64,000 nucleotides of DNA, from contig BPJI01000001.1 of assembly GCA_026004535.1 (NCBI GenBank), positions 324,523-388,522 of the forward strand. The letters run 5' to 3'. Under the pieces are notes generated by a model that searched no databases, was not told where the DNA came from, and was given only the letters and a program-made list of their open reading frames with translations. The stretch's first letter is position 1. The number at the start of each line of letters is the position of its first letter. The position numbers and the translations under genes were made by a program. Below are positions 1 through 64,000 of this stretch, piece after piece. The stretch is from Candidatus Parcubacteria bacterium (lineage in GTDB: Bacteria; Patescibacteriota; Minisyncoccia; UBA6257; HR35).

Positions 1-1
1 G

Positions 2-193
2 GGACAAATTTATCTAAATCGAAATTCAATCTTATTCATTGCTCCGATAAGCGAAAATAGTCCATTGATTAACTTGATTGAAGGAAGCCAGATTCTACCC
101 CAGCAGCAACAACAACCACAACAACCACAACAACCACAATTACAATCACAACAACCATTTCAACAACCGTCAACAGCTACACCTCAGAGGTAA
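2..193 (+). CDS. 3' end of an upstream gene (5' partial), Gln/Pro-rich C-terminus (…PQQQQQPQQPQQPQLQSQQPF…), product unknown
   Basis: Frame 2 is open from the window edge to TAA at 191-193. Sequence is low complexity, so function is not inferable. Confidence 0.3.
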   Translation, partial: GQIYLNRNSILFIAPISENSPLINLIEGSQILPQQQQQPQQPQQPQLQSQQPFQQPSTATPQR

Positions 194-211
194 TTTATTC
201 TAGCTTGGGGG

Positions 212-240
212 TTGACAAATAAAATAAATTTGTGTAAAAT
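212..240 (+). promoter_or_regulatory. sigma70-like promoter for 16S rRNA (TTGACA-17nt-TAAAAT)
   Basis: TTGACA at 212-217 and TAAAAT at 235-240 with a 17-nt spacer, about 90 nt upstream of the 16S 5' end. Confidence 0.5.
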
Positions 241-331
241 ATTCATAGAAAGAAAATTTTTTTATTGTTGAGAAGACAAGCATTCTTAAGGATTTTTAAT
301 TGCCTGGGCAAATCCTAGATTCGGGGCAAGA

Positions 332-1858
<1,527 letters not shown>

Positions 1859-1957
1859 GAGAATCTTTAAAATTTAAATTAAGCTGATCTTGCCCCAAGT
1901 CTGTTAAACTTTAAGCCCAGGCAATTAAAAATCTTAATAGGGTAATTAAAAATCTTA

Positions 1958-2335
1958 ATGAAAATACTTTTAGTTGATGATGATAAATTTTTAAGTAGAG
2001 TTTTGGAGAAAAAATTATCTTATGAAGGATTTGAAGTTATTACAGCGATTGATGGAGATGAAGCTTTAGAAAAGGTTATAACTGAAAAACCTGATCTTAT
2101 TTTATTGGATATTATTTTACCTAAGAAAGGAGGATTTGTAATTTTAGAGAATATTAAGAAAGATCCAGAATTGAAACAGTTACCGGTATTAATTATTTCT
2201 AATCTTGGTCAAGAGGAGGATGTTAAAAAAGGTTTATCTTTGGGAGCGGCTGAATATTTTGTTAAAGCCAAAGTTTCAATTGATGATATTATTAAGAAAG
2301 TAAAGGAGTATGCTAAGGATAAAGTAACGAATTAA
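1958..2335 (+). CDS. response regulator receiver-domain protein (CheY-like, stand-alone)
   Basis: MKILLVDDD…LPVLIISNLG…KGLSLGAAEYFVK; acidic pocket DD and the conserved Lys of REC domains. Confidence 0.8.
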   Translation: MKILLVDDDKFLSRVLEKKLSYEGFEVITAIDGDEALEKVITEKPDLILLDIILPKKGGFVILENIKKDPELKQLPVLIISNLGQEEDVKKGLSLGAAEYFVKAKVSIDDIIKKVKEYAKDKVTN

Positions 2336-2412
2336 TGAGTTTAGCGAGTTTTTCGATCGAGTGGCAGTTAGGACAATAAATTGCTCCGTTCATAACCTGT
2401 GTTCATTATTTT

Positions 2413-2497
2413 GCCCGGGTGGCGGAATTGGCAGACGCAACGGACTTAAAATCCGTTGGCTCCCTGAGCCGTGTGGGTTCGAGTCCCACCCCGGGCA
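2413..2497 (+). tRNA. tRNA-Leu (anticodon TAA)
   Basis: Cloverleaf read by eye: acceptor GCCCGGG/CCCGGGC, anticodon loop CTTAAAA, long variable arm, T-arm GTGGGTTCGAGTCCCAC. Confidence 0.85.
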
Positions 2498-2611
2498 CAT
2501 ATCCCGGGGTGGGCGAGAACCCGCATACAACTTAACAATCAAAAAGCACTTTAACGGAGACGAAAGCGTAAACACAAATTTCAGGGGAAAATATTTATTG
2601 AGTTTACCGTT

Positions 2612-2633
2612 TTCGAGTCCTACCCCGGGCACC
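2612..2633 (+). repeat. partial direct duplicate of the tRNA-Leu 3' end (TTCGAGTCCtACCCCGGGCAC)
   Basis: 21/22-nt match to tRNA positions about 2476-2497, lying 115 bp downstream of the tRNA. Pattern of a relic att site. Confidence 0.5.
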
Positions 2634-2690
2634 TTCTTTAATCAATTCATAATTCATAAATTAACGAGTTCACGAGTTAACGAGTTTATT

Positions 2691-3446
2691 ATGAAAAAAT
2701 TATTTATTATAGTTTTTGTTGTTTTTTTTATAATCTTATTGGTTGGAGTTTTTTATTTTCAAAAATCAAAAACAAAAATGTCTGAAGTTCAAAAAGTAAA
2801 TTTTATTACTAAAGATGGAGTAACGATTGTTGCTAATTATTATCCAAACAAGGAGGCCAAATTTGCTGGCATTCTAATTCATATGAGACCAAAAACAAAA
2901 GAAAGCTTTGACGATTTAGCTCAATTTTTACAAAAACATGGTTATGCTCTTTTAGCAATTGATTTAAGAGGACATGGTGAAAGTATTGAATCAATCAAGG
3001 GTAAATTAGACTATAATAAATTTTCTGAAGCTGAAGAAAAAGAATCAATTAAAGATATTGAAGCAGCAAGTTTATTTTTAGAAAAAGAAGGTTATACTAA
3101 AGACAAACAATTTTTAATTGGAGCCAGTATTGGTGCCAATTTAAGTTTTCAATTTTTAAGTGAAAACACAGAAATTTCAGCAGCTGTGCTTCTTTCGCCA
3201 GGACTCAATTATCGAGGAGTTGTCTTGGAAAATTTTAAAAAAGAGGGCATTGGAAGTAAAGTTTTTGTTATTTCAGCTTTAGATGACGAGCCTGCTTATG
3301 TTGCTGGTAGAACTTTAAAATCTTGGTATCCTGATTTAAATTATTTAGAATTGCCTCAAGGAGGGCACGGTACTAATCTTTTTAATACCTATCCAGATCT
3401 TTACGAAAAAATGCTAATTTGGTTAAGAGAAAAACTTGTGATATAA
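2691..3446 (+). CDS. alpha/beta-hydrolase fold protein (dienelactone hydrolase / S9-S33-like), N-terminal TM anchor
   Basis: Start taken at MKKLFII (2691) downstream of the tRNA. Motifs HGYALLAIDLRGHGES, GASIGAN (nucleophile elbow GxSxG) and C-terminal GGHG. Confidence 0.7.
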   Translation: MKKLFIIVFVVFFIILLVGVFYFQKSKTKMSEVQKVNFITKDGVTIVANYYPNKEAKFAGILIHMRPKTKESFDDLAQFLQKHGYALLAIDLRGHGESIESIKGKLDYNKFSEAEEKESIKDIEAASLFLEKEGYTKDKQFLIGASIGANLSFQFLSENTEISAAVLLSPGLNYRGVVLENFKKEGIGSKVFVISALDDEPAYVAGRTLKSWYPDLNYLELPQGGHGTNLFNTYPDLYEKMLIWLREKLVI

Positions 3447-3527
3447 TTTTTAAATGGAGTAACCGATGGGCTTTTCGGTCCTAAGGTTACCCTGGGTTAG
3501 TCGTAGTTAGCCTTAGGATCAGAGCCC

Positions 3528-3701
3528 ATGCAAAAGCCGATGAGAGGCCCAAGAAGAGGGCCAAGAAAAATGTTCAGGCCCCAAGCAGGAGAAAAATGGA
3601 TCTGCGCTAAATGTGGAGGAGAAATTGAAGAACTTCCTTTTATTCCTTCTCCTGATAGGCCAGTCTATCACCGAGAGTGTTTACCTCCAAGAAATATTTA
3701 A
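3528..3701 (+). CDS. small (57 aa) basic zinc-ribbon-like protein
   Basis: MQKPMRGPRRGPRK…ICAKCGG…YHRECL. GC-rich codons atypical for the window. Preceded by hairpin GGTCCTAAGG…CCTTAGGATC (3466-3511). Below the ORF-track length cutoff. Confidence 0.35.
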   Translation: MQKPMRGPRRGPRKMFRPQAGEKWICAKCGGEIEELPFIPSPDRPVYHRECLPPRNI

Positions 3702-3733
3702 GCTAAAAGCTGAAATATCCTGAAAGCTGATAG

Positions 3734-4456
3734 CTATTTAAAATATATTTTCTTGCTGATTCTTAGATCTATTCTTGTGCCTGGAAAATTTTTAGTTAGA
3801 AAGATATGGAGTTTTTTAATTTGTTCTTCAATATCTTTGGCTGGATCAAAAAGAAATTCTCGATTCTGACTATCAATAACACCGATATCAAAATTTGAGT
3901 AAATTTTAATTTCTGTTAAAATTAAGGGTTTCCAGTTGGCATATTCAAATAAAAGAGAAAGTAAATTTTTAATCTCTGGATTTAAAAGAGTATTATTTTC
4001 AATTGGTAAATGAGAATAGATTAATAAATAATGACGTGCGACGTTCTGATATTGATTATTAGTTATTAATATTTTGGACGTCGCACGTCTTATATTTCTC
4101 AGCTCTCCAGGTATAATTATTTCAGCATAATTATCTAAATAAAAACATTTATCTTTATCACAAATTTGAGCAATAATTTGAGAACTTTTAATGTTTAAAA
4201 ATAATTTTTGTTCGAAAATATTACTTCTAATTTCTATTTTTTTGATTTCAGGAAAATCAATCATAATTTTTTTTAAGCTGGAGATAATTTCATAAGGAGA
4301 ATGATTTTGCCAATAAGGTCTTAAATAATTTTCAAAGCTTTCAGGCTCGATTACAATTTCTTTAAATTCAAAAAATAAAACAAAATAAAATATTATAAAA
4401 ACAAAAAGCAATGATAAAATAATCTTATAAGGAAACTCTTTTTTTCTCCTCCTCAT
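3734..4456 (-). CDS. hypothetical membrane-anchored protein
   Basis: 240-aa ORF with an N-terminal hydrophobic segment. Carries an in-frame copy of the GACGT-N3-ACGTC hairpin repeat pair (about 4040-4085). Confidence 0.5.
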   Translation of the reverse strand: MRRRKKEFPYKIILSLLFVFIIFYFVLFFEFKEIVIEPESFENYLRPYWQNHSPYEIISSLKKIMIDFPEIKKIEIRSNIFEQKLFLNIKSSQIIAQICDKDKCFYLDNYAEIIIPGELRNIRRATSKILITNNQYQNVARHYLLIYSHLPIENNTLLNPEIKNLLSLLFEYANWKPLILTEIKIYSNFDIGVIDSQNREFLFDPAKDIEEQIKKLHIFLTKNFPGTRIDLRISKKIYFK

Positions 4457-4485
4457 TTTTTAATTATAACCATATTATAATAATT

Positions 4486-4522
4486 TAAGACGTACGACGT
4501 CTTAAAGACGTACGACGTCTTA
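4486..4522. repeat. tandem pair of the palindromic hairpin repeat TAAGACGTACGACGTCTTA
   Basis: Seen directly: 8-bp inverted arms TAAGACGT/ACGTCTTA around ACG, two overlapping copies, just upstream of serS. Confidence 0.7.
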
Positions 4523-4529
4523 ATTTAAA

Positions 4530-5777
4530 ATGATAGATTTAAAGGATTTGCTAAGAAATCCTGAGATGTATAAACAGAATATGAAAGAAAGAAATTTTGA
4601 TCCGTCATTAGTTGATGAAATTATTGAAATTAAAACACAAATCAATTCTTTGATTAAAGATAAAGATGATATCCGTTCATTCATTAATAAGTATTCAAAA
4701 ACGAAACCCGATGAAAAGATAATTGAAGAAATAAAAAATAAAAAAGAAAAATTAAAAACAATTGAAGCTGAGATCAAAAAACTTGAAAATGAATTAGAAG
4801 AAAGATTAGAATTAGTGCCAAATCTTAAAGCCCCAGAAGTTCCAGTTGGTGAAGATGAAACAGAAAATGTTGTAATTAAAACTTGGGGTGAAATTTCTCA
4901 ATTCAATTTTCAGCCCAAAGATCATGTTGAACTTGGTAAAATTTATGATTTGATTGATATTGAAAGAGCAGGCAAAGTTACTGGTTCGAGATTTTATTAT
5001 TTAAAGAACGAAGCAGTTTTATTAGAATTTGCCTTAATAAATTTTGTTTATGATATTTCACTCAAACAAGGTTTTATTCCAATCATTCCTCCTGTTTTTA
5101 TTAAAGAAAAATATTATCGAGGCATGGGAAGGTTAAATAAAGTTCAAAAAGAAGAAAGATATTATTTGCCTCAAGATGATTTATATTTAGTTGGTAGTGC
5201 CGAACATACGGTTGGTCCTTATTTTGCTGAAGAAATTTTGAATGAAAAAGATTTACCCAAAAGGTTTTTGGGTTTTTCAACATGTTTTCGTCGGGAAGCA
5301 GGGAGCTACGGCAAAGATGTTCGGGGAATCTTAAGAACCCATCAATTTGACAAAGTTGAAATGTTTAGTTTTACTTTACCTGAAAAATCAGAAGAAGAGC
5401 ATCAATTTTTACTTTCGCTTCAAGAAAAAATAATGCAAGAACTAAAATTACCTTATCGAGTTGTTTTGATTTGTTCAGGTGATCTTGGTTTTACTGATTA
5501 TAAACAATATGATATTGAGACTTGGTTTCCTGGTCAAAATAAATACCGCGAAACCCATTCTTGCTCGAATACGACTGATTTTCAAAGTCGAGGGATAAAT
5601 GCTCGTTTTCGTCGCCAAAATGGAAAAATTGAATATCTTCATATGTTAAATGCAACTGCTATTGCTATTGGCAGAATTTTAATTGCTATTTTCGAAAATT
5701 ATCAAAGAAAAAACTACATTGAAATTCCTGAAGTTTTGATAAAATATACTGGCTTTGAAAAAATTATGTTAAAATAA
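4530..5777 (+). CDS. serS: seryl-tRNA synthetase
   Basis: N-terminal coiled-coil arm; class II motifs FSTCFRREAGSYGKDVRGILRTHQFDKVE and …ETHSCSNTTDFQSRG…. Confidence 0.9.
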   Translation: MIDLKDLLRNPEMYKQNMKERNFDPSLVDEIIEIKTQINSLIKDKDDIRSFINKYSKTKPDEKIIEEIKNKKEKLKTIEAEIKKLENELEERLELVPNLKAPEVPVGEDETENVVIKTWGEISQFNFQPKDHVELGKIYDLIDIERAGKVTGSRFYYLKNEAVLLEFALINFVYDISLKQGFIPIIPPVFIKEKYYRGMGRLNKVQKEERYYLPQDDLYLVGSAEHTVGPYFAEEILNEKDLPKRFLGFSTCFRREAGSYGKDVRGILRTHQFDKVEMFSFTLPEKSEEEHQFLLSLQEKIMQELKLPYRVVLICSGDLGFTDYKQYDIETWFPGQNKYRETHSCSNTTDFQSRGINARFRRQNGKIEYLHMLNATAIAIGRILIAIFENYQRKNYIEIPEVLIKYTGFEKIMLK

Positions 5778-5781
5778 AATT

Positions 5782-5964
5782 ATGCCCCGAACAACAAAGC
5801 AAAATAAACAATTAGAACTTTTGGTCAGAGAATTGAGAGATTTGAATAGAAATTTAAGAATGTTGATTTTTAATATTCCCGAAGAAAGTTTAAAAGAATA
5901 TAAAAATCGAAAACAAATTATTGAGGCTTTTAATAAAGCAATAAAATTATATCCTCGAAATTAA
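5782..5964 (+). CDS. putative type II antitoxin (partner of the downstream RelE/ParE toxin)
   Basis: 60-aa charged helical protein 1 nt upstream of the RelE-like ORF. Assignment is by position only. Confidence 0.4.
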   Translation: MPRTTKQNKQLELLVRELRDLNRNLRMLIFNIPEESLKEYKNRKQIIEAFNKAIKLYPRN

Positions 5965-5965
5965 A

Positions 5966-6259
5966 ATGTTGATTATAGAAACCGATGATTTTAAAAAAGA
6001 TTTAGATAAGTTGCCTAAATCAATCAAAAGACTTTATCAGAAACAAAAACAGATTTTTGAAACAAATTGGCTTGATCCTCGATTACATGTTAAAAAACTT
6101 AAAGAGTACCACGGTGTTTATTCTTTCAGGATTACAAGATTATATCGTGTTCTTTTCTATTTTAGTGGTGTAAATGTTATCTTTTTGAAAATTAATCCAC
6201 TGATTACACGGATAATATATATTCCACTGATTACACTGATTAATAATAAATCCGCGTAA
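5966..6259 (+). CDS. RelE/ParE-family type II toxin
   Basis: …LHVKKLKEYHGVYSFRITRLYRVLFYF… matches the RelE/ParE core. C-terminal about 20 codons read into the CACGGAT repeat array. Confidence 0.6.
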   Translation: MLIIETDDFKKDLDKLPKSIKRLYQKQKQIFETNWLDPRLHVKKLKEYHGVYSFRITRLYRVLFYFSGVNVIFLKINPLITRIIYIPLITLINNKSA

Positions 6260-6330
6260 ATCCGTGGCCGAAAATTATCCGTGCAAATCCGTGGATAAAG
6301 AATATCAGTGTAAATCCGTGGCAGAAAATT
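6170..6330. repeat. periodic CACGGAT / ATCCGTG repeat array
   Basis: …tacacggataatatat…aaatccgtggccgaaaattatccgtgcaaatccgtggataaag…aaatccgtggcag; about 10-11-bp phasing with opposite orientations in the two halves. Confidence 0.55.
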
Positions 6331-6331
6331 A

Positions 6332-6703
6332 ATGAAAAAATTTCAATTTTTGCCTCATACAGCTGATATTAAAATCAGAGTTTATGGGAAAAACATCGAA
6401 GAAATTATTAATAATTCTTTATTAGCTTTGAGTTCTTATTTAAAACCAAAATTAACAAAACAAAAAATTGAAAGAAAAATTAAACTAAAGGCCGAAACAG
6501 CTGAAGATTTGATTGATTTTCTTTCTCAAGTTTTAGCCCGAATCCATATTGATAAAGCAATCTTTATAAAATTTAAGCAGGGCAAAATTAGGGGTTATAA
6601 ATTCTCAGAACTTTCTAAAGACATTAAAGCCATCACTTATCACCAAACTCAACTAAAAAAAACAAATAACCGCTATATTTTTGATTTTATTATTGATATC
6701 TAA
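6332..6703 (+). CDS. archease
   Basis: N-terminal MKKFQFLPHTADIKIRVYG matches the archease HTAD signature; about 120 aa. Confidence 0.65.
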   Translation: MKKFQFLPHTADIKIRVYGKNIEEIINNSLLALSSYLKPKLTKQKIERKIKLKAETAEDLIDFLSQVLARIHIDKAIFIKFKQGKIRGYKFSELSKDIKAITYHQTQLKKTNNRYIFDFIIDI

Positions 6704-6709
6704 AAAATC

Positions 6710-6728
6710 TAAGACGTACGACGTCTTA
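6710..6728. repeat. palindromic hairpin repeat TAAGACGTACGACGTCTTA
   Basis: Exact copy. Marks the start of the duplicated promoter plus N-terminal cassette (see 9783). Confidence 0.7.
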
Positions 6729-6752
6729 AATTGTAAATGTGGAAAAATATAA

Positions 6753-6820
6753 TTGACAAAATAAAATAGTTAGGATATAATAAAAATATAATTGACAAAA
6801 TAAAATAGTTAGGATATAAT
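6753..6820 (+). promoter_or_regulatory. two tandem identical sigma70-like promoters (TTGACA-17-TATAAT) upstream of the surface-protein gene
   Basis: TTGACAaaataaaatagttaggaTATAAT at 6753-6781 and again at 6792-6820. Confidence 0.55.
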
Positions 6821-6831
6821 CTAAATTAAAG

Positions 6832-9219
6832 ATGAACAAAAAAATACTTTTATTTACTTTAGTTTTAGGAGGTTTATTGCTCAGTTTTTTCTTTCTCTCT
6901 TTCTTTAAATCTACTTCTGCTCAAGTTTGTCTTCCTCTTAATGGTTATCTTGTTTGGCCAGGAACATGGGAATCAGGCAGAATTCCTATGGCTTCAACAC
7001 AACAATATACCTTATCAAGCTCTCCTTTTTATGTTTCTGGCAATAATGTTGGTTTAGGAACAACCAATCCTGTCTATACTTTTCAAGTTAATGGAGATAT
7101 TTCAGGAACAAGACTTTGTATTGGTAGTGATTGTCGTAATGTTTGGCCTGGTGGAGGAATTGCTGGTTCTGGTTCAGCTGGTCAAGTAGCTTTTTGGACA
7201 GGAACATCAAATATTTCAGGTGACAATGCTCTTTTTTGGGACAATATTAATAAAAGATTAGGAATTGGAACAATATCACCTCAGACATCTTTGCATGTTG
7301 CTGGTAATATCACTGCTAATACTTTTTTAGGTACAATCAATGCAGCTAATATTTCTTCAGGACAATTTGGAGCAAATACAGGAGGAGGAAATTATTACTT
7401 TATGGGTAATGTTGGTATTGGGATGACTACGCCAACAGCTAAGCTTCATGTAAATACAAATGATACAACAATAGTTCCTTTTCAAGTAGATTTTTTAACT
7501 AATCTTTTGCTTTACAGAAAGCCAATAACAATTTCGAATTCTGGTTCAAATTTAACGGATTATCAACTTCTGGTGACAATGAATACTGCCTCTTTAATTT
7601 CAGCTGGTAAAATGAGAAGTGATTGTGGCGATATAAGATTTACTGATTCTGATGGAAGTACTTTTATTGGTTATTGGATTGAATCTGGTTGCAATTCTGC
7701 TTCAACAAAAATTTGGGTAAGAGTTCCTTTAATTCCTGTTGGAACAAAAACAATTTATGTTTATTATGGAAATCCAGAAGCAGCTAGCCAAAGTAAGATC
7801 TGGTACAATGTAAAACACTTGAATATTTATGGCGGAGTTTTCAATTATAAAGCCTCATTAGGAATTAATGGTTATCATTCCAGAGAAATGCAACATAGAT
7901 TAGGAGTTTCTGCTGGAGTGGCTCGTACTTGTATCCTAAAGTCAAATGGTACTGTTGATTGTTTTGGTGATAATCAGTATGGTCAATCAGAAGACTATCT
8001 AGGAGGAGATGCTATAGGAGTTTCTGCTGGATCGTTGCATACTTGCGTTCTAAAGTCAAATGGTAATGTTGATTGTTATGGTAACAATGATTATGGTCAA
8101 TCAGAAGACTATCTAGGAGGAGATGCTATAGGAGTTTCTGCTGGACTTTATCATACTTGTATCCTAAAGTCAAATGGTAATGTTGATTGTTATGGTACTA
8201 ATTATTATGGTCAATCAAATGACTACTTAGGAGGAGATGCTATAGGAGTTTCTGCTGGACTTTATCATACTTGTATCCTAAAGTCAAATGGTAATGTTGA
8301 TTGTTATGGTGATAATCTGTTTGGTAAATCAAATGACTATCTAGGAGGAGATGCTATAGGAGTTTCTGTTGGAATGCATCATACTTGCGTTCTAAAGTCA
8401 AATGGTAATGTTGATTGTTATGGTGATAATTCTGATGGTCAATCAGAAGACTATCTAGGAGGAGATGCTATAGGAGTTTCTGCTGGATCGTCGCATACTT
8501 GCGTTCTAAAGTCAAATGGTAATGTTGATTGTTATGGTAACAATGGTTATGGTCAATCAGAAGACTATCTAGGAGGAGATGCTATAGGAGTTTCTGCTGG
8601 AGGGGCTCATACTTGTATCCTAAAGTCAAATGGTAATGTTGATTGTTATACCCAGGCAAGTGACTATCTAGGAGGAGATGCTATGAATCCATTTAGAAAA
8701 TATGTCTTCCCAACACCAACAACGAATATAGGAGCAGAAGAAAGAGTACAACAACAACAGCCAAAAACAGTCTTTTACATTCAAAATCAAACTGGCAATA
8801 TTGGTATTGGGACAACAGAACCTGAATATAAATTAGATGTTTTTGGAAACATAAGAACAACAGGATGTCTTGTTTATAATGGTGGCACGCTAGGTAGCTG
8901 TATTTCAGATGTTGTTTTAAAGACAAATATTCAAGATTTGAATTTTGAAAATGCATTAAATAAGATTTTATCTCTTCAACCAAAAATTTTTGAGTTCAAA
9001 AACGAACCTGGAAGGATTTACCATGGATTAATTGCTCAAGATGTTGAAAATGTTGCTCCTGAATTAGTAACAGTTGATGAGAAAGGATATAAACAAGTAA
9101 AATATGGAGATATTCAATGGTTATTGCTTGAAGCAATAAAAGAACAACAAGAGATAATGGAAAAGCAGCAAAAAGAAATTGAAGAATTGAAACAACAGGT
9201 TTCAGGGATTAGGGATTAG
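6832..9219 (+). CDS. large exported surface protein: conserved N-terminal domain, 9 RCC1-like repeats, C-terminal peptidase-S74 intramolecular-chaperone (tail-fibre/endosialidase-type) domain
   Basis: Signal/TM MNKKILLFTLVLGGLLLSFFFLSFF. GNVGIG(T/M)T motifs. Nine repeats of about 40 aa (GGDAIGVSAG.HTCVLKSNGNVDCYG.N.YGQS.DYLG). C-terminus …FEFKNEPGRIYHGLIAQDVENVAPELV…YKQVKYGDIQWLLLEAIKEQQE… matches the S74 chaperone domain. Confidence 0.75.
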   Translation: MNKKILLFTLVLGGLLLSFFFLSFFKSTSAQVCLPLNGYLVWPGTWESGRIPMASTQQYTLSSSPFYVSGNNVGLGTTNPVYTFQVNGDISGTRLCIGSDCRNVWPGGGIAGSGSAGQVAFWTGTSNISGDNALFWDNINKRLGIGTISPQTSLHVAGNITANTFLGTINAANISSGQFGANTGGGNYYFMGNVGIGMTTPTAKLHVNTNDTTIVPFQVDFLTNLLLYRKPITISNSGSNLTDYQLLVTMNTASLISAGKMRSDCGDIRFTDSDGSTFIGYWIESGCNSASTKIWVRVPLIPVGTKTIYVYYGNPEAASQSKIWYNVKHLNIYGGVFNYKASLGINGYHSREMQHRLGVSAGVARTCILKSNGTVDCFGDNQYGQSEDYLGGDAIGVSAGSLHTCVLKSNGNVDCYGNNDYGQSEDYLGGDAIGVSAGLYHTCILKSNGNVDCYGTNYYGQSNDYLGGDAIGVSAGLYHTCILKSNGNVDCYGDNLFGKSNDYLGGDAIGVSVGMHHTCVLKSNGNVDCYGDNSDGQSEDYLGGDAIGVSAGSSHTCVLKSNGNVDCYGNNGYGQSEDYLGGDAIGVSAGGAHTCILKSNGNVDCYTQASDYLGGDAMNPFRKYVFPTPTTNIGAEERVQQQQPKTVFYIQNQTGNIGIGTTEPEYKLDVFGNIRTTGCLVYNGGTLGSCISDVVLKTNIQDLNFENALNKILSLQPKIFEFKNEPGRIYHGLIAQDVENVAPELVTVDEKGYKQVKYGDIQWLLLEAIKEQQEIMEKQQKEIEELKQQVSGIRD
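7900..8690. repeat. about 120-bp near-identical tandem DNA repeats (x about 6.5) encoding the RCC1-like blades
   Basis: Repeated tcagaagactatctaggaggagatgctataggagtttctgctgga…cttgcgttctaaagtcaaatggtaatgttgattgttatggt units. Confidence 0.8.
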
Positions 9220-9325
9220 GTTTCAGGGATTAGGGGTTAGCTTTAAGAGCGGAGATCATTTTATTGAGAATTTTCATTATATCTTCTAAAAGTAAATCTA
9301 CTTTAGAGTAATCAAGATCTTTTGT

Positions 9326-9655
9326 TTATTTTAATCTTTTTGCTATTTCTAAATGTGTTTCTAATTCAGCTCCCGAAGCATAAGCAATTCTTAAAAATTG
9401 AATAAAATCTTTTCTTGTTCTTCGCGATCTTCCTTCAGCTATATTGGCCGGGATAGAAACAGCTGCTCTTTTAATTTGACTTACCAATCCATATGTTTCT
9501 TCTTTGGGGAAATATTTGGTTAATTCATAAATTTCCATAACTAATTCAATGGCTTTTTGCCAGACAAGCAGATCTTTATAAGATAGAATTTTTTTATTAC
9601 CAGAGCTTTTTTCATATAATAATTTTACAATATAATTAACCTGACAGCTGACCAC
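9326..9655 (-). CDS. four-helix-bundle protein ('23S rRNA intervening-sequence protein' family), copy 1
   Basis: ILSYKDLLVWQKAIELVMEIYELTKYFPKEETYGLVSQIKRAAVSIPANIAEGRSRRTRKDFIQFLRIAYASGAELETHLEIAKRL. Paralogue of 28995..29378. The N-terminus differs by a 2-nt indel, so there is a possible start or frameshift issue. Confidence 0.6.
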   Translation of the reverse strand: MVSCQVNYIVKLLYEKSSGNKKILSYKDLLVWQKAIELVMEIYELTKYFPKEETYGLVSQIKRAAVSIPANIAEGRSRRTRKDFIQFLRIAYASGAELETHLEIAKRLK

Positions 9656-9674
9656 CTGAAAGCTGACAGCTGAG

Positions 9675-9776
9675 ATGAAAAATCCTGAAGTGGCAAAACT
9701 TTTAAGGATGATGGCAATTTATTTGGAGATGAAAGGAGTTTAGTTTAAACCTCAAGCTTATGAAAAGGCTGCTTAA
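9675..9776 (+). pseudogene. truncated 5' fragment of a DNA polymerase X gene (duplicate of the 29465 start)
   Basis: MKNPEVAKLLRMMAIYLEMKGV*FKPQAYEKAA* is nearly identical to the PolX N-terminus at 29465 and is interrupted by stops. Ends at the palindromic repeat. Confidence 0.6.
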
Positions 9777-9782
9777 AAAATC

Positions 9783-9801
9783 TAAGACGTACGACGTCTT
9801 A
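9783..9801. repeat. palindromic hairpin repeat TAAGACGTACGACGTCTTA
   Basis: Exact copy at the junction between the PolX fragment and the duplicated promoter cassette. Confidence 0.7.
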
Positions 9802-9825
9802 AATTGGGGTTGAGGAAAAGTTGGG

Positions 9826-9854
9826 TTGACAAAATAAAATAGTTAGGATATAAT
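9826..9854 (+). promoter_or_regulatory. sigma70-like promoter (TTGACA-17-TATAAT), identical to those at 6753/6792
   Basis: TTGACAaaataaaatagttaggaTATAAT. Confidence 0.55.
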
Positions 9855-9865
9855 CTAAATTAAAG

Positions 9866-12454
9866 ATGAACAAAAAAATACTTTTATTTACTTTAGTTTT
9901 AGGAGGTTTATTGCTCAGTTTTTTCTTTCTCTCTTTCTTTAAATCTACTTCTGCTCAAGTTTGTCTTCCTCTTAATGGTTATCTTGTTTGGCCAGGAACA
10001 TGGGAATCAGGCAGAATTCCTATGGCTTCAACACAACAATATACCTTATCAAGCTCTCCTTTTTATGTTTCTGGCAATAATGTTGGTTTAGGAACAACCA
10101 ATCCTGTCTATACTTTTCAAGTTAATGGAGATATTTCAGGAACAAGACTTTGTATTGGTAGTGATTGTCGTAATGTTTGGCCTGGTGGAGGAATTGCTGG
10201 TTCTGGTTCAGCTGGTCAAGTAGCTTTTTGGACAGGAACATCAAATATTTCAGGTGACAATGCTCTTTTTTGGGACAATATTAATAAAAGATTAGGAATT
10301 GGAACAATATCACCTCAGACATCTTTGCATGTTGCTGGTAATATCACTGCTAATACTTTTTTAGGTACAATCAATGCAGCTAATATTTCTTCAGGACAAT
10401 TTGGAGCAAATACAGGTGGAGGGAATTATAGTTTTCCTGGCAACGTCGGCATCGGGACGACGAATCCGACTGGAAAGCTACACGTCTATAATGGAAGTAC
10501 AGAATTAATGAAAGTTGTATCTGATGTGGATGTAGTTGGCATCGTGGTAGGACCAGCTATTGGTGGAAGACATTTAATAATTAATGATATTGCTCAAGCA
10601 AGATGGGCATTTGCAACTGGATATTATGATTTATCTATTCAAAATGATTATGGTGGAAGTTGGAATACTAGAATGATAATAACAGAAGACGGCAACGTCG
10701 GCATCGGGACGACGGCGCCCGGGGCGAAGTTGGATGTTGCTGGAAATATAAGCATTAGTGGTGTAGCTGATCTGGGTTTGGATGCAGGTGATGTAGCTGG
10801 CATAGTACCTTGGTATAGAGATATTTTTGCTTTCAAGACCCCAACTAACTTTGAATATTGGGATGGCACATCGTGGGTAGCATTTACTCCTACAAATCCT
10901 CAAGGAATGACTGCATGGGGAGCTGGATCTACAATCATACCGGCAGCAAATAAAGATAAGTTCAGGTTTATAATAGATACTGGTAATAGCGTTGGGTTAA
11001 GGGCAAACTTTCTTGTAGTTAGGGCTAGTGATTGTTGCCCGGGAAGTACTTATAAGGTTGAAGTTGAAGGTAGTAACGATCTAAGCACATGGAGTGGTGT
11101 TTTAACAAGTGGAAGCGGTTTTATGGGAGGCGCTCCAGACGCCCCAACAGTAATACCATTTTCAGGGGGCAACTATAGATATGCTAGGATAACCTTTACC
11201 AAACTTTCAGGTACAAGCACAAATGCATTTAGTATTTATGAATTGCATTTATTTAACAATTGGTCACCAGCTTATGCCAATCTTCCAATAAAATGGGATA
11301 CTAATGGCAACGTCGGCATCGGGACGACGGCGCCTTCTTATAAATTACATGTTCAAGGGGGAGATATTTATGCTTCCTCTTATGTAATAGGAGGGTTAGG
11401 ATTATGTATTGGGTATGATTGTCGAACTTCATGGCCACAAGGATTAACTGGAAGTGGAAGCTCTAACGCAATTGCTGTTTGGACAGGAAGTACAAGTTTG
11501 GGATCATCTATTATTTCTCAATCAGCTGGTAGTGTTAATATAGGTGGATCACTTAGTGTTTCAGGTTCTATTTCAGGTAACAGCGTTAGTGTTTCAGGTT
11601 CTGTTTCAGGTAACAGTGTTAGTGGTAATACATTATGTATTGGGTCTGATTGTCGAACTTCATGGCCACAAGGATTAACTGGGGGTGGAAGCTCTAACGC
11701 AATTGCTGTTTGGACAGGAAGTACAAGTTTGGGATCATCTATTATTTCTCAATCAGCTGGTAGTGTTAATATAGGTGGATCACTTAGTGTTTCAGGTAGT
11801 GGTATTTATACTTCAGGATCTGTTAGTGCATCGGGCGCTGTTAGTGGCAGTATGTTATGTATTGGGTCTGATTGTCGAACTTCATGGCCATCAGGATCAG
11901 GAGGATTAACTGGAAGTGGAAGCTCTACTGCAATTGCTGTTTGGACAGGAAGTACAAGTTTGGGATCATCTATTATTTCTCAATCAGCTGGTAGTGTTAA
12001 TATAGGTGGATCACTTAGTGTTTCAGGTTCTATTTCAGGTAACAGCGTTAGTGTTTCAGGTTCTGTTTCAGGTAACAGTGTTAGTGGTAATACATTATGT
12101 ATTGGGTCTGATTGTCGAACTTCATGGCCATCAGGATCAGGAGGATTAACTGGAAGTGGAAGCTCTAGTGCAATTGCTGTTTGGACAGGAAGTACAAGTT
12201 TGGGATCATCTATTATTTCTCAATCAGCTGGTAGTGTTAATATAAATGGGTCCCTTAGTGTTTCAAATTCTATTTCAGGTGGATCTATATGTATTGGATC
12301 TTCTTGCCGAAGTTCATGGCCCGTAGGATGTAGTTGGCAGGGTGTTAGTTGTAGTAATTATATTTATTTTAGTAACGGCAACGCTAGAGTGTGTATAGAG
12401 TGTCTTAATGGTGTTGTTACTAGTTTTTATATGGAGGGGGGAAGTCTGCCGTAG
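9866..12454 (+). CDS. large exported surface protein, paralogue of 6832 with an identical first about 190 aa; Ser/Gly-rich tandem repeats and a Cys-rich C-terminus
   Basis: The first about 570 nt are identical to 6832. Three copies of the GC-rich motif GGCAACGTCGGCATCGGGACGAC. Four to five tandem copies of about 234 bp (LCIGSDCRTSWP…SLSVSGSISGNSVSVSG). Ends …FYMEGGSLP*, with a frameshifted repeat of the tail downstream. Confidence 0.7.
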   Translation: MNKKILLFTLVLGGLLLSFFFLSFFKSTSAQVCLPLNGYLVWPGTWESGRIPMASTQQYTLSSSPFYVSGNNVGLGTTNPVYTFQVNGDISGTRLCIGSDCRNVWPGGGIAGSGSAGQVAFWTGTSNISGDNALFWDNINKRLGIGTISPQTSLHVAGNITANTFLGTINAANISSGQFGANTGGGNYSFPGNVGIGTTNPTGKLHVYNGSTELMKVVSDVDVVGIVVGPAIGGRHLIINDIAQARWAFATGYYDLSIQNDYGGSWNTRMIITEDGNVGIGTTAPGAKLDVAGNISISGVADLGLDAGDVAGIVPWYRDIFAFKTPTNFEYWDGTSWVAFTPTNPQGMTAWGAGSTIIPAANKDKFRFIIDTGNSVGLRANFLVVRASDCCPGSTYKVEVEGSNDLSTWSGVLTSGSGFMGGAPDAPTVIPFSGGNYRYARITFTKLSGTSTNAFSIYELHLFNNWSPAYANLPIKWDTNGNVGIGTTAPSYKLHVQGGDIYASSYVIGGLGLCIGYDCRTSWPQGLTGSGSSNAIAVWTGSTSLGSSIISQSAGSVNIGGSLSVSGSISGNSVSVSGSVSGNSVSGNTLCIGSDCRTSWPQGLTGGGSSNAIAVWTGSTSLGSSIISQSAGSVNIGGSLSVSGSGIYTSGSVSASGAVSGSMLCIGSDCRTSWPSGSGGLTGSGSSTAIAVWTGSTSLGSSIISQSAGSVNIGGSLSVSGSISGNSVSVSGSVSGNSVSGNTLCIGSDCRTSWPSGSGGLTGSGSSSAIAVWTGSTSLGSSIISQSAGSVNINGSLSVSNSISGGSICIGSSCRSSWPVGCSWQGVSCSNYIYFSNGNARVCIECLNGVVTSFYMEGGSLP
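11395..12330. repeat. about 234-bp near-identical tandem repeats (x about 4.5) inside the 9866 gene
   Basis: ttatgtattgggtctgattgtcgaacttcatggcca… recurs at about 11400, 11637, 11866, 12100 and 12290. Confidence 0.8.
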
Positions 12455-12862
12455 GATGTAATTGGTATGGTGATCTGTGTAGTGTTGATCTTCATATTGA
12501 TACTAATCCTAATGGTCCCGGTGGTGGTTTTAATATTAGAACATGTTTAGTTTGTAACCTTGGTCAAATTACGGATATTTTTATGGAGGGGGGAAGTGAA
12601 AATTAATATTTAAATAAATTATTAAAATCATAAAAAATTTATATTTATAAAAAATCGCGATCTTTCTTTATTGTTTATAAGTTTCAAAAAATTTTAAAAC
12701 AGCAATTTAATTAATTCTTTTTTATAAGATAAATTTTAATATTTTATTGTGATTTTTAAACAAATTTTCGGATTATTGGTTTTGTATATTATAATTATTT
12801 TTGTGAAAAATTTTTATTATTATTTTTTTGTTATTTATTATAATTTTGTTTTTTAGGTTAAA

Positions 12863-13297
12863 ATGAAAGCTTTTACTTTAACCGAAGTTTTAATTGTTTT
12901 TATTATTATTGGTTTTATTATTGGTTTTTCTTCTTATATTCATTCAAAATTTTCTCGAAGCACCTTAATAATTGATGAATCAGCCAGTTTAGTTGTTAAT
13001 GTTTTAAATTTAGCCAGACAGAAAGCAATTATTGGTGAAGAAAATGCTAATTGGGGAGTTTGGTTGATTAATACTTCAACTCAAGATTATTTTTATTTAT
13101 TTAGAGGAACAACGAGTAATTTAAAAGAAAGATATGAACTGCCTCAACAAGTGAGTTTTTTTGATTTTAGTGATAGGACAATAATTTTTCAAAAATTAAC
13201 AGGTGAAACAATCTCAACCACAATTAAGATTGGCTTTTCGCCAAGTTTTTATAAATTAATTAGGGTTTCAACTTCGGGGAGTATTATTGTTGAATAA
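12863..13297 (+). CDS. type IV pilin / pseudopilin (prepilin-type N-terminal cleavage-methylation domain)
   Basis: MKAFTLTEVLIVFIIIGFIIG: class III signal peptide with Glu at the fifth position of the presumed mature N-terminus (FTLTE). Confidence 0.7.
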   Translation: MKAFTLTEVLIVFIIIGFIIGFSSYIHSKFSRSTLIIDESASLVVNVLNLARQKAIIGEENANWGVWLINTSTQDYFYLFRGTTSNLKERYELPQQVSFFDFSDRTIIFQKLTGETISTTIKIGFSPSFYKLIRVSTSGSIIVE

Positions 13298-13299
13298 AT

Positions 13300-13660
13300 C
13301 GCTGAGAGCATTATTTTACCCGGATAAATACCGGATTATTTTACCCGGATAACCAACCGGATAATGTTTACCCGGATGAATACCGGATATTAAAATATCT
13401 ACCCGGATAGTCAACCTGATAGATCACCCGGATTATTACTGTATAAATCTGGTTTAAATCCGGGTAGTTATATCAGGTTAATATCCGGGGGATTATATCT
13501 GATTTAAATCCAGGTAACTTATCCGGTCATAATCCGGGTATTTGTATCCGCTTTGGATCAGGGTAGCTTATCCGGTTTAAATCCGGGTGCTATTATCCGG
13601 TTAATATCCGGGTAATTATATTTTCTCCTGCTGTCCGCGGTGAATAATTCTTCCGTGTTA
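13300..13660. repeat. CCGGAT-type periodic palindromic element (about 21-bp phasing), about 360 bp
   Basis: Left half is …tacccggataaataccggattattttacccggataacc…. Right half carries the reverse complements (…atccgggta…atccggt…). Right terminus is CTGCTGTCCGCGGT. Confidence 0.7.
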
Positions 13661-13671
13661 TAATTTTAATT

Positions 13672-14307
13672 ATGTTTTATTTACAAAAGGTTTCCCAATT
13701 TTTGCAATATGACATTTATTTTTTTATTTCTCTTTTCTTTTTAGTTATCACCACAATTTTAAAATTTAAGACGTACGACGTCTTAAAATTGATTAGGATA
13801 TTGATGGTAGTAACGATTTTAGTCTTTATTTTATGGTCAGGCTTTTTAAGTTATAAACAATATTTGGTTTGGAAAGATCACCCTTTATCTAAATATCTTT
13901 TGCCCCCTTATCAAGAAATAAATTATTATCTAAATTATGCCTATTTTCATTTTTGGCGAGATTTTTTTTATCGTTTAATTGGTGTTTTGATTATTTTTTT
14001 ACTGATGAAATTTATAAGTTTTGTTTTTAAAAGAGATGTTTTTTATGAAGAAGAAAAAATTTTTGTTCCTTATCTTTCTTTATTTTTCTTTTTTCCTTAC
14101 AATCTAATGTTTTTCTTTTTAGGCCTTTTTATGTTAAACTTAATAATAGTAATTTCAGCTTTCAGGGGTCAGGGATCAGGTGTCAAGTTTCAGGTGTCAG
14201 AGACGAGGTTTTCTTTTAAAGATTATTGGATTTGGCTGGCTTGGTTGATATTAATTCTAGCACCACTAATTTTTAATAATTATAAGTTTTTACAATATAA
14301 ACCTTAA
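13672..14307 (+). CDS. hypothetical polytopic membrane protein (in the pilus gene cluster)
   Basis: 211 aa with several hydrophobic helices. Carries an in-frame palindromic repeat at 13767-13785. The C-terminus reads through a GGGTCAGG-type periodic repeat. Confidence 0.45.
   Translation: MFYLQKVSQFLQYDIYFFISLFFLVITTILKFKTYDVLKLIRILMVVTILVFILWSGFLSYKQYLVWKDHPLSKYLLPPYQEINYYLNYAYFHFWRDFFYRLIGVLIIFLLMKFISFVFKRDVFYEEEKIFVPYLSLFFFFPYNLMFFFLGLFMLNLIIVISAFRGQGSGVKFQVSETRFSFKDYWIWLAWLILILAPLIFNNYKFLQYKP
13767..13785. repeat. palindromic hairpin repeat TAAGACGTACGACGTCTTA inside a CDS
   Basis: Exact copy, translated in-frame (…FKTYDVLKL…). Confidence 0.7.
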
Positions 14308-16004
14308 TGATTTTACCAGAAGAGGAAATAAAAAATATTTTAATAAAAAGAGGGTTGATTGATGAAACTGTTTGGGAAGAAGCAAAAAAAGATGCCGAGA
14401 AATTAAATTTAACGACTATTGAAATTCTAATTAATCGTAAGATCATTGACCTAGAATTTTTTTACAACGTTTTAGCCGAAGAACTAAAAGTCCAACGAGC
14501 TCCACTTAAAGGAGTAAATATTCAGCCATCTGTTTTAGCTTTGGTTCCTGAGAAGATTGCCTTTGAAAAAAAACTAATCCCTTTCGCTTTAGAGAATAAT
14601 ATTTTAAAAGTTGCTATGGTGAATCCTCTTGATATCGAGACAATTAATATTTTAGAGGAAATCGCTAGTCATCAAATAGAGCCTTATCTAGCCACACCTC
14701 AAGAAATCCAATATGCTCTAGTTAATTATCAAAAACTCTATAAGGAAGAATATGAAAGATTGCTTAAGTCAGAAATTCCTCAGGTTACTACTTTAGCAAC
14801 TGAAACCAATGTTGTTCGTTTAGTTGATAATATTTTGGGTTACGCAATTAGTACTAATGCTTCAGATATTCATATTGAAGCCTTGGAAGAAGAAACTCTA
14901 ATTCGTTTTCGAATTGATGGTATTTTAAGAGAGATGATGAAATTGCCTAAAAGTTTGTTAGATCCGATTATTGCTAGAATTAAGGTTTTAAGTAATTTGC
15001 CTTTAGATGAACATTTTCGACCTTTAGATGGAAGATTTAAAGCTAAGGTTGGTGATTTTGAATTTGATATGAGGGTAGCAATTATGCCAACAATTTATGG
15101 CGAGAAGGCTGTTTTAAGGGTTTTGGCTGGGGCAATCAAGCCAACATCTTTAGAAGAATTGGGGGTAAATGAAGAAATTGAAAAAATAATTATGGCAGCA
15201 ATCAGAAAAACTTTCGGGATGATTTTGGTTACTGGTCCGACCGGAAGTGGTAAAACAACAACTTTATATACTATTATCAATATCTTAAATAATCCAGGAG
15301 TTAATATAGTTACGATTGAAGATCCAGTTGAATACGCCATTCCAAGAGTTAATCAAACCCAGGTTAATTTAAAAGTTGATTTGAATTTTGCCACTGCTTT
15401 AAGAGCATTTTTAAGGCAGGACCCAGATATTATAATGGTTGGCGAAATTAGAGATAATGAAACTGCTGAAGTTGCGGCTAATGCTGCTCTAACTGGTCAT
15501 TTGGTTCTTTCGACTTTGCACACCAATGATGCACCAACTGCTGTCCCGAGATTGGTTGAATTAGGGGTACTTCCTTATTTAGTTGCTGATAGTGTTATTT
15601 TGACAATGGCTCAAAGATTAGTCAGAAAAATTTGTCTTAATTGCATAGTTTCTGAAGAAATAACTCCAGCTCAAAAGCAAATAATTTTAGAGCAATTAAG
15701 ATACTTAAAAATTCCTGAAGAAGAAATTAGAGCTTACGAAGAAAGATTGCCCCAGTTTATTTATCGAGGCAAGGGTTGTTCAATTTGTGGCAATACTGGT
15801 TATGTAGGTCGAACTGGTATATTTGAAGCAATGATGATGAACGATGAATTAAAATATATGATTGCCAGCAGAGAATTAAATTCAGAAAAAATAAAACAAA
15901 TTGCCAGAAAGTCTGGTTATCGAACAATGTTTGAAGATGCTTTAGATAAAATTTCTGTCGGTATAACAACAATTGAGGAAGCATTAAGAGTTATTAGGGA
16001 ATAA
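14307..16004 (+). CDS. pilB: type IV pilus assembly ATPase (GspE/PilB family)
   Basis: N-terminal GSPII_E_N-like region, Walker A VTGPTGSGKTTTLYTII, motifs …MVGEIRDNETA… and the C-terminal CxxC…CxxC. Confidence 0.9.
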   Translation: MILPEEEIKNILIKRGLIDETVWEEAKKDAEKLNLTTIEILINRKIIDLEFFYNVLAEELKVQRAPLKGVNIQPSVLALVPEKIAFEKKLIPFALENNILKVAMVNPLDIETINILEEIASHQIEPYLATPQEIQYALVNYQKLYKEEYERLLKSEIPQVTTLATETNVVRLVDNILGYAISTNASDIHIEALEEETLIRFRIDGILREMMKLPKSLLDPIIARIKVLSNLPLDEHFRPLDGRFKAKVGDFEFDMRVAIMPTIYGEKAVLRVLAGAIKPTSLEELGVNEEIEKIIMAAIRKTFGMILVTGPTGSGKTTTLYTIINILNNPGVNIVTIEDPVEYAIPRVNQTQVNLKVDLNFATALRAFLRQDPDIIMVGEIRDNETAEVAANAALTGHLVLSTLHTNDAPTAVPRLVELGVLPYLVADSVILTMAQRLVRKICLNCIVSEEITPAQKQIILEQLRYLKIPEEEIRAYEERLPQFIYRGKGCSICGNTGYVGRTGIFEAMMMNDELKYMIASRELNSEKIKQIARKSGYRTMFEDALDKISVGITTIEEALRVIRE

Positions 16005-16013
16005 GAGATTAAA

Positions 16014-17261
16014 ATGACTGTTTATCATTATAAAGCTTATGATTATAAAGGTAAGTTACATACTGGTAATTTATTTGTTCCATCCGAAGAAGAAGCAATT
16101 GCTTTTTTGCTGAGAAATAATTTGACACCAATTGAAGTTAAATTAGTGCCACAAAGTCTGTTTAGGCAGTTTTTATTAAAATTATTTTTTCGTATAACTT
16201 TTTCTCAAAAATTATATTTACTCAGAAGCTTATATTTAATTTTAAAATCAGGGCTTACCTTAGATAAGGGTTTAGAGGTTTTAATCAGAGAAGCAAAGGG
16301 TGGAGTCAAAGATTTTCTTTTTTATTTAGATTACAATTTGCAAAGAGGTGAGCCAGTTTATCGAACTTTTGCTGCTTTCCCTCAATTTTTTTCTCAAGTT
16401 GAAGTTGAGACGATTAGGGCTGGTGAGATTTCTGGTAATTTAGTTGGTAACTTAGAGAAATTGGCCGAAAATTTAGAAAGGCAAAGAGAGATTAAAAATG
16501 AAATAATTTCTAATATTATCTATCCAGCCATTGTTTTGGGTTTAGCTTTTGGTGTTATTATTCTTTTGATCACCTTTGTTATGCCACGAATTAGTGTTTT
16601 ACTTACTCAATTAACATCAAAACCTCCTTTGCTTACCCGCATTTTAATTGGCGCCAGTACCTTTGTTAATAATAATCTTTCTTTAGTTACTACAATATTG
16701 ATTTTAATTATTTTGACTTTTATTTTTGTGGTTTCGCTCAAAAAAACTCGAAAAATATTATTTAAATTTTTAATAAGACTTCCGGTTCTATCTAATCTTT
16801 ATTATGCCTTAGCTTTGAGTCAATCATTTTTTATTTTAAGATCTTTATTGAGTTCTGGTTTAAATCTAACTCAATCTTTAAAATTGGCTGCTGATGCTAG
16901 TTTTCATCCATATATTCGCGAAAGTTTTTATGATGTTGAAAAAGAATTAAGGGCAGGGAAAAAATTAGGTGATGCCCTTTTGTTACAGGAAAAAATTCCT
17001 GTTTTTGTCAGTAGTATTTTAAGTGTTGCTTCAGAAGCTGGATTTTTGGAAGAAACATTAAGAATAATGGAAAATTATTATCTAGAAGAATTTCGAGCAA
17101 CAGTTAGAAACTTTTTGAATTTACTTCAGCCAGCACTTTTAATTTTTGTCGGCGGTATTGTTGGTTTTGTGGCGATTGCTGTTTTGGTTCCTATTTATCA
17201 ACAAATTTCTCAACAGCTTCAGTTTCAAGAAGGTCGCGGTCAAATACCCGGAGAATTATAA
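16014..17261 (+). CDS. pilC: type IV pilus inner-membrane platform protein (GspF/PilC family)
   Basis: 415 aa with two repeated GspF-like domains and three TM segments; canonical position after pilB. Confidence 0.85.
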   Translation: MTVYHYKAYDYKGKLHTGNLFVPSEEEAIAFLLRNNLTPIEVKLVPQSLFRQFLLKLFFRITFSQKLYLLRSLYLILKSGLTLDKGLEVLIREAKGGVKDFLFYLDYNLQRGEPVYRTFAAFPQFFSQVEVETIRAGEISGNLVGNLEKLAENLERQREIKNEIISNIIYPAIVLGLAFGVIILLITFVMPRISVLLTQLTSKPPLLTRILIGASTFVNNNLSLVTTILILIILTFIFVVSLKKTRKILFKFLIRLPVLSNLYYALALSQSFFILRSLLSSGLNLTQSLKLAADASFHPYIRESFYDVEKELRAGKKLGDALLLQEKIPVFVSSILSVASEAGFLEETLRIMENYYLEEFRATVRNFLNLLQPALLIFVGGIVGFVAIAVLVPIYQQISQQLQFQEGRGQIPGEL

Positions 17262-18670
17262 TGAATTTTTATCCTGAAAAAGTTCCAGCCAAAACTAATA
17301 TTGATTTTTTTATCAATAATTTTTCTAAATTTTTAAAAAATAAAAAAAGGGTTTGGCTAATTGGTCGAATAATGGCTGTCCGTGAGCATGGAAAAATAAC
17401 TTTCTTAAAACTTCAGGATTTTTATGGTTCAATTCAGATTATTTTAAAAGAAAATGCCGTTAAAGATTATCAAGGGTTTTTGGATTTAGTTAAAATTGGC
17501 GATTTTTTTGCCTTTTATGGTTACGCTTTTTTGCCTCGGACTAAAGAGAAAAGTTTGTTAGCGGAAAAGTGGCTTTTAGCAGCAAAATCAATTAAAAATT
17601 TTCCTAAAGAATACTACAAAGTCAGAGACGAAGAACTTTTGGTGCGCGAACCATATTTAAAAACAATTTTTTATCCTGAAGAAAAAGAAACTTTTTATTT
17701 AAGATTTAAATTGATTGAGGAATTAAGAAAAATTTTATGGAGCGAAGGATTTTTAGAAGTTGAAACTCCAATTTTACAAACTCATTATGGTGGTGCTTTG
17801 GCTCGTCCGTTTGTGACTTATTTAGAGGCAATGAAAGAGCCATTGTATTTAAGAATTGCTCCAGAGATTTATTTGAAGAAAATGTTAGTTGGTGGTTTTG
17901 AGAAAATTTTTGAAATTGGCAAAGATTTCAGAAATGAAGGGATCGATAAAGAACATAATCCTGAATTTACAATGATGGAACTTTATTGGGCTTATCAAGA
18001 TAGGGAAGGCTTGATGAAGTTTACTGAAAGAATTATTAAAGAGCTAGTGAAAAGATATAAAAGTTTAAAAGGTGAAAAGGGTTTGAAAATTATTTTTCAA
18101 GATAAAGTAATTGATTTGAGTAAAAAATGGCAAGCTTATAAATACATTGAGCTTTTAAAAAAGGAAACTGGTTTAGATTATTTTGGAAATAGTTTAGATG
18201 ACTTTTTGAAATTAGCCAAGGAGAAAAATATTGAATTTAATCCCAAAATAATTACTAAAGGTAAAATTGTTGATGAAATTTTTAAGAAATTAATTCGACC
18301 AAAATTAATTCAGCCAACATTTTTAATTGATCATCCTAAAGAGATTTCTCCTTTGGCTAAATCACACCCAGACGATCCGAGGTTGACTTTAAGATTTCAA
18401 ATTTATTTAGCTGGTTTTGAAATTGCTAACGCTTTTGCCGAATTAAATGATCCTGTTGATCAAAAACAAAGATTTGAAGAATCAGTTAAGGAATTAAAAA
18501 AAGGAGATGTTGAAGCTCACCCCTATGATGAGACTTTTATTTCTGCTTTAGAATATGGTATGCCTCCAACTGCTGGTTTAGGCATAGGCATTGACAGACT
18601 TTTGACAATAATTTTAAATAAAAGATCAATTCAGGATATAATCTATTTTCCATTCGTCAAGAGAAAATAA
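17261..18670 (+). CDS. lysS: lysyl-tRNA synthetase (class II)
   Basis: FRNEGIDKEHNPEFTMMELYWAY, FEIANAFAELNDPVDQ and GMPPTAGLGIGIDRL. Confidence 0.85.
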   Translation: MNFYPEKVPAKTNIDFFINNFSKFLKNKKRVWLIGRIMAVREHGKITFLKLQDFYGSIQIILKENAVKDYQGFLDLVKIGDFFAFYGYAFLPRTKEKSLLAEKWLLAAKSIKNFPKEYYKVRDEELLVREPYLKTIFYPEEKETFYLRFKLIEELRKILWSEGFLEVETPILQTHYGGALARPFVTYLEAMKEPLYLRIAPEIYLKKMLVGGFEKIFEIGKDFRNEGIDKEHNPEFTMMELYWAYQDREGLMKFTERIIKELVKRYKSLKGEKGLKIIFQDKVIDLSKKWQAYKYIELLKKETGLDYFGNSLDDFLKLAKEKNIEFNPKIITKGKIVDEIFKKLIRPKLIQPTFLIDHPKEISPLAKSHPDDPRLTLRFQIYLAGFEIANAFAELNDPVDQKQRFEESVKELKKGDVEAHPYDETFISALEYGMPPTAGLGIGIDRLLTIILNKRSIQDIIYFPFVKRK

Positions 18671-18700
18671 AAGTAAAAATTATAATAAAATTAAAATTAG

Positions 18701-19996
18701 ATGATGAAATCAGAGGAGATAAGAAAATTATTTTTAGATTATTTTAAAGCAAGAGGACATAAAATTTTGCCTTCATCGTCATTAATTCCAATTGATGATC
18801 ATTCAGTTTTATTAACTACTGCTGGAATGCAACAGTTTAAAAAATATTATACTCGCGAAAAAGATCCGATTAAAGATTTTGGTACTCAAAGAACAGCAAC
18901 AATTCAAAAATGTTTTCGTACCACCGACATTGAGGAAATTGGTGACGAAACTCATTTAACTTTTTTCGAAATGCTAGGTAATTTTTCTTTTGGTCCTGTT
19001 GGCAAAGATGATCCTCAAAATTTTGGCAGTGATGGTTATTTTAAACGAGCAGCAATCTATTGGGCTTATGAATTTATTAAAAATTTAGATTTGGAAATTG
19101 ATTATGTAACTGTTTTTGGTGGAGAGAGAGATGTACCTTTTGATGAAGAAAGCTATAAGATTTGGAAAGAAGTTGGTTTCTCTGAAGAAAAAATTTTAAA
19201 AAAGGGCAGGGAAGATAATTTTTGGGGGCCAACAGGAGACGAAGGTCCTTGCGGTCCGACAACTGAAATTTATGTGAATAATGTCGAAATTTGGAACTTA
19301 GTTTTTAATGAATATTATCAAGATAAAAATGGAAATTTAAAAAAATTAGAATTTCCTGGAGTTGATACGGGGATGGGATTTGAAAGATTGATGAAAGTTT
19401 CGCAAAATGTACCAACAATTTTTGAAACTGATTTTTTTCAACCGTTAAAAGAAGTTTTGGATCAATTAACAAACAAAGATGATATTCGAAGAAAAAGAAT
19501 AGTTTTAGATCATATTCGGGGGAGTGTTTTTTTGATTGCTGATGGTCTTTATCCCTCAAATTTAGAGAGAGGCTATGTTTTAAGAAGAATTTTAAGAAGA
19601 TTAACTTTGAATTTAAAATTTTTAGATATCAAGATTGAAAAGATTGAAAATATGATTAAAGCAGTTATTGAAAAATATTCTCCTTTTTATCCAGAACTAA
19701 AAAATTATGATAAAATAAAAACAGTAATTTTTGAAGAAATTATAAATTTTGAAAGGACTTTAAACATTGGCTTGAGAGAATTTGAAAAAACAATTAAGGG
19801 AAATGAAAATGATGAAATTTTAGCTGAAAAATTGTTTTTGCTTTATACGTCTTATGGTTTGCCATTAGAAATTAGTAAAGAACTATTAAAAGATAATGGT
19901 CTTGGTTGGACTGAGAAATCTCAGCAAGTTTTTGATGAATTATTTAAAAAACACCAAGAAATATCAAAGGGTAGAATTAGCGAGTTAGCGAGTTAA
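18701..19996 (+). CDS. alaS: alanyl-tRNA synthetase, catalytic N-terminal domain only (431 aa; no editing or C-Ala domains in this ORF)
   Basis: …SSSLIPIDDHSVLLTTAGMQQFK…, …CFRTTDIEEIGDETHLTFFEMLGNFSFG…, …WGPTGDEGPCGPTTEIY…. Confidence 0.75.
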   Translation: MMKSEEIRKLFLDYFKARGHKILPSSSLIPIDDHSVLLTTAGMQQFKKYYTREKDPIKDFGTQRTATIQKCFRTTDIEEIGDETHLTFFEMLGNFSFGPVGKDDPQNFGSDGYFKRAAIYWAYEFIKNLDLEIDYVTVFGGERDVPFDEESYKIWKEVGFSEEKILKKGREDNFWGPTGDEGPCGPTTEIYVNNVEIWNLVFNEYYQDKNGNLKKLEFPGVDTGMGFERLMKVSQNVPTIFETDFFQPLKEVLDQLTNKDDIRRKRIVLDHIRGSVFLIADGLYPSNLERGYVLRRILRRLTLNLKFLDIKIEKIENMIKAVIEKYSPFYPELKNYDKIKTVIFEEIINFERTLNIGLREFEKTIKGNENDEILAEKLFLLYTSYGLPLEISKELLKDNGLGWTEKSQQVFDELFKKHQEISKGRISELAS

Positions 19997-20006
19997 CGAG
20001 TTAATA

Positions 20007-21512
20007 ATGAATAAATTTTATTTATATCTTAACAAAGAGGATGAATTGGGAGAAATAATTGAAAAGATTAAAAGAGTGAAAGATAAAGAGATTATTTTAG
20101 TTGTTCCGGAAAAAACAAAAGCCTTATCTCATTCTACTAATTTTGAACTTTTTAAAAAAGAGATTCAAAGTTTAGATAAAAAAATTTATTTTAATACTGA
20201 TGACGAAAAGATAAAAAATTTAGCTAGACAAAATAAATTTCCAATCTTTTTAGAAGAAACAGAAGAAAGAATTTTTGATATTAAGCCACCTAAAAAAAAG
20301 AAAGAGTCCGAAGGAGAAATAACTTTTCAACCAACGAAGCCTAAATTAATATTTAATCTCAAAAAATTTTTCATCTATTTTTTAACATTATTTAGCTTAT
20401 CGATTTTAGGTTTTGTTGGTTTTCGACTTTTTCAAACACAAGCAGAAATAACGATTGAAACTCAAAAAACTCTTTATGATTTAAATGAAGTCATAACCTT
20501 AAAACAAGACCAGACTTTGCCGGATTATGAAAATAAGATTTTGCCTGCTAAATATTTTGAAGTAGATCTAATTAAAACAGAAACAATCAAAACAACTGGT
20601 CGAGTTTTTACTGATGAAAAACCTTATTTAAAAGTTATTTTTCTAAATTATTTAGAAAGAGAAATCCCATTAGTTGCTGGAACTAGGCTTAGTTTTGAGG
20701 GTAATCTCTTTAAAACAACAGAAAGAATAACTATTCCTTCGGCTAAAGATAATCAGCCTGGACAAAAATCTGTTTTAGCTTTACCAGTTAACTTAAAAGA
20801 TGAGACTTTGAAAATTAATAAGGGCGCTGATTTGAAAATTGTTGCCTGGGAAGAAAGTAGAGTAAAAACAGAGGATGGTAGTTTATTTATTGATGTTATT
20901 AAAGCTAAAGTCGAAGAAGATTATGATTATGGTGCTGTTACTAAAATTGGTTCAGTTGCGCCTCAGGATATAACTAATGTTAAATTAGCCCTAGAGGATT
21001 CATTGAAAAAAGCAGTTGCTAGTGATTTAGCCTTAAAAAATCCAGAGACATTTTATCTTTTCGAGCCAGATTTAGTTAACATAGAAATTACTAACATTTC
21101 ACATAATGTTGGAGATAAAACTGATCAGATTTCGGCAACTGGTAAAGCGACTTATGAGACAATGAAGACAAACAAAAAAGACTTTGATGATTTTGTTAAA
21201 AATTTGATTAATCAAGAAATTTTACGTCAAGAAAAAAAATTAATCATCAGTCAGTTAAGGATTGATAAAATTGAACTTTTAGATTTTGATGCTAAGAGAA
21301 AAATAATGACAATAGGTGTTAAGGGGCAAGCGATTTTGGTTCCTGATCTTGTTCCTGAGACTCTTAAAACAGCACTTCAAGGAAAAACAATTGAGGAAAC
21401 GAGGGATTATTTTAAGATTCCTGGTGTTGATAAAGTGACAATTAAAATTTTTCCTAATTGGAAAGAAAAATTACCCTCAGATCCTCAAAAAATTAAGATT
21501 GTCATAAAATAG
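20007..21512 (+). CDS. hypothetical protein (501 aa, one internal TM segment)
   Basis: Long uninterrupted ORF with ordinary codon usage. No motif recognised. Confidence 0.5.
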   Translation: MNKFYLYLNKEDELGEIIEKIKRVKDKEIILVVPEKTKALSHSTNFELFKKEIQSLDKKIYFNTDDEKIKNLARQNKFPIFLEETEERIFDIKPPKKKKESEGEITFQPTKPKLIFNLKKFFIYFLTLFSLSILGFVGFRLFQTQAEITIETQKTLYDLNEVITLKQDQTLPDYENKILPAKYFEVDLIKTETIKTTGRVFTDEKPYLKVIFLNYLEREIPLVAGTRLSFEGNLFKTTERITIPSAKDNQPGQKSVLALPVNLKDETLKINKGADLKIVAWEESRVKTEDGSLFIDVIKAKVEEDYDYGAVTKIGSVAPQDITNVKLALEDSLKKAVASDLALKNPETFYLFEPDLVNIEITNISHNVGDKTDQISATGKATYETMKTNKKDFDDFVKNLINQEILRQEKKLIISQLRIDKIELLDFDAKRKIMTIGVKGQAILVPDLVPETLKTALQGKTIEETRDYFKIPGVDKVTIKIFPNWKEKLPSDPQKIKIVIK

Positions 21513-21593
21513 AAATTGTGCTATAATTATAACAGCTTCATAGCTAACCAGCTTCGTAGCTTCTTTAGAATTTTTGGTCGGAGTTAGAAAAGA

Positions 21594-21929
21594 ATGAAAA
21601 AAATGGAAAAGCCTGTTTATCAAGTTGTTTTAGAAAACATTTTGTCAAGCTTAGTTAATAATCCTCAAGAAGTAAAGGTCCAAAGAATTATTGATGAGAT
21701 GGGCGTTCTTTTAAAAATTAAACTCCATCCTCAAGATATGGGCCTTGTTATTGGTCGTAATGGTGAAACAATTAAGGCTGTTAAAACAATTATTAAAGCG
21801 ATTGGAACCAAAAATCACGCTCGCGTTAATATCAAAATTGAAGAACCAACTCCTCTTGATCGAGCCGTCGCCCAAAAAACTCTTAAAAGTGGAGAAATAA
21901 TTGAAGAGCTCAAAAAAGAAATTTCATGA
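21594..21929 (+). CDS. KH-domain RNA-binding protein (KhpA/YlqC-like)
   Basis: …DMGLVIGRNGETIKAVKTIIKAI…; GxxG loop of a type II KH domain. Confidence 0.65.
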   Translation: MKKMEKPVYQVVLENILSSLVNNPQEVKVQRIIDEMGVLLKIKLHPQDMGLVIGRNGETIKAVKTIIKAIGTKNHARVNIKIEEPTPLDRAVAQKTLKSGEIIEELKKEIS

Positions 21930-23893
21930 CAGATTATCGAGCTGAGCATATTCAAGTTTTAGAAGGCATTGAAGCGGTCAGAAAAAGACCAGGAATGTAC
22001 ATTGGTGGTACAGGTCTTGATGGATTGCATCATTTAATTTGGGAAATTGTTGCTAATAGTGTTGATGAAGCTTTGGCCGGTTATGCTAAAAATATCGAGG
22101 TAGTAATTGAAAGCGAAAATCGAATTAGGATCAGCGATGATGGTCGAGGTATTCCTGTTGAGATTCACCCTAAAACAAAAAAATCTGCCCTAGAGACAGT
22201 CTTAACCATACTTCACGCTGGCGGAAAATTTGATCAGAAAATTTATAAATCAGCTGGCGGTCTTCATGGTGTTGGCGTTAGTGTTGTTAATGCTTTATCA
22301 AAATATTTAAAAGCAATTGTTAAAAGAGATGGCTATGTTTGGACGCAAGAATATAAACAGGGAAGAGCAATAACTGAACTCAAAAAAGGAAAACCAAGCA
22401 AAGAAACAGGAACAACAATAATTTTTGAACCTGACCCACAGATCTTTCCTGAAATTAAATGGGAAACAAAAAGAATTTTAGATTATCTTCGTCATCAAGC
22501 CTATTTAACCCCGGGTTTGAGAATTAATTTTATTGATGAAAGAAATAACTTTCGTTATAGTTTTTATTTTGAAAAGGGCTTACAATCATTTTTTGAACAT
22601 TTAATTTTAAATAAAAATCCAGTAATTCAAGATTATATTTACTTTAATGAAAAAGGAGAAAATTTTCAATTAGAAGTGGCTTTTACCTATTTAGAAAATA
22701 ATGAGATCAATGAATACTTTTTTACTAATAATATCTTAAACGCTGAGGGAGGGACTCACCAATTGGGTTTTCGTTCGGCGTTGGTGAAAATATTTAATAA
22801 AGTTGGTAGCGAGTTGGGATTGATTAAAGAAACAAGTGGTCTAACAATTAATAGTGAAGATATTCGTGGTGGTTTGATTGTGATTTTATCTTTGAAAATT
22901 CCTGAGCCTCAATTTGAAGGTCAAACAAAAGCTAAACTTGGCAATCCTGAAGCAAAAAACATAGTCGAAGATGTAGTGAGTAGAAATTTAGAAGAATATT
23001 TACATAAGAATCCTGATAAAGCAAAAACAATTTTAAATCGTGTACTTTTAAACACTCAGGCGAGAAAAGCTGCTAAAGCTGCTCGTGAGACAATTTTTAA
23101 AAAAAGAATTCAAGCTGGTCTTACCTTATCTGGTAAATTAGCAGATTGTTCTTCTCGTGATCCAGAAAAAAGAGAGTTATTTGTGGTTGAGGGTGATTCT
23201 GCTGGTGGTTCAGCTAAACAAGGCAGAAATAGAATTTTTCAAGCGGTTTTGCCCTTACGAGGAAAAATTTTGAATGTTGAAAAAGCTAATTTGGAAAAAA
23301 TTTTAAAATCTCAAGAAATAAAAAATTTAATTATTGCTTTGGGCACAGGTTTTGGTAAAGATTTTAATTTAGAAGGTTTAAGATATTCAAAAATAATTAT
23401 AGCCACTGATGCTGATTCTGATGGTAATCATATACGAACATTGCTTTTAACTTTATTTTATAGATATATGAGGCCATTAATTGAGCAAGGTTTTATTTAT
23501 ATTGCCCAACCACCATTATATAAAATTCAAGTTGGCAAAGAAATTTACTATGCTTATTCTGATGCTGAAAAAGACAAAATAATCGCAGACTTGACGCAGA
23601 CCAAACGCAGAACTTCGCAGACCAAACGCAAACAATTACAAACCTTAGAAACTCAGGCTGAAAATAAATCTATTAATATTGATGTTCAAAGATATAAAGG
23701 TTTAGGTGAAATGAATCCTGAAGAACTTTGGGAGACAACCTTAAATCCTGAAAAAAGGGTCTTAAAGAAAGTGACAATTGAAGATGCTGAGGAGGCGGAT
23801 AGATTATTTACAATTTTGATGGGTCAGGAAGTCGAACCACGAAAATTATTTATTGAAACTTATGCTCAGGAAGTTAAGAATCTTGATATATGA
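21926..23893 (+). CDS. gyrB: DNA gyrase subunit B
   Basis: GHKL ATPase (…EVVIESENRIRISDDGRGIPV…), TOPRIM …VEGDSAGGSAKQGR…, …LPLRGKILNVEKA…, C-terminal …KNLDI. Contains an in-frame repeat insertion at about 23584-23640. Confidence 0.9.
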   Translation: MTDYRAEHIQVLEGIEAVRKRPGMYIGGTGLDGLHHLIWEIVANSVDEALAGYAKNIEVVIESENRIRISDDGRGIPVEIHPKTKKSALETVLTILHAGGKFDQKIYKSAGGLHGVGVSVVNALSKYLKAIVKRDGYVWTQEYKQGRAITELKKGKPSKETGTTIIFEPDPQIFPEIKWETKRILDYLRHQAYLTPGLRINFIDERNNFRYSFYFEKGLQSFFEHLILNKNPVIQDYIYFNEKGENFQLEVAFTYLENNEINEYFFTNNILNAEGGTHQLGFRSALVKIFNKVGSELGLIKETSGLTINSEDIRGGLIVILSLKIPEPQFEGQTKAKLGNPEAKNIVEDVVSRNLEEYLHKNPDKAKTILNRVLLNTQARKAAKAARETIFKKRIQAGLTLSGKLADCSSRDPEKRELFVVEGDSAGGSAKQGRNRIFQAVLPLRGKILNVEKANLEKILKSQEIKNLIIALGTGFGKDFNLEGLRYSKIIIATDADSDGNHIRTLLLTLFYRYMRPLIEQGFIYIAQPPLYKIQVGKEIYYAYSDAEKDKIIADLTQTKRRTSQTKRKQLQTLETQAENKSINIDVQRYKGLGEMNPEELWETTLNPEKRVLKKVTIEDAEEADRLFTILMGQEVEPRKLFIETYAQEVKNLDI

Positions 23894-24425
23894 AAATTGG
23901 TTTGCGTTTGTTTTTTCGATCTTGATCACTTTTTTATTTTTTAAAAATATTTATCTAGCTTCATTTCTTTATTTTTTAGTTTTAACTTATTTTCTTGGTT
24001 CCTTGCCTCAAAGTTTATTTTTCAGCTTTGTCTTTCTACCTTTGATTTTTATCTTTAATCAACAAATTTCTTTGCCGTTAATTTCAACTTTAATTTTATT
24101 TCTGCTTATTTTTGGCTCGTTTAAAAAAACCAAATTTTTACCTTGGTTAATTGTAATTCTAATAACGCTTTTTCTTTTTTATTTTAATTTTTTAGAAAAA
24201 ATTAATTTACCCTTAACAATCTTTCTTTTTGTTCTGATTACTTTTTATTTTTCTCTTGTCTTTTTGCGCCTAGATGTTTTTACGGCCCTTATTTCTGCCC
24301 TCATTCTTTTAGAAGCTTCATTTTTGTTGCAATTTTTACCGGCATCTTTTTTTGTTAGAATTTTTATTATTTTACTTTTCTTGCTTCTGCTTTTAAAATT
24401 TGATATAATTAAAAAACTCCAATGA
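23853..24425 (+). CDS. hypothetical polytopic membrane protein
   Basis: 190-aa ORF of very hydrophobic, Phe/Leu-rich helices. Overlaps the gyrB 3' end by 41 nt. Confidence 0.4.
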
Positions 24426-25012
24426 CAAATTTAGTACCAATAGTAATTGAAAAAACACAATATGGCGAGAGAGCCTATGATATTTATTCAAGACTTTTGA
24501 AAGAAAGAATTATTTTCTTAGGCACTCCAATTAATGACATTGTTGCCAATAGTATTATTGCTCAGCTTTTATATTTGGAGCATGAAGATCCAGGTAAAGA
24601 TATTCATTTTTACATTCATAGTCCTGGCGGTGAACTGCCGGCTGCTTTAGCGATTTATGATACAATGCAATTTATTAAATGTGAGATTCGAACAATTGGT
24701 ATTGGTTTAGTTGCTTCGGCTGCCTCAATTTTGTTAGCCGCCGGAACAAAGGGAAAAAGATTTGCTTTACCTAATACAGAGATTTTGCTTCATCAGGTAA
24801 TGGCTGGTCCAATTGGTGGTCAGGCAGTTGAAATTGAAATTGCTGCTAAGGAAATTGTTAAGTTAAAAGAAAAAGTTAATAAAATTTTAGCTGAGCATAC
24901 TGGTCAACCTTTAGAAAGAATTGAAAAAGATACAGATAGGGATTTTTGGCTTTCAGCTGAAGAAGCAAAAAATTATGGTTTGATTGATAAAATTTTAGTT
25001 AAGCGGGCGTAG
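24422..25012 (+). CDS. clpP: ATP-dependent Clp protease proteolytic subunit
   Basis: …[26 protein letters not shown]…HSPGG…[16 protein letters not shown]…. Confidence 0.9.
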
Positions 25013-25077
25013 TTCAGCCAGGTTAGAACGCTGCCCTGTCACGGCAGAGGTCGCCGGTTCAAATCCGGTCGCCCGCG
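25003..25077 (+). tRNA. tRNA-Asp (anticodon GTC)
   Basis: GCGGGCG…CTGTCAC…GCCGGTTCAAATCCGGTCGCCCGC; overlaps the clpP stop codon by about 10 nt. Confidence 0.85.
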
Positions 25078-25758
25078 CTAAATAATTCTTTTTGATTGTT
25101 TTTTCCTCCACTCATCAATTAATTTATGATTTCCGGAAAGCAAAACTTTCGGCACTCTTAAAATCATTTCTTTTTTCTTGAATCTTGAATCATGTATCTT
25201 GATTCTTACTTCCTCCGGTCTTGTATAAACAGAATAAGAATACAATCCCTTGTCCCATCTTTTTTCTTCTAATGATAATGGATGATGCAATACTCCAGGT
25301 AAATGGCGGGAAACAGCATCAACAATGACCATTGCTGGCAATTCACCTCCAGTTAAAACATATTTGCCAATTGAAATTTTTAAATCAACAAATTTTTCAA
25401 TTCGAGCATCAATGCCTTCATAATGACCGCAAATAATAATCAATTGTTTTTCTTGGGCTAATTTCCGAGCTAAGTTTTGATTAAAAATTTCCCCAGCTGG
25501 ATGGGTTAAAATAATTTTTCTTTTCTTAGTTTTAGTTGCTTTTTTAGCTGCTTCTAAAGCTTTATAAACGGGTTCAAATTTAATCACCATTCCTGGCCCA
25601 CCACCATAGGGCTTATCATCCAGTCCATGAGGTTGGGAAAATTTTTTTAAATCAAAAAAGCTTATCTTGATAAGCTTTTTTTCTTGTGCCTTTTTTAAAA
25701 TTGATGTTTCTAAATAAGAGAAAGCTTCAGGAAAAAGAGTAATAATATCAAAAAACAT
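25078..25758 (-). CDS. trmD: tRNA (guanine37-N1)-methyltransferase
   Basis: MFFDIITLFPEAF…GGGPGMV… SPOUT core. Start taken at the internal Met; the longer ORF would overlap a tRNA-derived repeat. Confidence 0.85.
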   Translation of the reverse strand: MFFDIITLFPEAFSYLETSILKKAQEKKLIKISFFDLKKFSQPHGLDDKPYGGGPGMVIKFEPVYKALEAAKKATKTKKRKIILTHPAGEIFNQNLARKLAQEKQLIIICGHYEGIDARIEKFVDLKISIGKYVLTGGELPAMVIVDAVSRHLPGVLHHPLSLEEKRWDKGLYSYSVYTRPEEVRIKIHDSRFKKKEMILRVPKVLLSGNHKLIDEWRKKQSKRII

Positions 25759-25762
25759 CTTC

Positions 25763-25785
25763 TGCCGGGAGTGGGATTCGAATAC
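25763..25785. repeat. partial duplicate of the tRNA-Met 3' end (TGCCGGGAGTGGGATTCGAA)
   Basis: 20-nt exact match to 25888-25907, lying about 100 bp beyond the 3' end of the minus-strand tRNA-Met. Confidence 0.5.
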
Positions 25786-25886
25786 GGTAAACTCCACGCT
25801 TGTGGTAAGACATCGTTCTCTCGCTCTCGTTAATATTAAGTGCTATTTGTTCGCTGGTTTGTAGTGGGTTCTCATCCCACTCCACT

Positions 25887-25959
25887 TGCCGGGAGTGGGA
25901 TTCGAACCCACGACCTGGCGCTTATGAGACGCCCGCTCTAACCCCTGAGCTATCCCGGC
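25887..25959 (-). tRNA. tRNA-Met (anticodon CAT; elongator-type, could be tRNA-Ile2/lysidine)
   Basis: Reverse complement GCCGGGATAGCTCAGGGGTTAGAGCGGGCGTCTCATAAGCGCCAGGTCGTGGGTTCGAATCCCACTCCCGGCA. Confidence 0.85.
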
Positions 25960-26199
25960 TATTATATCTAATTATAACTTAAAAGTTTTTTAGTTAAATA
26001 TTTTCAAGTTAAAGAGCTCACAAGAACATAAAGTAAGACATACGATGTCTTACTATTAATAGATTAGTAAATTATAAATTATATTTTATAATAATAATAA
26101 TTTTATAATAATAATAAATTAAATAATAATGAATCAGGAAAAGTCGAGGTTAATAAATTTAATAAATATTTCGAACATAAGATGTCCGAATATTAAAAG

Positions 26200-27819
26200 A
26201 TGAAACTTCATAATTTTTACTTCCTACTTATTACTTCTTTTTTCGTCGCTATTCTTTTTTCTTCTTACTTTATAATTTTTCAACCATCTTATGCTTGGAT
26301 AAATCCATCCCAAAATCCACCCTTAGGAGGCGGAGTATTACAAACAGACACTTCTGGTTTAAAAATTGTCACCACAACTCAGATCACTTCAGGAAATTTT
26401 ACAGTCAACACCGGCAACGTCGGCATCGGGACGGCAAACCCAAATAGTAAACTTCAAATTGATGATCAATCTGCTTCTCATTATATTGGTCGTTATGATC
26501 CAACTTGTTGTGGATCTTCACAAATCCCAGCGAATCAATTTAGAGGTTTTACAGTATTTTGGAATACAGATTTAGCAATGTTTGGGTTAAGAGATTATGG
26601 AGGCGACAGAAAAGATGTGGTAATAAATAATGAACAAGGAGGGGATAATATTAGATTTCAAATCGCAGGTTCTGATGTAATGTTTATAAGAGGAAGTGAC
26701 GGCAACGTCGGCATCGGGACGACAGCACCAGGGGCAACTGCACGTAGCTTCAGGACTAATTGAAACTGGCACTAGAAGCGTAAAACAGTAATTAAATGTA
26801 GATTCTTGCGGAACAACAAGAGTTACAAGCGTTCTAATGGAATCTGGGCGCTGATTTAGTGGTGGATCGGGATGAATGGTTTATTGGTCGCAAGATAGAG
26901 ATGGCGGAGAAGCAAGCTTAGTTTAGAATGTCGGAACGATGCCAATGATCATATAGCTCTAATGCCTCCGGCAACGTCGGCATCGGGACGACGCATCCGT
27001 GAACAAAGTTGGATGTAGTAGGCTCGATCTAGAACTTAGCAGCTAGTCTCACTCTCTCAGCTATGGTTTGATTGGACAAACTCAAAGCTACGATTTACTT
27101 CGCTCAAGCAGATTACAATCCTGAGCAGTATTACTGGGTTGGTAGCTGAGTTAAATCAAATATGGCACAATAGGGTTATCTGGTGCAAGGAAGCTCTAGT
27201 GGACTTTTGACTTATAGACAGTGGTCTTCAGGAAAGATTGGACTCGGCAGGTGGATACATCAGTTAGCGTTCATGGTTCAAGTGGATAACTTATCTGGCA
27301 TGGATATAGCCAACTACTGGTTCTTGGAGGGAATTGGGCAAGATCTCTTCGATACAGCAAATGTAGGTAAAACATCTAGTTTCTGCAGAATAGATGGAAC
27401 TGGCGATTCCTATATTATGCGGCAACGTCGGCATCGGGACGACAGCACCAGGGTATAAATTAGATGTTGCTGGAGATGTGCATGGAACAAGTTTTCCTGT
27501 TTCTTCTGATATAAGATTTAAGACTAATCTTGAGAAATTAGATAATGTTTTAGCTAAATTAGAAAATATTAATGCTTATAAATTTGATTGGAATGAGTTG
27601 TATCAGAAATTGGGAAGAAGTGATAATCGCAGACATATTGGAGTAATTGCTCAAGAAATTGAAAAGGAATTTCCTGAATTAGTGAGTGAATGGGAGCAAG
27701 ATGGAGTAAAATATAAAGCAGTTGATTATTCAAGATTGACGGTAGTTTTGCTTGAAGCAATCAAAGAACAGCAAAAACAGATTGAGGAATTAAAAAGACA
27801 GCTTTCAGTTTTCAGGTAG
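26200..27819 (+). pseudogene. degenerate tail-fibre-like surface-protein gene: intact N-terminal fragment (26200-26763), frameshifted/stop-interrupted middle, intact S74-chaperone-domain tail (27394-27819)
   Basis: N-terminal signal plus GNVGIGT motifs. Four more copies of the GGCAACGTCGGCATCGGGACG 21-mer at 26413, 26701, 26970 and 27421. Stops between 26763 and 27394. C-terminus …IGVIAQEIEKEFPELV…YKAVDYSRLTVVLLEAIKEQQKQIEELKRQL. Confidence 0.5.
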
Positions 27820-27865
27820 TCGGGTTTCAGCTTCACGGCTTTTTAGGTTATAATTGAGGTGATGA

Positions 27866-28280
27866 AAAAGATAGAGCAGAAATTGAAGAAAAATATTTTA
27901 AGAATAATTGGTAAATATTTGGATTTAAAAAAATATAAAGTTTTCTTTTTTGGTTCAAGGGTGAGTGGGAATTTATAAGCTTGATATTGTTGATTTTAAA
28001 AGCGTGAGTAAAGATTTTTATAAAGTAGCAAAACAGAAAATTGAATTTATTAATAAATGACAAAGATTGATTCTTTAAAAAAACAATTTGAAAAATCTTT
28101 AAATCAGTTTGAAAAAGTTTTAAAGAAAAAGAAAACAGAATTTATTTGTGATTCAGCAATTAAAAGGTTTAAGAAATTTTTCAGTTCATCTTTATGACTA
28201 AAAATTTGCTGATGATTTGTATAAAAGATTGCCAAAAATTTTAGAGATGTTTAAAAAATTACAAAAAAGTTTAGAATAAT
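27866..28280 (+). pseudogene. remnants of a minimal nucleotidyltransferase / HEPN (HI0074-like) pair
   Basis: MKKIEQKLKKNILRIIGKYLDLKKYKVFFFGSRVSGNL* then MTKIDSLKKQFEKSLNQFEKVLKKKKTEFICDSAIKRFKK…*; multiple stops. Confidence 0.3.
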
Positions 28281-28289
28281 TAAATTGGT

Positions 28290-28440
28290 CAGGGTTAATT
28301 TGAAATACCGGATATTAGTTAACCAGATATTAACCAGATAATATTTATCTACCCTGATGTTAACCGGATAAGTTACCCGGATTATAACCAGATAATATCT
28401 GGTAGACATCAGGGTAATTCATCTGGTAGTAATCTGGGTA
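28290..28440. repeat. CCGGAT/CCAGAT-type periodic palindromic element
   Basis: …ataccggatattagttaaccagatattaaccagataat…; right half …atctggtagacatcagggtaattcatctggtagtaatctgggtag…. Confidence 0.6.
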
Positions 28441-28447
28441 GTACATA

Positions 28448-28969
28448 ATGAATCAGATAAATTGGAAGAGGGTTTGGGCCACGGTCGGAGTAGCTATGGG
28501 AGTATTAATTATCGGTTTTTTGGTTTGGTATTTATTTTCCAAGCCTTCACCAGTCGTTCAAAAACAAGAACAAAAATTACCCGGAGGATTGACAGCCGAA
28601 GATTTGAAAAAAATTCCAGTCCCTGAACCAGGAGAAAAAGTTGAACAAAAAGTTGCTGTTCCCAAAGAAGCTGTAAAAGCAGGCCCAGAAACTGAAAGTA
28701 AATTAAGAATTTTTGAAATTAAAGGAGAAAATGGAACAATTTCACCAGTAATGTTTCGTGCTTATCAAAATGATATTATTAATATAAAATTAACTGCAGT
28801 TGATAAGGATTATGAGTTAAGATTGGAAGGTTATAATCTTGAGGTTAAAGCACAAAAAGGAGAAACAAAAACAATTGAATTTCAAGTTCTCAATCCAGGA
28901 GTTTTTAATTTATATTGTTCGGAATGTAGAACAGAGAAAGTGGGAAATGTGATTGTGGTTCCGAGATAG
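28448..28969 (+). CDS. membrane-anchored exported protein, possible cupredoxin-like beta-sandwich C-terminal domain
   Basis: N-terminal TM (VWATVGVAMGVLIIGFLVWYLF). C-terminal …TIEFQVLNPGVFNLYCSECRTEKVGNVIVVP resembles a cupredoxin-like strand arrangement. Fold call is weak. Confidence 0.4.
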   Translation: MNQINWKRVWATVGVAMGVLIIGFLVWYLFSKPSPVVQKQEQKLPGGLTAEDLKKIPVPEPGEKVEQKVAVPKEAVKAGPETESKLRIFEIKGENGTISPVMFRAYQNDIINIKLTAVDKDYELRLEGYNLEVKAQKGETKTIEFQVLNPGVFNLYCSECRTEKVGNVIVVPR

Positions 28970-28994
28970 CTTTCAGGTAGTCAGCTTTCAGCTT

Positions 28995-29378
28995 TCAGGT
29001 TTCAGCTTTCAATTTTGAGATCATTTTATTTAGCATTTTCATTACATCTTTTAAAAGTAAATCCACCTTAGAGTAATCGATATTTTTTGTTTCTTTCAAT
29101 CTTTTGGCTATTTCTAAATGTGTTTCTAATTCAGCAGACGAGGCATAAGCAATTTTTAAAAATTGGACAAAGTCTCTTCTTGTTCTTCGAGATCGTCCTT
29201 CAGCTATATTGGCTGGAATAGAAACAGCCGCTCTCTTGATTTGGCTTACCAATCCATATATTTCTTCTTTAGGAAAATGTTTAGTTAGTTCATAAATTGC
29301 AATGACTAATTCAATAGCTTTTTGCCATACAAGTAAATCACGATAAGATAGAATTTGCCTGTCAGGAGTTTTTCTCAT
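28995..29378 (-). CDS. four-helix-bundle protein ('23S rRNA IVS protein' family), copy 2
   Basis: MRKTPDRQILSYRDLLVWQKAIELVIAIYELTKHFPKEEIYGLVSQIKRAAVSIPANIAEGRSRRTRRDF…. Confidence 0.7.
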   Translation of the reverse strand: MRKTPDRQILSYRDLLVWQKAIELVIAIYELTKHFPKEEIYGLVSQIKRAAVSIPANIAEGRSRRTRRDFVQFLKIAYASSAELETHLEIAKRLKETKNIDYSKVDLLLKDVMKMLNKMISKLKAET

Positions 29379-29464
29379 ATAATAATTTTATCAAAAATAT
29401 TTCACTGAAAGCTGACAGCTAATTAATTATATGAAAGCTGACAGCTAATTCCCTGAAAGCTAGG

Positions 29465-31183
29465 ATGAAAAATCCTGAAATTGCAAAATTATTAAGGATG
29501 ATGGGAATTTATTTGCAGATGAAGGGAGTTCAGTTTAAGCCGCAGGCTTATGAGAAAGCTGCTTATTCGATTGAGGCTTTGGATGAGGATATTGAAGAAT
29601 TTATTAAAAAAAATGGCAAAGAAGGATTGAAAAATTTACCCGGAGTAGGGGAGTCAATTGCAGAAAAAATAATTGAATATTTAAAAACAGGAAAAATTAA
29701 AGAACTGGAAGAATTAAAAAAAGAAGTACCAGTTGATGTTGAGACCTTAACTTCAATTGAAGGAGTTGGGCCAAAGATTGTTTATAAACTTTATAAAGCT
29801 TTGGGAATAAAAACAATTGAAGATTTAGAAAAAGCTTGTCGGGAGCATAAAATAAGAAGATTGCCTGGATTTGGAGAAAAAAGTGAAGAAAAAATTTTAA
29901 AAGGAATTGAATTTTTCAAACAAGGTGGAGGAAGAGTAATTTTGGGTTTTATTATTCCCGTGGTTGAAGAATTAGTAAGTTATTTAAAAGAAAGTGGGTT
30001 GGCCAAAGAAGTTGTGCCTGCTGGTTCTTATCGTCGAAAAAAAGAAACAATTGGTGATATTGATATTTTGGCTGTTTCTGATAAACCTGAAAAATTAATG
30101 GATTATTTTGTCAAGTTTCCTGAAGTAAGTAATATTTATGCTCAAGGACCAACTAAAACTATGGTTAGACTAAAAATTGGGCTTGATGCTGATTTAAGAG
30201 TTGTACCCGAAGAAAGTTTTGGTGCTGCGCTGGCTTATTTTACTGGCTCAAAGGATCATAATATTAAAATGAGGGAATTGGCAATTAAGAAAGGATGGAA
30301 ATTGAATGAATATGGACTTTTTGATAAACAGGAAAAAATGATAGCTGGCAGAACTGAAGAAGAAATTTATGAAAAACTTGGTTTAGATTGGATACCACCT
30401 GAGATGAGAGAAAATCGAGGTGAGATTGAATTAGCAATGGAGGGGAAATTACCAAAATTGATTGAATATGGTTCAATTAAGGGTGATTTGCAAGTTCAGA
30501 CAAATTGGACTGATGGCCAAAATTCAATTGAGGAAATGGTTGAGGAAGCAATTAAATTAGGTTTGGAATATATTTGCATTACTGATCATACTAAATCTTT
30601 GGCAATGACTGGTGGTTTGGATGAGGAAAAATTATTAAAGCAGATGGCTGAGATTGATAAATTAAATCAAAAATATAAAGGCAAGATAAAAATTCTAAAA
30701 GGAGCGGAAGTTAATATTTTAAAAGATGGTAGTTTGGATATCAAAGATGAAGTTTTGGCAAAATTAGATTTTGTTGGCGCTGCTATTCATAGTCATTTTA
30801 ATTTACCTCGAAATGTTCAAACTGAAAGAATTAAAAAAGCAATGGCTAACCCTAATGTTGATTGTATTTTTCATCCAACTGGCAGAGTGATTAACAAAAG
30901 ACCTGCTTATGAAGTTGATATTGATGAAATTATTGATTATGCTAAAAAGACTAAGACTATTTTAGAAATTGATGCTTATCCTGATAGACTTGATTTGAAA
31001 GATGAACATATAAGAAAGTGTGTTGAAAAAGGAGTAAAGATGGTAATTGATAGTGATGCTCATTCAGTTTTACATTTAGGTTTTTTAGATTTAGGAGTGA
31101 GCCAAGCACGTCGTGGATGGGCAACGCCGTCCGATATTATTAATACTTTAGCATATGATAAATTCAATTCATTAATTCATTAG
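29465..31183 (+). CDS. DNA polymerase X family protein (Pol-beta-like core plus C-terminal PHP phosphoesterase domain)
   Basis: HhH motifs (GVGESIAEKI, GVGPKIVYKL), palm …GSYRRKKETIGDIDIL…, PHP …ITDHTKSLAMTGG…HSHF…DSDAHS…. Confidence 0.85.
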   Translation: MKNPEIAKLLRMMGIYLQMKGVQFKPQAYEKAAYSIEALDEDIEEFIKKNGKEGLKNLPGVGESIAEKIIEYLKTGKIKELEELKKEVPVDVETLTSIEGVGPKIVYKLYKALGIKTIEDLEKACREHKIRRLPGFGEKSEEKILKGIEFFKQGGGRVILGFIIPVVEELVSYLKESGLAKEVVPAGSYRRKKETIGDIDILAVSDKPEKLMDYFVKFPEVSNIYAQGPTKTMVRLKIGLDADLRVVPEESFGAALAYFTGSKDHNIKMRELAIKKGWKLNEYGLFDKQEKMIAGRTEEEIYEKLGLDWIPPEMRENRGEIELAMEGKLPKLIEYGSIKGDLQVQTNWTDGQNSIEEMVEEAIKLGLEYICITDHTKSLAMTGGLDEEKLLKQMAEIDKLNQKYKGKIKILKGAEVNILKDGSLDIKDEVLAKLDFVGAAIHSHFNLPRNVQTERIKKAMANPNVDCIFHPTGRVINKRPAYEVDIDEIIDYAKKTKTILEIDAYPDRLDLKDEHIRKCVEKGVKMVIDSDAHSVLHLGFLDLGVSQARRGWATPSDIINTLAYDKFNSLIH

Positions 31184-31247
31184 TTCACTAGTTCCGAGCT
31201 CACGGGTTCGATTATAAAAATTAAAAAATTTGAAGATTTAAATATTG
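31166..31247. repeat. about 80-bp direct repeat, copy A (ATTAATTCATTAGTTCACTAGTTCCGAGCTCACGGGTTCGATTATAAAAATTAAAAAATTTGAAGATTTAAATATT)
   Basis: Exact second copy at 31817-31896. The two copies bracket the RelE/ParE cassette. Confidence 0.8.
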
Positions 31248-31317
31248 ACGAATTTTAGAAATATGGTATAATATATAAAACTGAAAAGCTTTGAAGCTTG
31301 GAAGCTGAAAAGCCATT

Positions 31318-31524
31318 TTGAAAATGCCTTTAATTGCTAAAAATAAAAATTTAGAAAGGATCGGTACTTTAGAAGTGATGGGTAAAAAATTTGTTGTTAT
31401 GAGCAAAGAACATTTTGATGAATTGTTGATTCTATTTAAAAGTGTGATAGATGGTGAAAAATTACTGAAGAGGAAAAAAACGAGAAGTTTCGATGAGTTC
31501 CTAAAGAGTATGTCTAAAAAATGA
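31318..31524 (+). CDS. putative type II antitoxin
   Basis: 68 aa, overlaps the downstream toxin by 4 nt. Assigned by position. Confidence 0.45.
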   Translation: MKMPLIAKNKNLERIGTLEVMGKKFVVMSKEHFDELLILFKSVIDGEKLLKRKKTRSFDEFLKSMSKK

Positions 31525-31805
31525 GAATCTTGCGTTCTCATACCACGCCTCAATTTGAAAAAGATTTTTTGTCTTTGCCAAAAGATATTCGTTTAAAAGC
31601 AGAAAGAAAGATAAAACTTTTTGAAGCTAATTGCTTCCATCCATCTTTAAGGGCTCATAAACTTAAAGGTATTCTTCGAGATTTCTGGTCATTTTCTATT
31701 AATAGAACTTACCGAGTAATTTTTAAATTTTTAGAAAATAATGAAGTAATTTATTATCGTATAGGTAGACACGATATTTATCAGCAATTAGAAAAATTAG
31801 TTTAA
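31521..31805 (+). CDS. RelE/ParE-family type II toxin
   Basis: …HPSLRAHKLKGILRDFWSFSINRTYRVIFKFLENNEVIYYRIGRHDIY…. Confidence 0.65.
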   Translation: MRILRSHTTPQFEKDFLSLPKDIRLKAERKIKLFEANCFHPSLRAHKLKGILRDFWSFSINRTYRVIFKFLENNEVIYYRIGRHDIYQQLEKLV

Positions 31806-31816
31806 TAATTAGTTAA

Positions 31817-31896
31817 TTAATTCATTAGTTCACTAGTTCCGAGCTCACGGGTTCGATTATAAAAATTAAAAAATTTGAAGATTTAAATATTTGGAA
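31817..31896. repeat. about 80-bp direct repeat, copy B
   Basis: Identical to 31166-31247. Confidence 0.8.
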
Positions 31897-32230
31897 ATTA
31901 AGTCTTAAAATTACAAAAGAAATTTATGATTTAACCTCTAAAAAAGAATTTTCTAAAGATTTTGCCTTAAAAGATTAACTAAGAAGAGCAATCATTTCTG
32001 TAAGTTCAAATATTGTTGAAGGCTTTGAGAAAAACAATAATAATGAATTTATCAGATTTTTAAAGATTGCTAAAGGTTCTGTTGCTGAAGTTAGAAATCA
32101 ACTTTATATTGCTTTAGCAGTAAATTATATTTCTCAACAAGAATTTGATAGAATAAATAAAAAATTTAGAAGATTTAGCAAGCCAAATTGAAGGCTTTAT
32201 AACTTATTTAGAGAAAGATAGAGAGAATAG
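31880..32230 (+). pseudogene. four-helix-bundle protein remnant (interrupted by stops)
   Basis: IWKLSLKITKEIYDLTSKKEFSKDFALKD*…RAIISVSSNIVEGFEKNNNNEFIRFLKIAKGSVAEVRNQLYIALAVNYISQQEFDRINKKF…; same family as 9326 and 28995, plus strand. Confidence 0.5.
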
Positions 32231-32297
32231 AAAAAGAACTCGTAATTCGTAATTCGGAATTGATAAATTTTGAATTTATGATATAATATAAATAGGA

Positions 32298-34913
32298 ATG
32301 TTTCCAATTAATCGTTTTACATTTAAGGCTCAGGAGGCATTGCAAGAGGCTCATAATAAGTGTTTTGATTTACATCATTCTGAAGTAAAAGGAATCCACA
32401 TTTTGTGGGGTATTTTAAATGTGAGCGAGACAATCGTTGGCGATATTTTAAAAGAACTTAAGGTTAATAATCAGCTCTTACTTCATACAATTGAAGAAGA
32501 ACTTAATCGACTGCCGAAAATTTTTACTGGTGGTAATATTGCTCAAGTTTATCTTTCTCAAGAAGCGTATCAAATTTTAGATCAGGCTGGCTATTATGCC
32601 CGAAAGATGGGAGATGAATTTATCTCTTTAGAACATATTTTACTTTCTTTAACAGAAATAAGATCAACTGCTAAATATATTTTAGAAAGATATGGTATAA
32701 CTTTTGATCGAGTTCAAAAAGTTTTAGCTATTTTAAGAAAAGGAGAAAAAGTCACTGATGAATTGCCAGAAACAAAATATAAATCTTTAGAAAGATATAG
32801 TCTTAATTTAACTCAGTTAGCTCGAGAAAAGAAATTGGATCCAATTATTGGTCGTGATCGAGAAATAAGAAGGATTATTGAAATTTTATCAAGAAGAACA
32901 AAAAATAATCCTGTTTTAATTGGTGAAGCCGGAGTTGGTAAAACAGCCATTGTTGAAGGTTTGGCACAAAGAATTGTTAGTGGTGATGTGCCTGAATCAA
33001 TTAAGAAAAAAGAAATTTTAGCCCTAGATATCGGTGCTTTAATTGCTGGGACAAAATATCGTGGTGAGTTTGAAGATAGATTAAAAGCAATTATTAAAGA
33101 GATAAAAATTAACGTTGGAAGATATATTTTGTTTATTGATGAGATGCATACTTTAGTTGGTGCTGGAGCAGCCGAAGGAGCAATTGACGCTTCAAATTTA
33201 TTGAAACCTGCTTTAACTAAGGGTGATTTTCAAGTAATTGGTGCAACAACATTTAGAGATTATAAACTTTATATTGAAAAAGATCCTGCTTTTGCTCGGC
33301 GTTTTCAACCAGTTATCGTTGAAGAACCATCAATTGATGATACTATTGCTATTTTAAGAGGTCTGAAGGAAAAATATGAACTTCATCATGGAGTTAAAAT
33401 TCTAGACTCGGCTATTGTGGCCGCAGTTAAACTTTCAGCTCGTTATATTACTAATAGATTTTTGCCTGATAAAGCAATCGATGTTATTGATGAAGCAGCA
33501 GCTTCAGTCAGACTTCAATTAGAAACAATGCCAGCAGAAATTGAAGATTTAGAAAAAGAAATTAGGAAATTAGAGATTGAACGAGAAGTTTTAATCAAAG
33601 AGGAAGGAACAAGAAATGAATTAAAACAAATTGAGGCAAAATTGGAAAAATTAAGAAAGGAAAAAGAAAAATTGATGGAAAAATGGTCGGTTGAGAAAAA
33701 AGCAAGTGAAAGATATTTAGAATTAAAGAAAAAATTAGAAAATTTGAAAATTGAAGCTGAAGATGCTGAAAGAAATAGTGATTTTACTAGAGTAGCAGAA
33801 ATAATTTATGGTGAAATTCCTCAAATTGAAAAAGAGCTCCAAGATATTGAGGTTAAATTAAAGAAAGTAAAAAATAGTTTTATCAAGGATTCAGTTACTG
33901 AAGAAGATGTGGCCGAAGTTGTTTCTCGCTGGACAAAGATTCCCGTTAAAAAGATGATGGAAAATGAAATGGAGAAATTATTGAAAGCTGAAGAAATTTT
34001 AGGTCAAAGAGTAGTTGGTCAAGAAGAAGCAATAAAAGCAGTTGCTAACGCTTTAAGAAGAGCCAGAGCAGGTTTAGCTGAAGAGAATAAACCAATTGCT
34101 AGTTTTCTCTTTTTAGGGCCAACGGGTGTTGGTAAAACCGAAATGGCTAGAACCTTGGCTGAATTTATGTTTAATGATGAAAAAGCAATGATTCGAATTG
34201 ATATGTCAGAATATATGGAGCCTCATTCGGTTGCTAAATTGATTGGTTCGCCTCCTGGTTATGTTGGTTATGAAGAAGGTGGGCAATTAACTGAAGCTGT
34301 TAAATATAGACCCTATAGTTTGATTTTGTTTGACGAGATAGAAAAAGCCCATCCTGAAGTTTTCAATATTTTACTTCAAATTTTAGATGAAGGTAGATTG
34401 ACTGACGGCAAGGGAACAACTGTTAATTTTAAAAATACAATCATTATTATGACTTCTAATATTGGTAGCTATTTGTTTAGAAAAATGGGTTCAATTGGTT
34501 TTTCCGATGAAACTAAAGAACCAATGGAGGATTATAAAGATAAAATTCAAAAAGCCTTAAGAGATTTCTTTAAGCCAGAATTTTTAAATCGTATTGATGA
34601 AATTATTATCTTCAGACCATTAAACAAAGAAGACTTAAGAAAAATTGTTGAGATTCAACTTAATAAAGTTAAGCAAAGATTGGCTGAGAGAGGAATTGAA
34701 GTTGGGTTTAGCGATGAAGTAAAGGAGGTTTTGGTAGAAAGAGGTTTTGACGAAGTTTACGGGGCCAGACCACTTCAGCGCGCAATTCAGAAATATATTC
34801 TTAATCCATTGTCAGAAAGTATTATCGCCAAGAAAATTCAGGAAGGTCAAAAAATTATTTTAGGCATAAGACACGGAGAATTAGTGATTAATAATAGTAA
34901 GAAGAACAAATAA
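32298..34913 (+). CDS. clpB: ATP-dependent chaperone ClpB
   Basis: Two AAA+ modules (GEAGVGKTAIVEGLA; GPTGVGKTEMARTLA), a long middle coiled coil, Clp_N repeats. 871 aa. Confidence 0.9.
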   Translation: MFPINRFTFKAQEALQEAHNKCFDLHHSEVKGIHILWGILNVSETIVGDILKELKVNNQLLLHTIEEELNRLPKIFTGGNIAQVYLSQEAYQILDQAGYYARKMGDEFISLEHILLSLTEIRSTAKYILERYGITFDRVQKVLAILRKGEKVTDELPETKYKSLERYSLNLTQLAREKKLDPIIGRDREIRRIIEILSRRTKNNPVLIGEAGVGKTAIVEGLAQRIVSGDVPESIKKKEILALDIGALIAGTKYRGEFEDRLKAIIKEIKINVGRYILFIDEMHTLVGAGAAEGAIDASNLLKPALTKGDFQVIGATTFRDYKLYIEKDPAFARRFQPVIVEEPSIDDTIAILRGLKEKYELHHGVKILDSAIVAAVKLSARYITNRFLPDKAIDVIDEAAASVRLQLETMPAEIEDLEKEIRKLEIEREVLIKEEGTRNELKQIEAKLEKLRKEKEKLMEKWSVEKKASERYLELKKKLENLKIEAEDAERNSDFTRVAEIIYGEIPQIEKELQDIEVKLKKVKNSFIKDSVTEEDVAEVVSRWTKIPVKKMMENEMEKLLKAEEILGQRVVGQEEAIKAVANALRRARAGLAEENKPIASFLFLGPTGVGKTEMARTLAEFMFNDEKAMIRIDMSEYMEPHSVAKLIGSPPGYVGYEEGGQLTEAVKYRPYSLILFDEIEKAHPEVFNILLQILDEGRLTDGKGTTVNFKNTIIIMTSNIGSYLFRKMGSIGFSDETKEPMEDYKDKIQKALRDFFKPEFLNRIDEIIIFRPLNKEDLRKIVEIQLNKVKQRLAERGIEVGFSDEVKEVLVERGFDEVYGARPLQRAIQKYILNPLSESIIAKKIQEGQKIILGIRHGELVINNSKKNK

Positions 34914-34915
34914 AA

Positions 34916-35098
34916 ATGTTAGTAAAGATCCAAAATTACTTAAAAGAATCATTTTTGGAATTGAAAAAAGTAAAGTGGCTAACAAGAGAAGAGACATTTA
35001 ATTTAACTTTAGAAGTAATTATTTTTTCATTAATTTTTGTCGTGATTTATGGTGTTTTTGATTCAGTTTTAGTTAGAATTTTGTTTTTGTTAAAATAA
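34916..35098 (+). CDS. secE: preprotein translocase subunit SecE
   Basis: …ELKKVKWLTREETFNLTLEVIIFSLIFVVIYGVFD…; 60 aa immediately upstream of nusG. Confidence 0.6.
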   Translation: MLVKIQNYLKESFLELKKVKWLTREETFNLTLEVIIFSLIFVVIYGVFDSVLVRILFLLK

Positions 35099-35099
35099 A

Positions 35100-35645
35100 A
35101 TGGTTAAACAGGTTTTAAATTTAGGTAGGGCTTGGTATGCAGTTCATACAATTGTTGGTTTTGAGGATATTGTTGCTGAAGCAATTATGAAAAGAGCTGA
35201 AGCGTTTGATTTGCAGGATAAAATTTTTAATGCTATTGTGCCTAAAGAAAAAGTTTGGGTGATTAAAGGAGGGAAAAGAGAATTGGTTGAACAAAAAATT
35301 TATCCTGGTTATGTTTTAGTTGATATGATTGTAACTGATGATTCTTGGTATGTTGTTAGAAATACTCCTAAAGTTACTGGTTTTGTTGGAGTTGGGACAA
35401 CGCCGATTCCCGTTGATGAAAAGGAACTAAAGGAAATTTTTGAAAGAATGAAAAAAGAAGAACCAGAAGTTGAGAGTGAATTTAAAATTGGTGATTTAGT
35501 TGAAGTTTTACAGGGCTTATTTAAAGGTTTAAAAGGTAAGGTTGTTGAAATTGATGGAGAAAGACAAAGGTTAAAAGTTTTAGTGCCAGTGATGAATCGA
35601 GAAACACCAGTTGAAGTCGATTTTTTACAAGTGAGAAGATTATAG
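35100..35645 (+). CDS. nusG: transcription termination/antitermination factor NusG
   Basis: NGN domain (WYAVHTIVGFEDIV…) and KOW (GDLVEVLQGLFKGLKGKVVEID). Confidence 0.85.
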   Translation: MVKQVLNLGRAWYAVHTIVGFEDIVAEAIMKRAEAFDLQDKIFNAIVPKEKVWVIKGGKRELVEQKIYPGYVLVDMIVTDDSWYVVRNTPKVTGFVGVGTTPIPVDEKELKEIFERMKKEEPEVESEFKIGDLVEVLQGLFKGLKGKVVEIDGERQRLKVLVPVMNRETPVEVDFLQVRRL

Positions 35646-35652
35646 TAATAAA

Positions 35653-36075
35653 ATGAAACAAATTAAAAAAATTTTGAAATTAATTATTGAGGGAGGGAAA
35701 GCAACTCCAGCTCCACCATTGGGGCCAAGTCTGGCTCAGTATGGAATTAATATTGGTGAATTTTGTAATCAATTTAATCAAGCGACCAAAGATATACAAG
35801 GAGTTCAGATCCCAGTTGAAGTAACTATTTATGAAGACAGAACATTTTCTTTTGTCTTGAAAAAGCCTCCGATTAGTTATTTAATTAAAAAAGAATTAGG
35901 GATCGAAAAAGGAGCCAAAGAAACGGGTAGAGAAATTATTGGTACTTTAACAAAGGAACAAGTGAGAAAAATTGCTGAAGAAAAATTACCCGATTTAAAT
36001 ACTCGAGACGTTGAAAAAGCAATGAAAATTGTCGAGGGAGTTGCTAAATCAATGGGAGTGAAGATAGCTTCATAG
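35653..36075 (+). CDS. rplK: 50S ribosomal protein L11
   Basis: …GGKATPAPPLGPSLAQYGINIGEFCNQFN…. Confidence 0.9.
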   Translation: MKQIKKILKLIIEGGKATPAPPLGPSLAQYGINIGEFCNQFNQATKDIQGVQIPVEVTIYEDRTFSFVLKKPPISYLIKKELGIEKGAKETGREIIGTLTKEQVRKIAEEKLPDLNTRDVEKAMKIVEGVAKSMGVKIAS

Positions 36076-36129
36076 CTTGTCAGCTTCTTAGTTCTCAGCT
36101 TCTTAGCTTTTCAGCCTCGCAGCTTCTTA

Positions 36130-36250
36130 ACATATTGACGTGCGATGTCAAAATATTAATATCTGGATGTGCGACGTCCCGATATTAACAAGATAATATT
36201 TAGGACGTCGCACATCCGTATATTAAAACATCGCACGTCCCGATATTAAT
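36130..36250. repeat. array of about 5 alternating-orientation GACGTGCGATGTC/GGACGTCGCACATCC hairpin repeats separated by ATATTAA
   Basis: tattgacgtgcgatgtcaaaatattaatatctggatgtgcgacgtcccgatattaacaagataatatttaggacgtcgcacatccgtatattaaaacatcgcacgtcccgatattaa. Confidence 0.7.
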
Positions 36251-36252
36251 TA

Positions 36253-36984
36253 ATGAGATTATTTATTGTTCCAACGCCGATAGGTAATCTAAAAGATATC
36301 ACTTTGAGAGGAATTGAGGTTTTAAAACAAGTTGATTATATTTTTTGTGAAGATACAAGAAGAACAAAAATTTTGCTTGATCATTATGAAATTAAAGACA
36401 AAAAATTAATTTCTTATTTTGCTCCTTTTGAAGCAAAGAAAATTCCACAACTTTTAGAAATTTTAAAAAGAAATGAGGCTGCTTTAGTTGTTGATTCTGG
36501 AATGCCAGTTATTTCTGATCCTGGTTATAAATTGATTAAAGCTTGTTTGGAAAATAGTATTGAAATTGAAGTTTTACCAGGGCCAACTGCTTTTTTGACT
36601 GCTTTGATTGGTTCAGGTTTGCCTTTAGATAAATTTTTATTTTTAGGCTTTTTACCTAAAAAAGGATTGGAAAATTATTTTCGAAAAATAAAAGACTTAG
36701 AAGTAACAATTGCTTTTTATGAATCACCAAAAAGAATATCGAAAACTTTAGAAGTTATTAGAAAGGTTTTTGGTAATTGTCAAGTTGTTATTGCTCGAGA
36801 GGTTTCTAAAATTTATGAAGAATATTTAAGAGGAGATATTGAAGAAATAATTGAAAAATTAAAAGATAAAAAATTAAAAGGAGAGATAACCGTTATAATA
36901 CGCAGAACTACGCATAACGAACGCAGAACTAATAAAAATAGCTTCATAGCTTCCTATCAGCTTCAAAGCTTCTCAGCTTCATAG
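36253..36984 (+). CDS. rsmI: 16S rRNA (cytidine1402-2'-O)-methyltransferase
   Basis: MRLFIVPTPIGNLKDITLRGIEVLKQVDYIFCEDTRRTKILLDHYEI… The C-terminal about 30 codons read through CGCAGAACT and GAAGCT periodic repeats. Confidence 0.8.
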   Translation: MRLFIVPTPIGNLKDITLRGIEVLKQVDYIFCEDTRRTKILLDHYEIKDKKLISYFAPFEAKKIPQLLEILKRNEAALVVDSGMPVISDPGYKLIKACLENSIEIEVLPGPTAFLTALIGSGLPLDKFLFLGFLPKKGLENYFRKIKDLEVTIAFYESPKRISKTLEVIRKVFGNCQVVIAREVSKIYEEYLRGDIEEIIEKLKDKKLKGEITVIIRRTTHNERRTNKNSFIASYQLQSFSAS

Positions 36985-37047
36985 CCTCTTTTTATGTATC
37001 TGCTTAATTGTATTTCGCCTTTAAATTTTAGCACAATTTTCCACATC

Positions 37048-37075
37048 TTGACATCATATTTTTTCTATTTATAAT
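37048..37075 (+). promoter_or_regulatory. sigma70-like promoter (TTGACA-16-TATAAT) for the pilin-adhesin gene
   Basis: TTGACAtcatattttttctatTTATAAT. Identical copy at 57789-57817. Confidence 0.5.
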
Positions 37076-37081
37076 TAAATT

Positions 37082-37402
37082 ATGAATAAAAAAATGAATA
37101 AATCCTTCACTTTAGTTGAACTCTTAGTTGTCTTAGCTCTAATAGCTATCTTAGCTACTGTCTTAATTGTTGTCATTAAGCCAGCAGATATCTTTAAAAG
37201 AGGTAGAGATAGTCAAAGAACTTCAGACCTTAAAAATCTTGAAAAAATATTTGACCTTATTCTTTTTGAAACTCAAGGCACCTTTTCTGAACTTCAATAT
37301 GCTTCCTCAAATGTTGTCTATATCTCTCTTCCTGATACTTCATCAACTTGTGGTCAATGGATAAGTCAATTACCACAGCTTCCTTCAGGCTGGTCATATT
37401 GA
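37082..37402 (+). CDS. type IV pilin-like module (prepilin N-terminus), terminated by an in-frame TGA that is followed by 296 further sense codons
   Basis: MNKKMNKSFTLVELLVVLALIAILATVLIVV…; TGA at 37400-37402. Confidence 0.7.
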   Translation: MNKKMNKSFTLVELLVVLALIAILATVLIVVIKPADIFKRGRDSQRTSDLKNLEKIFDLILFETQGTFSELQYASSNVVYISLPDTSSTCGQWISQLPQLPSGWSY

Positions 37403-38290
37403 TGCTCAGCAACTCCAACAAATATTGATGGTACTGGCTGGATTCCTATTCCTTTTAATCAATTTTCAAGCATTAATCTTTCTAGACTTTTCATTGATCC
37501 AATCAATAGACCTCCATATTACTATGCATTTGTTGCTGGAGGAAGTTATGCTCTCTATGCTCAATTAGAAAATCCTCAGTCTCAAGCCTCAAAAACAGAC
37601 AATGATAATTATCCTCATCTATTTTCAGTAGGAACAAATAAAAGACTCATTGATCAAGCTCAAGGACTTGTAGGGTATTGGTCTTTTGATGAAGGAAGTG
37701 GAAATATTGCTAATGATTATTCAGGAAACAATAATAATGGAACACTCTATAATGGTCCTCAATGGGTTGATGGTAAAGTAGGTAAAGCTTTAAGTTTTGA
37801 TGGAGTGGATGATTATGTGAATGCATGGACTGGCCCCGGCTCGCAAATTACCGATAGAGTTACTGTGAGCGCGTGGGCTCGTAATGTGGGAGCTCCTTCA
37901 GCGTTTAATACGATTATTGCTAATTATGCTTCGAATGCGGGATGGGCAATACGCACCGCAGAATCGGGGATTAGTTACCTGCATTTCTTAGGACGATCCG
38001 GCGCAGGCGAAGTGCGAGTTATCATTGCTTCCGAGGCGGAAACATTTAATGGTGCATGGCACCATGTCGCATTTACGGTGTCTGGAGGCGTTGCGAGAAC
38101 ATATCTTGACGGTGGTTTTGTTGCTTCCGCGTCTGGTGTTGTGAATTTGCAACCAGCGACGACTACTTTGATTGGGAAGGGTCATATAGGAGGACTTGGC
38201 TTCTGGAACGGTCTTATCGACGAAGTTCGTATCTACAATCGCGCTTTATCAGATCAAGAAATAAAGGTTCTTTATGAAGCAACTAAATAA
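37403..38290 (+). other. in-frame, stop-free continuation of the pilin ORF after the TGA: LamG/ConA-like lectin (jelly-roll) domain
   Basis: Same frame as 37082. No start codon for about 400 nt. …NGAWHHVAFTVSGGVARTYLDGGFVASAS…GLIDEVRIYNRALSDQEI… is a LamG-type signature. Confidence 0.5.
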
Positions 38291-38488
38291 CCACGGATAT
38301 ACACGGATAATAAATAACCACGGATTTACACGGATAACATAAAGGATAGATACGGATACTAATTAATGTTCGTATAAGTTTGTGTATAGTTCGCATAAAG
38401 GGTACGTATAAAACACTATAGCGTCTGAAACGTCCTTTCTGATTTTAGTGACTTTAATGATATATGATTAATAAAAGAATATGTTTTG

Positions 38489-38560
38489 CGCCCCTAACCG
38501 GATTCGAACCGGTATTTCCAGCCTGAGAAGCTGGTGTCCTAACCATTAGACGATAGGGGC
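38489..38560 (-). tRNA. tRNA-Glu (anticodon CTC)
   Basis: Reverse complement GCCCCTATCGTCTAATGGTTAGGACACCAGCTTCTCAGGCTGGAAATACCGGTTCGAATCCGGTTAGGGGCG. Confidence 0.8.
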
Positions 38561-38569
38561 AATAACTTC

Positions 38570-38800
38570 GCACACACGCCTACGAGCACCGGCACTCAAC
38601 TTGCTCCAGCGGCAAGTTGGTGCCTCGGTTCTCGGCTCGAAAACTTTGCCATCTGCTAAAGCAGACTGGCAAAGACCGAGCTTTTCGAGCCTCCGAAACG
38701 TGCTCTACGGCGTGGTGCTCGGCAAAATTTTTCGCCGAACTCGCTCGCCAACAAACATGGCATGGCGTGGTGCGAGGTAATATCGGGACATACGATGTCA
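38570..38800. ncRNA. GC-rich (about 58%) highly structured island; candidate unidentified structured RNA
   Basis: Nested perfect helices GGCACTCAACTTGC/GCAAGTTGGTGCC and GGCTCGAAAA…TTTGCCA…CTGCTAAAGCAG…TGGCAAA…TTTTCGAGCC. Three mutually overlapping ORFs on both strands argue against coding. Adjacent to tRNA-Glu. Confidence 0.3.
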
Positions 38801-38906
38801 CGATATTTTTTCTTAATATTTAGACACGCACGTCTTAAATTATACAATAAAACTCACAATTCGTTAACTCGTTAATTAATTAAATTCGTTAATTAATTAA
38901 ATTATA

Positions 38907-39527
38907 TTATAAATAAATTTTTCTGATTTCTTTGATTAAAAAATTTTTTATTGTACTTAAATCAACTCTTTTTGAAGGCATAAAATCTATAGGTTCTTCT
39001 TCTATTTCTGAAAAATCAAGGAGTTCTTTAAAAATAAAGTTAATATCAACATCAGAAATTTTTTTATTAAATAAATTAACAATTTGTTTTAATTTTACTT
39101 TTTTTAAACCATAATAAAGATCAACATAATCTTTAAACTCAATTCTTTCAGTAACTACCAAAAGTTTCATACAGAGAATATCTTCTAAACTAGCAATGTT
39201 TAAAAATTTTGTTTTAATTAATGGTTTAATTAAAGGGTACTTGTAAAATAAAAAATTAACATTAACTTCATTATCGAAAACCAAAAATAAAGAACTTTTA
39301 TCAGATAATGATTTAATAACTTTATGGTTTTTAGCTAAAGATAATATCTTTTCAAATAAATTTCTTTCATCAAATTTTTTTTCAGAAAAAAAATCAAAAT
39401 CATAGCTTTTTCGATGGCCTAAAATTAAAGAAAGTCCGGTACCGCCAGCTAGATAAAAATCTTTCTTTAAAAAAGAAAATAAAGGCAATAATTTCTTCCT
39501 TTTTTTATCTAAAACTTTTTCAAACAT
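38907..39527 (-). CDS. Pol-beta-superfamily nucleotidyltransferase (AbiEii/MNT-like)
   Basis: …FYLAGGTGLSLILGHRKSYDFDFF… fits hG[GS]-x(9-13)-DhD. Confidence 0.55.
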   Translation of the reverse strand: MFEKVLDKKRKKLLPLFSFLKKDFYLAGGTGLSLILGHRKSYDFDFFSEKKFDERNLFEKILSLAKNHKVIKSLSDKSSLFLVFDNEVNVNFLFYKYPLIKPLIKTKFLNIASLEDILCMKLLVVTERIEFKDYVDLYYGLKKVKLKQIVNLFNKKISDVDINFIFKELLDFSEIEEEPIDFMPSKRVDLSTIKNFLIKEIRKIYL

Positions 39528-39813
39528 TAAAAATGACCTTCCAAAATTGATAAGACTTCCTCTGCCAATTTTTAAAATTATTATTTTTTAAAAAATTTTT
39601 AATTTCTTTTTTTGGGTAAACTGAAAAAAGCCAGTCAGTTGCTTTTTTAGTGCCGAAATTTAAAATATTAAAAATTATCTTTTCTTTATTTTTATTTAAA
39701 TCAAGTTTGTTTAAATTATAGTACCAAAGGAATGGTTTTAAAAAATCTGGAAATTTTTGTTTTCTCATTATATAATGATTATACAATGAAATTAAAAATA
39801 TTTTTCTTTTCAA
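39520..39813 (-). CDS. hypothetical small protein overlapping the nucleotidyltransferase by 8 nt (possible cognate partner)
   Basis: 97-aa ORF; the true start may be the internal Met near 39768. No motif recognised. Confidence 0.35.
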   Translation of the reverse strand: MKRKIFLISLYNHYIMRKQKFPDFLKPFLWYYNLNKLDLNKNKEKIIFNILNFGTKKATDWLFSVYPKKEIKNFLKNNNFKNWQRKSYQFWKVIFNV

Positions 39814-40919
39814 TAAGTTTGATTCTTTTTTTAGGATTAGTTAAATTTTTTGTTTCCTTGCCGAGAACATATGTGTTTAGTTATCAAAATTTAGGATCAA
39901 AACTAAGTATAGGATTTTCAAAATCTAATTTAGTTCAACCGAAAATTTGCGAAAAAAGAGTTTGGGAAATAAATTTATCCAAGAATCAAATCTATTTTTT
40001 TGAAAATTGTAAATTAAAAACAATAATTTCTATTGCTTATCAATCGCCCTCTGGAGTATGGTATCAAACGCCAACTGGTTATTTTCGAGTTGGGATTAAA
40101 AAAGAAAAACATATTTCTTCTTTGTTACCTGTCTATATGAATTATGCTGTTCAAATGTATGAGGATTTTTTTATTCATGAAATTCCTTATTATTTAGATG
40201 GTCAAAGAGTTGATAGTGATTTTACTGGTGGCTGTATCAGGCTAGAGTCAGAACAGGCTAAAAAATTTTTCGAGATGGCTCGAGCTGGCGATTTAATTAT
40301 TTCTTATTTAGATCTGGATAATATTAAAGTTAAAGATAATTTTGTTTTTCCTGTTAATAAAAATGAGTTTTATTTAAGACAAAGATTTAATAGTCCTTTA
40401 AGAACTGCTTGGTATTCTTTAAAAGATAGAAGAATTGATTATATTCAGCATGCTGGGATTGATTTAGCACCCAATCCCGAAGCTAAAGATTTAAATGTTT
40501 ATAATATTTATGATGGTAAAATTGTTAAAATAGTTAAAAATGGGGAAAATGATCATGGTTTAGGCAATACTGTGATTATTGAACACCCTGATTTAAAAAT
40601 TTATTCTCTTTATGCTCATCTTGAATCAATAAATTCCGAGTTAAAAGAAGATAAGTATGTTCAAAAAGGAAAAATAATTGGTAAAGTTGGGGCAACTGCT
40701 TATGGCTGCAATTGGTGGCACATTGGCGAAGACGGTTGTGATAAAAAAGGGAAATTAGATATTCATCTACATTTTGAGATTAAAACAAAACCTGTTTTAG
40801 AGAGCCCAATTGGAGCAAGGTGTTTAATTAATGGCGAATATAAAACTTGTTATGGTTATGTTCCTGATAATCCAGAAAAATTTGGTTATTTAGACCCAAT
40901 TAAGTTTTTGAGTGAATAA
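39786..40919 (+). CDS. L,D-transpeptidase (YkuD) / M23 peptidase fusion protein, exported
   Basis: N-terminal TM. …DFTGGCIRLESEQAKKFF… (LDT catalytic Cys). …HAGIDLAPN…GNTVIIEHPD…YSLYAHL…DIHLHFEI (M23 HxxxD / HxH). Confidence 0.7.
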   Translation: MKLKIFFFSISLILFLGLVKFFVSLPRTYVFSYQNLGSKLSIGFSKSNLVQPKICEKRVWEINLSKNQIYFFENCKLKTIISIAYQSPSGVWYQTPTGYFRVGIKKEKHISSLLPVYMNYAVQMYEDFFIHEIPYYLDGQRVDSDFTGGCIRLESEQAKKFFEMARAGDLIISYLDLDNIKVKDNFVFPVNKNEFYLRQRFNSPLRTAWYSLKDRRIDYIQHAGIDLAPNPEAKDLNVYNIYDGKIVKIVKNGENDHGLGNTVIIEHPDLKIYSLYAHLESINSELKEDKYVQKGKIIGKVGATAYGCNWWHIGEDGCDKKGKLDIHLHFEIKTKPVLESPIGARCLINGEYKTCYGYVPDNPEKFGYLDPIKFLSE

Positions 40920-40985
40920 ATTGTGTTATAATTTAGACTATGAAGCTATGAAGCTGCGAAGCTTTGAAGCTGAAAAGCTTAATAT

Positions 40986-41058
40986 GCCCCCGTAGCTCAA
41001 TGGGTAGAGCAGGGGCCTCTTAAGCCCAAGGTTGCAGGTTCGACTCCTGCCGGGGGCA
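40986..41058 (+). tRNA. tRNA-Lys (anticodon CTT)
   Basis: GCCCCCGTAGCTCAATGGGTAGAGCAGGGGCCTCTTAAGCCCAAGGTTGCAGGTTCGACTCCTGCCGGGGGCA. Confidence 0.8.
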
Positions 41059-41124
41059 AATTGTCAGGGATTAGGGATTAGGAAGTTAGGGATCAGTTAT
41101 CAGGGATTAGGAAAAAAGAAGAAG

Positions 41125-41556
41125 ATGTATAAAATAGATGCTAAAAAATCTTTATTTGTTTTGATTAAAAATAGTTTGGGGACAAAATTATTTAAGTCAG
41201 TTTATTTTTTTATTGATAAAAAATCTGTGGATATTTATAAAAAAGGGAAATTAAGCTGCGCTTTTTATGTAAGTACAATTTTAAAGATTATTGGTTTAGT
41301 CAAAGATATTCATGCTACGGTTCAGGGATTGATTAGAGATTTAGAGGAGTCAGGCTGGTATAAAATTGATAAACTTAAAAAAGGTGCTATAATTATTTGG
41401 GATAAAGAAAAAAGCGGACATTTACATGTTGGTTTTTACTTAGGCAATAATAAGGCAGCCAGTAATTCATCTTCTAAAAGAATGCCAATTGTTCATTCGC
41501 TGCATTACCAAGGCAGAAAGATTTTAGCTGTTTATTTTCATAATTCATTAGAATAA
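41125..41556 (+). CDS. hypothetical protein with a Cys…His pair suggestive of a papain-like/CHAP-type fold
   Basis: Start moved to MYKID downstream of the tRNA. …KLSCAFYVS… and …SGHLHVGFY…. Weak call. Confidence 0.4.
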   Translation: MYKIDAKKSLFVLIKNSLGTKLFKSVYFFIDKKSVDIYKKGKLSCAFYVSTILKIIGLVKDIHATVQGLIRDLEESGWYKIDKLKKGAIIIWDKEKSGHLHVGFYLGNNKAASNSSSKRMPIVHSLHYQGRKILAVYFHNSLE

Positions 41557-41558
41557 AA

Positions 41559-43319
41559 ATGCCAAAATATATTTTTGTTTGCGGAGGGGTAATGTCAGGA
41601 GTAGGTAAGGGAATCGCTACTGCTTCGATTGCTAAAATTCTATCTTGGCATGGTTATAAAGTAACCTGTCTTAAGATTGATCCTTATGTCAATGTTGATG
41701 CTGGAACGATGAATCCTTTAGAACATGGTGAAGTTTTTGTTTTGAAAGATGGGACTGAATGTGATCAAGATATGGGACATTATGAAAGATTTTTAAATCA
41801 AGAATTGACAAAAGTAAATTATATGACAACCGGAAGTATTTACTTATCATTAATTCAAAAAGAAAGAAGTTTGTTTTTTGATGGAAAGTGTGTTGAAGTT
41901 GTGCCTCATGTTCCCTTAGAAGTTATTGGCAAAATTAATCAAGCGCAAAAATTGACTCAGGCTGAAATTGTGATTACTGAAATTGGTGGTACAGTAGGTG
42001 AATATCAAAATTTACTCTTTCTAGAAGCAGTAAGAATTTTAAAACTTAAAAATCCAAAAGATGTTCTTTTGGTGTTAGTAAGTTATTTGCCTTATCAAGG
42101 AGAAGGAATGGAACTTAAAACAAAACCAACTCAATATTCTATTCGTACACTTAATTCTGCTGGTCTTCAGCCTGATTTTGTTTTAGCCAGAGCTCAATTT
42201 CCTTTAGATGAAAAAAGAAAAGAAAAAATTTCTTTTAATTGCGGAGTACTAAAAGAAAATATAATTTCTGCTCCTGACGAGCATGTTGTTTATAAAATTC
42301 CTTTGAATTTTGAAAAAGAAAAATTGGGCATAAAAATTTTAAATAATTTTGGTTTGAAGCCTAAAAAAGCTCCACCAGATAGTGATTATAAAAAATGGAA
42401 AAATCAAATTGAAAATATTAATCAATTGAAAAAACAAGTAAATATTGGTATTGTAGGTAAATATTTTAAGACTGGAGATTTTGTTTTAGCTGATGCTTAT
42501 ATTTCAGTTATTGAAGCAATTAAACATGCAAGTTGGTTTTTGGGTTATCGGCCAAAAATTGTTTGGTTAAATTCAGAAGAATATGAAAAAGATAAAATAA
42601 AATTAGAGGAATTGAAAAATTATGATGGTATTATTATTCCTGGTGGTTTTGGCTCTCGAGGTATTGAAGGAAAAATTTTAGCGATTAAATATTGTCGGGA
42701 AAATAAAATTCCTTTGTTTGGTTTATGTTATGGTCTTCAACTTATGATTGTTGAATTTGCTAGGAACGTCTGTGGTTTAAAGAATGCTCAGACAACCGAG
42801 GTAAATCCTAGAACAAAATATCCGGTTATTGATATTTTGAAAGAACAAAAGAAATTATTAGAAGAAAAACTTTATGGAGGAACAATGAGATTAGGAGATT
42901 GGGAATGTGAAATAAAAAGAGGTACGATTGCTTGGAGAGCTTATGTAGAACTACGCAGAACTGACACAGAACTTAGCAGAACTGATACAGAACTAGGCAG
43001 AAGATATCAAAAAAATATTTCTGTTAGTTCTGCATTGAGTCAGTTTGTTCCACGCGTCTTAAAAGTTGTAGAAAGACATAGACATCGTTATGAAGTTAAT
43101 CCTAAATATCATAAAATTTTACAAAAGAAAGGTTTTGTTTTTTCGGGTACATCGCAAAAGGATTTATTAGTTGAAATCGGGGAATTGCCACAAAACATTC
43201 ATCCTTTCTTTTTGGGAACCCAATTTCATCCAGAATTGAAATCAAGATTTTTACATCCTCATCCATTATTTGTTGAGTTTATTAAACAGAGTATAATTAG
43301 TAAAAATGAGTATTTATGA
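41559..43319 (+). CDS. pyrG: CTP synthase
   Basis: MPKYIFVCGGVMSGVGKGIATASIAKIL…, GATase …GLCYGLQLM…. In-frame 21-nt x2 repeat insertion at about 42937-43010. Confidence 0.9.
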   Translation: MPKYIFVCGGVMSGVGKGIATASIAKILSWHGYKVTCLKIDPYVNVDAGTMNPLEHGEVFVLKDGTECDQDMGHYERFLNQELTKVNYMTTGSIYLSLIQKERSLFFDGKCVEVVPHVPLEVIGKINQAQKLTQAEIVITEIGGTVGEYQNLLFLEAVRILKLKNPKDVLLVLVSYLPYQGEGMELKTKPTQYSIRTLNSAGLQPDFVLARAQFPLDEKRKEKISFNCGVLKENIISAPDEHVVYKIPLNFEKEKLGIKILNNFGLKPKKAPPDSDYKKWKNQIENINQLKKQVNIGIVGKYFKTGDFVLADAYISVIEAIKHASWFLGYRPKIVWLNSEEYEKDKIKLEELKNYDGIIIPGGFGSRGIEGKILAIKYCRENKIPLFGLCYGLQLMIVEFARNVCGLKNAQTTEVNPRTKYPVIDILKEQKKLLEEKLYGGTMRLGDWECEIKRGTIAWRAYVELRRTDTELSRTDTELGRRYQKNISVSSALSQFVPRVLKVVERHRHRYEVNPKYHKILQKKGFVFSGTSQKDLLVEIGELPQNIHPFFLGTQFHPELKSRFLHPHPLFVEFIKQSIISKNEYL

Positions 43320-43439
43320 AAGAGATTATTATAAAGAAAGAGATAAAAAAATTGAAAAGAAAAGTAAATCTAATTATTTTGTTTGGGCCTTAATTATTAT
43401 TCTAATTTTAAGTATAATATTGAGTTCGTTAAGATTTTA

Positions 43440-44006
43440 ATGGCTGGGATAAAAAACGATGAGTGGATAAAATATATGGCGAGAAAGCATAAAATGATTG
43501 ATCCTTTTGTTGAAAAGCTGGTTAGTAAAGGAAAGGTTTCTTATGGCCTGTCGAGTTATGGTTATGATATGAGAGTTGCTGACGAGTTTTATATTTTTCA
43601 CAATGCCTATCCAACTGAAATTATTGATCCTAAAAATGCTAAAGAAAATTATTTTATCAAACATAAAGGAAAATTTTGTATCATTCCTCCGAATTCTTTT
43701 GCTTTAGCTCGCTCTTTAGAATATTTTCGCATTCCCAGGAATGTCTTAGCCCTTGTTTTAGGTAAATCAACTTATGCTCGTTGCGGAATTATTGTTAATG
43801 TTACACCTGGAGAACCGATGTGGGAAGGTTATTTCACGATAGAAATTTCCAACACAACACCATTGCCAGCAAAAATTTATGCTAATGAAGGAATTGCTCA
43901 AGTTATCTTTTTAGAAGCTGATGAACCTTGTAAAATTTCTTATGCTGATCGTAAGGGCAAATATCAAGGACAAAAAGGAATTGTTTTGCCAAAAATTGAT
44001 AAATGA
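43440..44006 (+). CDS. dcd: dCTP deaminase
   Basis: …[17 protein letters not shown]…; start placed at MAGIKNDEW. Confidence 0.75.
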
Positions 44007-44419
44007 TTATTGAAAAATTAAATCAAAATCAATTTTTATTAAGAATTGAACCAAATGAAGAATTATTTAGTTCTTTATTAAATTTTGCTAAAAAATATAA
44101 AATCAAGTCAGGATTTTTTTATGGAATTGGTGCAAGTAAAAAGTGTTCAATTGAAAGATATAATGAAAAGAAAAAAGATTATGATTGTTTTGAAGTCAAA
44201 AAGCAAATGGAAATCGGAGGTTTGATTGGTAATTTAACTTTAAAAGAAAATCATCTCTATTTACATATTCATGCAACTTTAGGTGATAAAAATCTAAAAG
44301 CAATTTCAGGCCATTTGAAAGAACTTATAGTTTTTCCAACTTGTGAAATAATGTTTTTTGCTTTTAAACAAAGTATTAAAAGAGAATTTAATGAACTTAC
44401 GAATTTATTTTTGATATAA
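44003..44419 (+). CDS. PPC-domain (DUF296) protein
   Basis: …[17 protein letters not shown]…[22 protein letters not shown]…. Confidence 0.5.
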
Positions 44420-44430
44420 TAATTTAATTT

Positions 44431-44865
44431 ATGTTTAGGGCAATTGACGAAAAGATAATTAAATTTTTAAAGAAGGTTTGGCAGCCACTTGCACGTGTTT
44501 CTATTTTTATTGTTTTCTTTTATTTTGGTTTTTTGAAAGTTTTAGGTTTTAGCCCAGCAACACCTTTAGTTGAAGCTTTATTTCAAGAAACTTTAAATTT
44601 CTTTCCTTTTAGCTATTTTATTATTTTCTTTGGTTTATTTGAAATGCTTATTGGTTTAACTTTTATTATTCCTCGTTTAGAAAGATTAGCAATTTTTTTA
44701 TTAATACTTCATATGATAACAACCTTTTTACCTTTAATTTTACTCCCTCAAATAACTTGGCAAAAATTTTTAGTTCCAACTTTAGAGGGTCAATATATTA
44801 TTAAAAATTTAGTTATAATTTCTTTGGCTTTTGTTATTGGCGCTCATTTAAGAAAATTTGAATGA
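44431..44865 (+). CDS. hypothetical small membrane protein (4 TM)
   Basis: Hydrophobicity pattern only. Confidence 0.45.
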   Translation: MFRAIDEKIIKFLKKVWQPLARVSIFIVFFYFGFLKVLGFSPATPLVEALFQETLNFFPFSYFIIFFGLFEMLIGLTFIIPRLERLAIFLLILHMITTFLPLILLPQITWQKFLVPTLEGQYIIKNLVIISLAFVIGAHLRKFE

Positions 44866-45744
44866 ATGTATTTATTAGGAGATGTAGGAGGTACAAAAAC
44901 AAGATTGGCAATTATTGATAAAATCTATATAAATTCAAAGCAAGTTTATAGACATCTTAAACAAAATACAAAAATTTTTAACACTCCTCAAAAATATGAA
45001 GATTTTTTAGAATTAATTAAAAATTATATTCTGCGTAGTTCAGCGTCAGTTCTGCGTAGTTCTGCATTAAAAATTTGTTTTGGATTTGCTGGTCTTTTCG
45101 ATCAAAAGAAAGAAAAATTAATTTACTCTCCAAATTTAAAAGATTATGTTGGCAGAAATTTAAAAAAAGATTTAGAAAAGATTTTACATCCGCGTTTATC
45201 CGTGGTACTCGAGAATGATGCTGCTTTAGCTGGTTTAGGAGAAGCATATTATGGAGCAGGAAAGAATTTTAATGTTTTTGGTTATATTACTTTAAGCACA
45301 GGAGTTGGAGGAGCTAAAATTGTTAATAAAAAAATTGATGATAATGTTTTTGGTTTTGAGCCAGGACATTTATTTATTTTAATTCAAAGTAAGACATACG
45401 ATGTCTTACCATTTGAAGTTGAAGAGATTGTTGGTGGTAAAAGTTTAGAAAGAATTTTTAATAAAAAACCGGAAGAAATAAAAGATAAAAAATTATGGGA
45501 TGATCTGAGTAAAATTTTAGCAATATTTTTAGTGAATGTTTCAATTTTTTGGTCTGTTGATAAAATTATTTTAGGTGGTGGATTAACGAAAAGTTTAAAT
45601 TTTAAAAAATTAAATTTTTATATTAATGAATTTAATCCCTTACCAGTTAAAATTAAAGTGATAAAATCAAAATTAGAAGAATTTTCAGGATTATACGGAG
45701 GATTGAGTTATTTAAGAAATACGGGGCATAGCGCAATTGGTTAG
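44866..45744 (+). CDS. ROK-family sugar kinase (glucokinase-like)
   Basis: MYLLGDVGGTKTRLAII…, …LENDAALAGLGEAYYGAG…. In-frame CGCAGAACT-type and palindromic repeat insertions. The last 8 codons run into a tRNA-derived repeat. Confidence 0.65.
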   Translation: MYLLGDVGGTKTRLAIIDKIYINSKQVYRHLKQNTKIFNTPQKYEDFLELIKNYILRSSASVLRSSALKICFGFAGLFDQKKEKLIYSPNLKDYVGRNLKKDLEKILHPRLSVVLENDAALAGLGEAYYGAGKNFNVFGYITLSTGVGGAKIVNKKIDDNVFGFEPGHLFILIQSKTYDVLPFEVEEIVGGKSLERIFNKKPEEIKDKKLWDDLSKILAIFLVNVSIFWSVDKIILGGGLTKSLNFKKLNFYINEFNPLPVKIKVIKSKLEEFSGLYGGLSYLRNTGHSAIG

Positions 45745-45768
45745 CGCACTGGCTTCGGGTGCCAGAGG
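45723..45768. repeat. partial duplicate (5' acceptor, D and anticodon arms) of tRNA-Pro directly upstream of the intact gene
   Basis: GGGGCATAGCGCAATTGGTTAGCGCACTGGCTTCGGGTGCCAGAGGT has no T-arm or 3' acceptor. Confidence 0.45.
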
Positions 45769-45774
45769 TATTTT

Positions 45775-45846
45775 CGGGATGTAGCGCAGTGGTAGCGCAC
45801 CAGTTTCGGGTACTGGAGGTCGCGGGTTCAAATCCCGCCATCCCGA
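45775..45846 (+). tRNA. tRNA-Pro (anticodon CGG)
   Basis: CGGGATGTAGCGCAGTGGTAGCGCACCAGTTTCGGGTACTGGAGGTCGCGGGTTCAAATCCCGCCATCCCGA. Confidence 0.8.
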
Positions 45847-46021
45847 AATAAACAATAATTAAAACGAAAAATAGGGATGCAATTATTTGCAGCCCTCCTT
45901 TGAACCCAGCAGACAATTAGTAAGAAGCATTAACGAAAACGCAAAAACAAAGTTAAAACAAGGGGTTTATATATTAGCTTTTTCGAGATCCCTGTCTACT
46001 TGCAGTCAGTCACTATCTCAA

Positions 46022-46585
46022 ATGAAAAAACTTATTATTTTTGAGGGGATAGATGGGAGTGGAAAGACGACTCAGGCAAGGTATTTTGCTAAAAAATTAA
46101 AAGCAGTTTATTTATTTGAACCAAAATTTTTTCGTCAGCAAATTTTTTCTTCAATTCAGCCTCTGACAGAGCTTTTTCTTTTTTTAGCTGATCGAAGCGA
46201 AGTTTATGGGCAAATAAAAAATTTTTTATTAAAGAAAAATGTGATTCTAGATCGTTCCTTTCCATCAACTTTAGCCTATCAATTAGAGGGAAGAAATTTA
46301 AAAAAATTAATTTCAATCAATGATTATTTAAAAATTGATTTACTGGCTAGACAGAGCATTCAGCCAGATATAGTAATTATTTTTGATTTGCCAGTAAAGG
46401 TTGCTTTATCAAGACTGAAAAAGAAAACTAAATTTGAAAAATTAAAATTTTTAGAAAAAGTAAGAAAAGCTTATTTAAAATTAGCTAAAAAGTTCGACTG
46501 GTATGTTATTGATGCTAATCAAAGCAGAGAAGAAATTAAATCTCAAATTTTTTTAATTTTACAAACAGAGGGTCTTTTAAAATAA
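46022..46585 (+). CDS. tmk: thymidylate kinase
   Basis: MKKLIIFEGIDGSGKTTQARYFAKKL (P-loop); start moved to this Met. Confidence 0.8.
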   Translation: MKKLIIFEGIDGSGKTTQARYFAKKLKAVYLFEPKFFRQQIFSSIQPLTELFLFLADRSEVYGQIKNFLLKKNVILDRSFPSTLAYQLEGRNLKKLISINDYLKIDLLARQSIQPDIVIIFDLPVKVALSRLKKKTKFEKLKFLEKVRKAYLKLAKKFDWYVIDANQSREEIKSQIFLILQTEGLLK

Positions 46586-47975
46586 ACAGGAAGAGAAAAT
46601 AAAACAAAGCGCCAATAATTACTTTCAAAATTAAATGAACTGGCAAAATATAAATTAAAATCATCATTAAGATCGTGCTTAAGAGATAATTAGAAATTTT
46701 TACTTCTTTTAAAGAAATTGGTGCATATTTTTTTAAAATCAAATAAGCAAAAATTAAAGAAAGAAGAGAAGAAATTGAGGTAATAGCACTAGAAGCAAAA
46801 TAAGAAAATTGAGGCACAAAGATTAAATTTAAAATAAAGTTTAAAACTAAAACAACAAAATCATAAATCAACAATTCTTTTCTTTTGTCTAAAGCAATTA
46901 AAGCATCAACTAAAATTAAAAGAAGGAAATTAAAAGGAATGGCAAAACTAACTAATTGAAGACCAGGATAAGCATCTATATATTTTGAGCCAAAAATAAA
47001 AGCAATTATATCTTTAGCTAAAACGAGAAGACCTCCCAAAATTGGTAAAGAAATAAATAAAGCTAATTGAAAACCAAAAGCAATTGTTTGTTGAAATTCT
47101 TGACTATTTTTTTTAGATAAAATTGGAAAGACAGCCATTGCCAAAGCAGCAGGAAAGAAATATAAAAATTCAATTAATTTCACAACTGAAGAATATAAAC
47201 CAACATCTTTAGCCGGATGAAACCAGCCAACAATTAAACTATCTAAATAAGTAATAATTAAAAATAAAAAATTAGCAATACCAATCGGCCAGCTTTTGTT
47301 TAAAAGATCAAAAACAATTTTTGTTTGAAAAAATTTTAAATAATTAAAAACAATTTCTTTTTTAAGTAAAAAGAAAGTAAAAATAAAACCAATAAAAGAT
47401 GCTAAAAAATAAGCTTGAGCTAAAGAGTAGGGAAGAGGGTTAAGTTTTAAAAGCAAAATTCCAAAAAAGAGAAGAAGAAAATTGGTAAGTAAATGGGAAA
47501 AGGCCTGAAGCTCCATTTTTTCTTTAGCCCTAAATAATGAATAAAGAAATTCTCTTAACGTATCAAAAATAAGAAAAATGCTTAGAATAGAAATTAGAGT
47601 TTGTGCCAAAGGGTCTTTGATAAAGAAAGATTTAGATAAATTAATAATTATTAAAGAAAGAAAAAGTAAAATAAAAACAACTAAAAAAGCATTAGCTAAA
47701 ATTTCTTTCTTTTTTCCTTGATTTTTAATGATTTCTCTAATTAAAACAGCGGTTAGACCAAAATCAGGAATAAAGGAAAAAATTAAAATAAAATTCATTG
47801 CTAAGGAAAAACTTCCTTGAAGTGATGGTCCTAAAATGCGAAAAGCATAAATAATCAAAATTGCTCTTAATAAACTACCACCAAATCTTGCTAAAGCAAT
47901 CCAAAATGAATTTTTAACAATTCTTTGTTCTTCGGAAAAATTTCTTAACAAGTATTGAAAAATTTTTTTAATCAT
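46536..47975 (-). CDS. MOP-superfamily polysaccharide/lipid-linked oligosaccharide flippase (Wzx/MurJ-like)
   Basis: 479 aa, about 12-14 TM helices, N-terminal …IVKNSFWIALARFGGSLLRAIL…. Confidence 0.65.
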   Translation of the reverse strand: MIKKIFQYLLRNFSEEQRIVKNSFWIALARFGGSLLRAILIIYAFRILGPSLQGSFSLAMNFILIFSFIPDFGLTAVLIREIIKNQGKKKEILANAFLVVFILLFLSLIIINLSKSFFIKDPLAQTLISILSIFLIFDTLREFLYSLFRAKEKMELQAFSHLLTNFLLLFFGILLLKLNPLPYSLAQAYFLASFIGFIFTFFLLKKEIVFNYLKFFQTKIVFDLLNKSWPIGIANFLFLIITYLDSLIVGWFHPAKDVGLYSSVVKLIEFLYFFPAALAMAVFPILSKKNSQEFQQTIAFGFQLALFISLPILGGLLVLAKDIIAFIFGSKYIDAYPGLQLVSFAIPFNFLLLILVDALIALDKRKELLIYDFVVLVLNFILNLIFVPQFSYFASSAITSISSLLSLIFAYLILKKYAPISLKEVKISNYLLSTILMMILIYILPVHLILKVIIGALFYFLFLFILKDPLFVKLKKFEI

Positions 47976-47984
47976 TTATAATTT

Positions 47985-48375
47985 GATTAACGCAGACAGC
48001 AACAGAAAAAATATTTTCTGCCCGGATATTAACCGGATAAGTTACCCGGATTCTTACCGGATATACTACCCGGATTCTTACCGGATAATATTTCATTATT
48101 TTACCCGGATATTAACCGGATGATAGCTACCCGGATTTAGACCGGATATACTACCCAGCTATAAACCGGATGATTTATAAAATATTTTTTATCCGGTATT
48201 CATATCCGGGTAAAATAATCCGGGTGGCTATCCGGGTAATCTATTCCGGTAAGTTATCCGGGTAAAACAATCCGGTATTTATCCGGGTAATCCATCCGGT
48301 TGACTATCCGGTTAATATTTTAATATCCGGTAATCATCCGGGTAAATAAATATCCGGTTGATTATCCGGGTTAAA
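47985..48375. repeat. CCGGAT-type periodic palindromic element, about 390 bp
   Basis: Left …cccggatattaaccggataagttacccggattcttaccggatatac…. Right half carries the reverse complements …atccgggtaaaataatccgggtggctatccgggtaatc…. Confidence 0.7.
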
Positions 48376-48380
48376 GATAT

Positions 48381-48905
48381 ATGACCAACATCCTTTTACA
48401 ATATTATCAAAAATATCCATTTATTTTTAATTATTTTGATTTTCTGCGTGATTTATTATTAGCTTTCCAATTAATTTTAATATTTAGTTTTATCTTTGCT
48501 TCAAAAAAATGGAAATATATTTTTTATTATTTGTCTATTTTTTTATTTGCTTTTTTAGTCGCAACATTTTTTAAATCTTATTTTCCTTCACTAAGACCAA
48601 TTTCTTATTTTTGCGAAACTCAAAATTTAATCTGTGATGGTCTGCGTTATGATAGTTTTCCTTCTCGACATACGTTGATTTCTTTTGCTTCATCATTAAC
48701 GTTGATTTTTCAAAATTTCAAGCTCGGTATTTTTTCTTTAGCTTTAACAATATTGATTGCTATTTTGAGTTTGCTCTCTCTTCGGCATTGGTTAATTGAC
48801 GTAATTTTTGGTTTTATTTTTGGTTTTATTGTCTTTTGGATTTTGTTTAAACTTTCAAAGTTTTTTAATTGGTTTGATGTTAATCAAAGACAAAGCAAAG
48901 CCTAA
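48381..48905 (+). CDS. PAP2-family membrane phosphatase
   Basis: KSYFPSLRP (KxxxxxxRP), SFPSRHT (PSGH-like), SLRHWLIDV (SRxxxxxHxxxD). Confidence 0.65.
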   Translation: MTNILLQYYQKYPFIFNYFDFLRDLLLAFQLILIFSFIFASKKWKYIFYYLSIFLFAFLVATFFKSYFPSLRPISYFCETQNLICDGLRYDSFPSRHTLISFASSLTLIFQNFKLGIFSLALTILIAILSLLSLRHWLIDVIFGFIFGFIVFWILFKLSKFFNWFDVNQRQSKA

Positions 48906-50660
48906 AAATTCCCTTAAAAAATAAACAAAAGCAATTTTATACGCCACGGATTCACGCCGATTTTTATAATCCACGGATTTACGCGGATTTAGAACGGATT
49001 TACGTGGATTATTATCATTAGGATTTAGGCGGATGTTGTTTCCGGGTAGTATTCTTTCTTTTTCATAAAAGCTATGAATTTTTTTAGCTAAATCAATTAA
49101 ATAATCAGTGAGAAGATGAGGTCTTTTTTCTTTGTAAATTAAATAAATTAAATCTTGTAATTGATGAACCTTTCTTAAAATTATTTTAGCTGAGTCAATG
49201 TCTTTAATTGATAAGAAAACTTTTTGCGCATCAATTATTCGTGTTAATTCGCTTTTTATTCGTGTTAATTCGCGTCCTTTCTCCAAAATACTATTTAACC
49301 TTGCACAAGCATATTGAATATACCAATAAGGATTTTCCTCTGATTCTTTTTTGGCTAAATCTAAATCAAATTCAATCATAGCCTCAGGAGATTTTTGTAA
49401 AAAGAAAAATCTAACAACTCCTGAGTCAATTTCGTCAATTAAGTCTTGTAAAGTGATAAAAACTCCTCTTCTTTTTGACATTCTTAAATATTCTTGTCCT
49501 TTTTTAAGATGAACAAATTGATAAACTATCGGTAAAAATTGGTAATCTTTAATGCCAAAAATTTTTAAAGCGGCTCTCAATCTGCGAGTGTGATCAAGAT
49601 GGTCACTAGCAACAATTAAAATTTCTATCTTATTTTTCTTAAGAAAAAATTTATGGTAATAGTGTAAAATATCAGAGAAAAAATAAGTTGGTTCACCATT
49701 TTGTTTAATTAAAACTTCATCTTTATCTTCACCCAATTTTGTTAAAAGCAAAAACAAAGCTCCATCTCTATTTTCAATTAATTTTTTTCTTTCAAAAATT
49801 CTTAGAACTCTTTTATCTAAATTTTTTTTATAGAGATCCGTTTCAAAGAAGTACCAATCAAAATTAGTGCCAAAATTTTTTAAGGCTTGTTTAATGAGAT
49901 TCTTTAAAATATAATCAGCTACTTTTTTGCCAATTTTTTCTAATATTACAGACTCATGCTGATTTAGAATTGTTTTTATTTCTTCACTCAACTTTTCAGC
50001 AATCTCTTTTAGATATTCACCTTGATAAAAATTGCTTTCCCAATCAAGATAACCTAAATGAGCCAAGACTGTTTTGGCTAAAATCTCAATTTGATTTCCG
50101 CGATCATTAACGTAATATTCCCTAGTAACTCTAAATCCAGCTAATTTTAAAATGTTTGCCAAAGTATCTCCTAAAACAGCACCTCGAGCATTTCCTAAAG
50201 TTAAAGGCCCAGTAGGATTAGCGGAGACATAATCAATATTTAATTTTTGTTTTCGACCATAATTTTGTTGGAAAAATTTTTCTTTATTTTTATAAATTGC
50301 TCTAAATGTTTTTAAAAGCTGATAATCAGAAAGCCAAAAATTTAAGTAATTATTGACAATCTCGATTTTTTTGAAAACCAAGGATTTTCGCGGATTTAAA
50401 ACGGATTTATGCGGGTTATTATCAGCGTTGATCCTTTTTGAAATCTGTGTAAATCTGTGTTTAATTTTATCAATAATTATTTTTTCTTTTTCCGGAGCAA
50501 ATTGTTTTAAAAGAAAAATTAGATTGGTTGAATAATCACCTAATTTTTCATCATCAATTAAAAATACTTTTAATTTTTGTAAAATTTTCTCTGCTTTTTC
50601 TTTATCGATTTCTTTTCTAATTAAATTTTTCAATTTTTGCTCTAAAAGATAAAGATTCAT
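48855..50660 (-). CDS. argS: arginyl-tRNA synthetase
   Basis: …YVSANPTGPLTLGNARGAVLGD…. In-frame CACGGAT-repeat insertions near both ends (48930-49040 and 50380-50420). Confidence 0.85.
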   Translation of the reverse strand: MNLYLLEQKLKNLIRKEIDKEKAEKILQKLKVFLIDDEKLGDYSTNLIFLLKQFAPEKEKIIIDKIKHRFTQISKRINADNNPHKSVLNPRKSLVFKKIEIVNNYLNFWLSDYQLLKTFRAIYKNKEKFFQQNYGRKQKLNIDYVSANPTGPLTLGNARGAVLGDTLANILKLAGFRVTREYYVNDRGNQIEILAKTVLAHLGYLDWESNFYQGEYLKEIAEKLSEEIKTILNQHESVILEKIGKKVADYILKNLIKQALKNFGTNFDWYFFETDLYKKNLDKRVLRIFERKKLIENRDGALFLLLTKLGEDKDEVLIKQNGEPTYFFSDILHYYHKFFLKKNKIEILIVASDHLDHTRRLRAALKIFGIKDYQFLPIVYQFVHLKKGQEYLRMSKRRGVFITLQDLIDEIDSGVVRFFFLQKSPEAMIEFDLDLAKKESEENPYWYIQYACARLNSILEKGRELTRIKSELTRIIDAQKVFLSIKDIDSAKIILRKVHQLQDLIYLIYKEKRPHLLTDYLIDLAKKIHSFYEKERILPGNNIRLNPNDNNPRKSVLNPRKSVDYKNRRESVAYKIAFVYFLREFLGFALSLINIKPIKKL

Positions 50661-53600
50661 TGAAACACTCTTTTAAAAGTGTCATTTAATATTTTTTGAT
50701 AATCTTTCTTACCTTCAGCAACTAAATCCATTGCCTCTTCTAATTTTATAGTAAATTCTTCAGCAACCAAATCTTTGTGTTTTTTAATCAAATAATTATA
50801 AATCTTTTCTCCTAAAGAAACGGGAATTAAATATCCCGAACGATTGAGAACATATTTTCTATCAATTAAAGTTTGAATAATTGTTGAATAAGTTGATGGT
50901 CTACCTAAGCCTCTTTTTTTCATTTCATCAATAAGCTCACCCTGGGTATAATGATATTCTTTTGGTACTTTTTTAATTTTTAAATTCTCAACTTTAAATT
51001 TATCTTCAATTAAATTAAAAATTTTTATATTTTTAAAGAATTGAAGATGATTGCCTTCAGTAATTTCAACAAAAGCCTCTTGTGTTTGCTTATATAAAAC
51101 AAATTCATGGTTACTTGTTTTAAGGATTATTTCAATTTCTGTTTTTTTGCCTTTGCTTGGTTTCATCTGAGAAGCGATAAATCTATTAAAGATCAATCCG
51201 TAAAGCTGTAAGTGTTTTTTAGTCAAATTTTTTTGTTCTAAAATCATACTTTCAATAAGATCTTGGACATCTAACGGTTTTGTCGGTCTTATTCCTTCAT
51301 GAGTACCAATTTCTCCCCAAGCTCGTTTATAAAACAAATCTTTTAAATTCTTTCTTTCTAAATATTCATAGGCAACATTACGACCGAATTCAGAAACGAA
51401 AACAGAATCAGTTCGATGATAAGTAATTAATCCTTGTTCAAAAAGGTCCTGAGCTAATCTCATTGTTATTGGAGCTTCAAATCTAAAAAAACTATTAGCA
51501 TCTTTTAAAAGATTACTTGTATCATAAGGAGGTAGGGGATTAATTGTTTCTTCTTGGGTTCTGTTAAATTTTATTTCAATTTCTAATTCTTGGTTTTTAA
51601 AGGCTGTTTTTATTTCTTTAATAATGTCTTCATTTTCTAAGTAAAAATAAAGAGGAGTAAGTTTTTGGGAATCATTGGGTTGATTTATGCTAACATTAAC
51701 TAAATAATGCTTATTTTTAATTCTTTTTTCTTTTTCTAAAATCCAACCTAAGACTGGAGTCTGAACTCTGCCGGCAGAAAGATTGAGATTTTTAAAATGT
51801 TGTTGAATTTCTTCACTTAATTTAAAACCAATCCAACGATCAGAAATTCTTCTTAAAAGTTGAGCCTTGACTAAATTAACATCAACATCTCTTGGTTCTT
51901 TTATTTTTTTAATGAATTCAGTTTTGGTAATTTCATGAAGCTCTATTCGTTTGATGTTTTGATTATAGGGATAAAGATAGGCAAATAAATCAAAAGCTAT
52001 TTTTTCGCCTTCGGTATCAGGATCAGTGGCTAAATAAATTTTATCAACCTCAAAAGCAATTTTTTGTAAATTTTTTATTAATTCTTGTTTACTAAGGAAA
52101 TTTTGAGAATTACAAACAGGACATTCATTTTCGTTTAAACTTAAGTGGCGCTTACAATTCTGACAAATTTTTAAGGGTTGAAAAACAGGCACAAATTCCC
52201 CTTTTTCTTTTTTGACACCATAATAACCATCTTGATGAGTTAAATCAGTAAAGTGCCCTAAAGTAGCGCAAATATTTAAATGTAGATTTCCTAAGGAAAC
52301 CTCATAAAAAATAATATTAGCCTTAATTCTCCTAGCTGGCTTGCCAAAAAAGTTAGCGATCGTTTTTGCTTTTGTCGGCGATTCAACTAAAACCAAAGCA
52401 GTTTCAATTGGATCTTTAAGAGTAAACTCTTCGCCAGTTAAGACCCTTTCAACAATTTTGCGATCTTTATCAATTTCTTCTAAAATTTTTGTTAAATTAA
52501 TTTCACTAGCATTTTTAAAATTTGCTTCATAGCCTAAGATTTTCAATTTATCTTTTAAATGATTTAAAACTTTTTCATTTTCAGCTAAAATTAAAGCTAA
52601 TCCTTTGGTAAGACCCAGAGGAAAAAGTCGCGAAGTTCTACCTGATGCTTGAATATAGCCACGAGGATCAGAAACAACTAAATAATAATTTAAATTATTA
52701 CCCGGATCATCACTAGATATATTACCCGGATGATTACCGGATAGATGGTTGTTTTCCTTGGAATTTATATTAGTTTTTACTCCATTATTGTTCGCATTGG
52801 TTCGCGTATAGTTCGCATCAGTCTGCGTCATTAGAGTTATTCTTGGATGTTTTTTAATTTTTTCAATAATTTCTTCATCTTTTAAAAATTCTTCAAAAGT
52901 TCTTTTTATTGGTTCGATTTTTTCCTTTAAATTTTTATCAGCCAGAATTGCTTCTTCTTTGAGAAAAGATATTTTTTTAAGAAAATTCAAATTTCTTTCA
53001 ATTAACGATTTTTCATCGACAGTTTCTCTTAATGTTAGGCCTAAAAGAAAAAGATGTAAAGGAGAATAAGATACTTTTAATGGAATCTTAAATTTTGGCA
53101 CACCCAAAAACAAGGCATATCTTACTTTTTGGGGTAAATCAATTCCTCGAGTTAAGGGATTTCTAATATTACTAAAGCCGACAACAACTTGAATTTCATT
53201 TTCTAAAAAAGCTTTTTGATTTTTGGTATTAAATTTTTCATACGAAACAGCATTTATGCTATTTTCTTTTAAAAAATCAATATAATTATTTAAATCTTCT
53301 TTACGAAAATCATCATTTAAAAAAACAAAACCACCAGGACCTAATTTTTTTAGCCAATAGATTGATCTTTTGATTAACGCGATTTTTTGCGAACTATCGG
53401 AAGGAGCGGAAACGAACGCAGAACTATCGGAATGAGCGGAAGAATTGTTTCCGTTTGTTCCGTTTATAATTTCATACACTTCTTCAATGTTTCTTAAATA
53501 AGTTGTTGCTGAGCCAATTTCAAATCCTAAAAGTTCTCGAAAAAGGGCAATTTTTTTTGTTTTTGGAGTTAAAGTGGCTGAAGCAGCAATAATAAGACCC

Positions 53601-54355
53601 TTCTCATCTTTGTTAATATCCATAACTTCAATTGCAGCATAATCTTCTCTATTTTTGGCTTTTCTTTTTTTGTCAATAATTTGGATTGCTCTTTGGATTT
53701 CTTCATCTTTGAATTTAATTAATTTCAAAACTTTATCAATATTTTTTGGTTGTCTGATTAAAGAATCGGCGTCATCAACAAAAACCAAATCAAAATTTTT
53801 AGGAATAATGTCAAAATTTTTATGAAGAAAGTTGGCCGTAGTAAGCAAAATATCAAAATCTTCATTTTTTAATAATTCTTTATCTTCTTTTTCTTTAATG
53901 ATTAAAATTTTTTTATCAGATTTTATATTTTTTAATTTTTTCTCAATCTCACGCAATAAAATTTTTGAAGGGACTAAATAATAAACTTTGCCTGGAAGAA
54001 AATGAGAAATAATGTTACCAAAAGTTGTTTTACCAATTCCGGTAGGAGCAATTATGGAAAAAGATTCTCTTTTTAAGACTCTTTTTGCCCAATAAAGCTG
54101 AAGTCGAAGTGGTTGATGCCCAGTATTTTCTTTAAAAAAATTTATGAATTCTTTTAATTTCTGTAAAACTATGTAATCTTCATTAAAATTCTCCAAGTCC
54201 TCTTTAAGATCGAGATTCTCAGTTATCTTAAATAGGGTTTTTTTAAATCTTTCATAATCTTTATTACACAAGCCATAATTATAGATTTCCTCAAAATTAG
54301 CATCATTTCTATCTATCGGACAAATTTCTAAATAGCGAACGTTTAATTTTTCCAT
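50657..54355 (-). CDS. rgy: reverse gyrase (N-terminal helicase-like domain fused to a type IA topoisomerase)
   Basis: …LQLYWAKRVLKRESFSIIAPTGIGKTTFG…, …DLVFVDDAD…, …ALVLVESPTKAKTIANFF… (TOPRIM), Zn finger CQNCKRH…CPVC. 1232 aa. In-frame repeat insertions at about 52690-52830 and 53390-53460. Confidence 0.8.
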   Translation of the reverse strand: MEKLNVRYLEICPIDRNDANFEEIYNYGLCNKDYERFKKTLFKITENLDLKEDLENFNEDYIVLQKLKEFINFFKENTGHQPLRLQLYWAKRVLKRESFSIIAPTGIGKTTFGNIISHFLPGKVYYLVPSKILLREIEKKLKNIKSDKKILIIKEKEDKELLKNEDFDILLTTANFLHKNFDIIPKNFDLVFVDDADSLIRQPKNIDKVLKLIKFKDEEIQRAIQIIDKKRKAKNREDYAAIEVMDINKDEKGLIIAASATLTPKTKKIALFRELLGFEIGSATTYLRNIEEVYEIINGTNGNNSSAHSDSSAFVSAPSDSSQKIALIKRSIYWLKKLGPGGFVFLNDDFRKEDLNNYIDFLKENSINAVSYEKFNTKNQKAFLENEIQVVVGFSNIRNPLTRGIDLPQKVRYALFLGVPKFKIPLKVSYSPLHLFLLGLTLRETVDEKSLIERNLNFLKKISFLKEEAILADKNLKEKIEPIKRTFEEFLKDEEIIEKIKKHPRITLMTQTDANYTRTNANNNGVKTNINSKENNHLSGNHPGNISSDDPGNNLNYYLVVSDPRGYIQASGRTSRLFPLGLTKGLALILAENEKVLNHLKDKLKILGYEANFKNASEINLTKILEEIDKDRKIVERVLTGEEFTLKDPIETALVLVESPTKAKTIANFFGKPARRIKANIIFYEVSLGNLHLNICATLGHFTDLTHQDGYYGVKKEKGEFVPVFQPLKICQNCKRHLSLNENECPVCNSQNFLSKQELIKNLQKIAFEVDKIYLATDPDTEGEKIAFDLFAYLYPYNQNIKRIELHEITKTEFIKKIKEPRDVDVNLVKAQLLRRISDRWIGFKLSEEIQQHFKNLNLSAGRVQTPVLGWILEKEKRIKNKHYLVNVSINQPNDSQKLTPLYFYLENEDIIKEIKTAFKNQELEIEIKFNRTQEETINPLPPYDTSNLLKDANSFFRFEAPITMRLAQDLFEQGLITYHRTDSVFVSEFGRNVAYEYLERKNLKDLFYKRAWGEIGTHEGIRPTKPLDVQDLIESMILEQKNLTKKHLQLYGLIFNRFIASQMKPSKGKKTEIEIILKTSNHEFVLYKQTQEAFVEITEGNHLQFFKNIKIFNLIEDKFKVENLKIKKVPKEYHYTQGELIDEMKKRGLGRPSTYSTIIQTLIDRKYVLNRSGYLIPVSLGEKIYNYLIKKHKDLVAEEFTIKLEEAMDLVAEGKKDYQKILNDTFKRVFQ

Positions 54356-54378
54356 TATAATAATATTATAATTAAATT

Positions 54379-55209
54379 ATGCATCTTAAAGAATTGATTT
54401 ATTCATTAAAAACAGGAGAAGCAATTTTACATTATAATGTTGCTACCCTTGAACAAATAAAAGCTGGAATTTTAGCAGTTCAAGAAACAAAAATTCCATT
54501 AATTTTTGGTGTTTCAGAGGGAGAAAGAAATTATTTGAGCCCTGCTTTAGTAAAAGAGATAATTGATTTTTATAAAAAAGATTTGCCAATCTTTTTAAAT
54601 GCTGATCATTCAAAGAGTTTTGAGACAGCAAAACAAGCAATTGATTTAAATTATGATGCAGTTTTGTTTGATGGAAGTGAACTTACTTTAGATGAAAATA
54701 TAAAAATTACAAAAGAATTAATTAACTATCGAGGAGATAAAAATATTTTAATTGAAGGCGAGATTGGTAAAATTGAAGGTAAATCTGAAATTCAAAAAGA
54801 AGTTGAGGTAAAAAAAGAAAATCTAACTAAAGTTGAAGAAGCAATTAAGTTTGTTGAAGAAACAAAAGTTGATTTATTAGCAGTTTCGATCGGTAATATC
54901 CATGGTATTACCGAAAAAGAACCAGAGCTTGATTTTGAAAGGGGCAGGGAAATAGCTCAAGCCGTAAAAATTCCATTGGTTTTACATGGTGCCTCCGGAC
55001 TTTCTTTAGAAAAAATAAAAAAATGTATTGAAATTGGTTTTAAAATAATCCATCTTAACACTGAGTTTAGAAAAATTTGGAAAGAAAAATTAATTGAGGA
55101 ATTGGGGAAAGAAACAGTAACTCCTTATAAAATTTTAGAACCAGTTGTTGAAGAGATTAAAAAGAAAATTGTTTATTATCAGGTTAGGTTTCAGGATTCA
55201 GGAAGTTAG
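54379..55209 (+). CDS. fba: class II fructose-/tagatose-bisphosphate aldolase family protein
   Basis: …ILHYNVATLEQIKAGILAVQETKIPLIFGVSEG…NADHSKS…LHGASG…. The C-terminus reads through a GGTTAGG-type repeat. Confidence 0.75.
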   Translation: MHLKELIYSLKTGEAILHYNVATLEQIKAGILAVQETKIPLIFGVSEGERNYLSPALVKEIIDFYKKDLPIFLNADHSKSFETAKQAIDLNYDAVLFDGSELTLDENIKITKELINYRGDKNILIEGEIGKIEGKSEIQKEVEVKKENLTKVEEAIKFVEETKVDLLAVSIGNIHGITEKEPELDFERGREIAQAVKIPLVLHGASGLSLEKIKKCIEIGFKIIHLNTEFRKIWKEKLIEELGKETVTPYKILEPVVEEIKKKIVYYQVRFQDSGS

Positions 55210-55232
55210 GTTTTAGGAAATTAGGTTTCAGG

Positions 55233-56579
55233 TTAATTGATTCTTTTCAAAATAATTCCTCCGCCTAAAACGATGTCATCTTTATAAAAAACTATTGATT
55301 GACCTGGGGCAACAAATTTTTGAGGTTCGAGAAATTCAATGAACGCAGACCCTCGCAGACTGTGCGCAGACTTTTGCAGACTATACTCAGATTCACGCAG
55401 AATAAGTTTTGCTTTAACTAAGGGTTGTCTATGGCGAAAACGAACATCAATAATTATAGAATTACCCGGATGATTACCTGATAGATTACCCGGATGATTA
55501 CCTGATAGATTACCCGGATGATTACCGGATGAATAGTTATTGTTTATATAGTCTGCGTAAGTCTGCGTGTAGTCTGCGTGGGTCTTCGTTTTATCTGTAT
55601 TAGTCTGAGGAAACAAAATTTCTTTTTCTAAGATATTAATTTCAGTAATTTCAATTTTTTGGCTATAAAGTAAAGGATGACCTTCTTTAGCAACAACAAT
55701 TAAATTTTCTTCAGGAATTTTTTGAGCTACATAATATGGGCCATCACCAACTTTAATATTAAGTCCATGTCTTTGGCCTTCAGTGAAATAAAAATAACCA
55801 GGATGAGTGCCTAGGATCCTTCCTTCAGTATCAATAATTTTACCTTCTTTTGGTTTTAAATATTGACTTAAAAATTCTCTTAATTTTACTTGGCCAACAA
55901 AGCAAATTCCCATACTTTCCTTCTTCTCAGCAACTGGTAAATTATATTTTTTAGCAATTTCTCTAACTTCAGTCTTTAGCAAATCGCCAACAGGGAAAAT
56001 TATTTTTGAGAACTTTTCTTTTTCAATTGACCAAAGAAAATAAGTTTGATCTTTATCCTGATCTTTTGCTTTTAAAAGATGAATTTCAGATGTATTACCC
56101 TGATGTCCACCGGATATATTACCCAGATAATTACCTGATGAATTATTTCTTTTATTAGATTCTATATTAAGATTGTCTTTCTTATTGTTCGCATCAGTTC
56201 GCGTTAAGTTCGCATCGATTTGCGTTCGAGCATAATGTCCTGAAGCAACCATCTCATAACCTAAATTTAAAGCTTTATCAAAAAATACGCCAAATTTTAT
56301 AAACTGATTGCAGTAGACATCTGGATTAGGAGTTAAGCCCTTTTCATAAGTTCGAATCATATAGTTTATAACTTTTTCTTCAAATTCATCGGTTAAATCA
56401 AAAACATAAAAAGGAATATTTAAAATTTCAGCTACTCGACGAGCATCTTCAGCATCTTGAGGATTACAAAAATCAAAACAATGTAAATGAACACCAACGA
56501 GATTATAACCTTTTTCTTTTAAAAGCAAAGCTGAAACTGAAGAATCAACTCCTCCAGAAAGAAGAACAGCTATTTTCAT
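55233..56579 (-). CDS. mnmA: tRNA-specific 2-thiouridylase MnmA
   Basis: MKIAVLLSGGVDSSVSALLL… PP-loop. Two long in-frame insertions of CCGGAT plus GTCTGCGT repeat DNA (55340-55580, 56090-56230). Confidence 0.85.
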   Translation of the reverse strand: MKIAVLLSGGVDSSVSALLLKEKGYNLVGVHLHCFDFCNPQDAEDARRVAEILNIPFYVFDLTDEFEEKVINYMIRTYEKGLTPNPDVYCNQFIKFGVFFDKALNLGYEMVASGHYARTQIDANLTRTDANNKKDNLNIESNKRNNSSGNYLGNISGGHQGNTSEIHLLKAKDQDKDQTYFLWSIEKEKFSKIIFPVGDLLKTEVREIAKKYNLPVAEKKESMGICFVGQVKLREFLSQYLKPKEGKIIDTEGRILGTHPGYFYFTEGQRHGLNIKVGDGPYYVAQKIPEENLIVVAKEGHPLLYSQKIEITEINILEKEILFPQTNTDKTKTHADYTQTYADYINNNYSSGNHPGNLSGNHPGNLSGNHPGNSIIIDVRFRHRQPLVKAKLILRESEYSLQKSAHSLRGSAFIEFLEPQKFVAPGQSIVFYKDDIVLGGGIILKRIN

Positions 56580-57016
56580 TGACCAAGAGTAGTTTTAATT
56601 CTTTTTAAAATCTGATCAAGGCTTTCTGACTTGCTGAAAAAATCTAAAGCACCAAATTTTTTGATTATTTTATTATATTGGTCTCCTATTTCTTCTTTTA
56701 AGTCAAATTTATTTGTCATAATTAAAACTTTAATATTTTTACCATTAGGATGCGTTTTTAACCAAAAGAGAGTATCAACACCATTCATTATTGGCATAAC
56801 AACGTCTAAAAGAATTAAATTAGGTTTATATTGATCTAATAAGCTAATTCCTTCTTTGCCGTTTTCTGCCTCAATTATTTCATAACCCGCAGATTGGAGC
56901 TTTATTCTTAAGATCTCTCGATAATTTTTGTCATCGTCAATAATTAAAATTAATTTTTTATTATTTTGTTGTTGAATTGAATTGTTCATTCTAAGTCTTT
57001 TATATTTTGTGGTCAC
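56576..57016 (-). CDS. response regulator receiver-domain protein (stand-alone)
   Basis: …LILIIDDDKNYREILRIKL…LILLDVVMPIMNGVDT…. Confidence 0.75.
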   Translation of the reverse strand: MTTKYKRLRMNNSIQQQNNKKLILIIDDDKNYREILRIKLQSAGYEIIEAENGKEGISLLDQYKPNLILLDVVMPIMNGVDTLFWLKTHPNGKNIKVLIMTNKFDLKEEIGDQYNKIIKKFGALDFFSKSESLDQILKRIKTTLGQ

Positions 57017-57194
57017 GAAGTGACTTGTCCTGCACCACAGCCTTTGTCACGGTGCCTACCTGCTGGCAGGCAGACAGGTCGCCCTGGACCGAACTATGTT
57101 TTGGTTCAGGGCTAACCCCTAATCCCTAACCCCATAGTAGATTAAATCTCAATACGGGTTATATCTTCCAATTTTTATATATAAAATTTAATAT

Positions 57195-57267
57195 TGGACC
57201 CGAGGGGACTCGAACCCCTGACCTCTGCAGTGCAAATGCAGTGCTCTACCAACTGAGCTACGGGCCC
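57195..57267 (-). tRNA. tRNA-Ala (anticodon TGC)
   Basis: Reverse complement GGGCCCGTAGCTCAGTTGGTAGAGCACTGCATTTGCACTGCAGAGGTCAGGGGTTCGAGTCCCCTCGGGTCCA; G3:U70 present. Confidence 0.85.
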
Positions 57268-57273
57268 TTTTTG

Positions 57274-57345
57274 CGCCCCCAACCGGAGTCGAACCGGTAT
57301 TACCACCTTGAAAGAGTGGTGTCCTAACCGTTAGACGATGGGGGC
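57274..57345 (-). tRNA. tRNA-Glu (anticodon TTC)
   Basis: Reverse complement GCCCCCATCGTCTAACGGTTAGGACACCACTCTTTCAAGGTGGTAATACCGGTTCGACTCCGGTTGGGGGCG; paralogue of the 38489 gene. Confidence 0.85.
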
Positions 57346-57465
57346 CTCATTCAGCTTTACAGCTTCCTAGCTTCACAGCTTATCAGCTTCAAAAAATTAT
57401 AATATAATTATTATATCATAGAAGCTTTAAAGCTATGAAGCTTGGAAGCTGATAAGCTATTTTTT

Positions 57466-57536
57466 GTCCCCATAGCTTAATGGAAGAGCACAGCCCTGCG
57501 GAGGCTGGGATGGAGGTTCGATTCCTCCTGGGGACA
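57466..57536 (+). tRNA. tRNA-Arg (anticodon GCG)
   Basis: GTCCCCATAGCTTAATGGAAGAGCACAGCCCTGCGGAGGCTGGGATGGAGGTTCGATTCCTCCTGGGGACA. Confidence 0.7.
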
Positions 57537-57788
57537 ATTGAGTAATTAACATTTTTACCATTTTAGTTTGTTCCACATCTTCCCTGTCCGTTTCCTTCTG
57601 TTTAGTATATGTCGGAAGGAGCAGAAGCGGACGCAGAACCATCGGAAGGAGCAGAAGAATTATTTCCGCTTGTTCCGTATCCTTTTCTGTTTATTCCGCA
57701 TTTTCCATGTCCGTTTCCGTTCATTTCGTTTTTTCCGTGTCCGCTTCTGTTCATTTCGCCTTTAAATTTTAGCACAATTTTCCACATC

Positions 57789-57817
57789 TTGACATCATAT
57801 TTTTTTCTATTTATAAT
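57789..57817 (+). promoter_or_regulatory. sigma70-like promoter (TTGACA-17-TATAAT), duplicate of 37048
   Basis: Identical upstream 60 bp to the 37082 gene. Confidence 0.5.
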
Positions 57818-57823
57818 TAAATT

Positions 57824-58144
57824 ATGAATAAAAAAATGAATAAATCCTTCACTTTAGTTGAACTCTTAGTTGTCTTAGCTCTAATAGCTATCTTAGCTAC
57901 TGTCTTAATTGTTGTCATTAAGCCAGCAGATATCTTTAAAAGAGGTAGAGATAGTCAAAGAACTTCAGACCTTAAAAATCTTGAAAAAATATTTGACCTT
58001 ATTCTTTTTGAAACTCAAGGCACCTTTTCTGAACTTCAATATGCTTCTTCAAATGTTGTCTATATCTCTCTTCCTGATACTTCATCAACTTGTGGTCAAT
58101 GGATAAGTCAATTACCACAGCTTCCTTCAGGCTGGTCATATTGA
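57824..58144 (+). CDS. type IV pilin-like module (identical to 37082..37402) ending at the same in-frame TGA
   Basis: 100% identical N-terminal module; TGA at 58142-58144. Confidence 0.7.
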   Translation: MNKKMNKSFTLVELLVVLALIAILATVLIVVIKPADIFKRGRDSQRTSDLKNLEKIFDLILFETQGTFSELQYASSNVVYISLPDTSSTCGQWISQLPQLPSGWSY

Positions 58145-58972
58145 TGCTCAGCAACTCCAACAAATATTGATGGTACTGGCTGGATTCCTATTCCTTTTAA
58201 TCAATTTTCAAGCATTAATCTTTCTAGACTTTTCATTGATCCAATCAATAGACCTCCATATTACTATGCATTTGTTGCTGGAGGAAGTTATGAGTTAACA
58301 GCAGCTTTAGAAGTTAAGACGAATAAAGGAGATGGGTCAATTTCTGCTAATGATGGGGGAGATGATGATTATATTTATGAAAAAGGAACTAATTTAAATT
58401 TAACTCCTTTAGTTGTTCAAGGTAGACTTCTCACAAATTCTATTTACGCTGTTAGTGGTAGTTGTGATAACTCTACTTATTGTGGTTATATGGATAATCA
58501 TAGTGAAGCTGATGCTATTAGAAATTTTCCAGCCAACATCTGTAAAAAATATGTTGATAAATTATATTGGGGTTCAGTGTGTGATAATACAAACCCTGAA
58601 AGTGGAGTTAGGAATTATTTTTATTCACGTTTTAGATTTTTGTTTGTTCCTGATGTAAGTGGAACATGGTATTTTGCTGTTGATAGTAATGATGGAGCGG
58701 AATTAATATTAAATAAAGATGATTCTGATAACGACCACACAAAACACACTTTAATTGCTTCATGGTATGGTGTGCATGGTTGGTGTAATTGTCAAAATGC
58801 AAGTGGCACGATTGATATGATTGCAGGTCAAGGATATTGGTTTGATTATATTCAAGAAGAATGGAGCGGAGTTGAAGCGGCCGTTTTATGGGTAAAAAGG
58901 CCAGGAGATGTTTGGAAAGTTTTAAGTGTTACTAATTTTCCTAATCAAATATTTGCAAGGCCTGCATATTAG
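58145..58972 (+). other. in-frame stop-free continuation after the TGA: PA14/GLEYA-like carbohydrate-binding domain
   Basis: Same frame, 276 codons with no stop. …VSGTWYFAVDSNDGAELILNKDD… resembles PA14. Confidence 0.45.
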
Positions 58973-59426
58973 TATAAAAATACAAAATAGCTCATCAGCT
59001 TTATAGCTTCCAAGCTTTTTTAGCTTACCATTTTTTTAGTTTTATAGAAAACATAAAGGTACATATAAAATGCTATAGCATCTAAAACATCCCTACACAT
59101 AAAAAGACAAAAGTCTACTGCTACGTAGCAATAGAGAATTGAACCAGTTTTTATTTCTACTATTTAAATACGATCGTATTAAGTTAGGAGAATTAATAAA
59201 TATAATGACGTGCGATATCCAGATGTTGATTCATCATCGAATATTTGGGACATCGCAGGTCTTAAATTATTTTCCGTATCATCTTCCTTTATTCCGTTTT
59301 TTTCGTATTTATTTCAGTTTGTTCCATATCTTCCATTTTCATTTCTCTCTGTTTGGCTGAGAAATTGACATTTTTTCCAGATTCTAGATTTTTGTTTTTT
59401 AGAAAGCTTTCAGGATAATTAAATTA

Positions 59427-60782
59427 ATGGAACCAGAAATTTTAACCAGTTTATCGATTGAAGAAGTTGAAGAGGCTCTTTTGGGTGCGCTTTTAATTGA
59501 TGATGAAGCTGTAATCCGAATTATTGATATTTTAAAACCAGATGATTTTATTAGGAGAGAGAATCAAATTATTTATCAAGCAATTTTAGATTTATTTGAA
59601 AGAAGAATGGGTATTGATTTGGTAACTGTTGGAAGTAGATTGAAAGAAAAAAAACTTTTAGACGAAATTGGTGGCCAGGATTATTTAGTCTATCTAATTC
59701 ATAAAGCACCAACAATTGGTAATGTTTATGCTTATGCTCGAATAATTAAAACCAATAAAGCTAAGAGAGATTTAACTGAACTTTCAAGAAAAATTCAAGA
59801 GTTAATTCAAGAGGGAGGTAAAGATGCTGCTGAACTGATTGATGAAGTCGAAAAAAGAATCTTTTCAATTGCTGAAAGAGTTTATCCTTATGAATTTACT
59901 CCAGTCAGTTCTTTAATTGAACAAAGCTTGAAAAGAATCGAAGATTTACAAAAAGGGATTGTGATTCGTGGCATACCAACTGGTTTTCCTAAATTAGATC
60001 TTTATTTAGGAGGATTCCAAAAATCTGATTTAATTATTTTAGCTTCGAGGCCATCTCAGGGTAAAACTGCCTTAGCTTTAAATATTGCTCGCTATTTAGG
60101 TGTTCAAGAAAAAATTCCAGTTGGTATTTTTTCTTTAGAGATGTCAAAAGACCAAATTATTGATAGATTAATTGCTTTGGAAGCTGGCGTTAGTTTGTGG
60201 CGTTTAAGAACTGGAAGATTGATTAATGAAGGAGATGTTGATGAGCTAGCTCTGGTTTATGAAGCGAGTGAAAGATTAAAAATTGCACCGATTTTCGTTG
60301 ATGATAGTCCTGCTTTAACTGATTTGCAAATAAGAACAATGTCCAGAAAATTAAAGCATGAGATTGGTGAATTGGGTCTTTTGATAATCGATTATTTACA
60401 ATTAATAAGGGCCAACAAACAAATAGAAAATAGGGTTCAAGAAGTTTCAGAAATTTCTAAAAATCTAAAGGAATTAGCTAGAGAATTAGAGGTTCCTGTT
60501 TTGGCTATCTCTCAACTTTCTCGCGAACCAGAAAAAAGAGTTTCTGCAATTCCAAGATTAAGTGATTTGAGAGAAAGTGGAAGTATTGAACAAGATGCTG
60601 ATGTTGTTTTATTCATTCATCGGCCCAAAGAAGGAGCAGCAGCTTTGCCCTCAAATCAAGTAAACATTATAATTGCTAAGCATCGAAATGGACCAATTGG
60701 AAGTATCGATTTATATTTTGATCCTGATACTGTTTCTTTCTATTCAATTGAAGAAGTTGAGCAAGAATTGGAATATCACTGA
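59427..60782 (+). CDS. dnaB: replicative DNA helicase DnaB
   Basis: …SDLIILASRPSQGKTALALNIA… (Walker A), …LLIIDYLQLI…, RecA-like C-terminal domain. Confidence 0.9.
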   Translation: MEPEILTSLSIEEVEEALLGALLIDDEAVIRIIDILKPDDFIRRENQIIYQAILDLFERRMGIDLVTVGSRLKEKKLLDEIGGQDYLVYLIHKAPTIGNVYAYARIIKTNKAKRDLTELSRKIQELIQEGGKDAAELIDEVEKRIFSIAERVYPYEFTPVSSLIEQSLKRIEDLQKGIVIRGIPTGFPKLDLYLGGFQKSDLIILASRPSQGKTALALNIARYLGVQEKIPVGIFSLEMSKDQIIDRLIALEAGVSLWRLRTGRLINEGDVDELALVYEASERLKIAPIFVDDSPALTDLQIRTMSRKLKHEIGELGLLIIDYLQLIRANKQIENRVQEVSEISKNLKELARELEVPVLAISQLSREPEKRVSAIPRLSDLRESGSIEQDADVVLFIHRPKEGAAALPSNQVNIIIAKHRNGPIGSIDLYFDPDTVSFYSIEEVEQELEYH

Positions 60783-60885
60783 TTTAATTCATCAGTTCCG
60801 AGTTAACGAGTTATGAGTTTAAATTAATATTAATAAAAATAGGAATTCGTAATACGGACCGAGGAATTTATGAATTCATATTATT

Positions 60886-61482
60886 ATGTTAATTCCGTTA
60901 TTTAAAAAAATTATTGAATTTTTTGATTCTTTTCCTGAAATTGGGCCGAGACAGGCAATGAGACTATTTTTTTGGTTGGTTAAGCAAGATAAAGAAACGA
61001 AAAATAAATTTTTGGAAAATTTAAAAGTTTTATTTGAAAATGTAAATTTCTGCCAAAATTGTTTTTTTCCAACAACAGAAAAACTTTGCTTAATTTGTTC
61101 TAATCCTAAAAGGAAAGATGAAATAATTGCTTTAGTCGCTCGAGAAACCGATGTTTTAAGTTTAGAGACAGCTAAAGTTTTTAAAGGTAAATATTTTATT
61201 TTAGGTGGTTTAATTTTGCCTTTTGAGGATAAGGGTTTGATTAAAGAAAGATTAAAAATTCTTGAAAAAAGATTAGAAGATGGAAAAATTGAAGAAGTTA
61301 TTGTTGCCTTACCTTATACGCGCGAGGCTGAACCAACTTTAAAACATTTAGAAATTTTAAGAAAAAAATTCCCCCAAGTTAAATTTAGTTTTTTAGCTAA
61401 AGGAATTCCTCTTGGCGGTGAGATTGAATTTATTGACCCAGAGACATTAAAAGAAGCAATTGAAAAACGAATATCGCCCTGA
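60886..61482 (+). CDS. recR: recombination protein RecR
   Basis: C4 zinc finger FCQNCFFPTTEKLCLIC plus Toprim domain. Confidence 0.85.
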   Translation: MLIPLFKKIIEFFDSFPEIGPRQAMRLFFWLVKQDKETKNKFLENLKVLFENVNFCQNCFFPTTEKLCLICSNPKRKDEIIALVARETDVLSLETAKVFKGKYFILGGLILPFEDKGLIKERLKILEKRLEDGKIEEVIVALPYTREAEPTLKHLEILRKKFPQVKFSFLAKGIPLGGEIEFIDPETLKEAIEKRISP

Positions 61483-61484
61483 TT

Positions 61485-61720
61485 TACATCGGATGAATTT
61501 ACCCGGATTTAAACCGGATATAATTACCCGGATGTAAACCGGATATAACTACCCGGATGTAAATCGGATAATAGCTACCCGGATTTAGACCGGATGATTC
61601 ATAAAATATTTTTAATCCGGTAGTTTATCTGGGTAAAATAAATCCGATATTAATCCGGGTAATATTTTAATCCGGTATTTATCCGGGTAATCTATCCGGT
61701 TGGTTATCCGGGTAGTTAAG
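61485..61720. repeat. CCGGAT-type periodic palindromic element
   Basis: …tttacccggatttaaaccggatataattacccggatgtaaaccggatataactacccggatg…, then reverse-complement half …atccggtagtttatctgggtaaaataaatccg…. Confidence 0.7.
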
Positions 61721-61721
61721 T

Positions 61722-62186
61722 TTAAGAATAAATTTTTTTGATTACATAAACAGTATTGCCTTTAGGAGTTTTAACTAAAACTTCTTGACCAATTTTTTTA
61801 TTTAGGAATGCTTGACCTAAAGGTGATTCAGTTGAAATTTTTCCTTCTAATGGATTACTTTCGCCAAAACCAACTAATGTAAAAGTATATTTTTTGTTTG
61901 ATCCCTTTTCAATAACTTCAAATTTACTTCCAGGCAAGATACGATCGCTTCTTTTCGTGTTTCTTATTATTTTTGCTGTTCTTAGGACATTTTCTATTTC
62001 CATAATTTTTCTTTCTAATCTTTCTTTTTCATTCATAGCAATATCGTATTCAGCATTCTCACTAATATCTCCTAATTCAAAAGCACTTTTTAGTCTCTTA
62101 GCAACTTTTTCCCTCTCAACAGTTTTAAGATATTCTAGTTCCTTTTTTAATTTTTCGTATTGTTCTTTTGAAATATAAGTTATCAT
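61722..62186 (-). CDS. greA: transcription elongation factor GreA
   Basis: …ELGDISENAEYD… coiled-coil, plus the FKBP-like C-terminal domain. Confidence 0.85.
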   Translation of the reverse strand: MITYISKEQYEKLKKELEYLKTVEREKVAKRLKSAFELGDISENAEYDIAMNEKERLERKIMEIENVLRTAKIIRNTKRSDRILPGSKFEVIEKGSNKKYTFTLVGFGESNPLEGKISTESPLGQAFLNKKIGQEVLVKTPKGNTVYVIKKIYS

Positions 62187-62266
62187 TAGAAAAATATTAT
62201 ACTCAAAATTTTTTGTCTGTCAAGTTTTTGAAAATTTTTGAAAATTTTATAAAATGAATGTTATAA

Positions 62267-62707
62267 ATGGACAGAGAAAGACAAATATTTAAAAAAGGAG
62301 AAGAATTTATGATTGTTTTGGGAATCGTTTTAAATAAAAAAGGTGAGGTTTTGATTGTTAAAAGAAAGAAAAAAGAGATTACTGCGAACGGCAAAGAATT
62401 TATTTGGGCTTTTCCTGGAGGTCGACAAGAAAAAGGAGAAACTAGAGAAGATAGAGTAGTTTCAGAGGTTTTGGCTGAAACAGGTTATAAAGTAAAACCA
62501 TTAAGACAAATTCATCTTAGAGTTCATCCTGATACTTTAACTCTGATTGCTTATTTTCTTTGTGAATTAGAAAAGGAAGAGCCTGTTCAAGAGATAGAGG
62601 AAAAAGATGAAGTTGAAGAAGTTCGTTGGGTTAAACCAGAAGAATTAAAAAATTATTTCACAACTGATATTGACCCAGAAGTTAAAAAAATTTTAAATAT
62701 TGATTAA
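62267..62707 (+). CDS. NUDIX hydrolase
   Basis: Nudix box FPGGRQEKGETREDRVVSEVLAETGY. The true start may be the Met at about 62312. Confidence 0.7.
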   Translation: MDRERQIFKKGEEFMIVLGIVLNKKGEVLIVKRKKKEITANGKEFIWAFPGGRQEKGETREDRVVSEVLAETGYKVKPLRQIHLRVHPDTLTLIAYFLCELEKEEPVQEIEEKDEVEEVRWVKPEELKNYFTTDIDPEVKKILNID

Positions 62708-62744
62708 TAATTAAGTATCGCTAACAACTTTAGAAAATTTTCAA

Positions 62745-62955
62745 CCGCTGACAGCTGCGGAAATGTTTTAACCACTAGGATGGTCTATTGGATATAGTTA
62801 CCCGGATAACCAACCGGATATCTATTTACCCGGATAACTTACCGGATTATATTTACCCTGATGATTACCGGATAAATCCGGTTTATATCCGGGCAGTGGT
62901 TATCCGGTTTAAATCCGGGTAGAAAATATTTTTCAGCTGCTGTCCGCGGTAAATA
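62745..62955. repeat. CCGGAT-type periodic palindromic element with inverted flanks (CCGCTGACAGCTGCGGAAA … TTTTCAGCTGCTGTCCGCGGT)
   Basis: Seen directly. Shares the right terminus with 13300-13660. Confidence 0.7.
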
Positions 62956-62962
62956 TATATAA

Positions 62963-64000
62963 ATGAAAATAAAAATTGGTCTTTGTGGATTGCCTAATAG
63001 TGGTAAATCAACTTTTATTAAGCTTGTTAGTCAGGTTGAAGTTTTAATTGCTTCTTATCCATTTACAACCTTAAAAGCCCAAGAATATGCGGTTCCAATT
63101 TTTTCTGATGAATTAAAATTACTCCATTCAATCACTCAAACAAAAGAAGTTATTCCTCCTTATTTATTTTTCGTTGATGTTCCAGGGCTTATTCGTGGTG
63201 CCCATAAAGGCGATGGTTTGGGTAATGAATTTTTAAGTTATTTAAGAGGCTGTGATGTTATTCTAGAAATTGTAAGAAATTTTAAAAGAGAAGAGGTTCC
63301 TCATCCTGAGGGTGATATCAATCCTTTAAGAGATATTAAAATTATTGAAGAAGAGATCTTTTTAGCTGATAAAGAAATAATTGAACGAACAATCAAAAAA
63401 TTAGAAAAAGAAAAAAATAAAGAGGGAGAAGAAAAAATAAAAGCTTTGGAAAATATATTAACTAAAATATACTCAGAACTAAACAGAACTAACTCAGAAC
63501 TAACAGAAACTAATACAGAATTAGTAGAAAGTAAAATAGATAAAATTCAAAGATTTACTGAATTTAATGAACTATTAAAAGAATTTAATCTGCTTTTAAC
63601 TAAAGAATGGTTTTTGTTGATTAACGGAGAGGCTACGGATTTACACGGATTTAATTCATCCACGGATTTACACGGATTGAATTTGCCCACGGATTTAGGC
63701 GGATCGTTTAAGAATGTTTATAATTTAGATTTATTATGGGAAATTGAACTTATAGAAAGTAAAATCCAAGAAAATGAATTTAAACCCAAAGTTTTTGATT
63801 TTTTAAATCAATTTAGAAAAGATCTTGGCCTAATTCAATTTTTTACCTTTACTCGAGATATTACTCAGGGATGGTTTGTTAAGAAAGATAGCTCAATGAT
63901 TGAGGCAGCAACTTTGATTCATACTGATTTTGGTGTAAAATTTAAAATAGCTGAAACAATTTTTCTAGAAGATTTTGTTAAAATTTGTAAGTCACGGATT
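62963..64000 (+). CDS. ychF: ribosome-binding ATPase YchF (Obg-like), 3' end beyond the window
   Basis: MKIKIGLCGLPNSGKSTF…, …FTTLKAQEYAV…, …FFVDVPGLIRGAHKGDGLGNEFLSYLRGCDVILEIVRNF…. No stop before the window end. Two in-frame repeat insertions (63470-63540, 63630-63700). Confidence 0.8.
   Translation, partial: MKIKIGLCGLPNSGKSTFIKLVSQVEVLIASYPFTTLKAQEYAVPIFSDELKLLHSITQTKEVIPPYLFFVDVPGLIRGAHKGDGLGNEFLSYLRGCDVILEIVRNFKREEVPHPEGDINPLRDIKIIEEEIFLADKEIIERTIKKLEKEKNKEGEEKIKALENILTKIYSELNRTNSELTETNTELVESKIDKIQRFTEFNELLKEFNLLLTKEWFLLINGEATDLHGFNSSTDLHGLNLPTDLGGSFKNVYNLDLLWEIELIESKIQENEFKPKVFDFLNQFRKDLGLIQFFTFTRDITQGWFVKKDSSMIEAATLIHTDFGVKFKIAETIFLEDFVKICKSRI

Follow-up and report, generated by a model that had tools for sequence, protein, structure and literature searches.

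A dispersed family of GACGT-N3-ACGTC hairpin repeats in Candidatus Parcubacteria bacterium KatS3mg096

Genome, locus and repeat units

The window analysed here covers 64 kb of a 556-kb contig. It belongs to 'Candidatus Parcubacteria bacterium KatS3mg096', known as a MAG, a thermophile with a GC content of about 31% that encodes reverse gyrase. The habitat of KatS3mg096 is a hot spring; the organism is a member of the candidate phyla radiation (CPR), with a tiny cell and a genome of about 0.6 Mb. The window encodes, among others, serS, an archease, a ROK kinase, rplK, an rsmI-like methylase, the toxin AbiEii, dnaB and three tail-fibre-like surface proteins (genes 6832, 9866 and 26200). A total of 11 loci carry 18 units of a palindromic repeat, each built on the core GAC[G/A]T-N3-A[C/T]GTC (Table 1); the 18 units are 17 occurrences of the core (at most one mismatch) and one 12-nt variant at 38823-38834.

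Table 1. Repeat loci and associated duplicated segments, by position in the window
Position	Strand	Feature	Context	Fold (kcal/mol; z)
4028..4095	.	C-type inverted doublet, 68-nt hairpin	cores 4033-4045 and 4077-4089; in frame in gene 3734-4456 (-)	RNA fold -33.5 (+), -22.3 (-); z -8.8, -5.7
4486..4522	+	S-type tandem doublet, 1-nt overlap	8 nt upstream of serS start codon (4530)	-20.7; z -5.1
6700..6732	+	33-nt module TAAAAAATC-TAAGACGTACGACGTCTTA-AATTG	S unit 6710-6728; starts within archease stop codon (6701-6703)	
6792..7395	+	100% identical tract	= 9826-~10430; promoter and ~190 codons of two surface-protein paralogues	
9252..9775	.	duplicated segment	~81% identical to 29017-29565; 23S_rRNA_IVP gene (-) and first ~30 polX codons; right end abuts unit module	
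9773..9805	+	33-nt module identical to 6700..6732	S unit 9783-9801; starts exactly at end of duplicated polX 5' fragment	
13767..13785	+	S unit	in frame in membrane-protein gene 13672-14307; encodes K-T-Y-D-V-L in TM1-TM2 loop	
26033..26053	+	S unit, GACAT/ATGTC subtype, GTAAGACATACGATGTCTTAC	intergenic, tRNA-Met (-) to surface-protein-like gene 26200 (+)	-11.0; z -4.95
26165..26194	+	degenerate unit, ATATT flanks, AATATTTCG-AACATAAGATGTC-CGAATATT	ends 5 nt before ATG at 26200	weak, -5.7; z -2.15
36132..36249	.	four units (36137, 36166 / 36204, 36227), two nested inverted doublets, ATATTAA spacers	rplK to rsmI-like methylase gene; ends 3 nt before ATG 36253	-58.7 (+), -64.8 (-); z -11.3, -10.6
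38779..38842	.	unit with ATATT flanks (core 38787-38799) and inverted 12-nt variant unit (38823-38834)	adjoins CGTTAA motif array and AbiEii toxin gene (38907-39527, -)	
45389..45409	+	S unit, 21/21 nt = 26033-26053	in frame in ROK kinase gene 44866-45744; encodes (S)KTYDVL(P)	
59202..59267	.	C-type inverted doublet	cores 59207-59219 and 59249-59261; intergenic, upstream of dnaB (59427)	-24.3, -20.0; z -4.2, -3.5

The basic unit is the 13-nt core GAC[G/A]T-RCG-A[C/T]GTC, with flanks that are variable yet complementary. S units are self-complementary, self-folding singlets of 19-29 nt (e.g. TTTAAGACGT-ACG-ACGTCTTAAA), and C units are asymmetric 25-mers (TAAGACGTGCGAYGTCCnrATATTA) found only as inverted doublets (two or four units); these doublets form long hairpins (-24 to -65 kcal/mol) in the REPIN layout. 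In 100 dinucleotide-preserving shuffles there were 0.00 shuffle matches to the 19-mer TAAGACGTACGACGTCTTA at up to three mismatches, and 0.01 to GACGTNNNACGTC; the family is real and over-represented, with 18 units versus about none expected from shuffles.

Identical copies in unrelated contexts comprise the 33-nt module (twice), the 21-mer GTAAGACATACGATGTCTTAC (twice) and the exact 19-mer (four times). The four positions given for the latter in a preliminary description (4486-4504, 6710-6728, 9783-9801 and 13767-13785) are exact; of the two copies reported at 4486-4522, the second, overlapping one (4504-4522) has one mismatch, and the 13-nt core is common to all five. The A/T variant reported there exists as well, as a 21-mer whose two positions had been placed about 10 and 3 nt off. 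The arrays described there are real (4028-4095, 36132-36249, 38779-38842 and 59202-59267); each is an inverted doublet or a nested doublet pair forming a single long hairpin (z -3 to -11). Near-identical copies at unrelated sites are evidence for an apparently recent proliferation of the family, within a sample that is small and in which some unit copies are non-independent.

The long composite doublets fold as single hairpins, with z down to -11, and are still stable at 70 °C (about -24 kcal/mol for 36132..36249); the S singlets reach only -2 to -3 kcal/mol at this temperature. Only sub-threshold matches, to generic microRNA-precursor (long-hairpin) families, were obtained for 36132..36249 in Rfam. 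The stems covary: 87.8% of cells are paired versus 70.7% in shuffles, in 8 of 12 pairs both partners change, and the core is invariant. The central triplet (ACG or GCG) is asymmetric, conserved and in the same orientation throughout; in the ACG-loop units the loop is on the + strand in 8/8, and a positive GC skew indicates that the + strand is likely the leading strand.

Copies within genes, in spacers and in relatives

The in-frame location of units within open reading frames, as first described, was confirmed by homologue alignments for three conserved genes, and on these alignments the three copies sit in variable, apparently tolerant loops, each at a position where homologues differ. The composite in gene 3734-4456 adds about 20 residues, IRRATSKILITNNQYQNVARH, to a conserved Parcubacteria protein at a position that is hypervariable; it is missing from most homologues, and another lineage has a different GC-rich palindrome at that site. 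The unit-encoded residues 122-140 are the sole internal stretch of at least three residues below pLDDT 50 in an AlphaFold model that is otherwise mostly above 70. In homologues of the membrane protein (gene 13672-14307) the N-terminal region including TM1 is conserved, and here the loop is replaced and 3-6 residues shorter than theirs; for this locus the contig of read set DRR290133 shows 100% identity.

The ROK kinase site is a variable loop in relatives (SKTYNVLP, NKAYNILP, NKTNKILP or a 5-residue gap), with a decayed form, AAGGCATACAATATCTTA, in the 89%-identical relative L020 and an AT-rich palindrome, AAAACATACAATGTTTT, in L013. Because KTY[N/D]VL is already encoded at this site in relatives, and the peptide forces complementarity of 5 of the 7 central stem pairs, the ROK copy may have been inserted long ago, may be a quasi-palindrome native to the gene, or may even have given rise to the 21-mer subtype.

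Among the intergenic copies, the doublet before serS lies in a divergent spacer of 73 nt, versus 14-24 nt in the relatives L016, L017 and L018, where the spacer has no units. In relatives the native end of the archease gene is at the same residue, and no unit follows it. The surface-protein promoter TTGACA-17-TATAAT is found at 6753 and 6792, and the palindrome centre is 34 nt upstream of the surface-protein -35 element at both 6753 and 9826. The related contig L004 has identical sequence flanking the 26033..26053 unit, and a similar arrangement to that at 38779..38842 (unit, CGTTAA array and toxin-antitoxin genes).

Units with the same core and different but still complementary flanks are present in L016 (3 units) and L018 (1 unit), both of about 91% 16S identity; the L018 unit likewise keeps the reading frame, within the gene orthologous to 13672-14307 but at another site. 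Some 80 kb of sequence from HR35, KatS3mg094 and BPJH01 contained no units, nor did the 3-kb contig of the closest relative, L020. The distribution among relatives is patchy, the closer relatives being unit-free in the stretches examined.

Resemblance to known elements and origin of the family

We consider it rather probable that the units represent a lineage-restricted family of short palindromic interspersed repeats that is laid out like REP/REPIN and behaves within genes like the Rickettsia palindromic elements (RPEs), and our best reading is that the family is or was mobile. Filled versus empty sites, i.e. the serS spacer, the archease stop codon and the composite in gene 3734-4456, are in favour of insertion. 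No comparable element was found described for this phylum in the literature.

The family is most like the REP/REPIN of Pseudomonas and the in-gene elements of Rickettsia. REPINs are two inverted REPs mobilised by RAYT (PMC3337134, PMC3116915), and in-frame insertion is common for RPEs (PMC10969869). As in the REP/REPIN of Pseudomonas and Enterobacteria (PMC3116915, PMC3337134), units are short (about 25 nt), imperfect palindromes, singlets occur beside inverted doublets that form one long hairpin, the family is strongly over-represented, near-identical copies are found in unrelated contexts, and units adjoin other repeat families in BIME-like mosaics; the initial designation as a REP-like dispersed hairpin repeat is upheld by this layout, with in-ORF copies that behave like RPEs. 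Unlike REP/REPIN, the family lacks a GTAG head and resembles none of the REP families in sequence, the 64 kb showed no RAYT gene, 3 of the 11 loci are inside CDSs, and the copy number is modest, in a CPR genome rather than a large proteobacterial one.

With the RPEs (PMC10969869), the family shares palindromic repeats in frame in unrelated housekeeping genes of a reduced genome, an added peptide in a tolerant, surface-like loop, the co-occurrence of several repeat families, and the lack of a known transposase; RPEs, however, are about 100-150 bp with a conserved peptide per family, whereas the inserts here are 19-68 nt, the family is mostly intergenic, and there is no sequence relationship. 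MITEs and palindrome-associated elements of IS200/IS605 origin are likewise small, non-autonomous and hairpin-forming, and the orientation bias fits single-strand transposition; in contrast to these, no terminal inverted repeats with target-site duplication were definable and no parent insertion sequence was found. Both-sided stem changes (G-C to A-T) and perfected palindromes, e.g. the ROK site, resemble quasipalindrome template-switch products, but template switching leaves identical 19-33-nt copies at unrelated loci unexplained.

For such a mobile family, copies would be added by insertion, possibly by copying between loci, and in a compact genome the survivors would be copies in short intergenic spacers or frame-keeping copies in tolerant protein loops. 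The uniform orientation and the hairpin-plus-conserved-core design suggest a mobilising activity on single-stranded hairpin DNA, as of the HUH/Y1 enzymes (RAYT, IS200/IS605 TnpA). No Y1/HUH or other transposase gene was seen in the window or in the examined loci of relatives, and no RAYT or Tas gene in the window, hence the mobilising activity may also have died out; neither a target-site duplication nor a conserved target was definable at the units. The hairpins would act as breakpoints of homology and may favour illegitimate joining, e.g. at the polX-fragment junction.

Promoters, gene ends, duplication boundaries and methylation

An unlikely alternative is that the units are operators at which a transcription factor or nucleoid protein binds DNA as a dimer, contacting the half-sites GACGT/ACGTC and controlling the surface-protein genes among others. 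The invariant core with variable flanks is consistent with this, as are the units within 170 nt upstream of all three surface-protein genes, the constant distance to the -35 element, and a same-core palindrome about 38 nt upstream of the -35 element of two tandem surface-protein paralogues in L016; the 5-3-5 geometry also resembles 13-bp palindromic sites such as matS. However, three loci are within CDSs, including the doublet that lengthens a conserved protein; with units directly before the start codons of serS, rsmI and gene 26200, the promoter geometry is inconsistent; a central triplet that is asymmetric, conserved and uniformly oriented is unusual for symmetric dimer sites; the doublet and nested-doublet architecture would be unnecessary; and no helix-turn-helix regulator gene is nearby. 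The earlier suggestion of a regulator-binding site is tenable only where copies precede the surface-protein promoters and leaves those in CDSs unexplained.

We regard as improbable a role at the RNA level, i.e. factor-independent terminators, insulators, or stem-loops that stabilise 3' or 5' ends, for which selection would act at gene ends in an AT-rich thermophile. The 6710 unit starts 7 nt past the archease stop, the 36132, 38779 and 59202 composites are downstream of rplK, abiEii and the 58490-58972 gene, the long composites are stable at 70 °C, and a consensus terminator scan flagged 6732-6706 and 4506-4484 on the - strand. No unit is followed by a T-run on the transcribed (+) strand, however, good T-runs being antisense only; the singlets are of low stability at 70 °C; termination would be harmful at the three loci within genes; and the same gene ends occur without units in relatives.

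It is just as improbable that the units are recombination sites, or the 'hooks' of a mobile cassette as initially proposed, at which surface-protein 5' modules, toxin-antitoxin cassettes and IVP genes are swapped by a site- or structure-specific recombinase. Units had been reported precisely at the boundaries of the duplicated surface-protein cassette; they stop 64 and 25 nt before its 5' edge is reached and there is none at the 3' edges, but one module starts exactly where a different duplication (9252-9775) ends. Three of 12 duplication boundaries are within 65 nt of a unit (chance about 3% per boundary), but all three are at this one locus; the hook proposal is weakly supported. In L016 the module homology breaks 8 nt after the palindrome, and in L004 a cassette of small genes (about 600 bp) is flanked by direct repeats of unit plus CGTTAA array, the combination that abuts the AbiE genes here. 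On the other hand, units are absent from the pilin duplication and from the HigB cassette, whose direct repeats lie at 31184-31245 and 31835-31897; synteny with L004 is lost at ~26436 in the window, away from any unit; and no recombinase gene was found in the window. Any unit is more than 750 nt away from a third dispersed duplication (36989-37550 = 57730-58292). Both here and in L016, homology is lost within 5-10 nt of the palindrome; the element's own insertion boundary would look identical, and insertion boundaries of a mobile element account for the same breaks.

A target of a restriction-modification system or orphan methyltransferase, as also suggested initially, is highly improbable: the core contains GACGTC and ACGT palindromes, but there is neither avoidance nor general enrichment (ACGT 53 observed vs 59 expected; 8 of 9 GACGTC sites inside units), copy identity spans 19-33 nt including the non-palindromic centre, far beyond a recognition site, and the window has no DNA methyltransferase or restriction gene, its sole methylases being tRNA or rRNA enzymes. 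Overall, the preliminary observation is confirmed in part, and its interpretation partly supported.

Within such a mobile palindromic family, the units upstream of the strong surface-protein promoters may have been co-opted, possibly as upstream insulators or operators; a point against the mobile reading is that the similar distance from unit to -35 element in two lineages (34 nt here, about 38 nt in L016) looks functional rather than selfish.

Census and anatomy of the repeat

The window is a chromosome segment of the MAG 'Candidatus Parcubacteria bacterium KatS3mg096': its ROK protein is 100% identical to the product of KatS3mg096_379, which is encoded on a contig of 556,583 bp, and the open reading frame at 3734-4456 is KatS3mg096_335. 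The DNA has a GC content of about 31% with a positive GC skew nearly throughout, and contains an unlinked 16S rRNA gene and nine tRNA genes, in addition to housekeeping genes, type IV pilus genes, and several small toxin-antitoxin and 23S-IVS-protein genes. A reverse gyrase gene is also encoded, which fits a thermophilic host. Genomes of CPR/Patescibacteria are usually portrayed as streamlined, with few repeats and little mobile DNA. This thermophilic Parcubacteria genome of the 0.56-Mb class holds a REP/REPIN-like family and several sister families.

Exact copies of the 19-mer TAAGACGTACGACGTCTTA are found at 4486, 6710, 9783 and 13767, and a copy with one mismatch at 4504 overlaps that at 4486; the A/T variant is a 21-mer, GTAAGACATACGATGTCTTAC, at 26033-26053 and 45389-45409. 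With the core GAC[GA]T-N3-A[CT]GTC and at most one mismatch, 17 genuine sites were obtained in the window, and a 12-nt variant at 38823-38834 raises the total to 18 units at 11 loci; looser thresholds for the core added noise only. Dinucleotide-preserving shuffles of the window gave essentially no matches (0 expected), and the dispersed hairpin repeat of the preliminary description is thus real; the positions reported there were correct to within about 10 nt, though not exact.

Orientation of the units by their central triplet separated two forms, self-complementary singlets (S units) and asymmetric C units. Most S units read TTTAAGACGT-ACG-ACGTCTTAAA with self-complementary flanks, and those at 38787 and 26174 have the flanks AATATnnn...nnnATATT; S units fold alone (-8 to -11 kcal/mol at 37 C). 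The C unit is a 25-mer, TAAGACGTGCGAYGTCCnrATATTA, and was found solely as inverted doublets, each of which folds into a single long hairpin (-13.5 to -65 kcal/mol; z as low as -11.3). At 70 C, the largest hairpin still reaches about -24 kcal/mol, and the singlets are marginal (-2 to -3 kcal/mol). The ACG triplet lies on the plus strand in all eight ACG-loop units.

Among 15 S-type units from the window and from other genomes, 87.8% of the stem cells are paired, compared with 70.7% in shuffles. Both sides have changed in 8 of 12 pairs, the flanks covarying and the core remaining invariant; the invariance of the core is partly built in, because some of the aligned units were collected by searching for the exact core. 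An asymmetry of G·T versus A·C pairs was dropped as a sign of structure at the RNA level, since the apparent excess of wobbles arises because the unit sequence is asymmetric, and the partner arm shows the opposite. A 79% similarity between 4439-4506 and 13720-13787 was attributed to T-rich coding or low-complexity sequence, the part from 13720 encoding a conserved transmembrane helix.

Repeat-associated features and other features of the window
Feature	Position	Strand	Description
C-unit inverted doublets	4028-4095; 59202-59267; 38779-38842; 36132-36249		two nested doublets at 36132-36249
Surface-protein duplication	6792-~7395 = 9826-~10430		100% identical tract of two surface-protein genes
IVP/polX duplication	9252-9775 copies 29017-29565		23S-IVS-protein gene and first ~30 codons of polX
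Pilin-like gene duplication	36989-37550 and 57730-58292		98% identical; N-terminal methylation motif; promoter included
Reverse gyrase	50657-54355	-	helicase and topoisomerase IA fusion; marker of (hyper)thermophily in a CPR bacterium
ACCCGGAT/ACCGGAT arrays	13298-13620; 28300-28447; 47990-48375; 61483-61721; 62790-62925		period ~12 nt; second half is reverse complement of first
CAGCTT/AAGCTG arrays	9220-9325; 9656-9680; 28930-28995; 29379-29460; 36076-36125; 57346-57464; 58990-59030; 31284-31315		
Intergenic CACGGAT arrays	38291-38350; 6250-6331		
HigB/ParE-like toxin-antitoxin cassette	toxin 31521-31805		flanking ~62-nt direct repeats 31184-31245 and 31835-31897

Copies inside genes and their sites in related genomes

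Three of the 11 loci lie in frame within conserved genes (3734-4456, 13672-14307 and 44866-45744), all of which stay open; the earlier claim of in-frame copies is borne out for these genes. In the gene at 3734-4456 (minus strand), a 68-nt doublet lengthens the product by about 20 residues, at a site occupied by a short linker in most homologues, and the lineage of homologues P0122-P0125 (locus L016 of a related genome) has a different GC-rich palindrome at the same site. The AlphaFold model of the product has a mean pLDDT of 75.8, and its sole internal stretch of at least three residues below pLDDT 50, residues 122-140, is the element-encoded peptide.

In the membrane-protein gene at 13672-14307, the unit encodes KTYDVL in the loop between TM1 and TM2, where homologues have a longer basic linker; the orthologue in locus L018 carries AATATTTGGACGT-CCG-ACGTCCAAATATT in frame at another site. 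On an identical public contig (P0191, L019) the called start is Met45, directly downstream of the unit, and comparison of homologues places the true start at 13672; the unit in 13672-13804 appears to have misled gene calling.

The unit in the ROK kinase gene (44866-45744) encodes SKTYDVLP in a loop that is variable among relatives (SKTYNVLP, NKAYNILP, NKTNKILP, or a gap of five residues), and the peptide K-T-Y-x-V-L by itself forces complementarity in five of the seven central stem pairs. A relative at 60% protein identity has the AT-rich palindrome AAAACATACAATGTTTT at this position, and an 89% identical relative (L020) a decayed version of the unit. The case is ambiguous: the copy matches the intergenic one at 26033 in 21 of 21 nt, rare G/C wobble choices among them, so that either an old insertion was re-homogenised or the ROK site seeded the 21-mer subtype. 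ROK homologues P0002, P0003, P0004, P0010, P0024 and P0026, and locus L015 (10001-10957), have large lineage-specific in-frame inserts at several sites; the insert DNA in L015 consists of AACGGAA/TTCCGTT inverted-half repeats, of the same type as the TTCCG arrays of the window at 57538-57770 and 59273-59340.

Outside genes, the divergent start codons of the gene at 3734-4456 and of serS are 73 nt apart in the window, with two units between them, and 14-24 nt apart in L016, L017 and L018, which lack units there. All relatives share the end residue of the archease gene, and a unit follows this gene only in the window genome. No unit was found in about 80 kb from the related genomes HR35, KatS3mg094 and BPJH01, nor in the 3-kb contig of the closest relative, L020. 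Three units are present in L016 and one in L018 (both about 91% identical in 16S); they have the core in common with the window units, and their flanks differ. Contig L004 is 97.6% identical to window positions 25171-26436 and has the copies of the 26-kb region plus two more C units; in view of this identity it is probably a mis-binned Parcubacteria contig, despite its assignment to Bacteroidia KatS3mg027. In the same contig (BPGX01000023, 330-1020), direct repeats composed of a C unit and a AACTCGTTAA array lie on both sides of a minus-strand small-gene cassette of about 600 bp.

Exact-pattern scans for TAAGACRTACGAYGTCTTA gave four stretches in 596 Gb of genomes and six in a metagenome collection, the source genome being in neither; two viral scans gave two and four matches. 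These counts are at or below chance for the size of the search space, hence no homology is claimed, either for the matches in contigs of high GC content (L005-L008) or for those in JAZJYZ01, a Patescibacteria MAG (L001/L002); several of these matches are themselves extended palindromes or local repeat families.

Relation to known elements, duplications and candidate functions

The preferred reading is of a family that resembles REPs/REPINs in architecture and Rickettsia palindromic elements (RPEs) in its in-frame gene insertions (PMC3116915, PMC3337134, PMC10969869). Like REPs, which are about 20-40 nt long, the units are short imperfect palindromes that are strongly over-represented, and, as in REPINs, inverted unit pairs with a short spacer form one hairpin. 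In contrast to REPs, the hairpin foot has no GTAG, the units in the window beginning with TAAGAC, GTAAGAC or ATAATGAC, and the copies in conserved genes differ from the extragenic location of REPs; a RAYT gene (Y1 HUH, PF01797-type), usually a REP-flanked single-copy gene, was not found within the 64-kb window. The likeness to RPEs lies in a palindrome that is in frame in unrelated genes without disrupting them, the insert being placed by the model in a low-confidence loop. However, RPEs are about 100-150 bp long, fall into families defined by sequence homology and encode a conserved peptide, whereas the inserts described here are 19-68 nt, and the host belongs to the Patescibacteria, not to the Rickettsiales. 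Since there is no GTAG head, no RAYT gene in 64 kb, no strictly extragenic location and no demonstrated kinship in sequence to RPEs, the family was classed under 'short palindromic interspersed elements', as neither REPIN nor RPE. No account of such elements in CPR bacteria was found in the searchable literature.

A classical MITE has terminal inverted repeats between target-site duplications, and a related autonomous insertion sequence; the doublets have inverted arms, the genomes with filled and with empty sites are too diverged to define a duplication, and no parent insertion sequence was seen. Spread of the REP/REPIN-like units might proceed with the single-strand hairpin as substrate of an HUH-type enzyme, or by template switching. 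No transposase, recombinase or Nop-domain protein was detected in the window by Pfam scans of ORFs of at least 80 aa and a few shorter ones.

Self-comparison of the window yielded three dispersed duplications, and the earlier suggestion that the copies mark duplication junctions holds at one locus: homology of the IVP/polX duplicate ends exactly at the start of a unit module. At 9741-9743, the duplicated 5' part of polX contains an in-frame TAG where the intact gene (29465-31183) has CAG; the fragment is a pseudogene in decay and does not represent recoding. The suggestion does not hold for the surface-protein duplication, for which the units are 64 and 25 nt upstream of the 100% identical tract in a separate identical 33-nt module, with about 19 nt of only loosely similar sequence between module and tract, nor for the pilin-like duplication, near which there is no unit. 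In L016, homology among three modules stops 8 nt beyond the palindrome; the homology breaks in L016 and in the window would fit the boundary of an element as well as recombination at hairpins.

A regulatory or insulating function of some copies is possible, the best argument being the promoter spacing of the surface-protein genes: the near-consensus promoters of the tandem or duplicated genes are preceded by a unit, 34 nt upstream of the -35 in the window and about 38 nt in L016, and a third gene of this type (26200) also has units upstream. The units are not canonical Rho-independent terminators, as no T-run follows any unit on the transcribed (plus) strand and three loci are within genes. 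At the gathering threshold, only rRNA and tRNA were found in the window with Rfam, and permissive scans added nothing but matches of the long hairpin to microRNA-precursor families, all below threshold. The proposal of a restriction-modification site was rejected on k-mer statistics, ACGT being neither avoided nor enriched (53 found, 59 expected) and GACGTC nearly confined to the units; no DNA methyltransferase is encoded within the 64-kb window. TIGR-Tas arrays consist of tandem repeat/spacer or stem-loop units adjoining a Nop-domain Tas gene (PMC12045711); this reading was rejected for the dispersed units, with no long tandem array and no Tas gene in the window. The motif layouts of integron attC, dif and parS sites do not appear to match that of the units.

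Sister motif families and small cassettes

At least six motif families of this genome (GACGT, CCGGAT, CAGCTT, CACGGAT, CGTTAA and TTCCG) may follow one pattern, with a short core rich in G and C, an AT-rich spacer such as ATATTAA, and two halves in inverted orientation. Jointly, they occupy most of the longer stretches between genes; they occur in frame within housekeeping genes (ROK, ychF and an FtsQ-like gene), lie on both sides of small cassettes (toxin-antitoxin modules, 23S-IVS-protein genes) and abut rearrangement joints. They take up room between genes and, much like RPEs in Rickettsia, lengthen conserved proteins by peptide segments. If general, this would explain many lineage-specific insertions in CPR proteins, would affect gene calling, as in the gene start mis-called directly downstream of a unit, and would supply markers by which strains could be tracked. 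A further question is which enzyme, if there is one, moves such hairpins in cells with so small a gene set. A mechanism of hairpin-element propagation or cassette shuffling in thermophilic Parcubacteria that is new to science, via a new enzyme or none (template switching), seems rather improbable; if true, it would continually remodel these ultra-small CPR genomes and their protein loops.

The ACCCGGAT/ACCGGAT arrays are large and rank among the strongest-folding regions of the window, RNA genes aside. A CACGGAT array at 63620-63710 (…TDLHGFNSSTDLHGLNLPTDLGG…) is in frame in the gene for a ychF-like housekeeping GTPase (start about 62964). Strongly structured, GC-rich segments at 2499-2640 and 3441-3580, beside tRNA-Leu and 5' of a small zinc-finger-like ORF, are unmatched in Rfam at the gathering threshold and could be unannotated small RNAs.

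The CAGCTT/AAGCTG arrays form inverted repeats around 23S_rRNA_IVP (four-helix-bundle) genes, and arrays without a gene exist as well, which suggests a gene-carrying element and 'empty' versions of it. A 23S_rRNA_IVP pseudogene (about 31900-32250), with an in-frame TAA in place of a conserved Gln codon, follows the HigB/ParE-like cassette. In L016 (12396-14309), an insertion near position 68-100 splits the 16S rRNA gene and includes a 23S_rRNA_IVP gene (13854-14261).

Follow-up and report, generated by a model that had tools for sequence, protein, structure and literature searches.

How can two adjacent genes share an identical promoter and an identical N-terminal head while carrying tails that are unrelated to each other? 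The question is raised by KatS3mg096_340 (gene 1; 6832..9219, + strand; an ORF of 795 aa, identical to P0029) and KatS3mg096_342 (gene 2; 9866..12454, + strand; an ORF of 862 aa, identical to P0028), which were analyzed within a 64,000-nt stretch of DNA, here termed the window. The two genes are neighbors in the MAG of a hot-spring Parcubacteria (CPR) organism with a tiny genome, obtained from the Katase metagenome by PacBio HiFi sequencing (read N50 10.5 kb, >Q20) and metaFlye assembly. The exact protein of each gene occurs once in the protein collection. We consider it probable that the pair represents tandem adhesin paralogues related to mosaic adhesive trimer (MAT) fibres, whose heads have been kept identical, whose tails have been swapped at linkers and whose present arrangement includes one illegitimate join.

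The duplication itself, noted in a first-pass annotation for positions 6710-7410 and 9783-10435, is real. At its core, 591 nt are 100% identical between the copies (6792..7382 and 9826..10416, both + strand), covering the core promoter, the signal peptide or membrane anchor and the head to codon 184, and the BLAST match extends to 660 nt at 96.5%. The shared block begins further upstream, at 6701 in copy 1 and at 9774 in copy 2, and its left ends (6701..6733 and 9774..9806, + strand) are identical over 33 nt and contain, besides the archease stop codon TAA and AAAATC, the palindrome TAAGACGTACGACGTCTTA (6710-6728 in copy 1, 9783-9801 in copy 2). Inside this upstream block, a patch (6734-6752 versus 9807-9825) matches at only 8 of 19 nt, i.e., with 11 differences. 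The proteins are identical up to and including residue 188; at the nucleotide level the copies first differ at 7383, synonymous differences begin right at this position, and past the head the divergence is complete, as the annotation had stated. Chance is excluded as the origin of the block because the hairpin was matched in none of 100 shuffled sequences and the repeat is exact over 591 nt.

Both copies carry the hairpin, the TTGACA-17-TATAAT promoter, the signal and the approximately 190 N-terminal residues that had been attributed to them. A promoter scan scored this promoter at 12 of 12 consensus positions at three sites (6753, 6792 and 9826). Copy 1 contains two sigma-70 consensus promoters (6753-6781 and 6792-6820) within tandem units of 39 bp (6743..6820, + strand; 2.0 exact copies at 100% identity by TRF), while copy 2 has one (9826-9854). 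As the -10 box ends 11 nt upstream of the ATG, the leader is probably very short or absent. The palindrome TAAGACGTACGACGTCTTA folds into an 8-bp stem with a 3-nt loop. Seven same-strand copies exist in the window, one of them with a compensatory G:C to A:T variant, and in relatives another palindrome occupies the corresponding promoter position. The hairpin therefore looks like a conserved upstream element, and the same two observations rule it out as a cassette-specific recombination site. The encoded N-terminus resembles a Sec-type signal or anchor, with a hydrophobic helix at residues 3-24 in the AF2 model and a site between TSA and Q, from which secretion of both products is predicted. 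The AF2 monomer model of the head is poor (pLDDT 67.5). Heads of relatives are 71-83% identical to that of the window, and the head modules are each present or absent independently among homologues.

Downstream of the head (aa 1-188), gene 1 continues on the + strand with an AT-rich linker encoding GNVGIGMT (7405-7452), a Pfam DUF2341 domain (7621-7794), seven RCC1 blades of 114 bp (7901-8649; Pfam RCC1_2 x7), a second linker (8794-8841) and an S74 intramolecular chaperone (8905-9072). The HMM search thus bore out the S74 C-terminus (Peptidase_S74, PF13884, aa 692-747, E=7.4e-15) and the RCC1 assignment of the annotation, whose count of nine 120-bp repeats has to be corrected to 6.6-7 units of 114 bp. 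With SDVVLK at aa 692, the domain has the Ser-Lys catalytic motif SDxxxK, and self-cleavage is predicted from the domain family. In gene 2, three exact copies of a 24-mer linker, GGCAACGTCGGCATCGGGACGACG, are located at 10439, 10691 and 11306 (+ strand). The linkers are accompanied by a discoidin-like module at about aa 300-475 (a weak Pfam F5_F8_type_C match), a stalk of about four 231-bp repeats (11401-12265, + strand) and a Cys-rich tip at the C-terminal end. The stalk repeats are homologous to head module 2 and align to head residues 72-170. The near-identical array and the Cys-rich end agree with the earlier description, which had given four to five units of 234 bp where 3.7-4 units of 231/240 bp are found. 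A capping-loop motif, V-G-G/N-small-x-x-P-x-x-x-L, is repeated along both fibres, three times in gene 1 (aa 71, 192 and 655) and four times in gene 2 (aa 71, 192, 276 and 481). Directly downstream of gene 2, three-frame translation revealed an orphan second Cys-rich tip, a member of repeat family D14 (12455..12606, + strand). It is out of frame with gene 2; one additional G in a G6 tract (12437-12442) would fuse the two, and an exchange between the repeats at 12321 and 12449 would bring the orphan tip into gene 2.

The region between the genes contains two relics. The first is a decayed 23S_rRNA_IVP gene encoding a four-helix bundle (9252..9655, - strand), which carries an in-frame TAA, matches PF05635 with E=5e-36 on the ORF 9326-9655 and is 81% identical to an intact copy at 28995-29378. 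The second is a PolX N-terminus (9675..9776, + strand) of 33 codons with an in-frame TAG, which can be aligned with both the intact PolX (29465-31183) and the PolX genes found in L025 and L028, where a head gene lies directly upstream of an intact PolX. The truncated PolX fragment had been described as joined exactly at the hairpin. It is indeed present, but its homology stops at 9775, 8 nt short of the hairpin stem, at the point where the shared block begins with the archease stop codon TAA. This joint between PolX codon 33 and TAA is novel and shows 2-nt microhomology.

Since the genome was assembled from a metagenome and the Katase sample contains a strain variant of a sister locus (L003), the arrangement could in principle reflect strain haplotypes stitched in tandem, or two differing heads collapsed to one consensus. 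We regard such an artefact as highly improbable: HiFi reads of this N50 span the 591-nt repeat and the 3-kb unit many times over, the junction at 9774-9776 is unique and joins unrelated PolX relic DNA to the block, and the copies are separated by the 39-bp duplication and the 19-nt patch, both of which would be lost in a collapsed consensus.

The favored reading of the joint is an illegitimate duplicative event in which the block, from the archease stop codon onward, would have been copied beside PolX codon 33. The PolX fragment would have travelled with tail 1 and the 23S-IVP gene, and PolX and IVP would now be decaying. The same joint, with its 2-nt microhomology and a block that starts exactly at the archease stop, would also be expected from one recent duplicative insertion in the absence of ongoing conversion: a young event in which both heads are the recipient's own sequence. 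In this scenario, a segment from a relative (part of a head, tail 1, the IVP gene and 33 PolX codons) was acquired via transformation or unequal sister-strand exchange; head homology anchored one side, the other was joined illegitimately, and the recipient's archease stop, hairpin, promoter and head were duplicated. With its crossover at the head's 3' end, such an event would likewise yield 100% identity, and synonymous differences from 7383 on are what would be expected at the start of donor DNA. The relic pair (9252-9775) suggests a foreign origin, being 81% identical to the intact resident pair at 28995-31183 and 82-88% to relatives. A single insertion nevertheless leaves the 19-nt patch with its 11 differences in an otherwise identical block unexplained, it has to accommodate nonsense mutations in both relics against no change in 591 nt, and tandem-pair heads are actively homogenised in relatives. 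Taken together, we judge it unlikely, although deserving of serious weight.

Evidence for the conversion assumed in the favored reading comes from these relatives. The gene pair is flanked by SerRS, a toxin-antitoxin pair, archease, a pilin-like gene, T2SSE/F and aaRS genes, and this neighborhood is syntenic in relatives. The order SerRS-(TA)-archease-[head gene(s)]-...-pilin-T2SSE-T2SSF has been retained in L017 and L038-L041 (77-81% nucleotide identity, ~91-92% 16S identity), with one or two head genes that bear other tails. The pair occupies an old hypervariable slot, with archease on one side and type IV pilus genes on the other. In two of these genomes, L040 and L041, the heads of the tandem pairs are 99-100% identical within each genome, and all 11 informative head sites are concerted, none orthologous. 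Tail sites are mixed (16 concerted, 13 orthologous and 17 cross; in the C-terminus, 1 concerted and 4 orthologous) and show that the duplication is older. Concerted heads on an older duplication point to gene conversion, which is demonstrated for L040/L041 and is probable for the window pair, where two identical copies carry no informative sites. The claim that the locus is a recombination-generated mosaic stands in part: the illegitimate PolX junction, the abrupt end of identity and the other tails on the same heads in relatives and in a co-occurring strain all speak for it. Its corollary, that ancient paralogy could be set aside, was too strong in view of the conserved slot, the recurring tandem pairs and the older duplication demonstrated by tail sites in relatives. 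The resulting picture is that of an old gene family combined with gene conversion and tail replacement.

The conserved neighborhood also bears on whether the genes are tail fibres of a prophage or phage-tail-like particle remnant instead of cellular adhesins. The gene 1 C-terminus matches many PHROG tail-fibre C-terminal families. However, the neighbors are housekeeping and pilus genes whose synteny is conserved across relatives, head matches in 2.9 million viral contigs are no better than 29-30%, and the N-terminus is of the Sec signal or anchor type. A phage origin of this kind is the least probable of the explanations considered here. The view that the locus encodes modular surface proteins of the phage-tail-fibre type, with different tails placed behind a constant promoter and head, is supported.

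Where the tails are exchanged is indicated by the ends of homology. More than 20 relatives are homologous to gene 2 at the nucleotide level, with homology stopping at 10461-10463, where the 24-mer has its 3' end. A third head gene in the window (gene 3) is identical to its counterpart in L003, a sequence from the Katase metagenome, through nt 21 of the 24-mer, beyond which the two sequences are unrelated; this represents tail replacement in a co-occurring strain, seen at the sister locus only, with the break inside the 24-mer. The head/tail junction of gene 1 does not itself show a 24-mer crossover, since its linker is an AT-rich variant and identity ends 22 nt before it. Across other CPR genomes, the head family is associated with at least eight tail types, including S74, Kelch, PA14, H-lectin, DUF5122, Gly-rich, DUF2341 and RCC1.

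In diverse CPR, the peptide GNVGIGTT at module boundaries is encoded by the one GC-rich 24-mer GGCAACGTCGGCATCGGGACGACG in 51 of 137 cases, at 17 of 35 loci. The GC3 of its eight codons is 0.75-0.82 versus 0.17-0.38 in the flanks (0.56 at the adjacent codon -1), and other conserved motifs in linker-bearing genes have a GC3 of 0.10-0.12. Among 220 sequences of an unbiased viral sample encoding GNVGIGTT, none contained the exact 24-mer. One tentative interpretation, which we find possible but doubtful, is that the 24-mer serves specifically as an in-frame joint for recombination, with its nucleotide sequence conserved in fibre genes of many CPR lineages and in some virus-labelled contigs. A GC-rich island at each exchangeable boundary could then allow homologous recombination to swap, delete or duplicate adhesin modules within and between genomes, a process of which the present locus would be one outcome. 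Recombination is a presumed cause of the conservation; translational pausing at domain boundaries or a common mobile source are possible others. If the 24-mer is such a joint, it would offer a simple and general way of shuffling domains in frame and could serve as a sequence tag to find such adhesin genes in metagenomes.

Tail exchange might also be programmed, with a shared expression head onto which tails are switched within a population, as the first-pass annotation had proposed. Different tails behind a common promoter and head, a 591-nt direct repeat able to recombine, an out-of-frame orphan tip adjoining a G6 tract downstream of gene 2 and a co-occurring strain with another tail on the gene 3 head would all fit such phase or antigenic variation. 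Yet neither gene is incomplete and neither lacks a 12/12 consensus promoter, so that there are no silent cassettes and none without a promoter. Because the repeats are direct, recombination would delete rather than switch, removing the gene 1 tail irreversibly. No invertase, integrase/recombinase or reverse transcriptase was found among the scanned ORFs within about +-15 kb or in the syntenic loci. A diversity-generating retroelement was considered and rejected: no reverse transcriptase is present in the scanned neighbors, and the intergenic gene is the 23S_rRNA_IVP pseudogene, on which a bAvd-like match reaches 18.7 bits (E=0.0025), below the Pfam cut-off of 40. Programmed variation is not supported and appears very unlikely; tip swapping over evolutionary time is supported instead.

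According to the favored reading, genes 1 and 2 would be tandem paralogues within a family of phage-tail-fibre-like adhesins from CPR that are secreted and probably trimeric. The signal peptide and the head of ~160 residues would be cell-proximal and may dock the fibre on the Parcubacteria envelope, whereas the tails, judged by their domain families, would act as distal binding modules: a lectin-like DUF2341 domain, a 7-bladed RCC1 propeller and a putatively self-cleaving S74 chaperone in tail 1, and a discoidin-like domain, a repeat stalk and a Cys knob in tail 2. Gene conversion or unequal crossing-over, seen in relatives, would keep the tandem heads and core promoters identical, while tails would be replaced over evolutionary time with breakpoints at the capping-loop linkers encoding GNVGIGTT...P...KL.V, where homology ends and where the co-occurring strain differs. 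Given the identical consensus promoters, both genes are probably expressed, which would provide two fibre specificities at once, and diversity would arise between lineages and not by a programmed switch within the cell.

Host recognition and attachment in CPR/Patescibacteria are largely unknown beyond type IV pili, and the locus offers concrete candidates: MAT-like fibres whose tips are of the lectin, propeller and knob types, encoded beside pilus genes in a conserved hypervariable slot. Their tips differ among related genomes and even among strains of one hot spring, a pattern expected of host-range determinants such as phage receptor-binding proteins and Bdellovibrio MAT fibres. The locus is a clear case of concerted evolution of an anchoring end combined with shuffling of a binding end.

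Several known systems resemble this arrangement. With S74 phage fibres and receptor-binding proteins (K1F endosialidase, T5 pb1), the locus shares the S74 domain with its catalytic motif, a conserved proximal and a variable distal part, and exchange at short conserved motifs; it differs in that the genes are cellular, carry a signal peptide and have no virion genes nearby. In T-even gp37, recombination takes place at conserved "His-box" motifs. Polymorphic toxin loci (Rhs, CdiA) combine a constant body with variable C-terminal tips, displaced orphan tips and a conserved joining motif. The constant N-terminus, the variable C-terminus, exchange at a conserved motif-coding sequence and the displaced, out-of-frame alternative tip downstream of gene 2 are all reminiscent of these loci, but a toxin/immunity pair is absent, the tips are binding or propeller domains and each gene has several exchange points. 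In Neisseria pilE/pilS and Mycoplasma genitalium MgPa, gene conversion from silent cassettes gives rise to classical antigenic variation (e.g., PMC2169797). Repeated homologous segments and conversion in surface-protein genes of a small-genome, host-attached bacterium are common to both situations; here, however, it is the conserved part that is converted, the variable parts are whole domains, and both copies are predicted to be expressed genes, with no silent cassette archive.

The closest parallel is found in the MAT fibres of Bdellovibrio bacteriovorus, a group of fibres with and without S74 in which the N-terminus is invariant and the tips are swapped (Caulton et al., 2024, PMC10769870; PDB 8OND, 8OML, 8ONC). 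By sequence, genes 1 and 2 are assigned to this phage-tail-fibre-like superfamily. Gene 2 matches 8OND (Bd2133) with E=7e-8 and 8OML (Bd1334) with E=1.3e-5, aligning on the repeated GNVGIGT-AP-KL-V loops; gene 1 alone gave no match to PDB sequences at E<=0.01. A Foldseek search with the poor head model placed Bd3182, Bd2133 and Bd1334 on top, none of them significant (best E=0.023). The likeness extends from the repeated capping-loop beta-helix motifs with direct sequence similarity to the coexistence of S74-terminated members, with SDxxxK, and non-S74 members, the presence of several paralogues per genome and a lifestyle of attachment to other cells. The layout, a conserved N-terminal part with diverse C-terminal tips, is alike as well. 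The architecture as such was therefore already known in 2024, and the novelty claimed in the annotation is limited to CPR: our literature search found no published description of a shared head on swapped tails for this group, and CPR are absent from the list of MAT-bearing organisms in that paper (PMC10769870). The locus extends the concept of MAT fibres from predators to episymbionts. In contrast to Bdellovibrio, a Gram-negative predator, the host of the genes described here is a monoderm-like ultrasmall Parcubacteria, the head belongs to a CPR-specific family, and the tips include RCC1 propeller, DUF2341, Kelch, PA14, H-lectin and DUF5122 domains. Tandem heads are homogenised by gene conversion and linkers are conserved at the nucleotide level. 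The genes reside in a conserved chromosomal slot beside pilus genes, and a possible interplay with type IV pili was suggested by the authors for MAT fibres as well (PMC10769870).

Gene 1 (KatS3mg096_340, 6832-9219, 795 aa) and gene 2 (KatS3mg096_342, 9866-12454, 862 aa) are open reading frames on one strand of a 556,583-nt contig from a "Candidatus Parcubacteria bacterium" MAG. The first-pass annotation had described two genes carrying a duplicated, identical promoter and N-terminal head, and a position-by-position comparison (offset 3034) confirmed this arrangement by revealing a single unbroken identical run of 591 nt (6792-7382 = 9826-10416). The BLAST alignment of the two copies is longer, extending over 660 nt at 96.5% identity. 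The first nucleotide difference between the genes, at 7383, is synonymous, and the proteins are the same up to residue 188. Further upstream, at an offset of 3073, a second identical block (6701-6733 = 9774-9806) comprises, in order, the archease stop codon TAA, AAAATC and the palindrome TAAGACGTACGACGTCTTA. The 19-nt patch between this block and the promoter shows only eight matches between the copies. A 39-bp promoter unit is doubled in exact tandem in copy 1, and perfect TTGACA-17-TATAAT promoters are found at three positions (6753, 6792 and 9826). The ATG starts lie 11 nt past the end of the -10 box, which suggests that the mRNAs of the head genes are probably nearly leaderless. The KatS3 MAGs were obtained from Katase hot-spring sediment by PacBio HiFi sequencing (read N50 10.5 kb, >Q20) and metaFlye assembly (PMC9671151). 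An assembly artefact behind the tandem pair is unlikely, as single reads of this length would span the 591-nt repeat at its 3-kb spacing and the copies differ upstream.

The tail of gene 1 was annotated with a DUF2341 domain, seven RCC1_2 matches and a Peptidase_S74 domain with the catalytic motif SDVVLK, and the Pfam search thereby recovered both the RCC1 and the S74 assignment made from the sequence. The repeat counts required revision. Nine RCC1 blades of 120 bp had been proposed for gene 1, where a 114-bp unit in 6.6-7 copies was measured. For gene 2, the repeats and the Cys-rich end are present as described, and the proposed four to five units of 234 bp were measured as 3.7-4 copies of a 231-240-bp unit. 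These 77-residue stalk repeats are homologous to module 2 of the head. Mosaic adhesive trimer (MAT) fibres form a superfamily of trimeric beta-helical surface fibres with an invariant N-terminal part and swapped C-terminal tips, where the tip is either an S74 chaperone with autoproteolytic activity (SDxxxK) or a different domain, and they carry "capping loops" with the consensus V-G-G/N-small-x-x-P-x-x-x-L (PMC10769870). Three such capping loops were identified in gene 1 and four in gene 2. Gene 2 matches the solved Bdellovibrio fibres Bd2133 (8OND, E=7e-8) and Bd1334 (8OML, E=1.3e-5) in alignments that cover its recurring GNVGIGT-AP-KL-V loops, and the C-terminal region of gene 1 matches many PHROG tail-fibre families. 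The head was also modelled with AF2, at low confidence (pLDDT 67.5). The top-ranking PDB folds for this model all belong to MAT fibres, but none of the matches is significant, and this likeness can be considered suggestive at most. At the N-terminus, a hydrophobic helix of 21 residues precedes TSA|Q, and this arrangement may represent a Sec signal or an anchor. By sequence and architecture, both genes can be assigned to the MAT, phage-tail-fibre-like superfamily. A prophage origin was considered and rejected: the locus is surrounded by housekeeping genes and genes of the type IV pilus, no phage genes were found among these neighbours, and the viral contigs searched essentially lack the head. 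These observations argue for cellular fibres.

A search with the head retrieved a family from CPR bacteria, in which the same head of about 190 residues precedes S74, Kelch, PA14, H-type lectin, DUF5122 (delta-60) propeller, Gly-rich, DUF2341 and RCC1 tails. The head itself is modular, as module 1, 2 or 3 is missing in homologues, with capping loops forming the boundaries. Two matches (P0017 and P0068, one of them on a 549-kb contig) are labelled as MAGs of "Candidatus Aenigmatarchaeota," which are DPANN archaea, and reflect either cross-domain sharing between episymbionts or mis-assignment.

The genomic context of the pair is conserved. The order SerRS, toxin-antitoxin pair, archease, head gene(s), pilin-like gene, T2SSE, T2SSF and aminoacyl-tRNA synthetase is common to the window, the related locus L017 and the four JGI contigs L038-L041, and these five related sequences are 77-81% identical to the window at the nucleotide level. 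The 16S rRNA gene, located in the window at 333-1858 and 4.5 kb upstream of the locus, is about 91-92% identical in L002, L013, L038 and L040 and 86% identical over a longer stretch in L041; a LAGLIDADG ORF occurs in the L040 region matching this 16S area. In the slot between archease and the pilus genes, L038 and L039 carry a single gene, which has an H-lectin tip, L040 and L041 carry two tandem genes with DUF5122 tips, and the window carries gene 1 and gene 2. Compared with L038-L041, a gene for a 203-211-aa membrane protein is inverted and relocated between the pilin-like gene and T2SSE (12863-14307), and a cupredoxin-like ORF is now found at 28448-28969. A gap at 13310-13621 is filled by a 25-nt repeat (ATCCGGnTnAAATCCGGGTA), arrayed in forward and in reverse orientation. 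A 27-nt tandem repeat (ATCCGTGTAAATCCGTGGCAGAAAATT) is located between the ParE-like and archease genes (6250-6331), with inverted copies at three more intergenic sites (38288-38337, 48933-49015 and 63632-63704). Elsewhere in the window, at 57824-58972, a pilin-like ORF that encodes an N-methylation motif precedes a second ORF (58490-58972), and the gene appears frame-broken. The second ORF is 69-73% identical in nucleotides to a module in the fibre genes of the related loci L022 and L028, where this module separates DUF2341 from the last linker. Pilin-like and fibre genes appear to have binding modules in common.

The tandem genes of L040 and L041 allow the history of head and tail to be followed separately. 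Within these pairs, heads are 99-100% and tails 77-94% identical. Among informative sites in the heads, 11 are concerted, i.e., alike in the paralogues of one genome and different between genomes, and none is orthologous. The tails exhibit 16 concerted, 13 orthologous and 17 cross sites, and the C-termini one concerted and four orthologous sites. These patterns indicate that the duplication is older than the split of L040 and L041 and that the heads were homogenised afterwards, pointing to gene conversion or unequal exchange limited to the promoter and head. The window heads are likewise 100% identical to each other, and all heads of relatives are 71-83% identical to them. Both versions of the diverged 19-nt patch, which is located between the hairpin and the -35 box, are found among relatives. 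A remnant left between conversion tracts accounts for the patch more easily than 11 new substitutions in a copy that has acquired none over 591 nt.

Two relics are located between gene 1 and gene 2: a 23S_rRNA_IVP (IVP) gene with an in-frame stop and the 33-codon N-terminus of PolX with an in-frame TAG. The IVP-PolX relic (9252-9775) is 81% identical to an intact pair at 28995-31183 and 82-88% identical to relatives' PolX genes; short repeats of the CTGAAAGCTGAC type occur in the IVP-PolX spacer of both copies. In the related loci L025 and L028, a head gene lies immediately upstream of an intact PolX gene, an arrangement that explains the origin of the relics. PolX homology stops at ...GCTGCTTA (9775) and the block common to copy 1 begins at TAA 9774-9776, so that the second cassette starts with the archease stop codon. 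Such a start is characteristic of a duplicative event in which the copied unit began right after archease. An illegitimate join with 2 nt of microhomology would have placed the unit next to codon 33 of PolX, the PolX gene having arrived together with tail 1. Tandem duplication, integration of a circularised fragment and homology-facilitated illegitimate recombination after DNA uptake could each have produced the junction.

All three linkers of gene 2 (10439-10462, 10691-10714 and 11306-11329) consist of the same 24-mer, GGCAACGTCGGCATCGGGACGACG, which encodes GNVGIGTT at module boundaries and in which all eight codons end in G or C. Four further copies with zero to two mismatches are located in gene 3, a broken third fibre gene (26413-26436, 26701-26724, 26970-26993 and 27421-27444). 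A foreign, high-GC origin of tail 2 was rejected, as the GC-rich stretches are confined to linkers of 24-48 nt and GC3 between them (0.16-0.30) is near the native value (about 0.2 genome-wide). The 24-mer was surveyed in 35 non-redundant loci; these had been retrieved through patterns of the head protein, a selection independent of the motif. The exact sequence accounts for 51 of 137 GNVGIGT occurrences and is present in 17 of the 35 CPR-lineage loci, with a per-codon agreement of 72-81% across the occurrences. GC3 of the eight codons is 0.75-0.82, compared with 0.17-0.38 in the flanks (0.56 at codon -1) and 0.25 just after. Elsewhere in these genes, conserved motifs such as the head-internal capping loop N-K-R-L-G-I-G-T exhibit a GC3 of 0.10-0.12 and many nucleotide versions. 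The exact 24-mer was also found in at least 120 virus-labelled contigs, which carry it without the CPR head. Universality of the sequence was rejected. An unbiased sample of viral contigs picked by a degenerate pattern coding for the same peptide contained no exact match (0/220) and its codon use follows the background, indicating that the peptide motif does not dictate the nucleotide sequence.

Nucleotide homology of gene 2 to more than 20 relatives stops at 10461-10463, the last bases of the 24-mer. A second breakpoint is provided by L003, a contig from the Katase metagenome binned with a Bacteroidia MAG, which is 97.2% identical to window positions 24967-26436. The last 104 nt of this match, up to base 21 of the 24-mer, are 100% identical, and the sequences are unrelated beyond; past the linker, L003 continues with an intact Kelch tail and the window with a decayed, S74-ending gene. 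This comparison reveals a tail that was replaced at the strain level, the breakpoint falling within the linker. L003 (1-3474) also carries a further head-family gene that is not in the window. Gene 3 (26200-27819) exhibits a different N-terminus, an S74 end, several broken frames and an in-frame stop right past a linker. It is conceivable, albeit rather doubtful, that the 24-mer acts as a recurrent crossover site of module exchange; alternatively, its conservation might result from translational pausing or from a shared mobile origin. A stable hairpin within the 24-mer is not convincing (weak 5-bp stem, z-scores of -0.7 to -2.9). No mention of the GNVGIGTT peptide or the 24-mer was found in the literature searched.

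The palindrome AAGACRT-ACG-AYGTCTT occurs in seven copies in the window (4487, 4505, 6711, 9784, 13768, 26035 and 45391), all on one strand and with ACG as the plus-strand loop, and two of the seven carry the compensatory variant AAGACAT...ATGTCTT. Copies are located upstream of gene 1 and of gene 2, in tandem just before the SerRS start codon (two), 165 nt upstream of gene 3 and apparently within ORFs (two). Relatives exhibit a different palindrome (TGTGACAT-N3-ATGTCACA), followed by a conserved TGTGGAAAA box, at an equal distance upstream of their head-gene promoters; eight of its nine copies precede head genes and one a Y1-transposase-like gene. Both palindromes share the core GACAT-N3-ATGTC, and no Rfam family matching the palindrome was found. 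A function of the hairpin as a cassette-specific crossover site was rejected on account of the seven same-strand copies, including those before SerRS and apparently within ORFs, and of the other palindrome at the same place in relatives. It is better described as a conserved upstream element that might act as a terminator/insulator or as an operator. A weak Y1_Tnp gene adjoins the head gene of the related locus L002, but the window is devoid of a homologue, and a REP/RAYT reading was dropped.

Phase or antigenic variation, which had been proposed for the locus, is not borne out, as both genes are complete, each has its own consensus promoter, and the scanned ORFs contain no switching machinery. 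None of the scanned ORFs or syntenic loci yielded an invertase, an integrase, a transposase or a reverse transcriptase. The repeats are direct, and exchange between the copies would delete tail 1 and the relics. A diversity-generating retroelement (DGR), considered because of a bAvd-like hit, was rejected since no reverse transcriptase was found there and the hit is below the cut-off and on a pseudogene. Taken together, the data support diversification between lineages and strains, not reversible switching within a cell. In the region 12437-12606, a second Cys-rich tip is located out of frame past the gene 2 stop codon. One G added to the G6 tract just before this stop would fuse the second tip, which could also be swapped in through the repeats at 12321 and 12449, 74% identical to each other over 50 nt. 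Possible readings are a displaced tip, a decayed duplicate and a homopolymer error.

Homogenisation of a constant end combined with swapping of a variable end is known in kind from phage receptor-binding proteins, from MAT fibres and from polymorphic toxin loci. CPR bacteria are not among the MAT-bearing organisms listed (PMC10769870), and the literature search yielded no paper describing such fibres in CPR. Compared with these systems, the CPR host lineage, the conserved slot beside pilus genes and the nucleotide-invariant linker are new, as is the direct evidence for gene conversion restricted to the head. Of these, the linker observation could matter more than the flagged locus itself.

Follow-up and report, generated by a model that had tools for sequence, protein, structure and literature searches.

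The R64 Rci/sfx shufflon, p15B Min and Mu Gin act on inverted sites and require an adjacent dedicated recombinase, and tail-fibre genes are known to contain multi-site recombination systems. Antigenic variation in Neisseria (pilE/pilS) draws on silent cassettes, and Borrelia vlsE/vls carries 17-bp direct repeats. The sequence described here, a 21-mer of the window (a stretch of 64,000 nucleotides from a Parcubacteria genome), resembles both groups in part. As in the shufflon, Min and Gin, several copies of a 19-26-bp site lie within adhesin coding sequence and C-terminal segments appear exchangeable; unlike in those systems, the window copies are all direct and a recombinase was not found among the ORFs scanned. 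As in vls and pilS, short conserved direct repeats bracket variable cassettes, a GC-rich island lies in an AT-rich genome and a degenerate, non-expressed copy is present. In contrast to vls and pilS, an array of usable silent cassettes is lacking, the degenerate cassettes are dissimilar to the expressed genes, and the anchor, lineage-specific in those systems, is shared across phyla.

The glycine-rich motifs (GRMs) of gp38 adhesins and the short conserved motifs of T-even distal tail-fibre genes separate variable segments of receptor-binding proteins and have been proposed as recombination hot spots for modular shuffling (Tetart et al. 1998; Trojet et al. 2011; both as cited in PMC12032242). 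GRMs resemble the window motif, which likewise is rich in Gly, falls between modules that vary and sits at mosaic boundaries. GRMs belong to a single phage group and gp38 is a monomer, whereas here a single nucleotide master spans CPR, DPANN, other bins and many viral contigs, and the window motif sits in chromosomal genes of cellular organisms, GC-rich within 30%-GC genomes. The MAT fibres of Bdellovibrio bacteriovorus (Caulton et al. 2024, PMC10769870; PDB 8OND, 8OML, 8OL4) are described as a mosaic family with one end conserved and the other diversified. The proteins encoded here have the same architecture: besides a signal peptide and an N-terminal domain that is conserved, there are trimeric beta-helix modules with a capping-loop motif, likewise conserved, diversified tips and an S74 chaperone that is present or absent. 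Set against the VGIGTTxPxxKL found here, the MAT consensus V-G-G/N-pi-x-x-P-x-x-x-L is shifted by one residue. Unlike Bdellovibrio, the hosts are Parcubacteria and not predators; that of the window is an AT-rich hot-spring bacterium. The MAT study is structural and cell-biological, and term searches of its text showed 'recombination' in the methods only and neither 'shuffl' nor 'horizontal', so that a nucleotide-level analysis was not found in that text (PMC10769870).

The 21-mer is conserved at the nucleotide level

The 21-mer GGCAACGTCGGCATCGGGACG matches the window exactly seven times, always on the + strand (Table 1), with zero matches at 1-3 mismatches. The earlier note had located these copies correctly, apart from the third, which starts at 11306 and not at 11305, and its view that chance is an unlikely origin was borne out: 0/100 dinucleotide shuffles contained any 21-mer match. 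In 7/7 copies the codons are GGC AAC GTC GGC ATC GGG ACG (GNVGIGT), all of them GC-ending; their GC richness had been noticed. Given the peptide and the native codon usage of 26 other window genes (GC3 = 0.187), this codon string has a probability of 1.7e-7 per copy. Residues conserved downstream of the motif use different codons from copy to copy, namely CCG, CCC, CCT, CCA, CCA, CCG and CCA for Pro, and CTA, TTG, TTA, CTT, TTG and TTA for Leu. The earlier claim of conservation at the nucleotide level is upheld by these figures, and native codon usage cannot explain the DNA-level identity.

Flanks as identical as the motif, which would have reduced the repeats to a recent duplication, were not observed: mean pairwise identity was 0.29 over the 30 nt upstream and 0.44 downstream. 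Because the flanks are unrelated, the copies do not represent a duplicated segment, and identity is longer than the motif in only two pairs, 10691/11306 (29 nt) and 26700/27420 (34 nt). The AT-rich sites that had been taken to encode the same peptide proved to encode variant peptides, GNVGIGM (7405), GNIGIGT (8794) and NNVGLGT (7042, 10076); wherever the window has an exact GNVGIGT, it is therefore the GC-rich 21-mer that codes for it. The proposed in-frame spacing holds for the distances 252, 615, 288 and 720, which are multiples of 3, but not for the internal distances 269 and 451 of the second locus.

Table 1. Coordinates of the fibre genes, their cassettes and the motif copies in the window
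Feature	Position	Strand	Remarks
Identical 591-bp block (D5)	6792..7382	+	100% identical to 9826-10416
Gene A1	6832..9219	+	795-aa ORF; A2 paralogue
Gene A2	9866..12454	+	862-aa ORF; MAT-like surface fibre
Motif copy 1	10439..10459	+	exact match; joins shared N-terminal module to A2 beta-helix cassette 1
Cassette 1	10460..10690	+	one beta-helix module; GC3 0.18, native-like
Motif copy 2	10691..10711	+	exact match; identity with copy 3 reaches 29 nt (10691-10719)
Cassette 2	10712..11305	+	GC3 0.28; 29-nt direct repeats on either side
Motif copy 3	11306..11326	+	exact match; with copy 2 brackets 615-bp cassette 2
Locus-B gene, 5' part	26200..26733	+	joins 27454-27819 as intact 299-aa ORF
Motif copy 4	26413..26433	+	exact match; closes locus-B N-terminal block
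Motif copy 5	26701..26721	+	exact match; within left 34-nt direct repeat 26700-26733
Insert X	26734..27419	+	two degenerate cassettes around copy 6
Motif copy 6	26970..26990	+	exact match; within insert X, different reading frame
Motif copy 7	27421..27441	+	exact match; within right 34-nt direct repeat 27420-27453; leads into S74 C-terminal module
Locus-B gene, 3' part	27454..27819	+	S74 intramolecular-chaperone domain, Pfam PF13884, E 5e-18

Fibre genes and their motif-bounded cassettes

The motif-bearing genes code for surface fibres of the S74 / Bdellovibrio 'MAT' type, which are built from trimeric beta-helix modules. Each such module opens with a conserved loop (GNVGIGTTxP), and it is this loop that the 21-mer encodes. 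A2 combines a signal/TM segment and the shared N-terminal module with two cassettes bounded by the motif, of which the second gives a weak F5/8 type C-like signal, and with four tandem repeats of 231-240 nt (family D2). A beta-helix domain of Bd2133, a Bdellovibrio fibre (PDB 8OND), aligns with residues 144-297 of A2 (E 7e-8), and the intact 273-aa protein P0003 aligns to Bd2133 as well; the alignment of A2 and the mosaic make-up of the MAT family point to a modularity at the protein level that fits cassette exchange. In A1, the N-terminal module common with A2 is accompanied by DUF2341, seven RCC1 repeats and an S74 chaperone domain, and the AT-rich motif versions GNVGIGM (7405-7425) and GNIGIGT (8794-8814) each differ from the master by 6 mismatches. 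The 591-bp block of A1 and A2 covers the shared upstream region and the N-terminal module. Since it stops about 22 nt short of the motif and A1 has an AT-rich variant there, the event that produced this block did not use master identity.

At locus B, an otherwise intact gene is interrupted by 720 bp of inserted DNA, namely two cassettes of foreign type that have decayed, a structure that the earlier note had not recognized. The insert is flanked by 34-nt direct repeats with the motif inside them, and the 299-aa protein restored from the two parts of the gene is colinear with P0003 (46% identity, E 1e-60). Both parts of insert X, X1 (26734-26969) and X2 (26991-27419), have a GC content of 0.43-0.44 and stops in all frames; the reading from copy 6, for example, is GNVGIGTTHP*TKLDVVGSI*. 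An intact coding cassette in contig L368 (GC 0.49) matches X2 at 74% identity with 8 indels; insert X is not a structured RNA.

Untranslatable degenerate cassettes with perfect anchors, 15 kb from intact paralogues with the same anchors, would suit a silent-cassette store for antigenic-type variation, as in Borrelia vls or Neisseria pilS, with the 21-mers as gene-conversion anchors, and GC-rich anchors in an AT-rich genome are reminiscent of vls. Such a store is nonetheless very improbable here, as there are just two cassettes, full of stops and frameshifts and with no DNA similarity to the A2 cassettes, which moreover disrupt a gene whose counterpart in relatives is intact; arrays of this kind are absent from other loci. 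The odd appearance of insert X might also raise suspicion of an assembly or sequencing artefact, through k-mer chimeras at the shared 21-mer or mis-polishing, the more so as 21 is a common minimum k and the genome matches are all metagenome-assembled or single-cell genomes. We find this scarcely credible. A window protein is 100% identical to KatS3mg096_355 on a 556-kb contig, and the KatS3 sample was assembled by metaFlye from PacBio HiFi reads (N50 10.5 kb; PMC9671151), which span both loci. The combination of AT-rich flank and GC-rich motif recurs in MEGAHIT, SPAdes and IDBA-type assemblies and in a single-cell genome, and a de Bruijn path requires every junction k-mer to be present in the reads.

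A master sequence shared beyond this genome

The phenomenon extends far outside this genome, which the earlier note had likewise not recognized. The 21-mer, whose consensus of about 30 nt is GGCAACGTCGGCATCGGGACGACGAGTCCG, was found in >120 contigs of genomes, most of them CPR or DPANN, and in >120 viral contigs, and the window 21-mer is the local form of this master, which many phyla and viruses share, among them many uncultured bacteria and archaea. The suggestion of a gene-conversion tract from the degenerate copy at 26200-27819 is not sustained, the sequence being a widespread consensus and no local invention. Much of the statistics rests on 240 motif-bearing loci picked by the exact 21-mer. 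Together with the window, these loci hold 737 GNVGIGT-coding sites, 390 of them exact and 128, 84 and 46 with 1, 2 and 3 third-position changes; among the single-change variants listed, C-to-T and G-to-A transitions outnumber transversions. The variants look like mutational decay from a single master. Beside orthologous N-terminal modules, the motif has 0, 1, 2, 2, 4, 4 and 5 mismatches and, given such ordinary synonymous decay, strong purifying selection does not act on every motif copy.

An unbiased viral sample, gathered by a degenerate pattern and not by the exact 21-mer, contained 14/207 sites with at most 1 mismatch versus 3.8 expected, a count reached in 0/2000 permutations. In this sample GGC accounted for 46% of codons at the first Gly, GGG for 5% there versus 26% at the third Gly, and ACG for 37% versus 5% for ACC. 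This position-specific codon choice, present even without selection by exact match, would favour the idea that the 21-30-mer is kept by a nucleic-acid function of its own, as a protein or small-RNA site or a signal for translation or co-translational folding, with recombination as a by-product. The GC-rich island also persists in genes of GC3 0.16-0.3 whose adjoining cassettes are native in composition, and the three copies within or beside the decayed insert X remain perfect. We nevertheless consider such a function unlikely. The motif has no significant DNA hairpin (z -1.1 and -0.2) and no Rfam match, and it is difficult to conceive of one trans factor acting across CPR bacteria, DPANN archaea, proteobacterial bins and viruses; orthologous copies show unhindered decay, the excess of transitions among the listed single-mismatch variants is that of neutral decay, and copies persist in pseudogene surroundings, where translation does not matter.

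If, on the other hand, the motifs were functionless, un-ameliorated remnants of modules recently taken from GC-richer donors, their identity would merely reflect recency. The relative of insert X in a 49%-GC contig, the GC content of most master-type loci (45-50%) and the decay-like variants all agree with this account, which is improbable nonetheless: native cassette 1 and the N-terminal blocks (GC3 0.18 and 0.14) adjoin perfect motifs of GC3 = 1.0, and recency alone leaves 7/7 perfect copies beside randomised synonymous sites unexplained. Native flanks accompany GC-rich motifs in other AT-rich genes too, where several copies occur at 0-2 mismatches (GC3 0.16-0.33). Cassettes adjoining exact motifs are not clearly GC3-richer than the rest of their own gene.

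Mosaic boundaries at motif edges and a probable cassette exchange

High-identity (at least 85%) matches between loci end within 10 nt of the motif in 16% of cases, versus 1.9% for random positions. The contigs L225 and L239 share a 317-bp cassette, 98.4% identical, with the motif at both sides and unrelated sequence outside, and similar motif-bounded cassettes are shared by L178/L239, L080/L119 and L200/L213. In the syntenic loci (trmD, fibre gene, PolX) of the relatives L359 and L360, N-terminal DNA is kept up to the motif and the C-terminal modules are unrelated, as is also the case in L358, L363, L364 and L367; aligned to L358, L359 and L360, locus B is itself conserved up to copy 4 and unrelated beyond. 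The motif marks joints where adhesin-like protein modules were swapped. These boundaries, and the position of the motif at module junctions, lend support to the earlier proposal that N- and C-terminal modules are shuffled at this site. Since any conserved stretch will come to serve as a joint for recombination, such boundaries are no proof that it is recombination that explains the conservation.

The size of 21-30 nt and the sharp edges resemble the sites of recombinases and nucleases, and multi-site recombination systems have precedents inside tail-fibre genes. The motif could be the target of a sequence-specific enzyme, either a recombinase of shufflon, Gin or Min type or a homing-type nuclease, with cutting and copy-repair homogenising the site. 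That the copies serve a site-specific recombinase, as had also been proposed, is quite improbable, however: no integrase, resolvase, invertase, transposase, other recombinase, nuclease or reverse transcriptase was found among the window ORFs of at least 140 aa scanned, and no neighbouring gene family recurs across the 240 motif-bearing loci, the largest being present in 11. The copies are direct, not inverted, with one orientation per locus, from which an invertase-type system would give only deletions; among the exact adjacent pairs in other loci, 137/141 are open and in frame, which means that these arrays are stable.

We think it probable that the 21-mer is a conserved short-homology joint for the exchange of fibre cassettes. 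The motif would act as a portable short homology. Across its identical 21-34 nt, recombination that we infer to be homologous or of the annealing type could delete, duplicate, insert or exchange the modules it bounds without loss of frame, be it inside one genome, from one genome to another or with viruses. Only cassettes whose ends match the common version would recombine into new genes; the motif would therefore stay uniform, with selection at the level of the cassette as the presumed force, and newly placed cassettes would carry near-perfect motif ends, later eroded by ordinary mutation. In this genome, the outcome of such exchange would be A2, a fibre gene with two motif-bounded cassettes, and locus B, a fibre gene broken by its motif-bounded insert of decayed foreign-type cassettes. 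It speaks against this reading that cassettes with near-exact ends had a close homologue elsewhere only weakly more often (7/230 versus 1/150, not significant).

Codon-level conservation of the motif

The motif GGCAACGTCGGCATCGGGACG was found by exact matching in seven copies, all on the + strand and all built of GC-rich codons, confirming the earlier description of these sites. A scan of the window at 1–3 mismatches returned no sites beyond the seven exact copies, and shuffled window sequences gave zero matches. Each copy reads GGC AAC GTC GGC ATC GGG ACG, encoding GNVGIGT; GC3 is 0.187 across 26 other window genes, and the peptide would be spelled with exactly these codons with a probability of 1.7e-7 per copy. 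Seven exact copies at this probability, with no near-misses, rule out chance or codon bias as the cause. The earlier note had also reported AT-rich codings of the identical peptide, but the examples that it named encode the variant peptides GNVGIGM, GNIGIGT and NNVGLGT, and therefore every exact GNVGIGT in the window uses the GC-rich string. The same note held that equally identical flanks would reduce the motif to part of a duplication. This is not the case overall, since pairwise flank identity among the copies is 0.29 upstream and 0.44 downstream, and the conserved downstream residues Pro, Lys, Leu and Val are encoded by synonymous codons that differ between copies; only two pairs share identity beyond the motif, over 29 nt (10691/11306) and 34 nt (26700/27420). 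A longer duplicated segment is ruled out because the flanks are unrelated. Lying between variable segments, the motif is conserved as a nucleotide sequence, and the spacings 252, 615, 288 and 720 between copies are each divisible by three.

Coordinates of the motif copies, fibre genes and other features of the window
Feature	Position	Strand or orientation	Remarks
Motif GGCAACGTCGGCATCGGGACG	starts 10439, 10691, 11306, 26413, 26701, 26970, 27421	+	seven copies, exact match
Direct repeats, 34 nt	26700-26733 and 27420-27453		flank insert X
Gene A1	6832-9219		paralogue of A2; DUF2341, seven RCC1 repeats, C-terminal Peptidase_S74
Gene A2	9866-12454		paralogue of A1; without S74
A1 tandem coding repeats	7787-8770		seven 114-nt RCC1 units
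A2 tandem coding repeats	11429-12377		four units of 231-240 nt
PF05635 genes	9326-9655 and 28995-29378	- (both)	'23S rRNA intervening sequence protein'
Pilin-like copies, 454 bp	37082-37536 and 57824-58278
PA14-domain ORF	58490-58972		after second pilin-like copy
ORF of 1232 aa	50657-54355	-	helicase (DEAD/ResIII), Toprim and type IA topoisomerase
79-nt repeat	31168-31246 and 31813-31891		99% identical, 645 nt apart
Imperfect ~12-nt repeat arrays	13300-13625, 28320-28440, 47990-48375, 52670-52830, 55435-55545, 56075-56230, 61460-61725, 62795-62875	both	TTACCCGGAT / ACCGGATA
Second intergenic repeat family	6230-6326, 38288-38336, 48916-48991, 63632-63724	both	CCACGGATTTACACGGAT-like units
Short tandem runs	31254-31314, 40919-40979, 57398-57458		8-nt TGAAGCT-like units

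At the protein level, the predicted products of these genes belong with the MAT/S74 fibres. PF13884 matches were obtained for A1 (E 7e-15) and for the C-terminus of locus B (E 5e-18), while A2 is without PF13884, like the non-S74 MAT proteins. Residues 144-297 of A2, comprising cassette 1 and its bracketing motifs, align to a beta-helix domain of the Bdellovibrio fibre Bd2133 (PDB 8OND, E 7e-8), and P0003, an intact relative of the locus-B protein, matches 8OND, 8OML and 8OL4; a search of the PDB with A1 gave no match. These three structures define the 'mosaic adhesive trimer' (MAT) family, whose members carry a signal peptide, a conserved N-terminal domain and diversified tips with or without S74, and are built of intertwined trimeric beta-helix modules that share a conserved capping-loop motif (PMC10769870). 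The window paralogues likewise have a signal peptide and a common N-terminal domain followed by diversified C-termini: the N-terminal ~184 aa are identical in A1 and A2, which diverge afterwards, and the locus-B relatives have a common N-terminus and differing sequence past the motif. The window motif GNVGIGTTxPxxKLxV corresponds to the MAT-type capping loop, with an offset of one residue from the published consensus. Each inter-motif segment thus represents one structural module. Both genes also contain tandem coding repeats, in which identity to the reference copy is 86-100% for the central five RCC1 units of A1 but 62-63% for the two at the edges, and copies 1 and 3 of the A2 units are 96% identical; these are further evidence of recent intragenic duplication.

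Distribution of the motif and cassette boundaries

Exact matches to the 21-mer occur on at least 120 genome contigs and at least 120 viral contigs. All of the genome matches listed come from metagenome-assembled or single-cell genomes, in which CPR/Patescibacteria and DPANN archaea make up the majority. Contigs of 370-640 kb carry several of the matches, which include a complete Paceibacterota chromosome and two archaeal contigs of ~440-460 kb. Other matches listed lie in bins labelled Gammaproteobacteria, Acidobacteria, Elusimicrobia, Omnitrophica, Planctomycetes and Bdellovibrionales, some of which may be mis-binned. The window and 240 loci picked by the exact 21-mer contain 737 GNVGIGT-coding sites, 390 of them exact and 128, 84 and 46 at 1, 2 and 3 synonymous differences. 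Among the single-change variants listed, C-to-T and G-to-A transitions outnumber transversions, a pattern such as the mutational decay of a single master would give. The extended consensus is GGCAACGTCGGCATCGGGACGACGAGTCCG, and a survey of 15-mers shared across loci recovered only extensions of the motif and no other element.

Much of this sample was chosen by the exact 21-mer. In an unbiased viral sample, where sites were gathered by a degenerate pattern (n=207), a single site was exact and 14 were within one mismatch of the master, compared with 3.8 expected, a count reached in 0 of 2000 GC-stratified permutations. The only versions present more than once in this sample cluster around the master, so that genes of the master type form a minority class of their own. 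Several copies at 0-2 mismatches also occur in other AT-rich genes (GC3 0.16-0.33).

The ends of matches of at least 85% identity between different loci fall within 10 nt of the motif in 16% of cases, compared with 1.9% for random positions, an eight-fold excess. High-identity blocks that both start and end at the motif, a feature expected of recombination-linker motifs of the gp38 glycine-rich type, are present among the loci fetched from other genomes and viral contigs: L225 and L239 share a 317-bp cassette that is 98.4% identical from motif to motif, with unrelated sequence on either side, and the pairs L178/L239, L080/L119 and L200/L213 are similar cases. In L359 and L360, which have trmD – fibre gene – PolX synteny, the N-terminal DNA is kept up to the motif and the C-terminal modules are unrelated, and the same is seen in L358, L363, L364 and L367. 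The motifs of the window-lineage orthologues, at 0, 1, 2, 2, 4, 4 and 5 mismatches, show ordinary decay towards AT at synonymous positions. When the window cassettes were compared with the fetched loci, matches of 24-46 nt were obtained at the motif-proximal edges of cassette 2 and of the C-terminal part of locus B; apart from these, the sole window match is the shared N-terminal module (71% over 144 nt to L065). The two degenerate cassettes of insert X, X1 and X2, had no match in the fetched loci by blastn or tblastx.

One boundary within the window argues against the motif as an exchange joint, because the identical block of A1 and A2 (100% over 591 bp; 6792-7382 = 9826-10416) ends outside the motif, ~22 nt before it. 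The motif could instead be conserved for another cause, with recombination as a by-product. A short-homology joint between fibre cassettes is the best-supported reading of these sequences.

In L360, the fibre gene appears to be split (4001-6050), with a 221-aa ORF that has a frameshift-like tail followed by a separate 369-aa S74 ORF. In several lineages, the fibre gene between trmD and PolX may be especially liable to be disrupted or rearranged.

Insert X and candidate recombination systems

The fibre gene of locus B is broken by insert X (26734-27419), a 686-nt sequence with stops in all frames and a GC content of 0.43-0.44, which contains a third perfect motif in another frame. Deletion of insert X and one of its flanking repeats (720 nt) yields a 299-aa ORF colinear with P0003, the intact homologue of 273 aa (46% identity, E 1e-60). 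X2 has a relative on a 49%-GC contig from another metagenome, an intact coding cassette to which it aligns at 74% identity with eight indels and which runs in frame into the motif. Considering the restored ORF and the coding relative of X2, insert X consists of two decayed cassettes of foreign type that were placed at the motif. It is not a self-splicing intron or structured RNA, as it had no Rfam match at E up to 1, its fold z-score is -0.31 and it is homologous to coding sequence. Elsewhere, 137 of 141 adjacent exact motif pairs are in frame and open, indicating that the disrupted arrangement is peculiar to the window. As candidates for a silent-cassette store of the vls/pilS type, the window contains only these two decayed units, without similarity to the cassettes of A1 or A2. 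The ORF at 26200-26763 matches, at 100% identity, the protein KatS3mg096_355 encoded on a 556-kb contig of a 'Candidatus Parcubacteria' MAG. The name of this MAG suggests that it derives from the KatS3 sample of the Katase hot-spring sediment study, in which PacBio HiFi reads (N50 10.5 kb) were assembled with metaFlye (PMC9671151). Since reads of this length span both loci, a k-mer chimera is unlikely if this attribution from the name is correct.

A nearby recombinase gene, envisaged in the earlier note, was not found: the scanned window ORFs of at least 140 aa include no integrase, resolvase, invertase, transposase or reverse transcriptase. When 2034 ORFs from the 240 loci were clustered all against all, no neighbour family appeared in more than 11 of these loci, which rules out a conserved partner gene. 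The seven window copies are all on the + strand and within-locus copies elsewhere lie on one strand; with no inverted sites and no adjacent dedicated recombinase, a shufflon or DNA-invertase system is unsupported. DNA folds of the 30-mer and of the window contexts were no better than those of shuffles, ruling out a significant hairpin or structured element at the motif. A diversity-generating retroelement (DGR), marked by a reverse transcriptase and a TR/VR repeat pair differing at adenines, is likewise unsupported: the scanned ORFs include no reverse transcriptase and the window has no TR/VR-like repeat. Two paralogous PF05635 genes, 87% identical over 311 nt, lie just downstream of A1 and ~1.2 kb downstream of locus B. 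PF05635 is a four-helix-bundle family that includes the DGR accessory protein Avd; such Avd-like genes are not, on their own, diagnostic of a DGR.

A putative joint between cassettes and other repeats of the window

We propose that the motif is a portable stretch of short homology at which beta-helix cassettes of S74/MAT-type fibres are joined. Direct copies would permit in-frame deletion, duplication, insertion and exchange of cassettes, and the 29-nt and 34-nt direct repeats at cassette 2 and insert X are such a footprint as homology-mediated insertion is expected to leave. If cassettes can enter new genes only when their ends match the common version, new placements would start with perfect ends and then decay. 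We infer that such birth and decay is the simplest explanation for the uniformity of the motif across distant hosts, but two correlates that it predicts are weak: the GC3 excess beside exact motifs and the greater frequency of close homologues for exact-ended cassettes are both non-significant trends.

A wider reading, which we consider improbable, is that a connector of ~21-30 nt is common to CPR bacteria, DPANN archaea, predatory and other bacteria, phages and giant-virus bins, and sustains a community-wide exchange of beta-helix adhesin cassettes, its uniformity being due either to cassette-level selection, with standard-ended cassettes spreading like selfish elements, or to an undiscovered recognising enzyme. 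The connector would then be a homology-based counterpart, for protein modules, of integron attC sites. The closest DNA-level analogues of the motif are the gp38 glycine-rich motifs and the conserved motifs in distal fibre genes of the T-even group, which are proposed to be recombination hot spots for modular shuffling (PMC12032242). What is unusual with respect to known systems is that one nucleotide master is shared across domains and that it persists in 30%-GC genomes as an island of high GC. A full-text literature search for the peptide and the DNA string found nothing, and term searches of the MAT paper located 'recombination' in its methods only (PMC10769870).

Ultrasmall CPR bacteria and DPANN archaea live attached to host cells, and the window fibre genes are plausible host-recognition adhesins. 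A standard in-frame DNA joint, apparently extending across very distant organisms and viruses, would explain fast surface diversification in small genomes. If so, the 21-30-mer would be a simple tag for finding such genes and their exchange partners in metagenomes, and a natural design rule for engineering modular fibres.

The window itself is chromosomal and AT-rich, with a 16S rRNA gene, nine tRNAs and housekeeping genes. The 1232-aa ORF has the architecture of reverse gyrase, which fits the 52 °C hot-spring origin of the genome. Two 454-bp copies, 99.8% identical, each open a type-IV-pilin-like ORF (N-terminal FTLVELLVV) with a stop after 106 aa, and their identity persists for 134 nt beyond the stop; they appear to represent a further family of surface proteins whose N-terminal block has been homogenised, perhaps with a frameshift. 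The ~12-nt arrays occupy many intergenic sites. Two of the TGAAGCT-like runs lie immediately upstream of tRNA genes (tRNA-Lys at 40985 and tRNA-Arg at 57465), and the 79-nt repeats flank small ORFs downstream of PolX.
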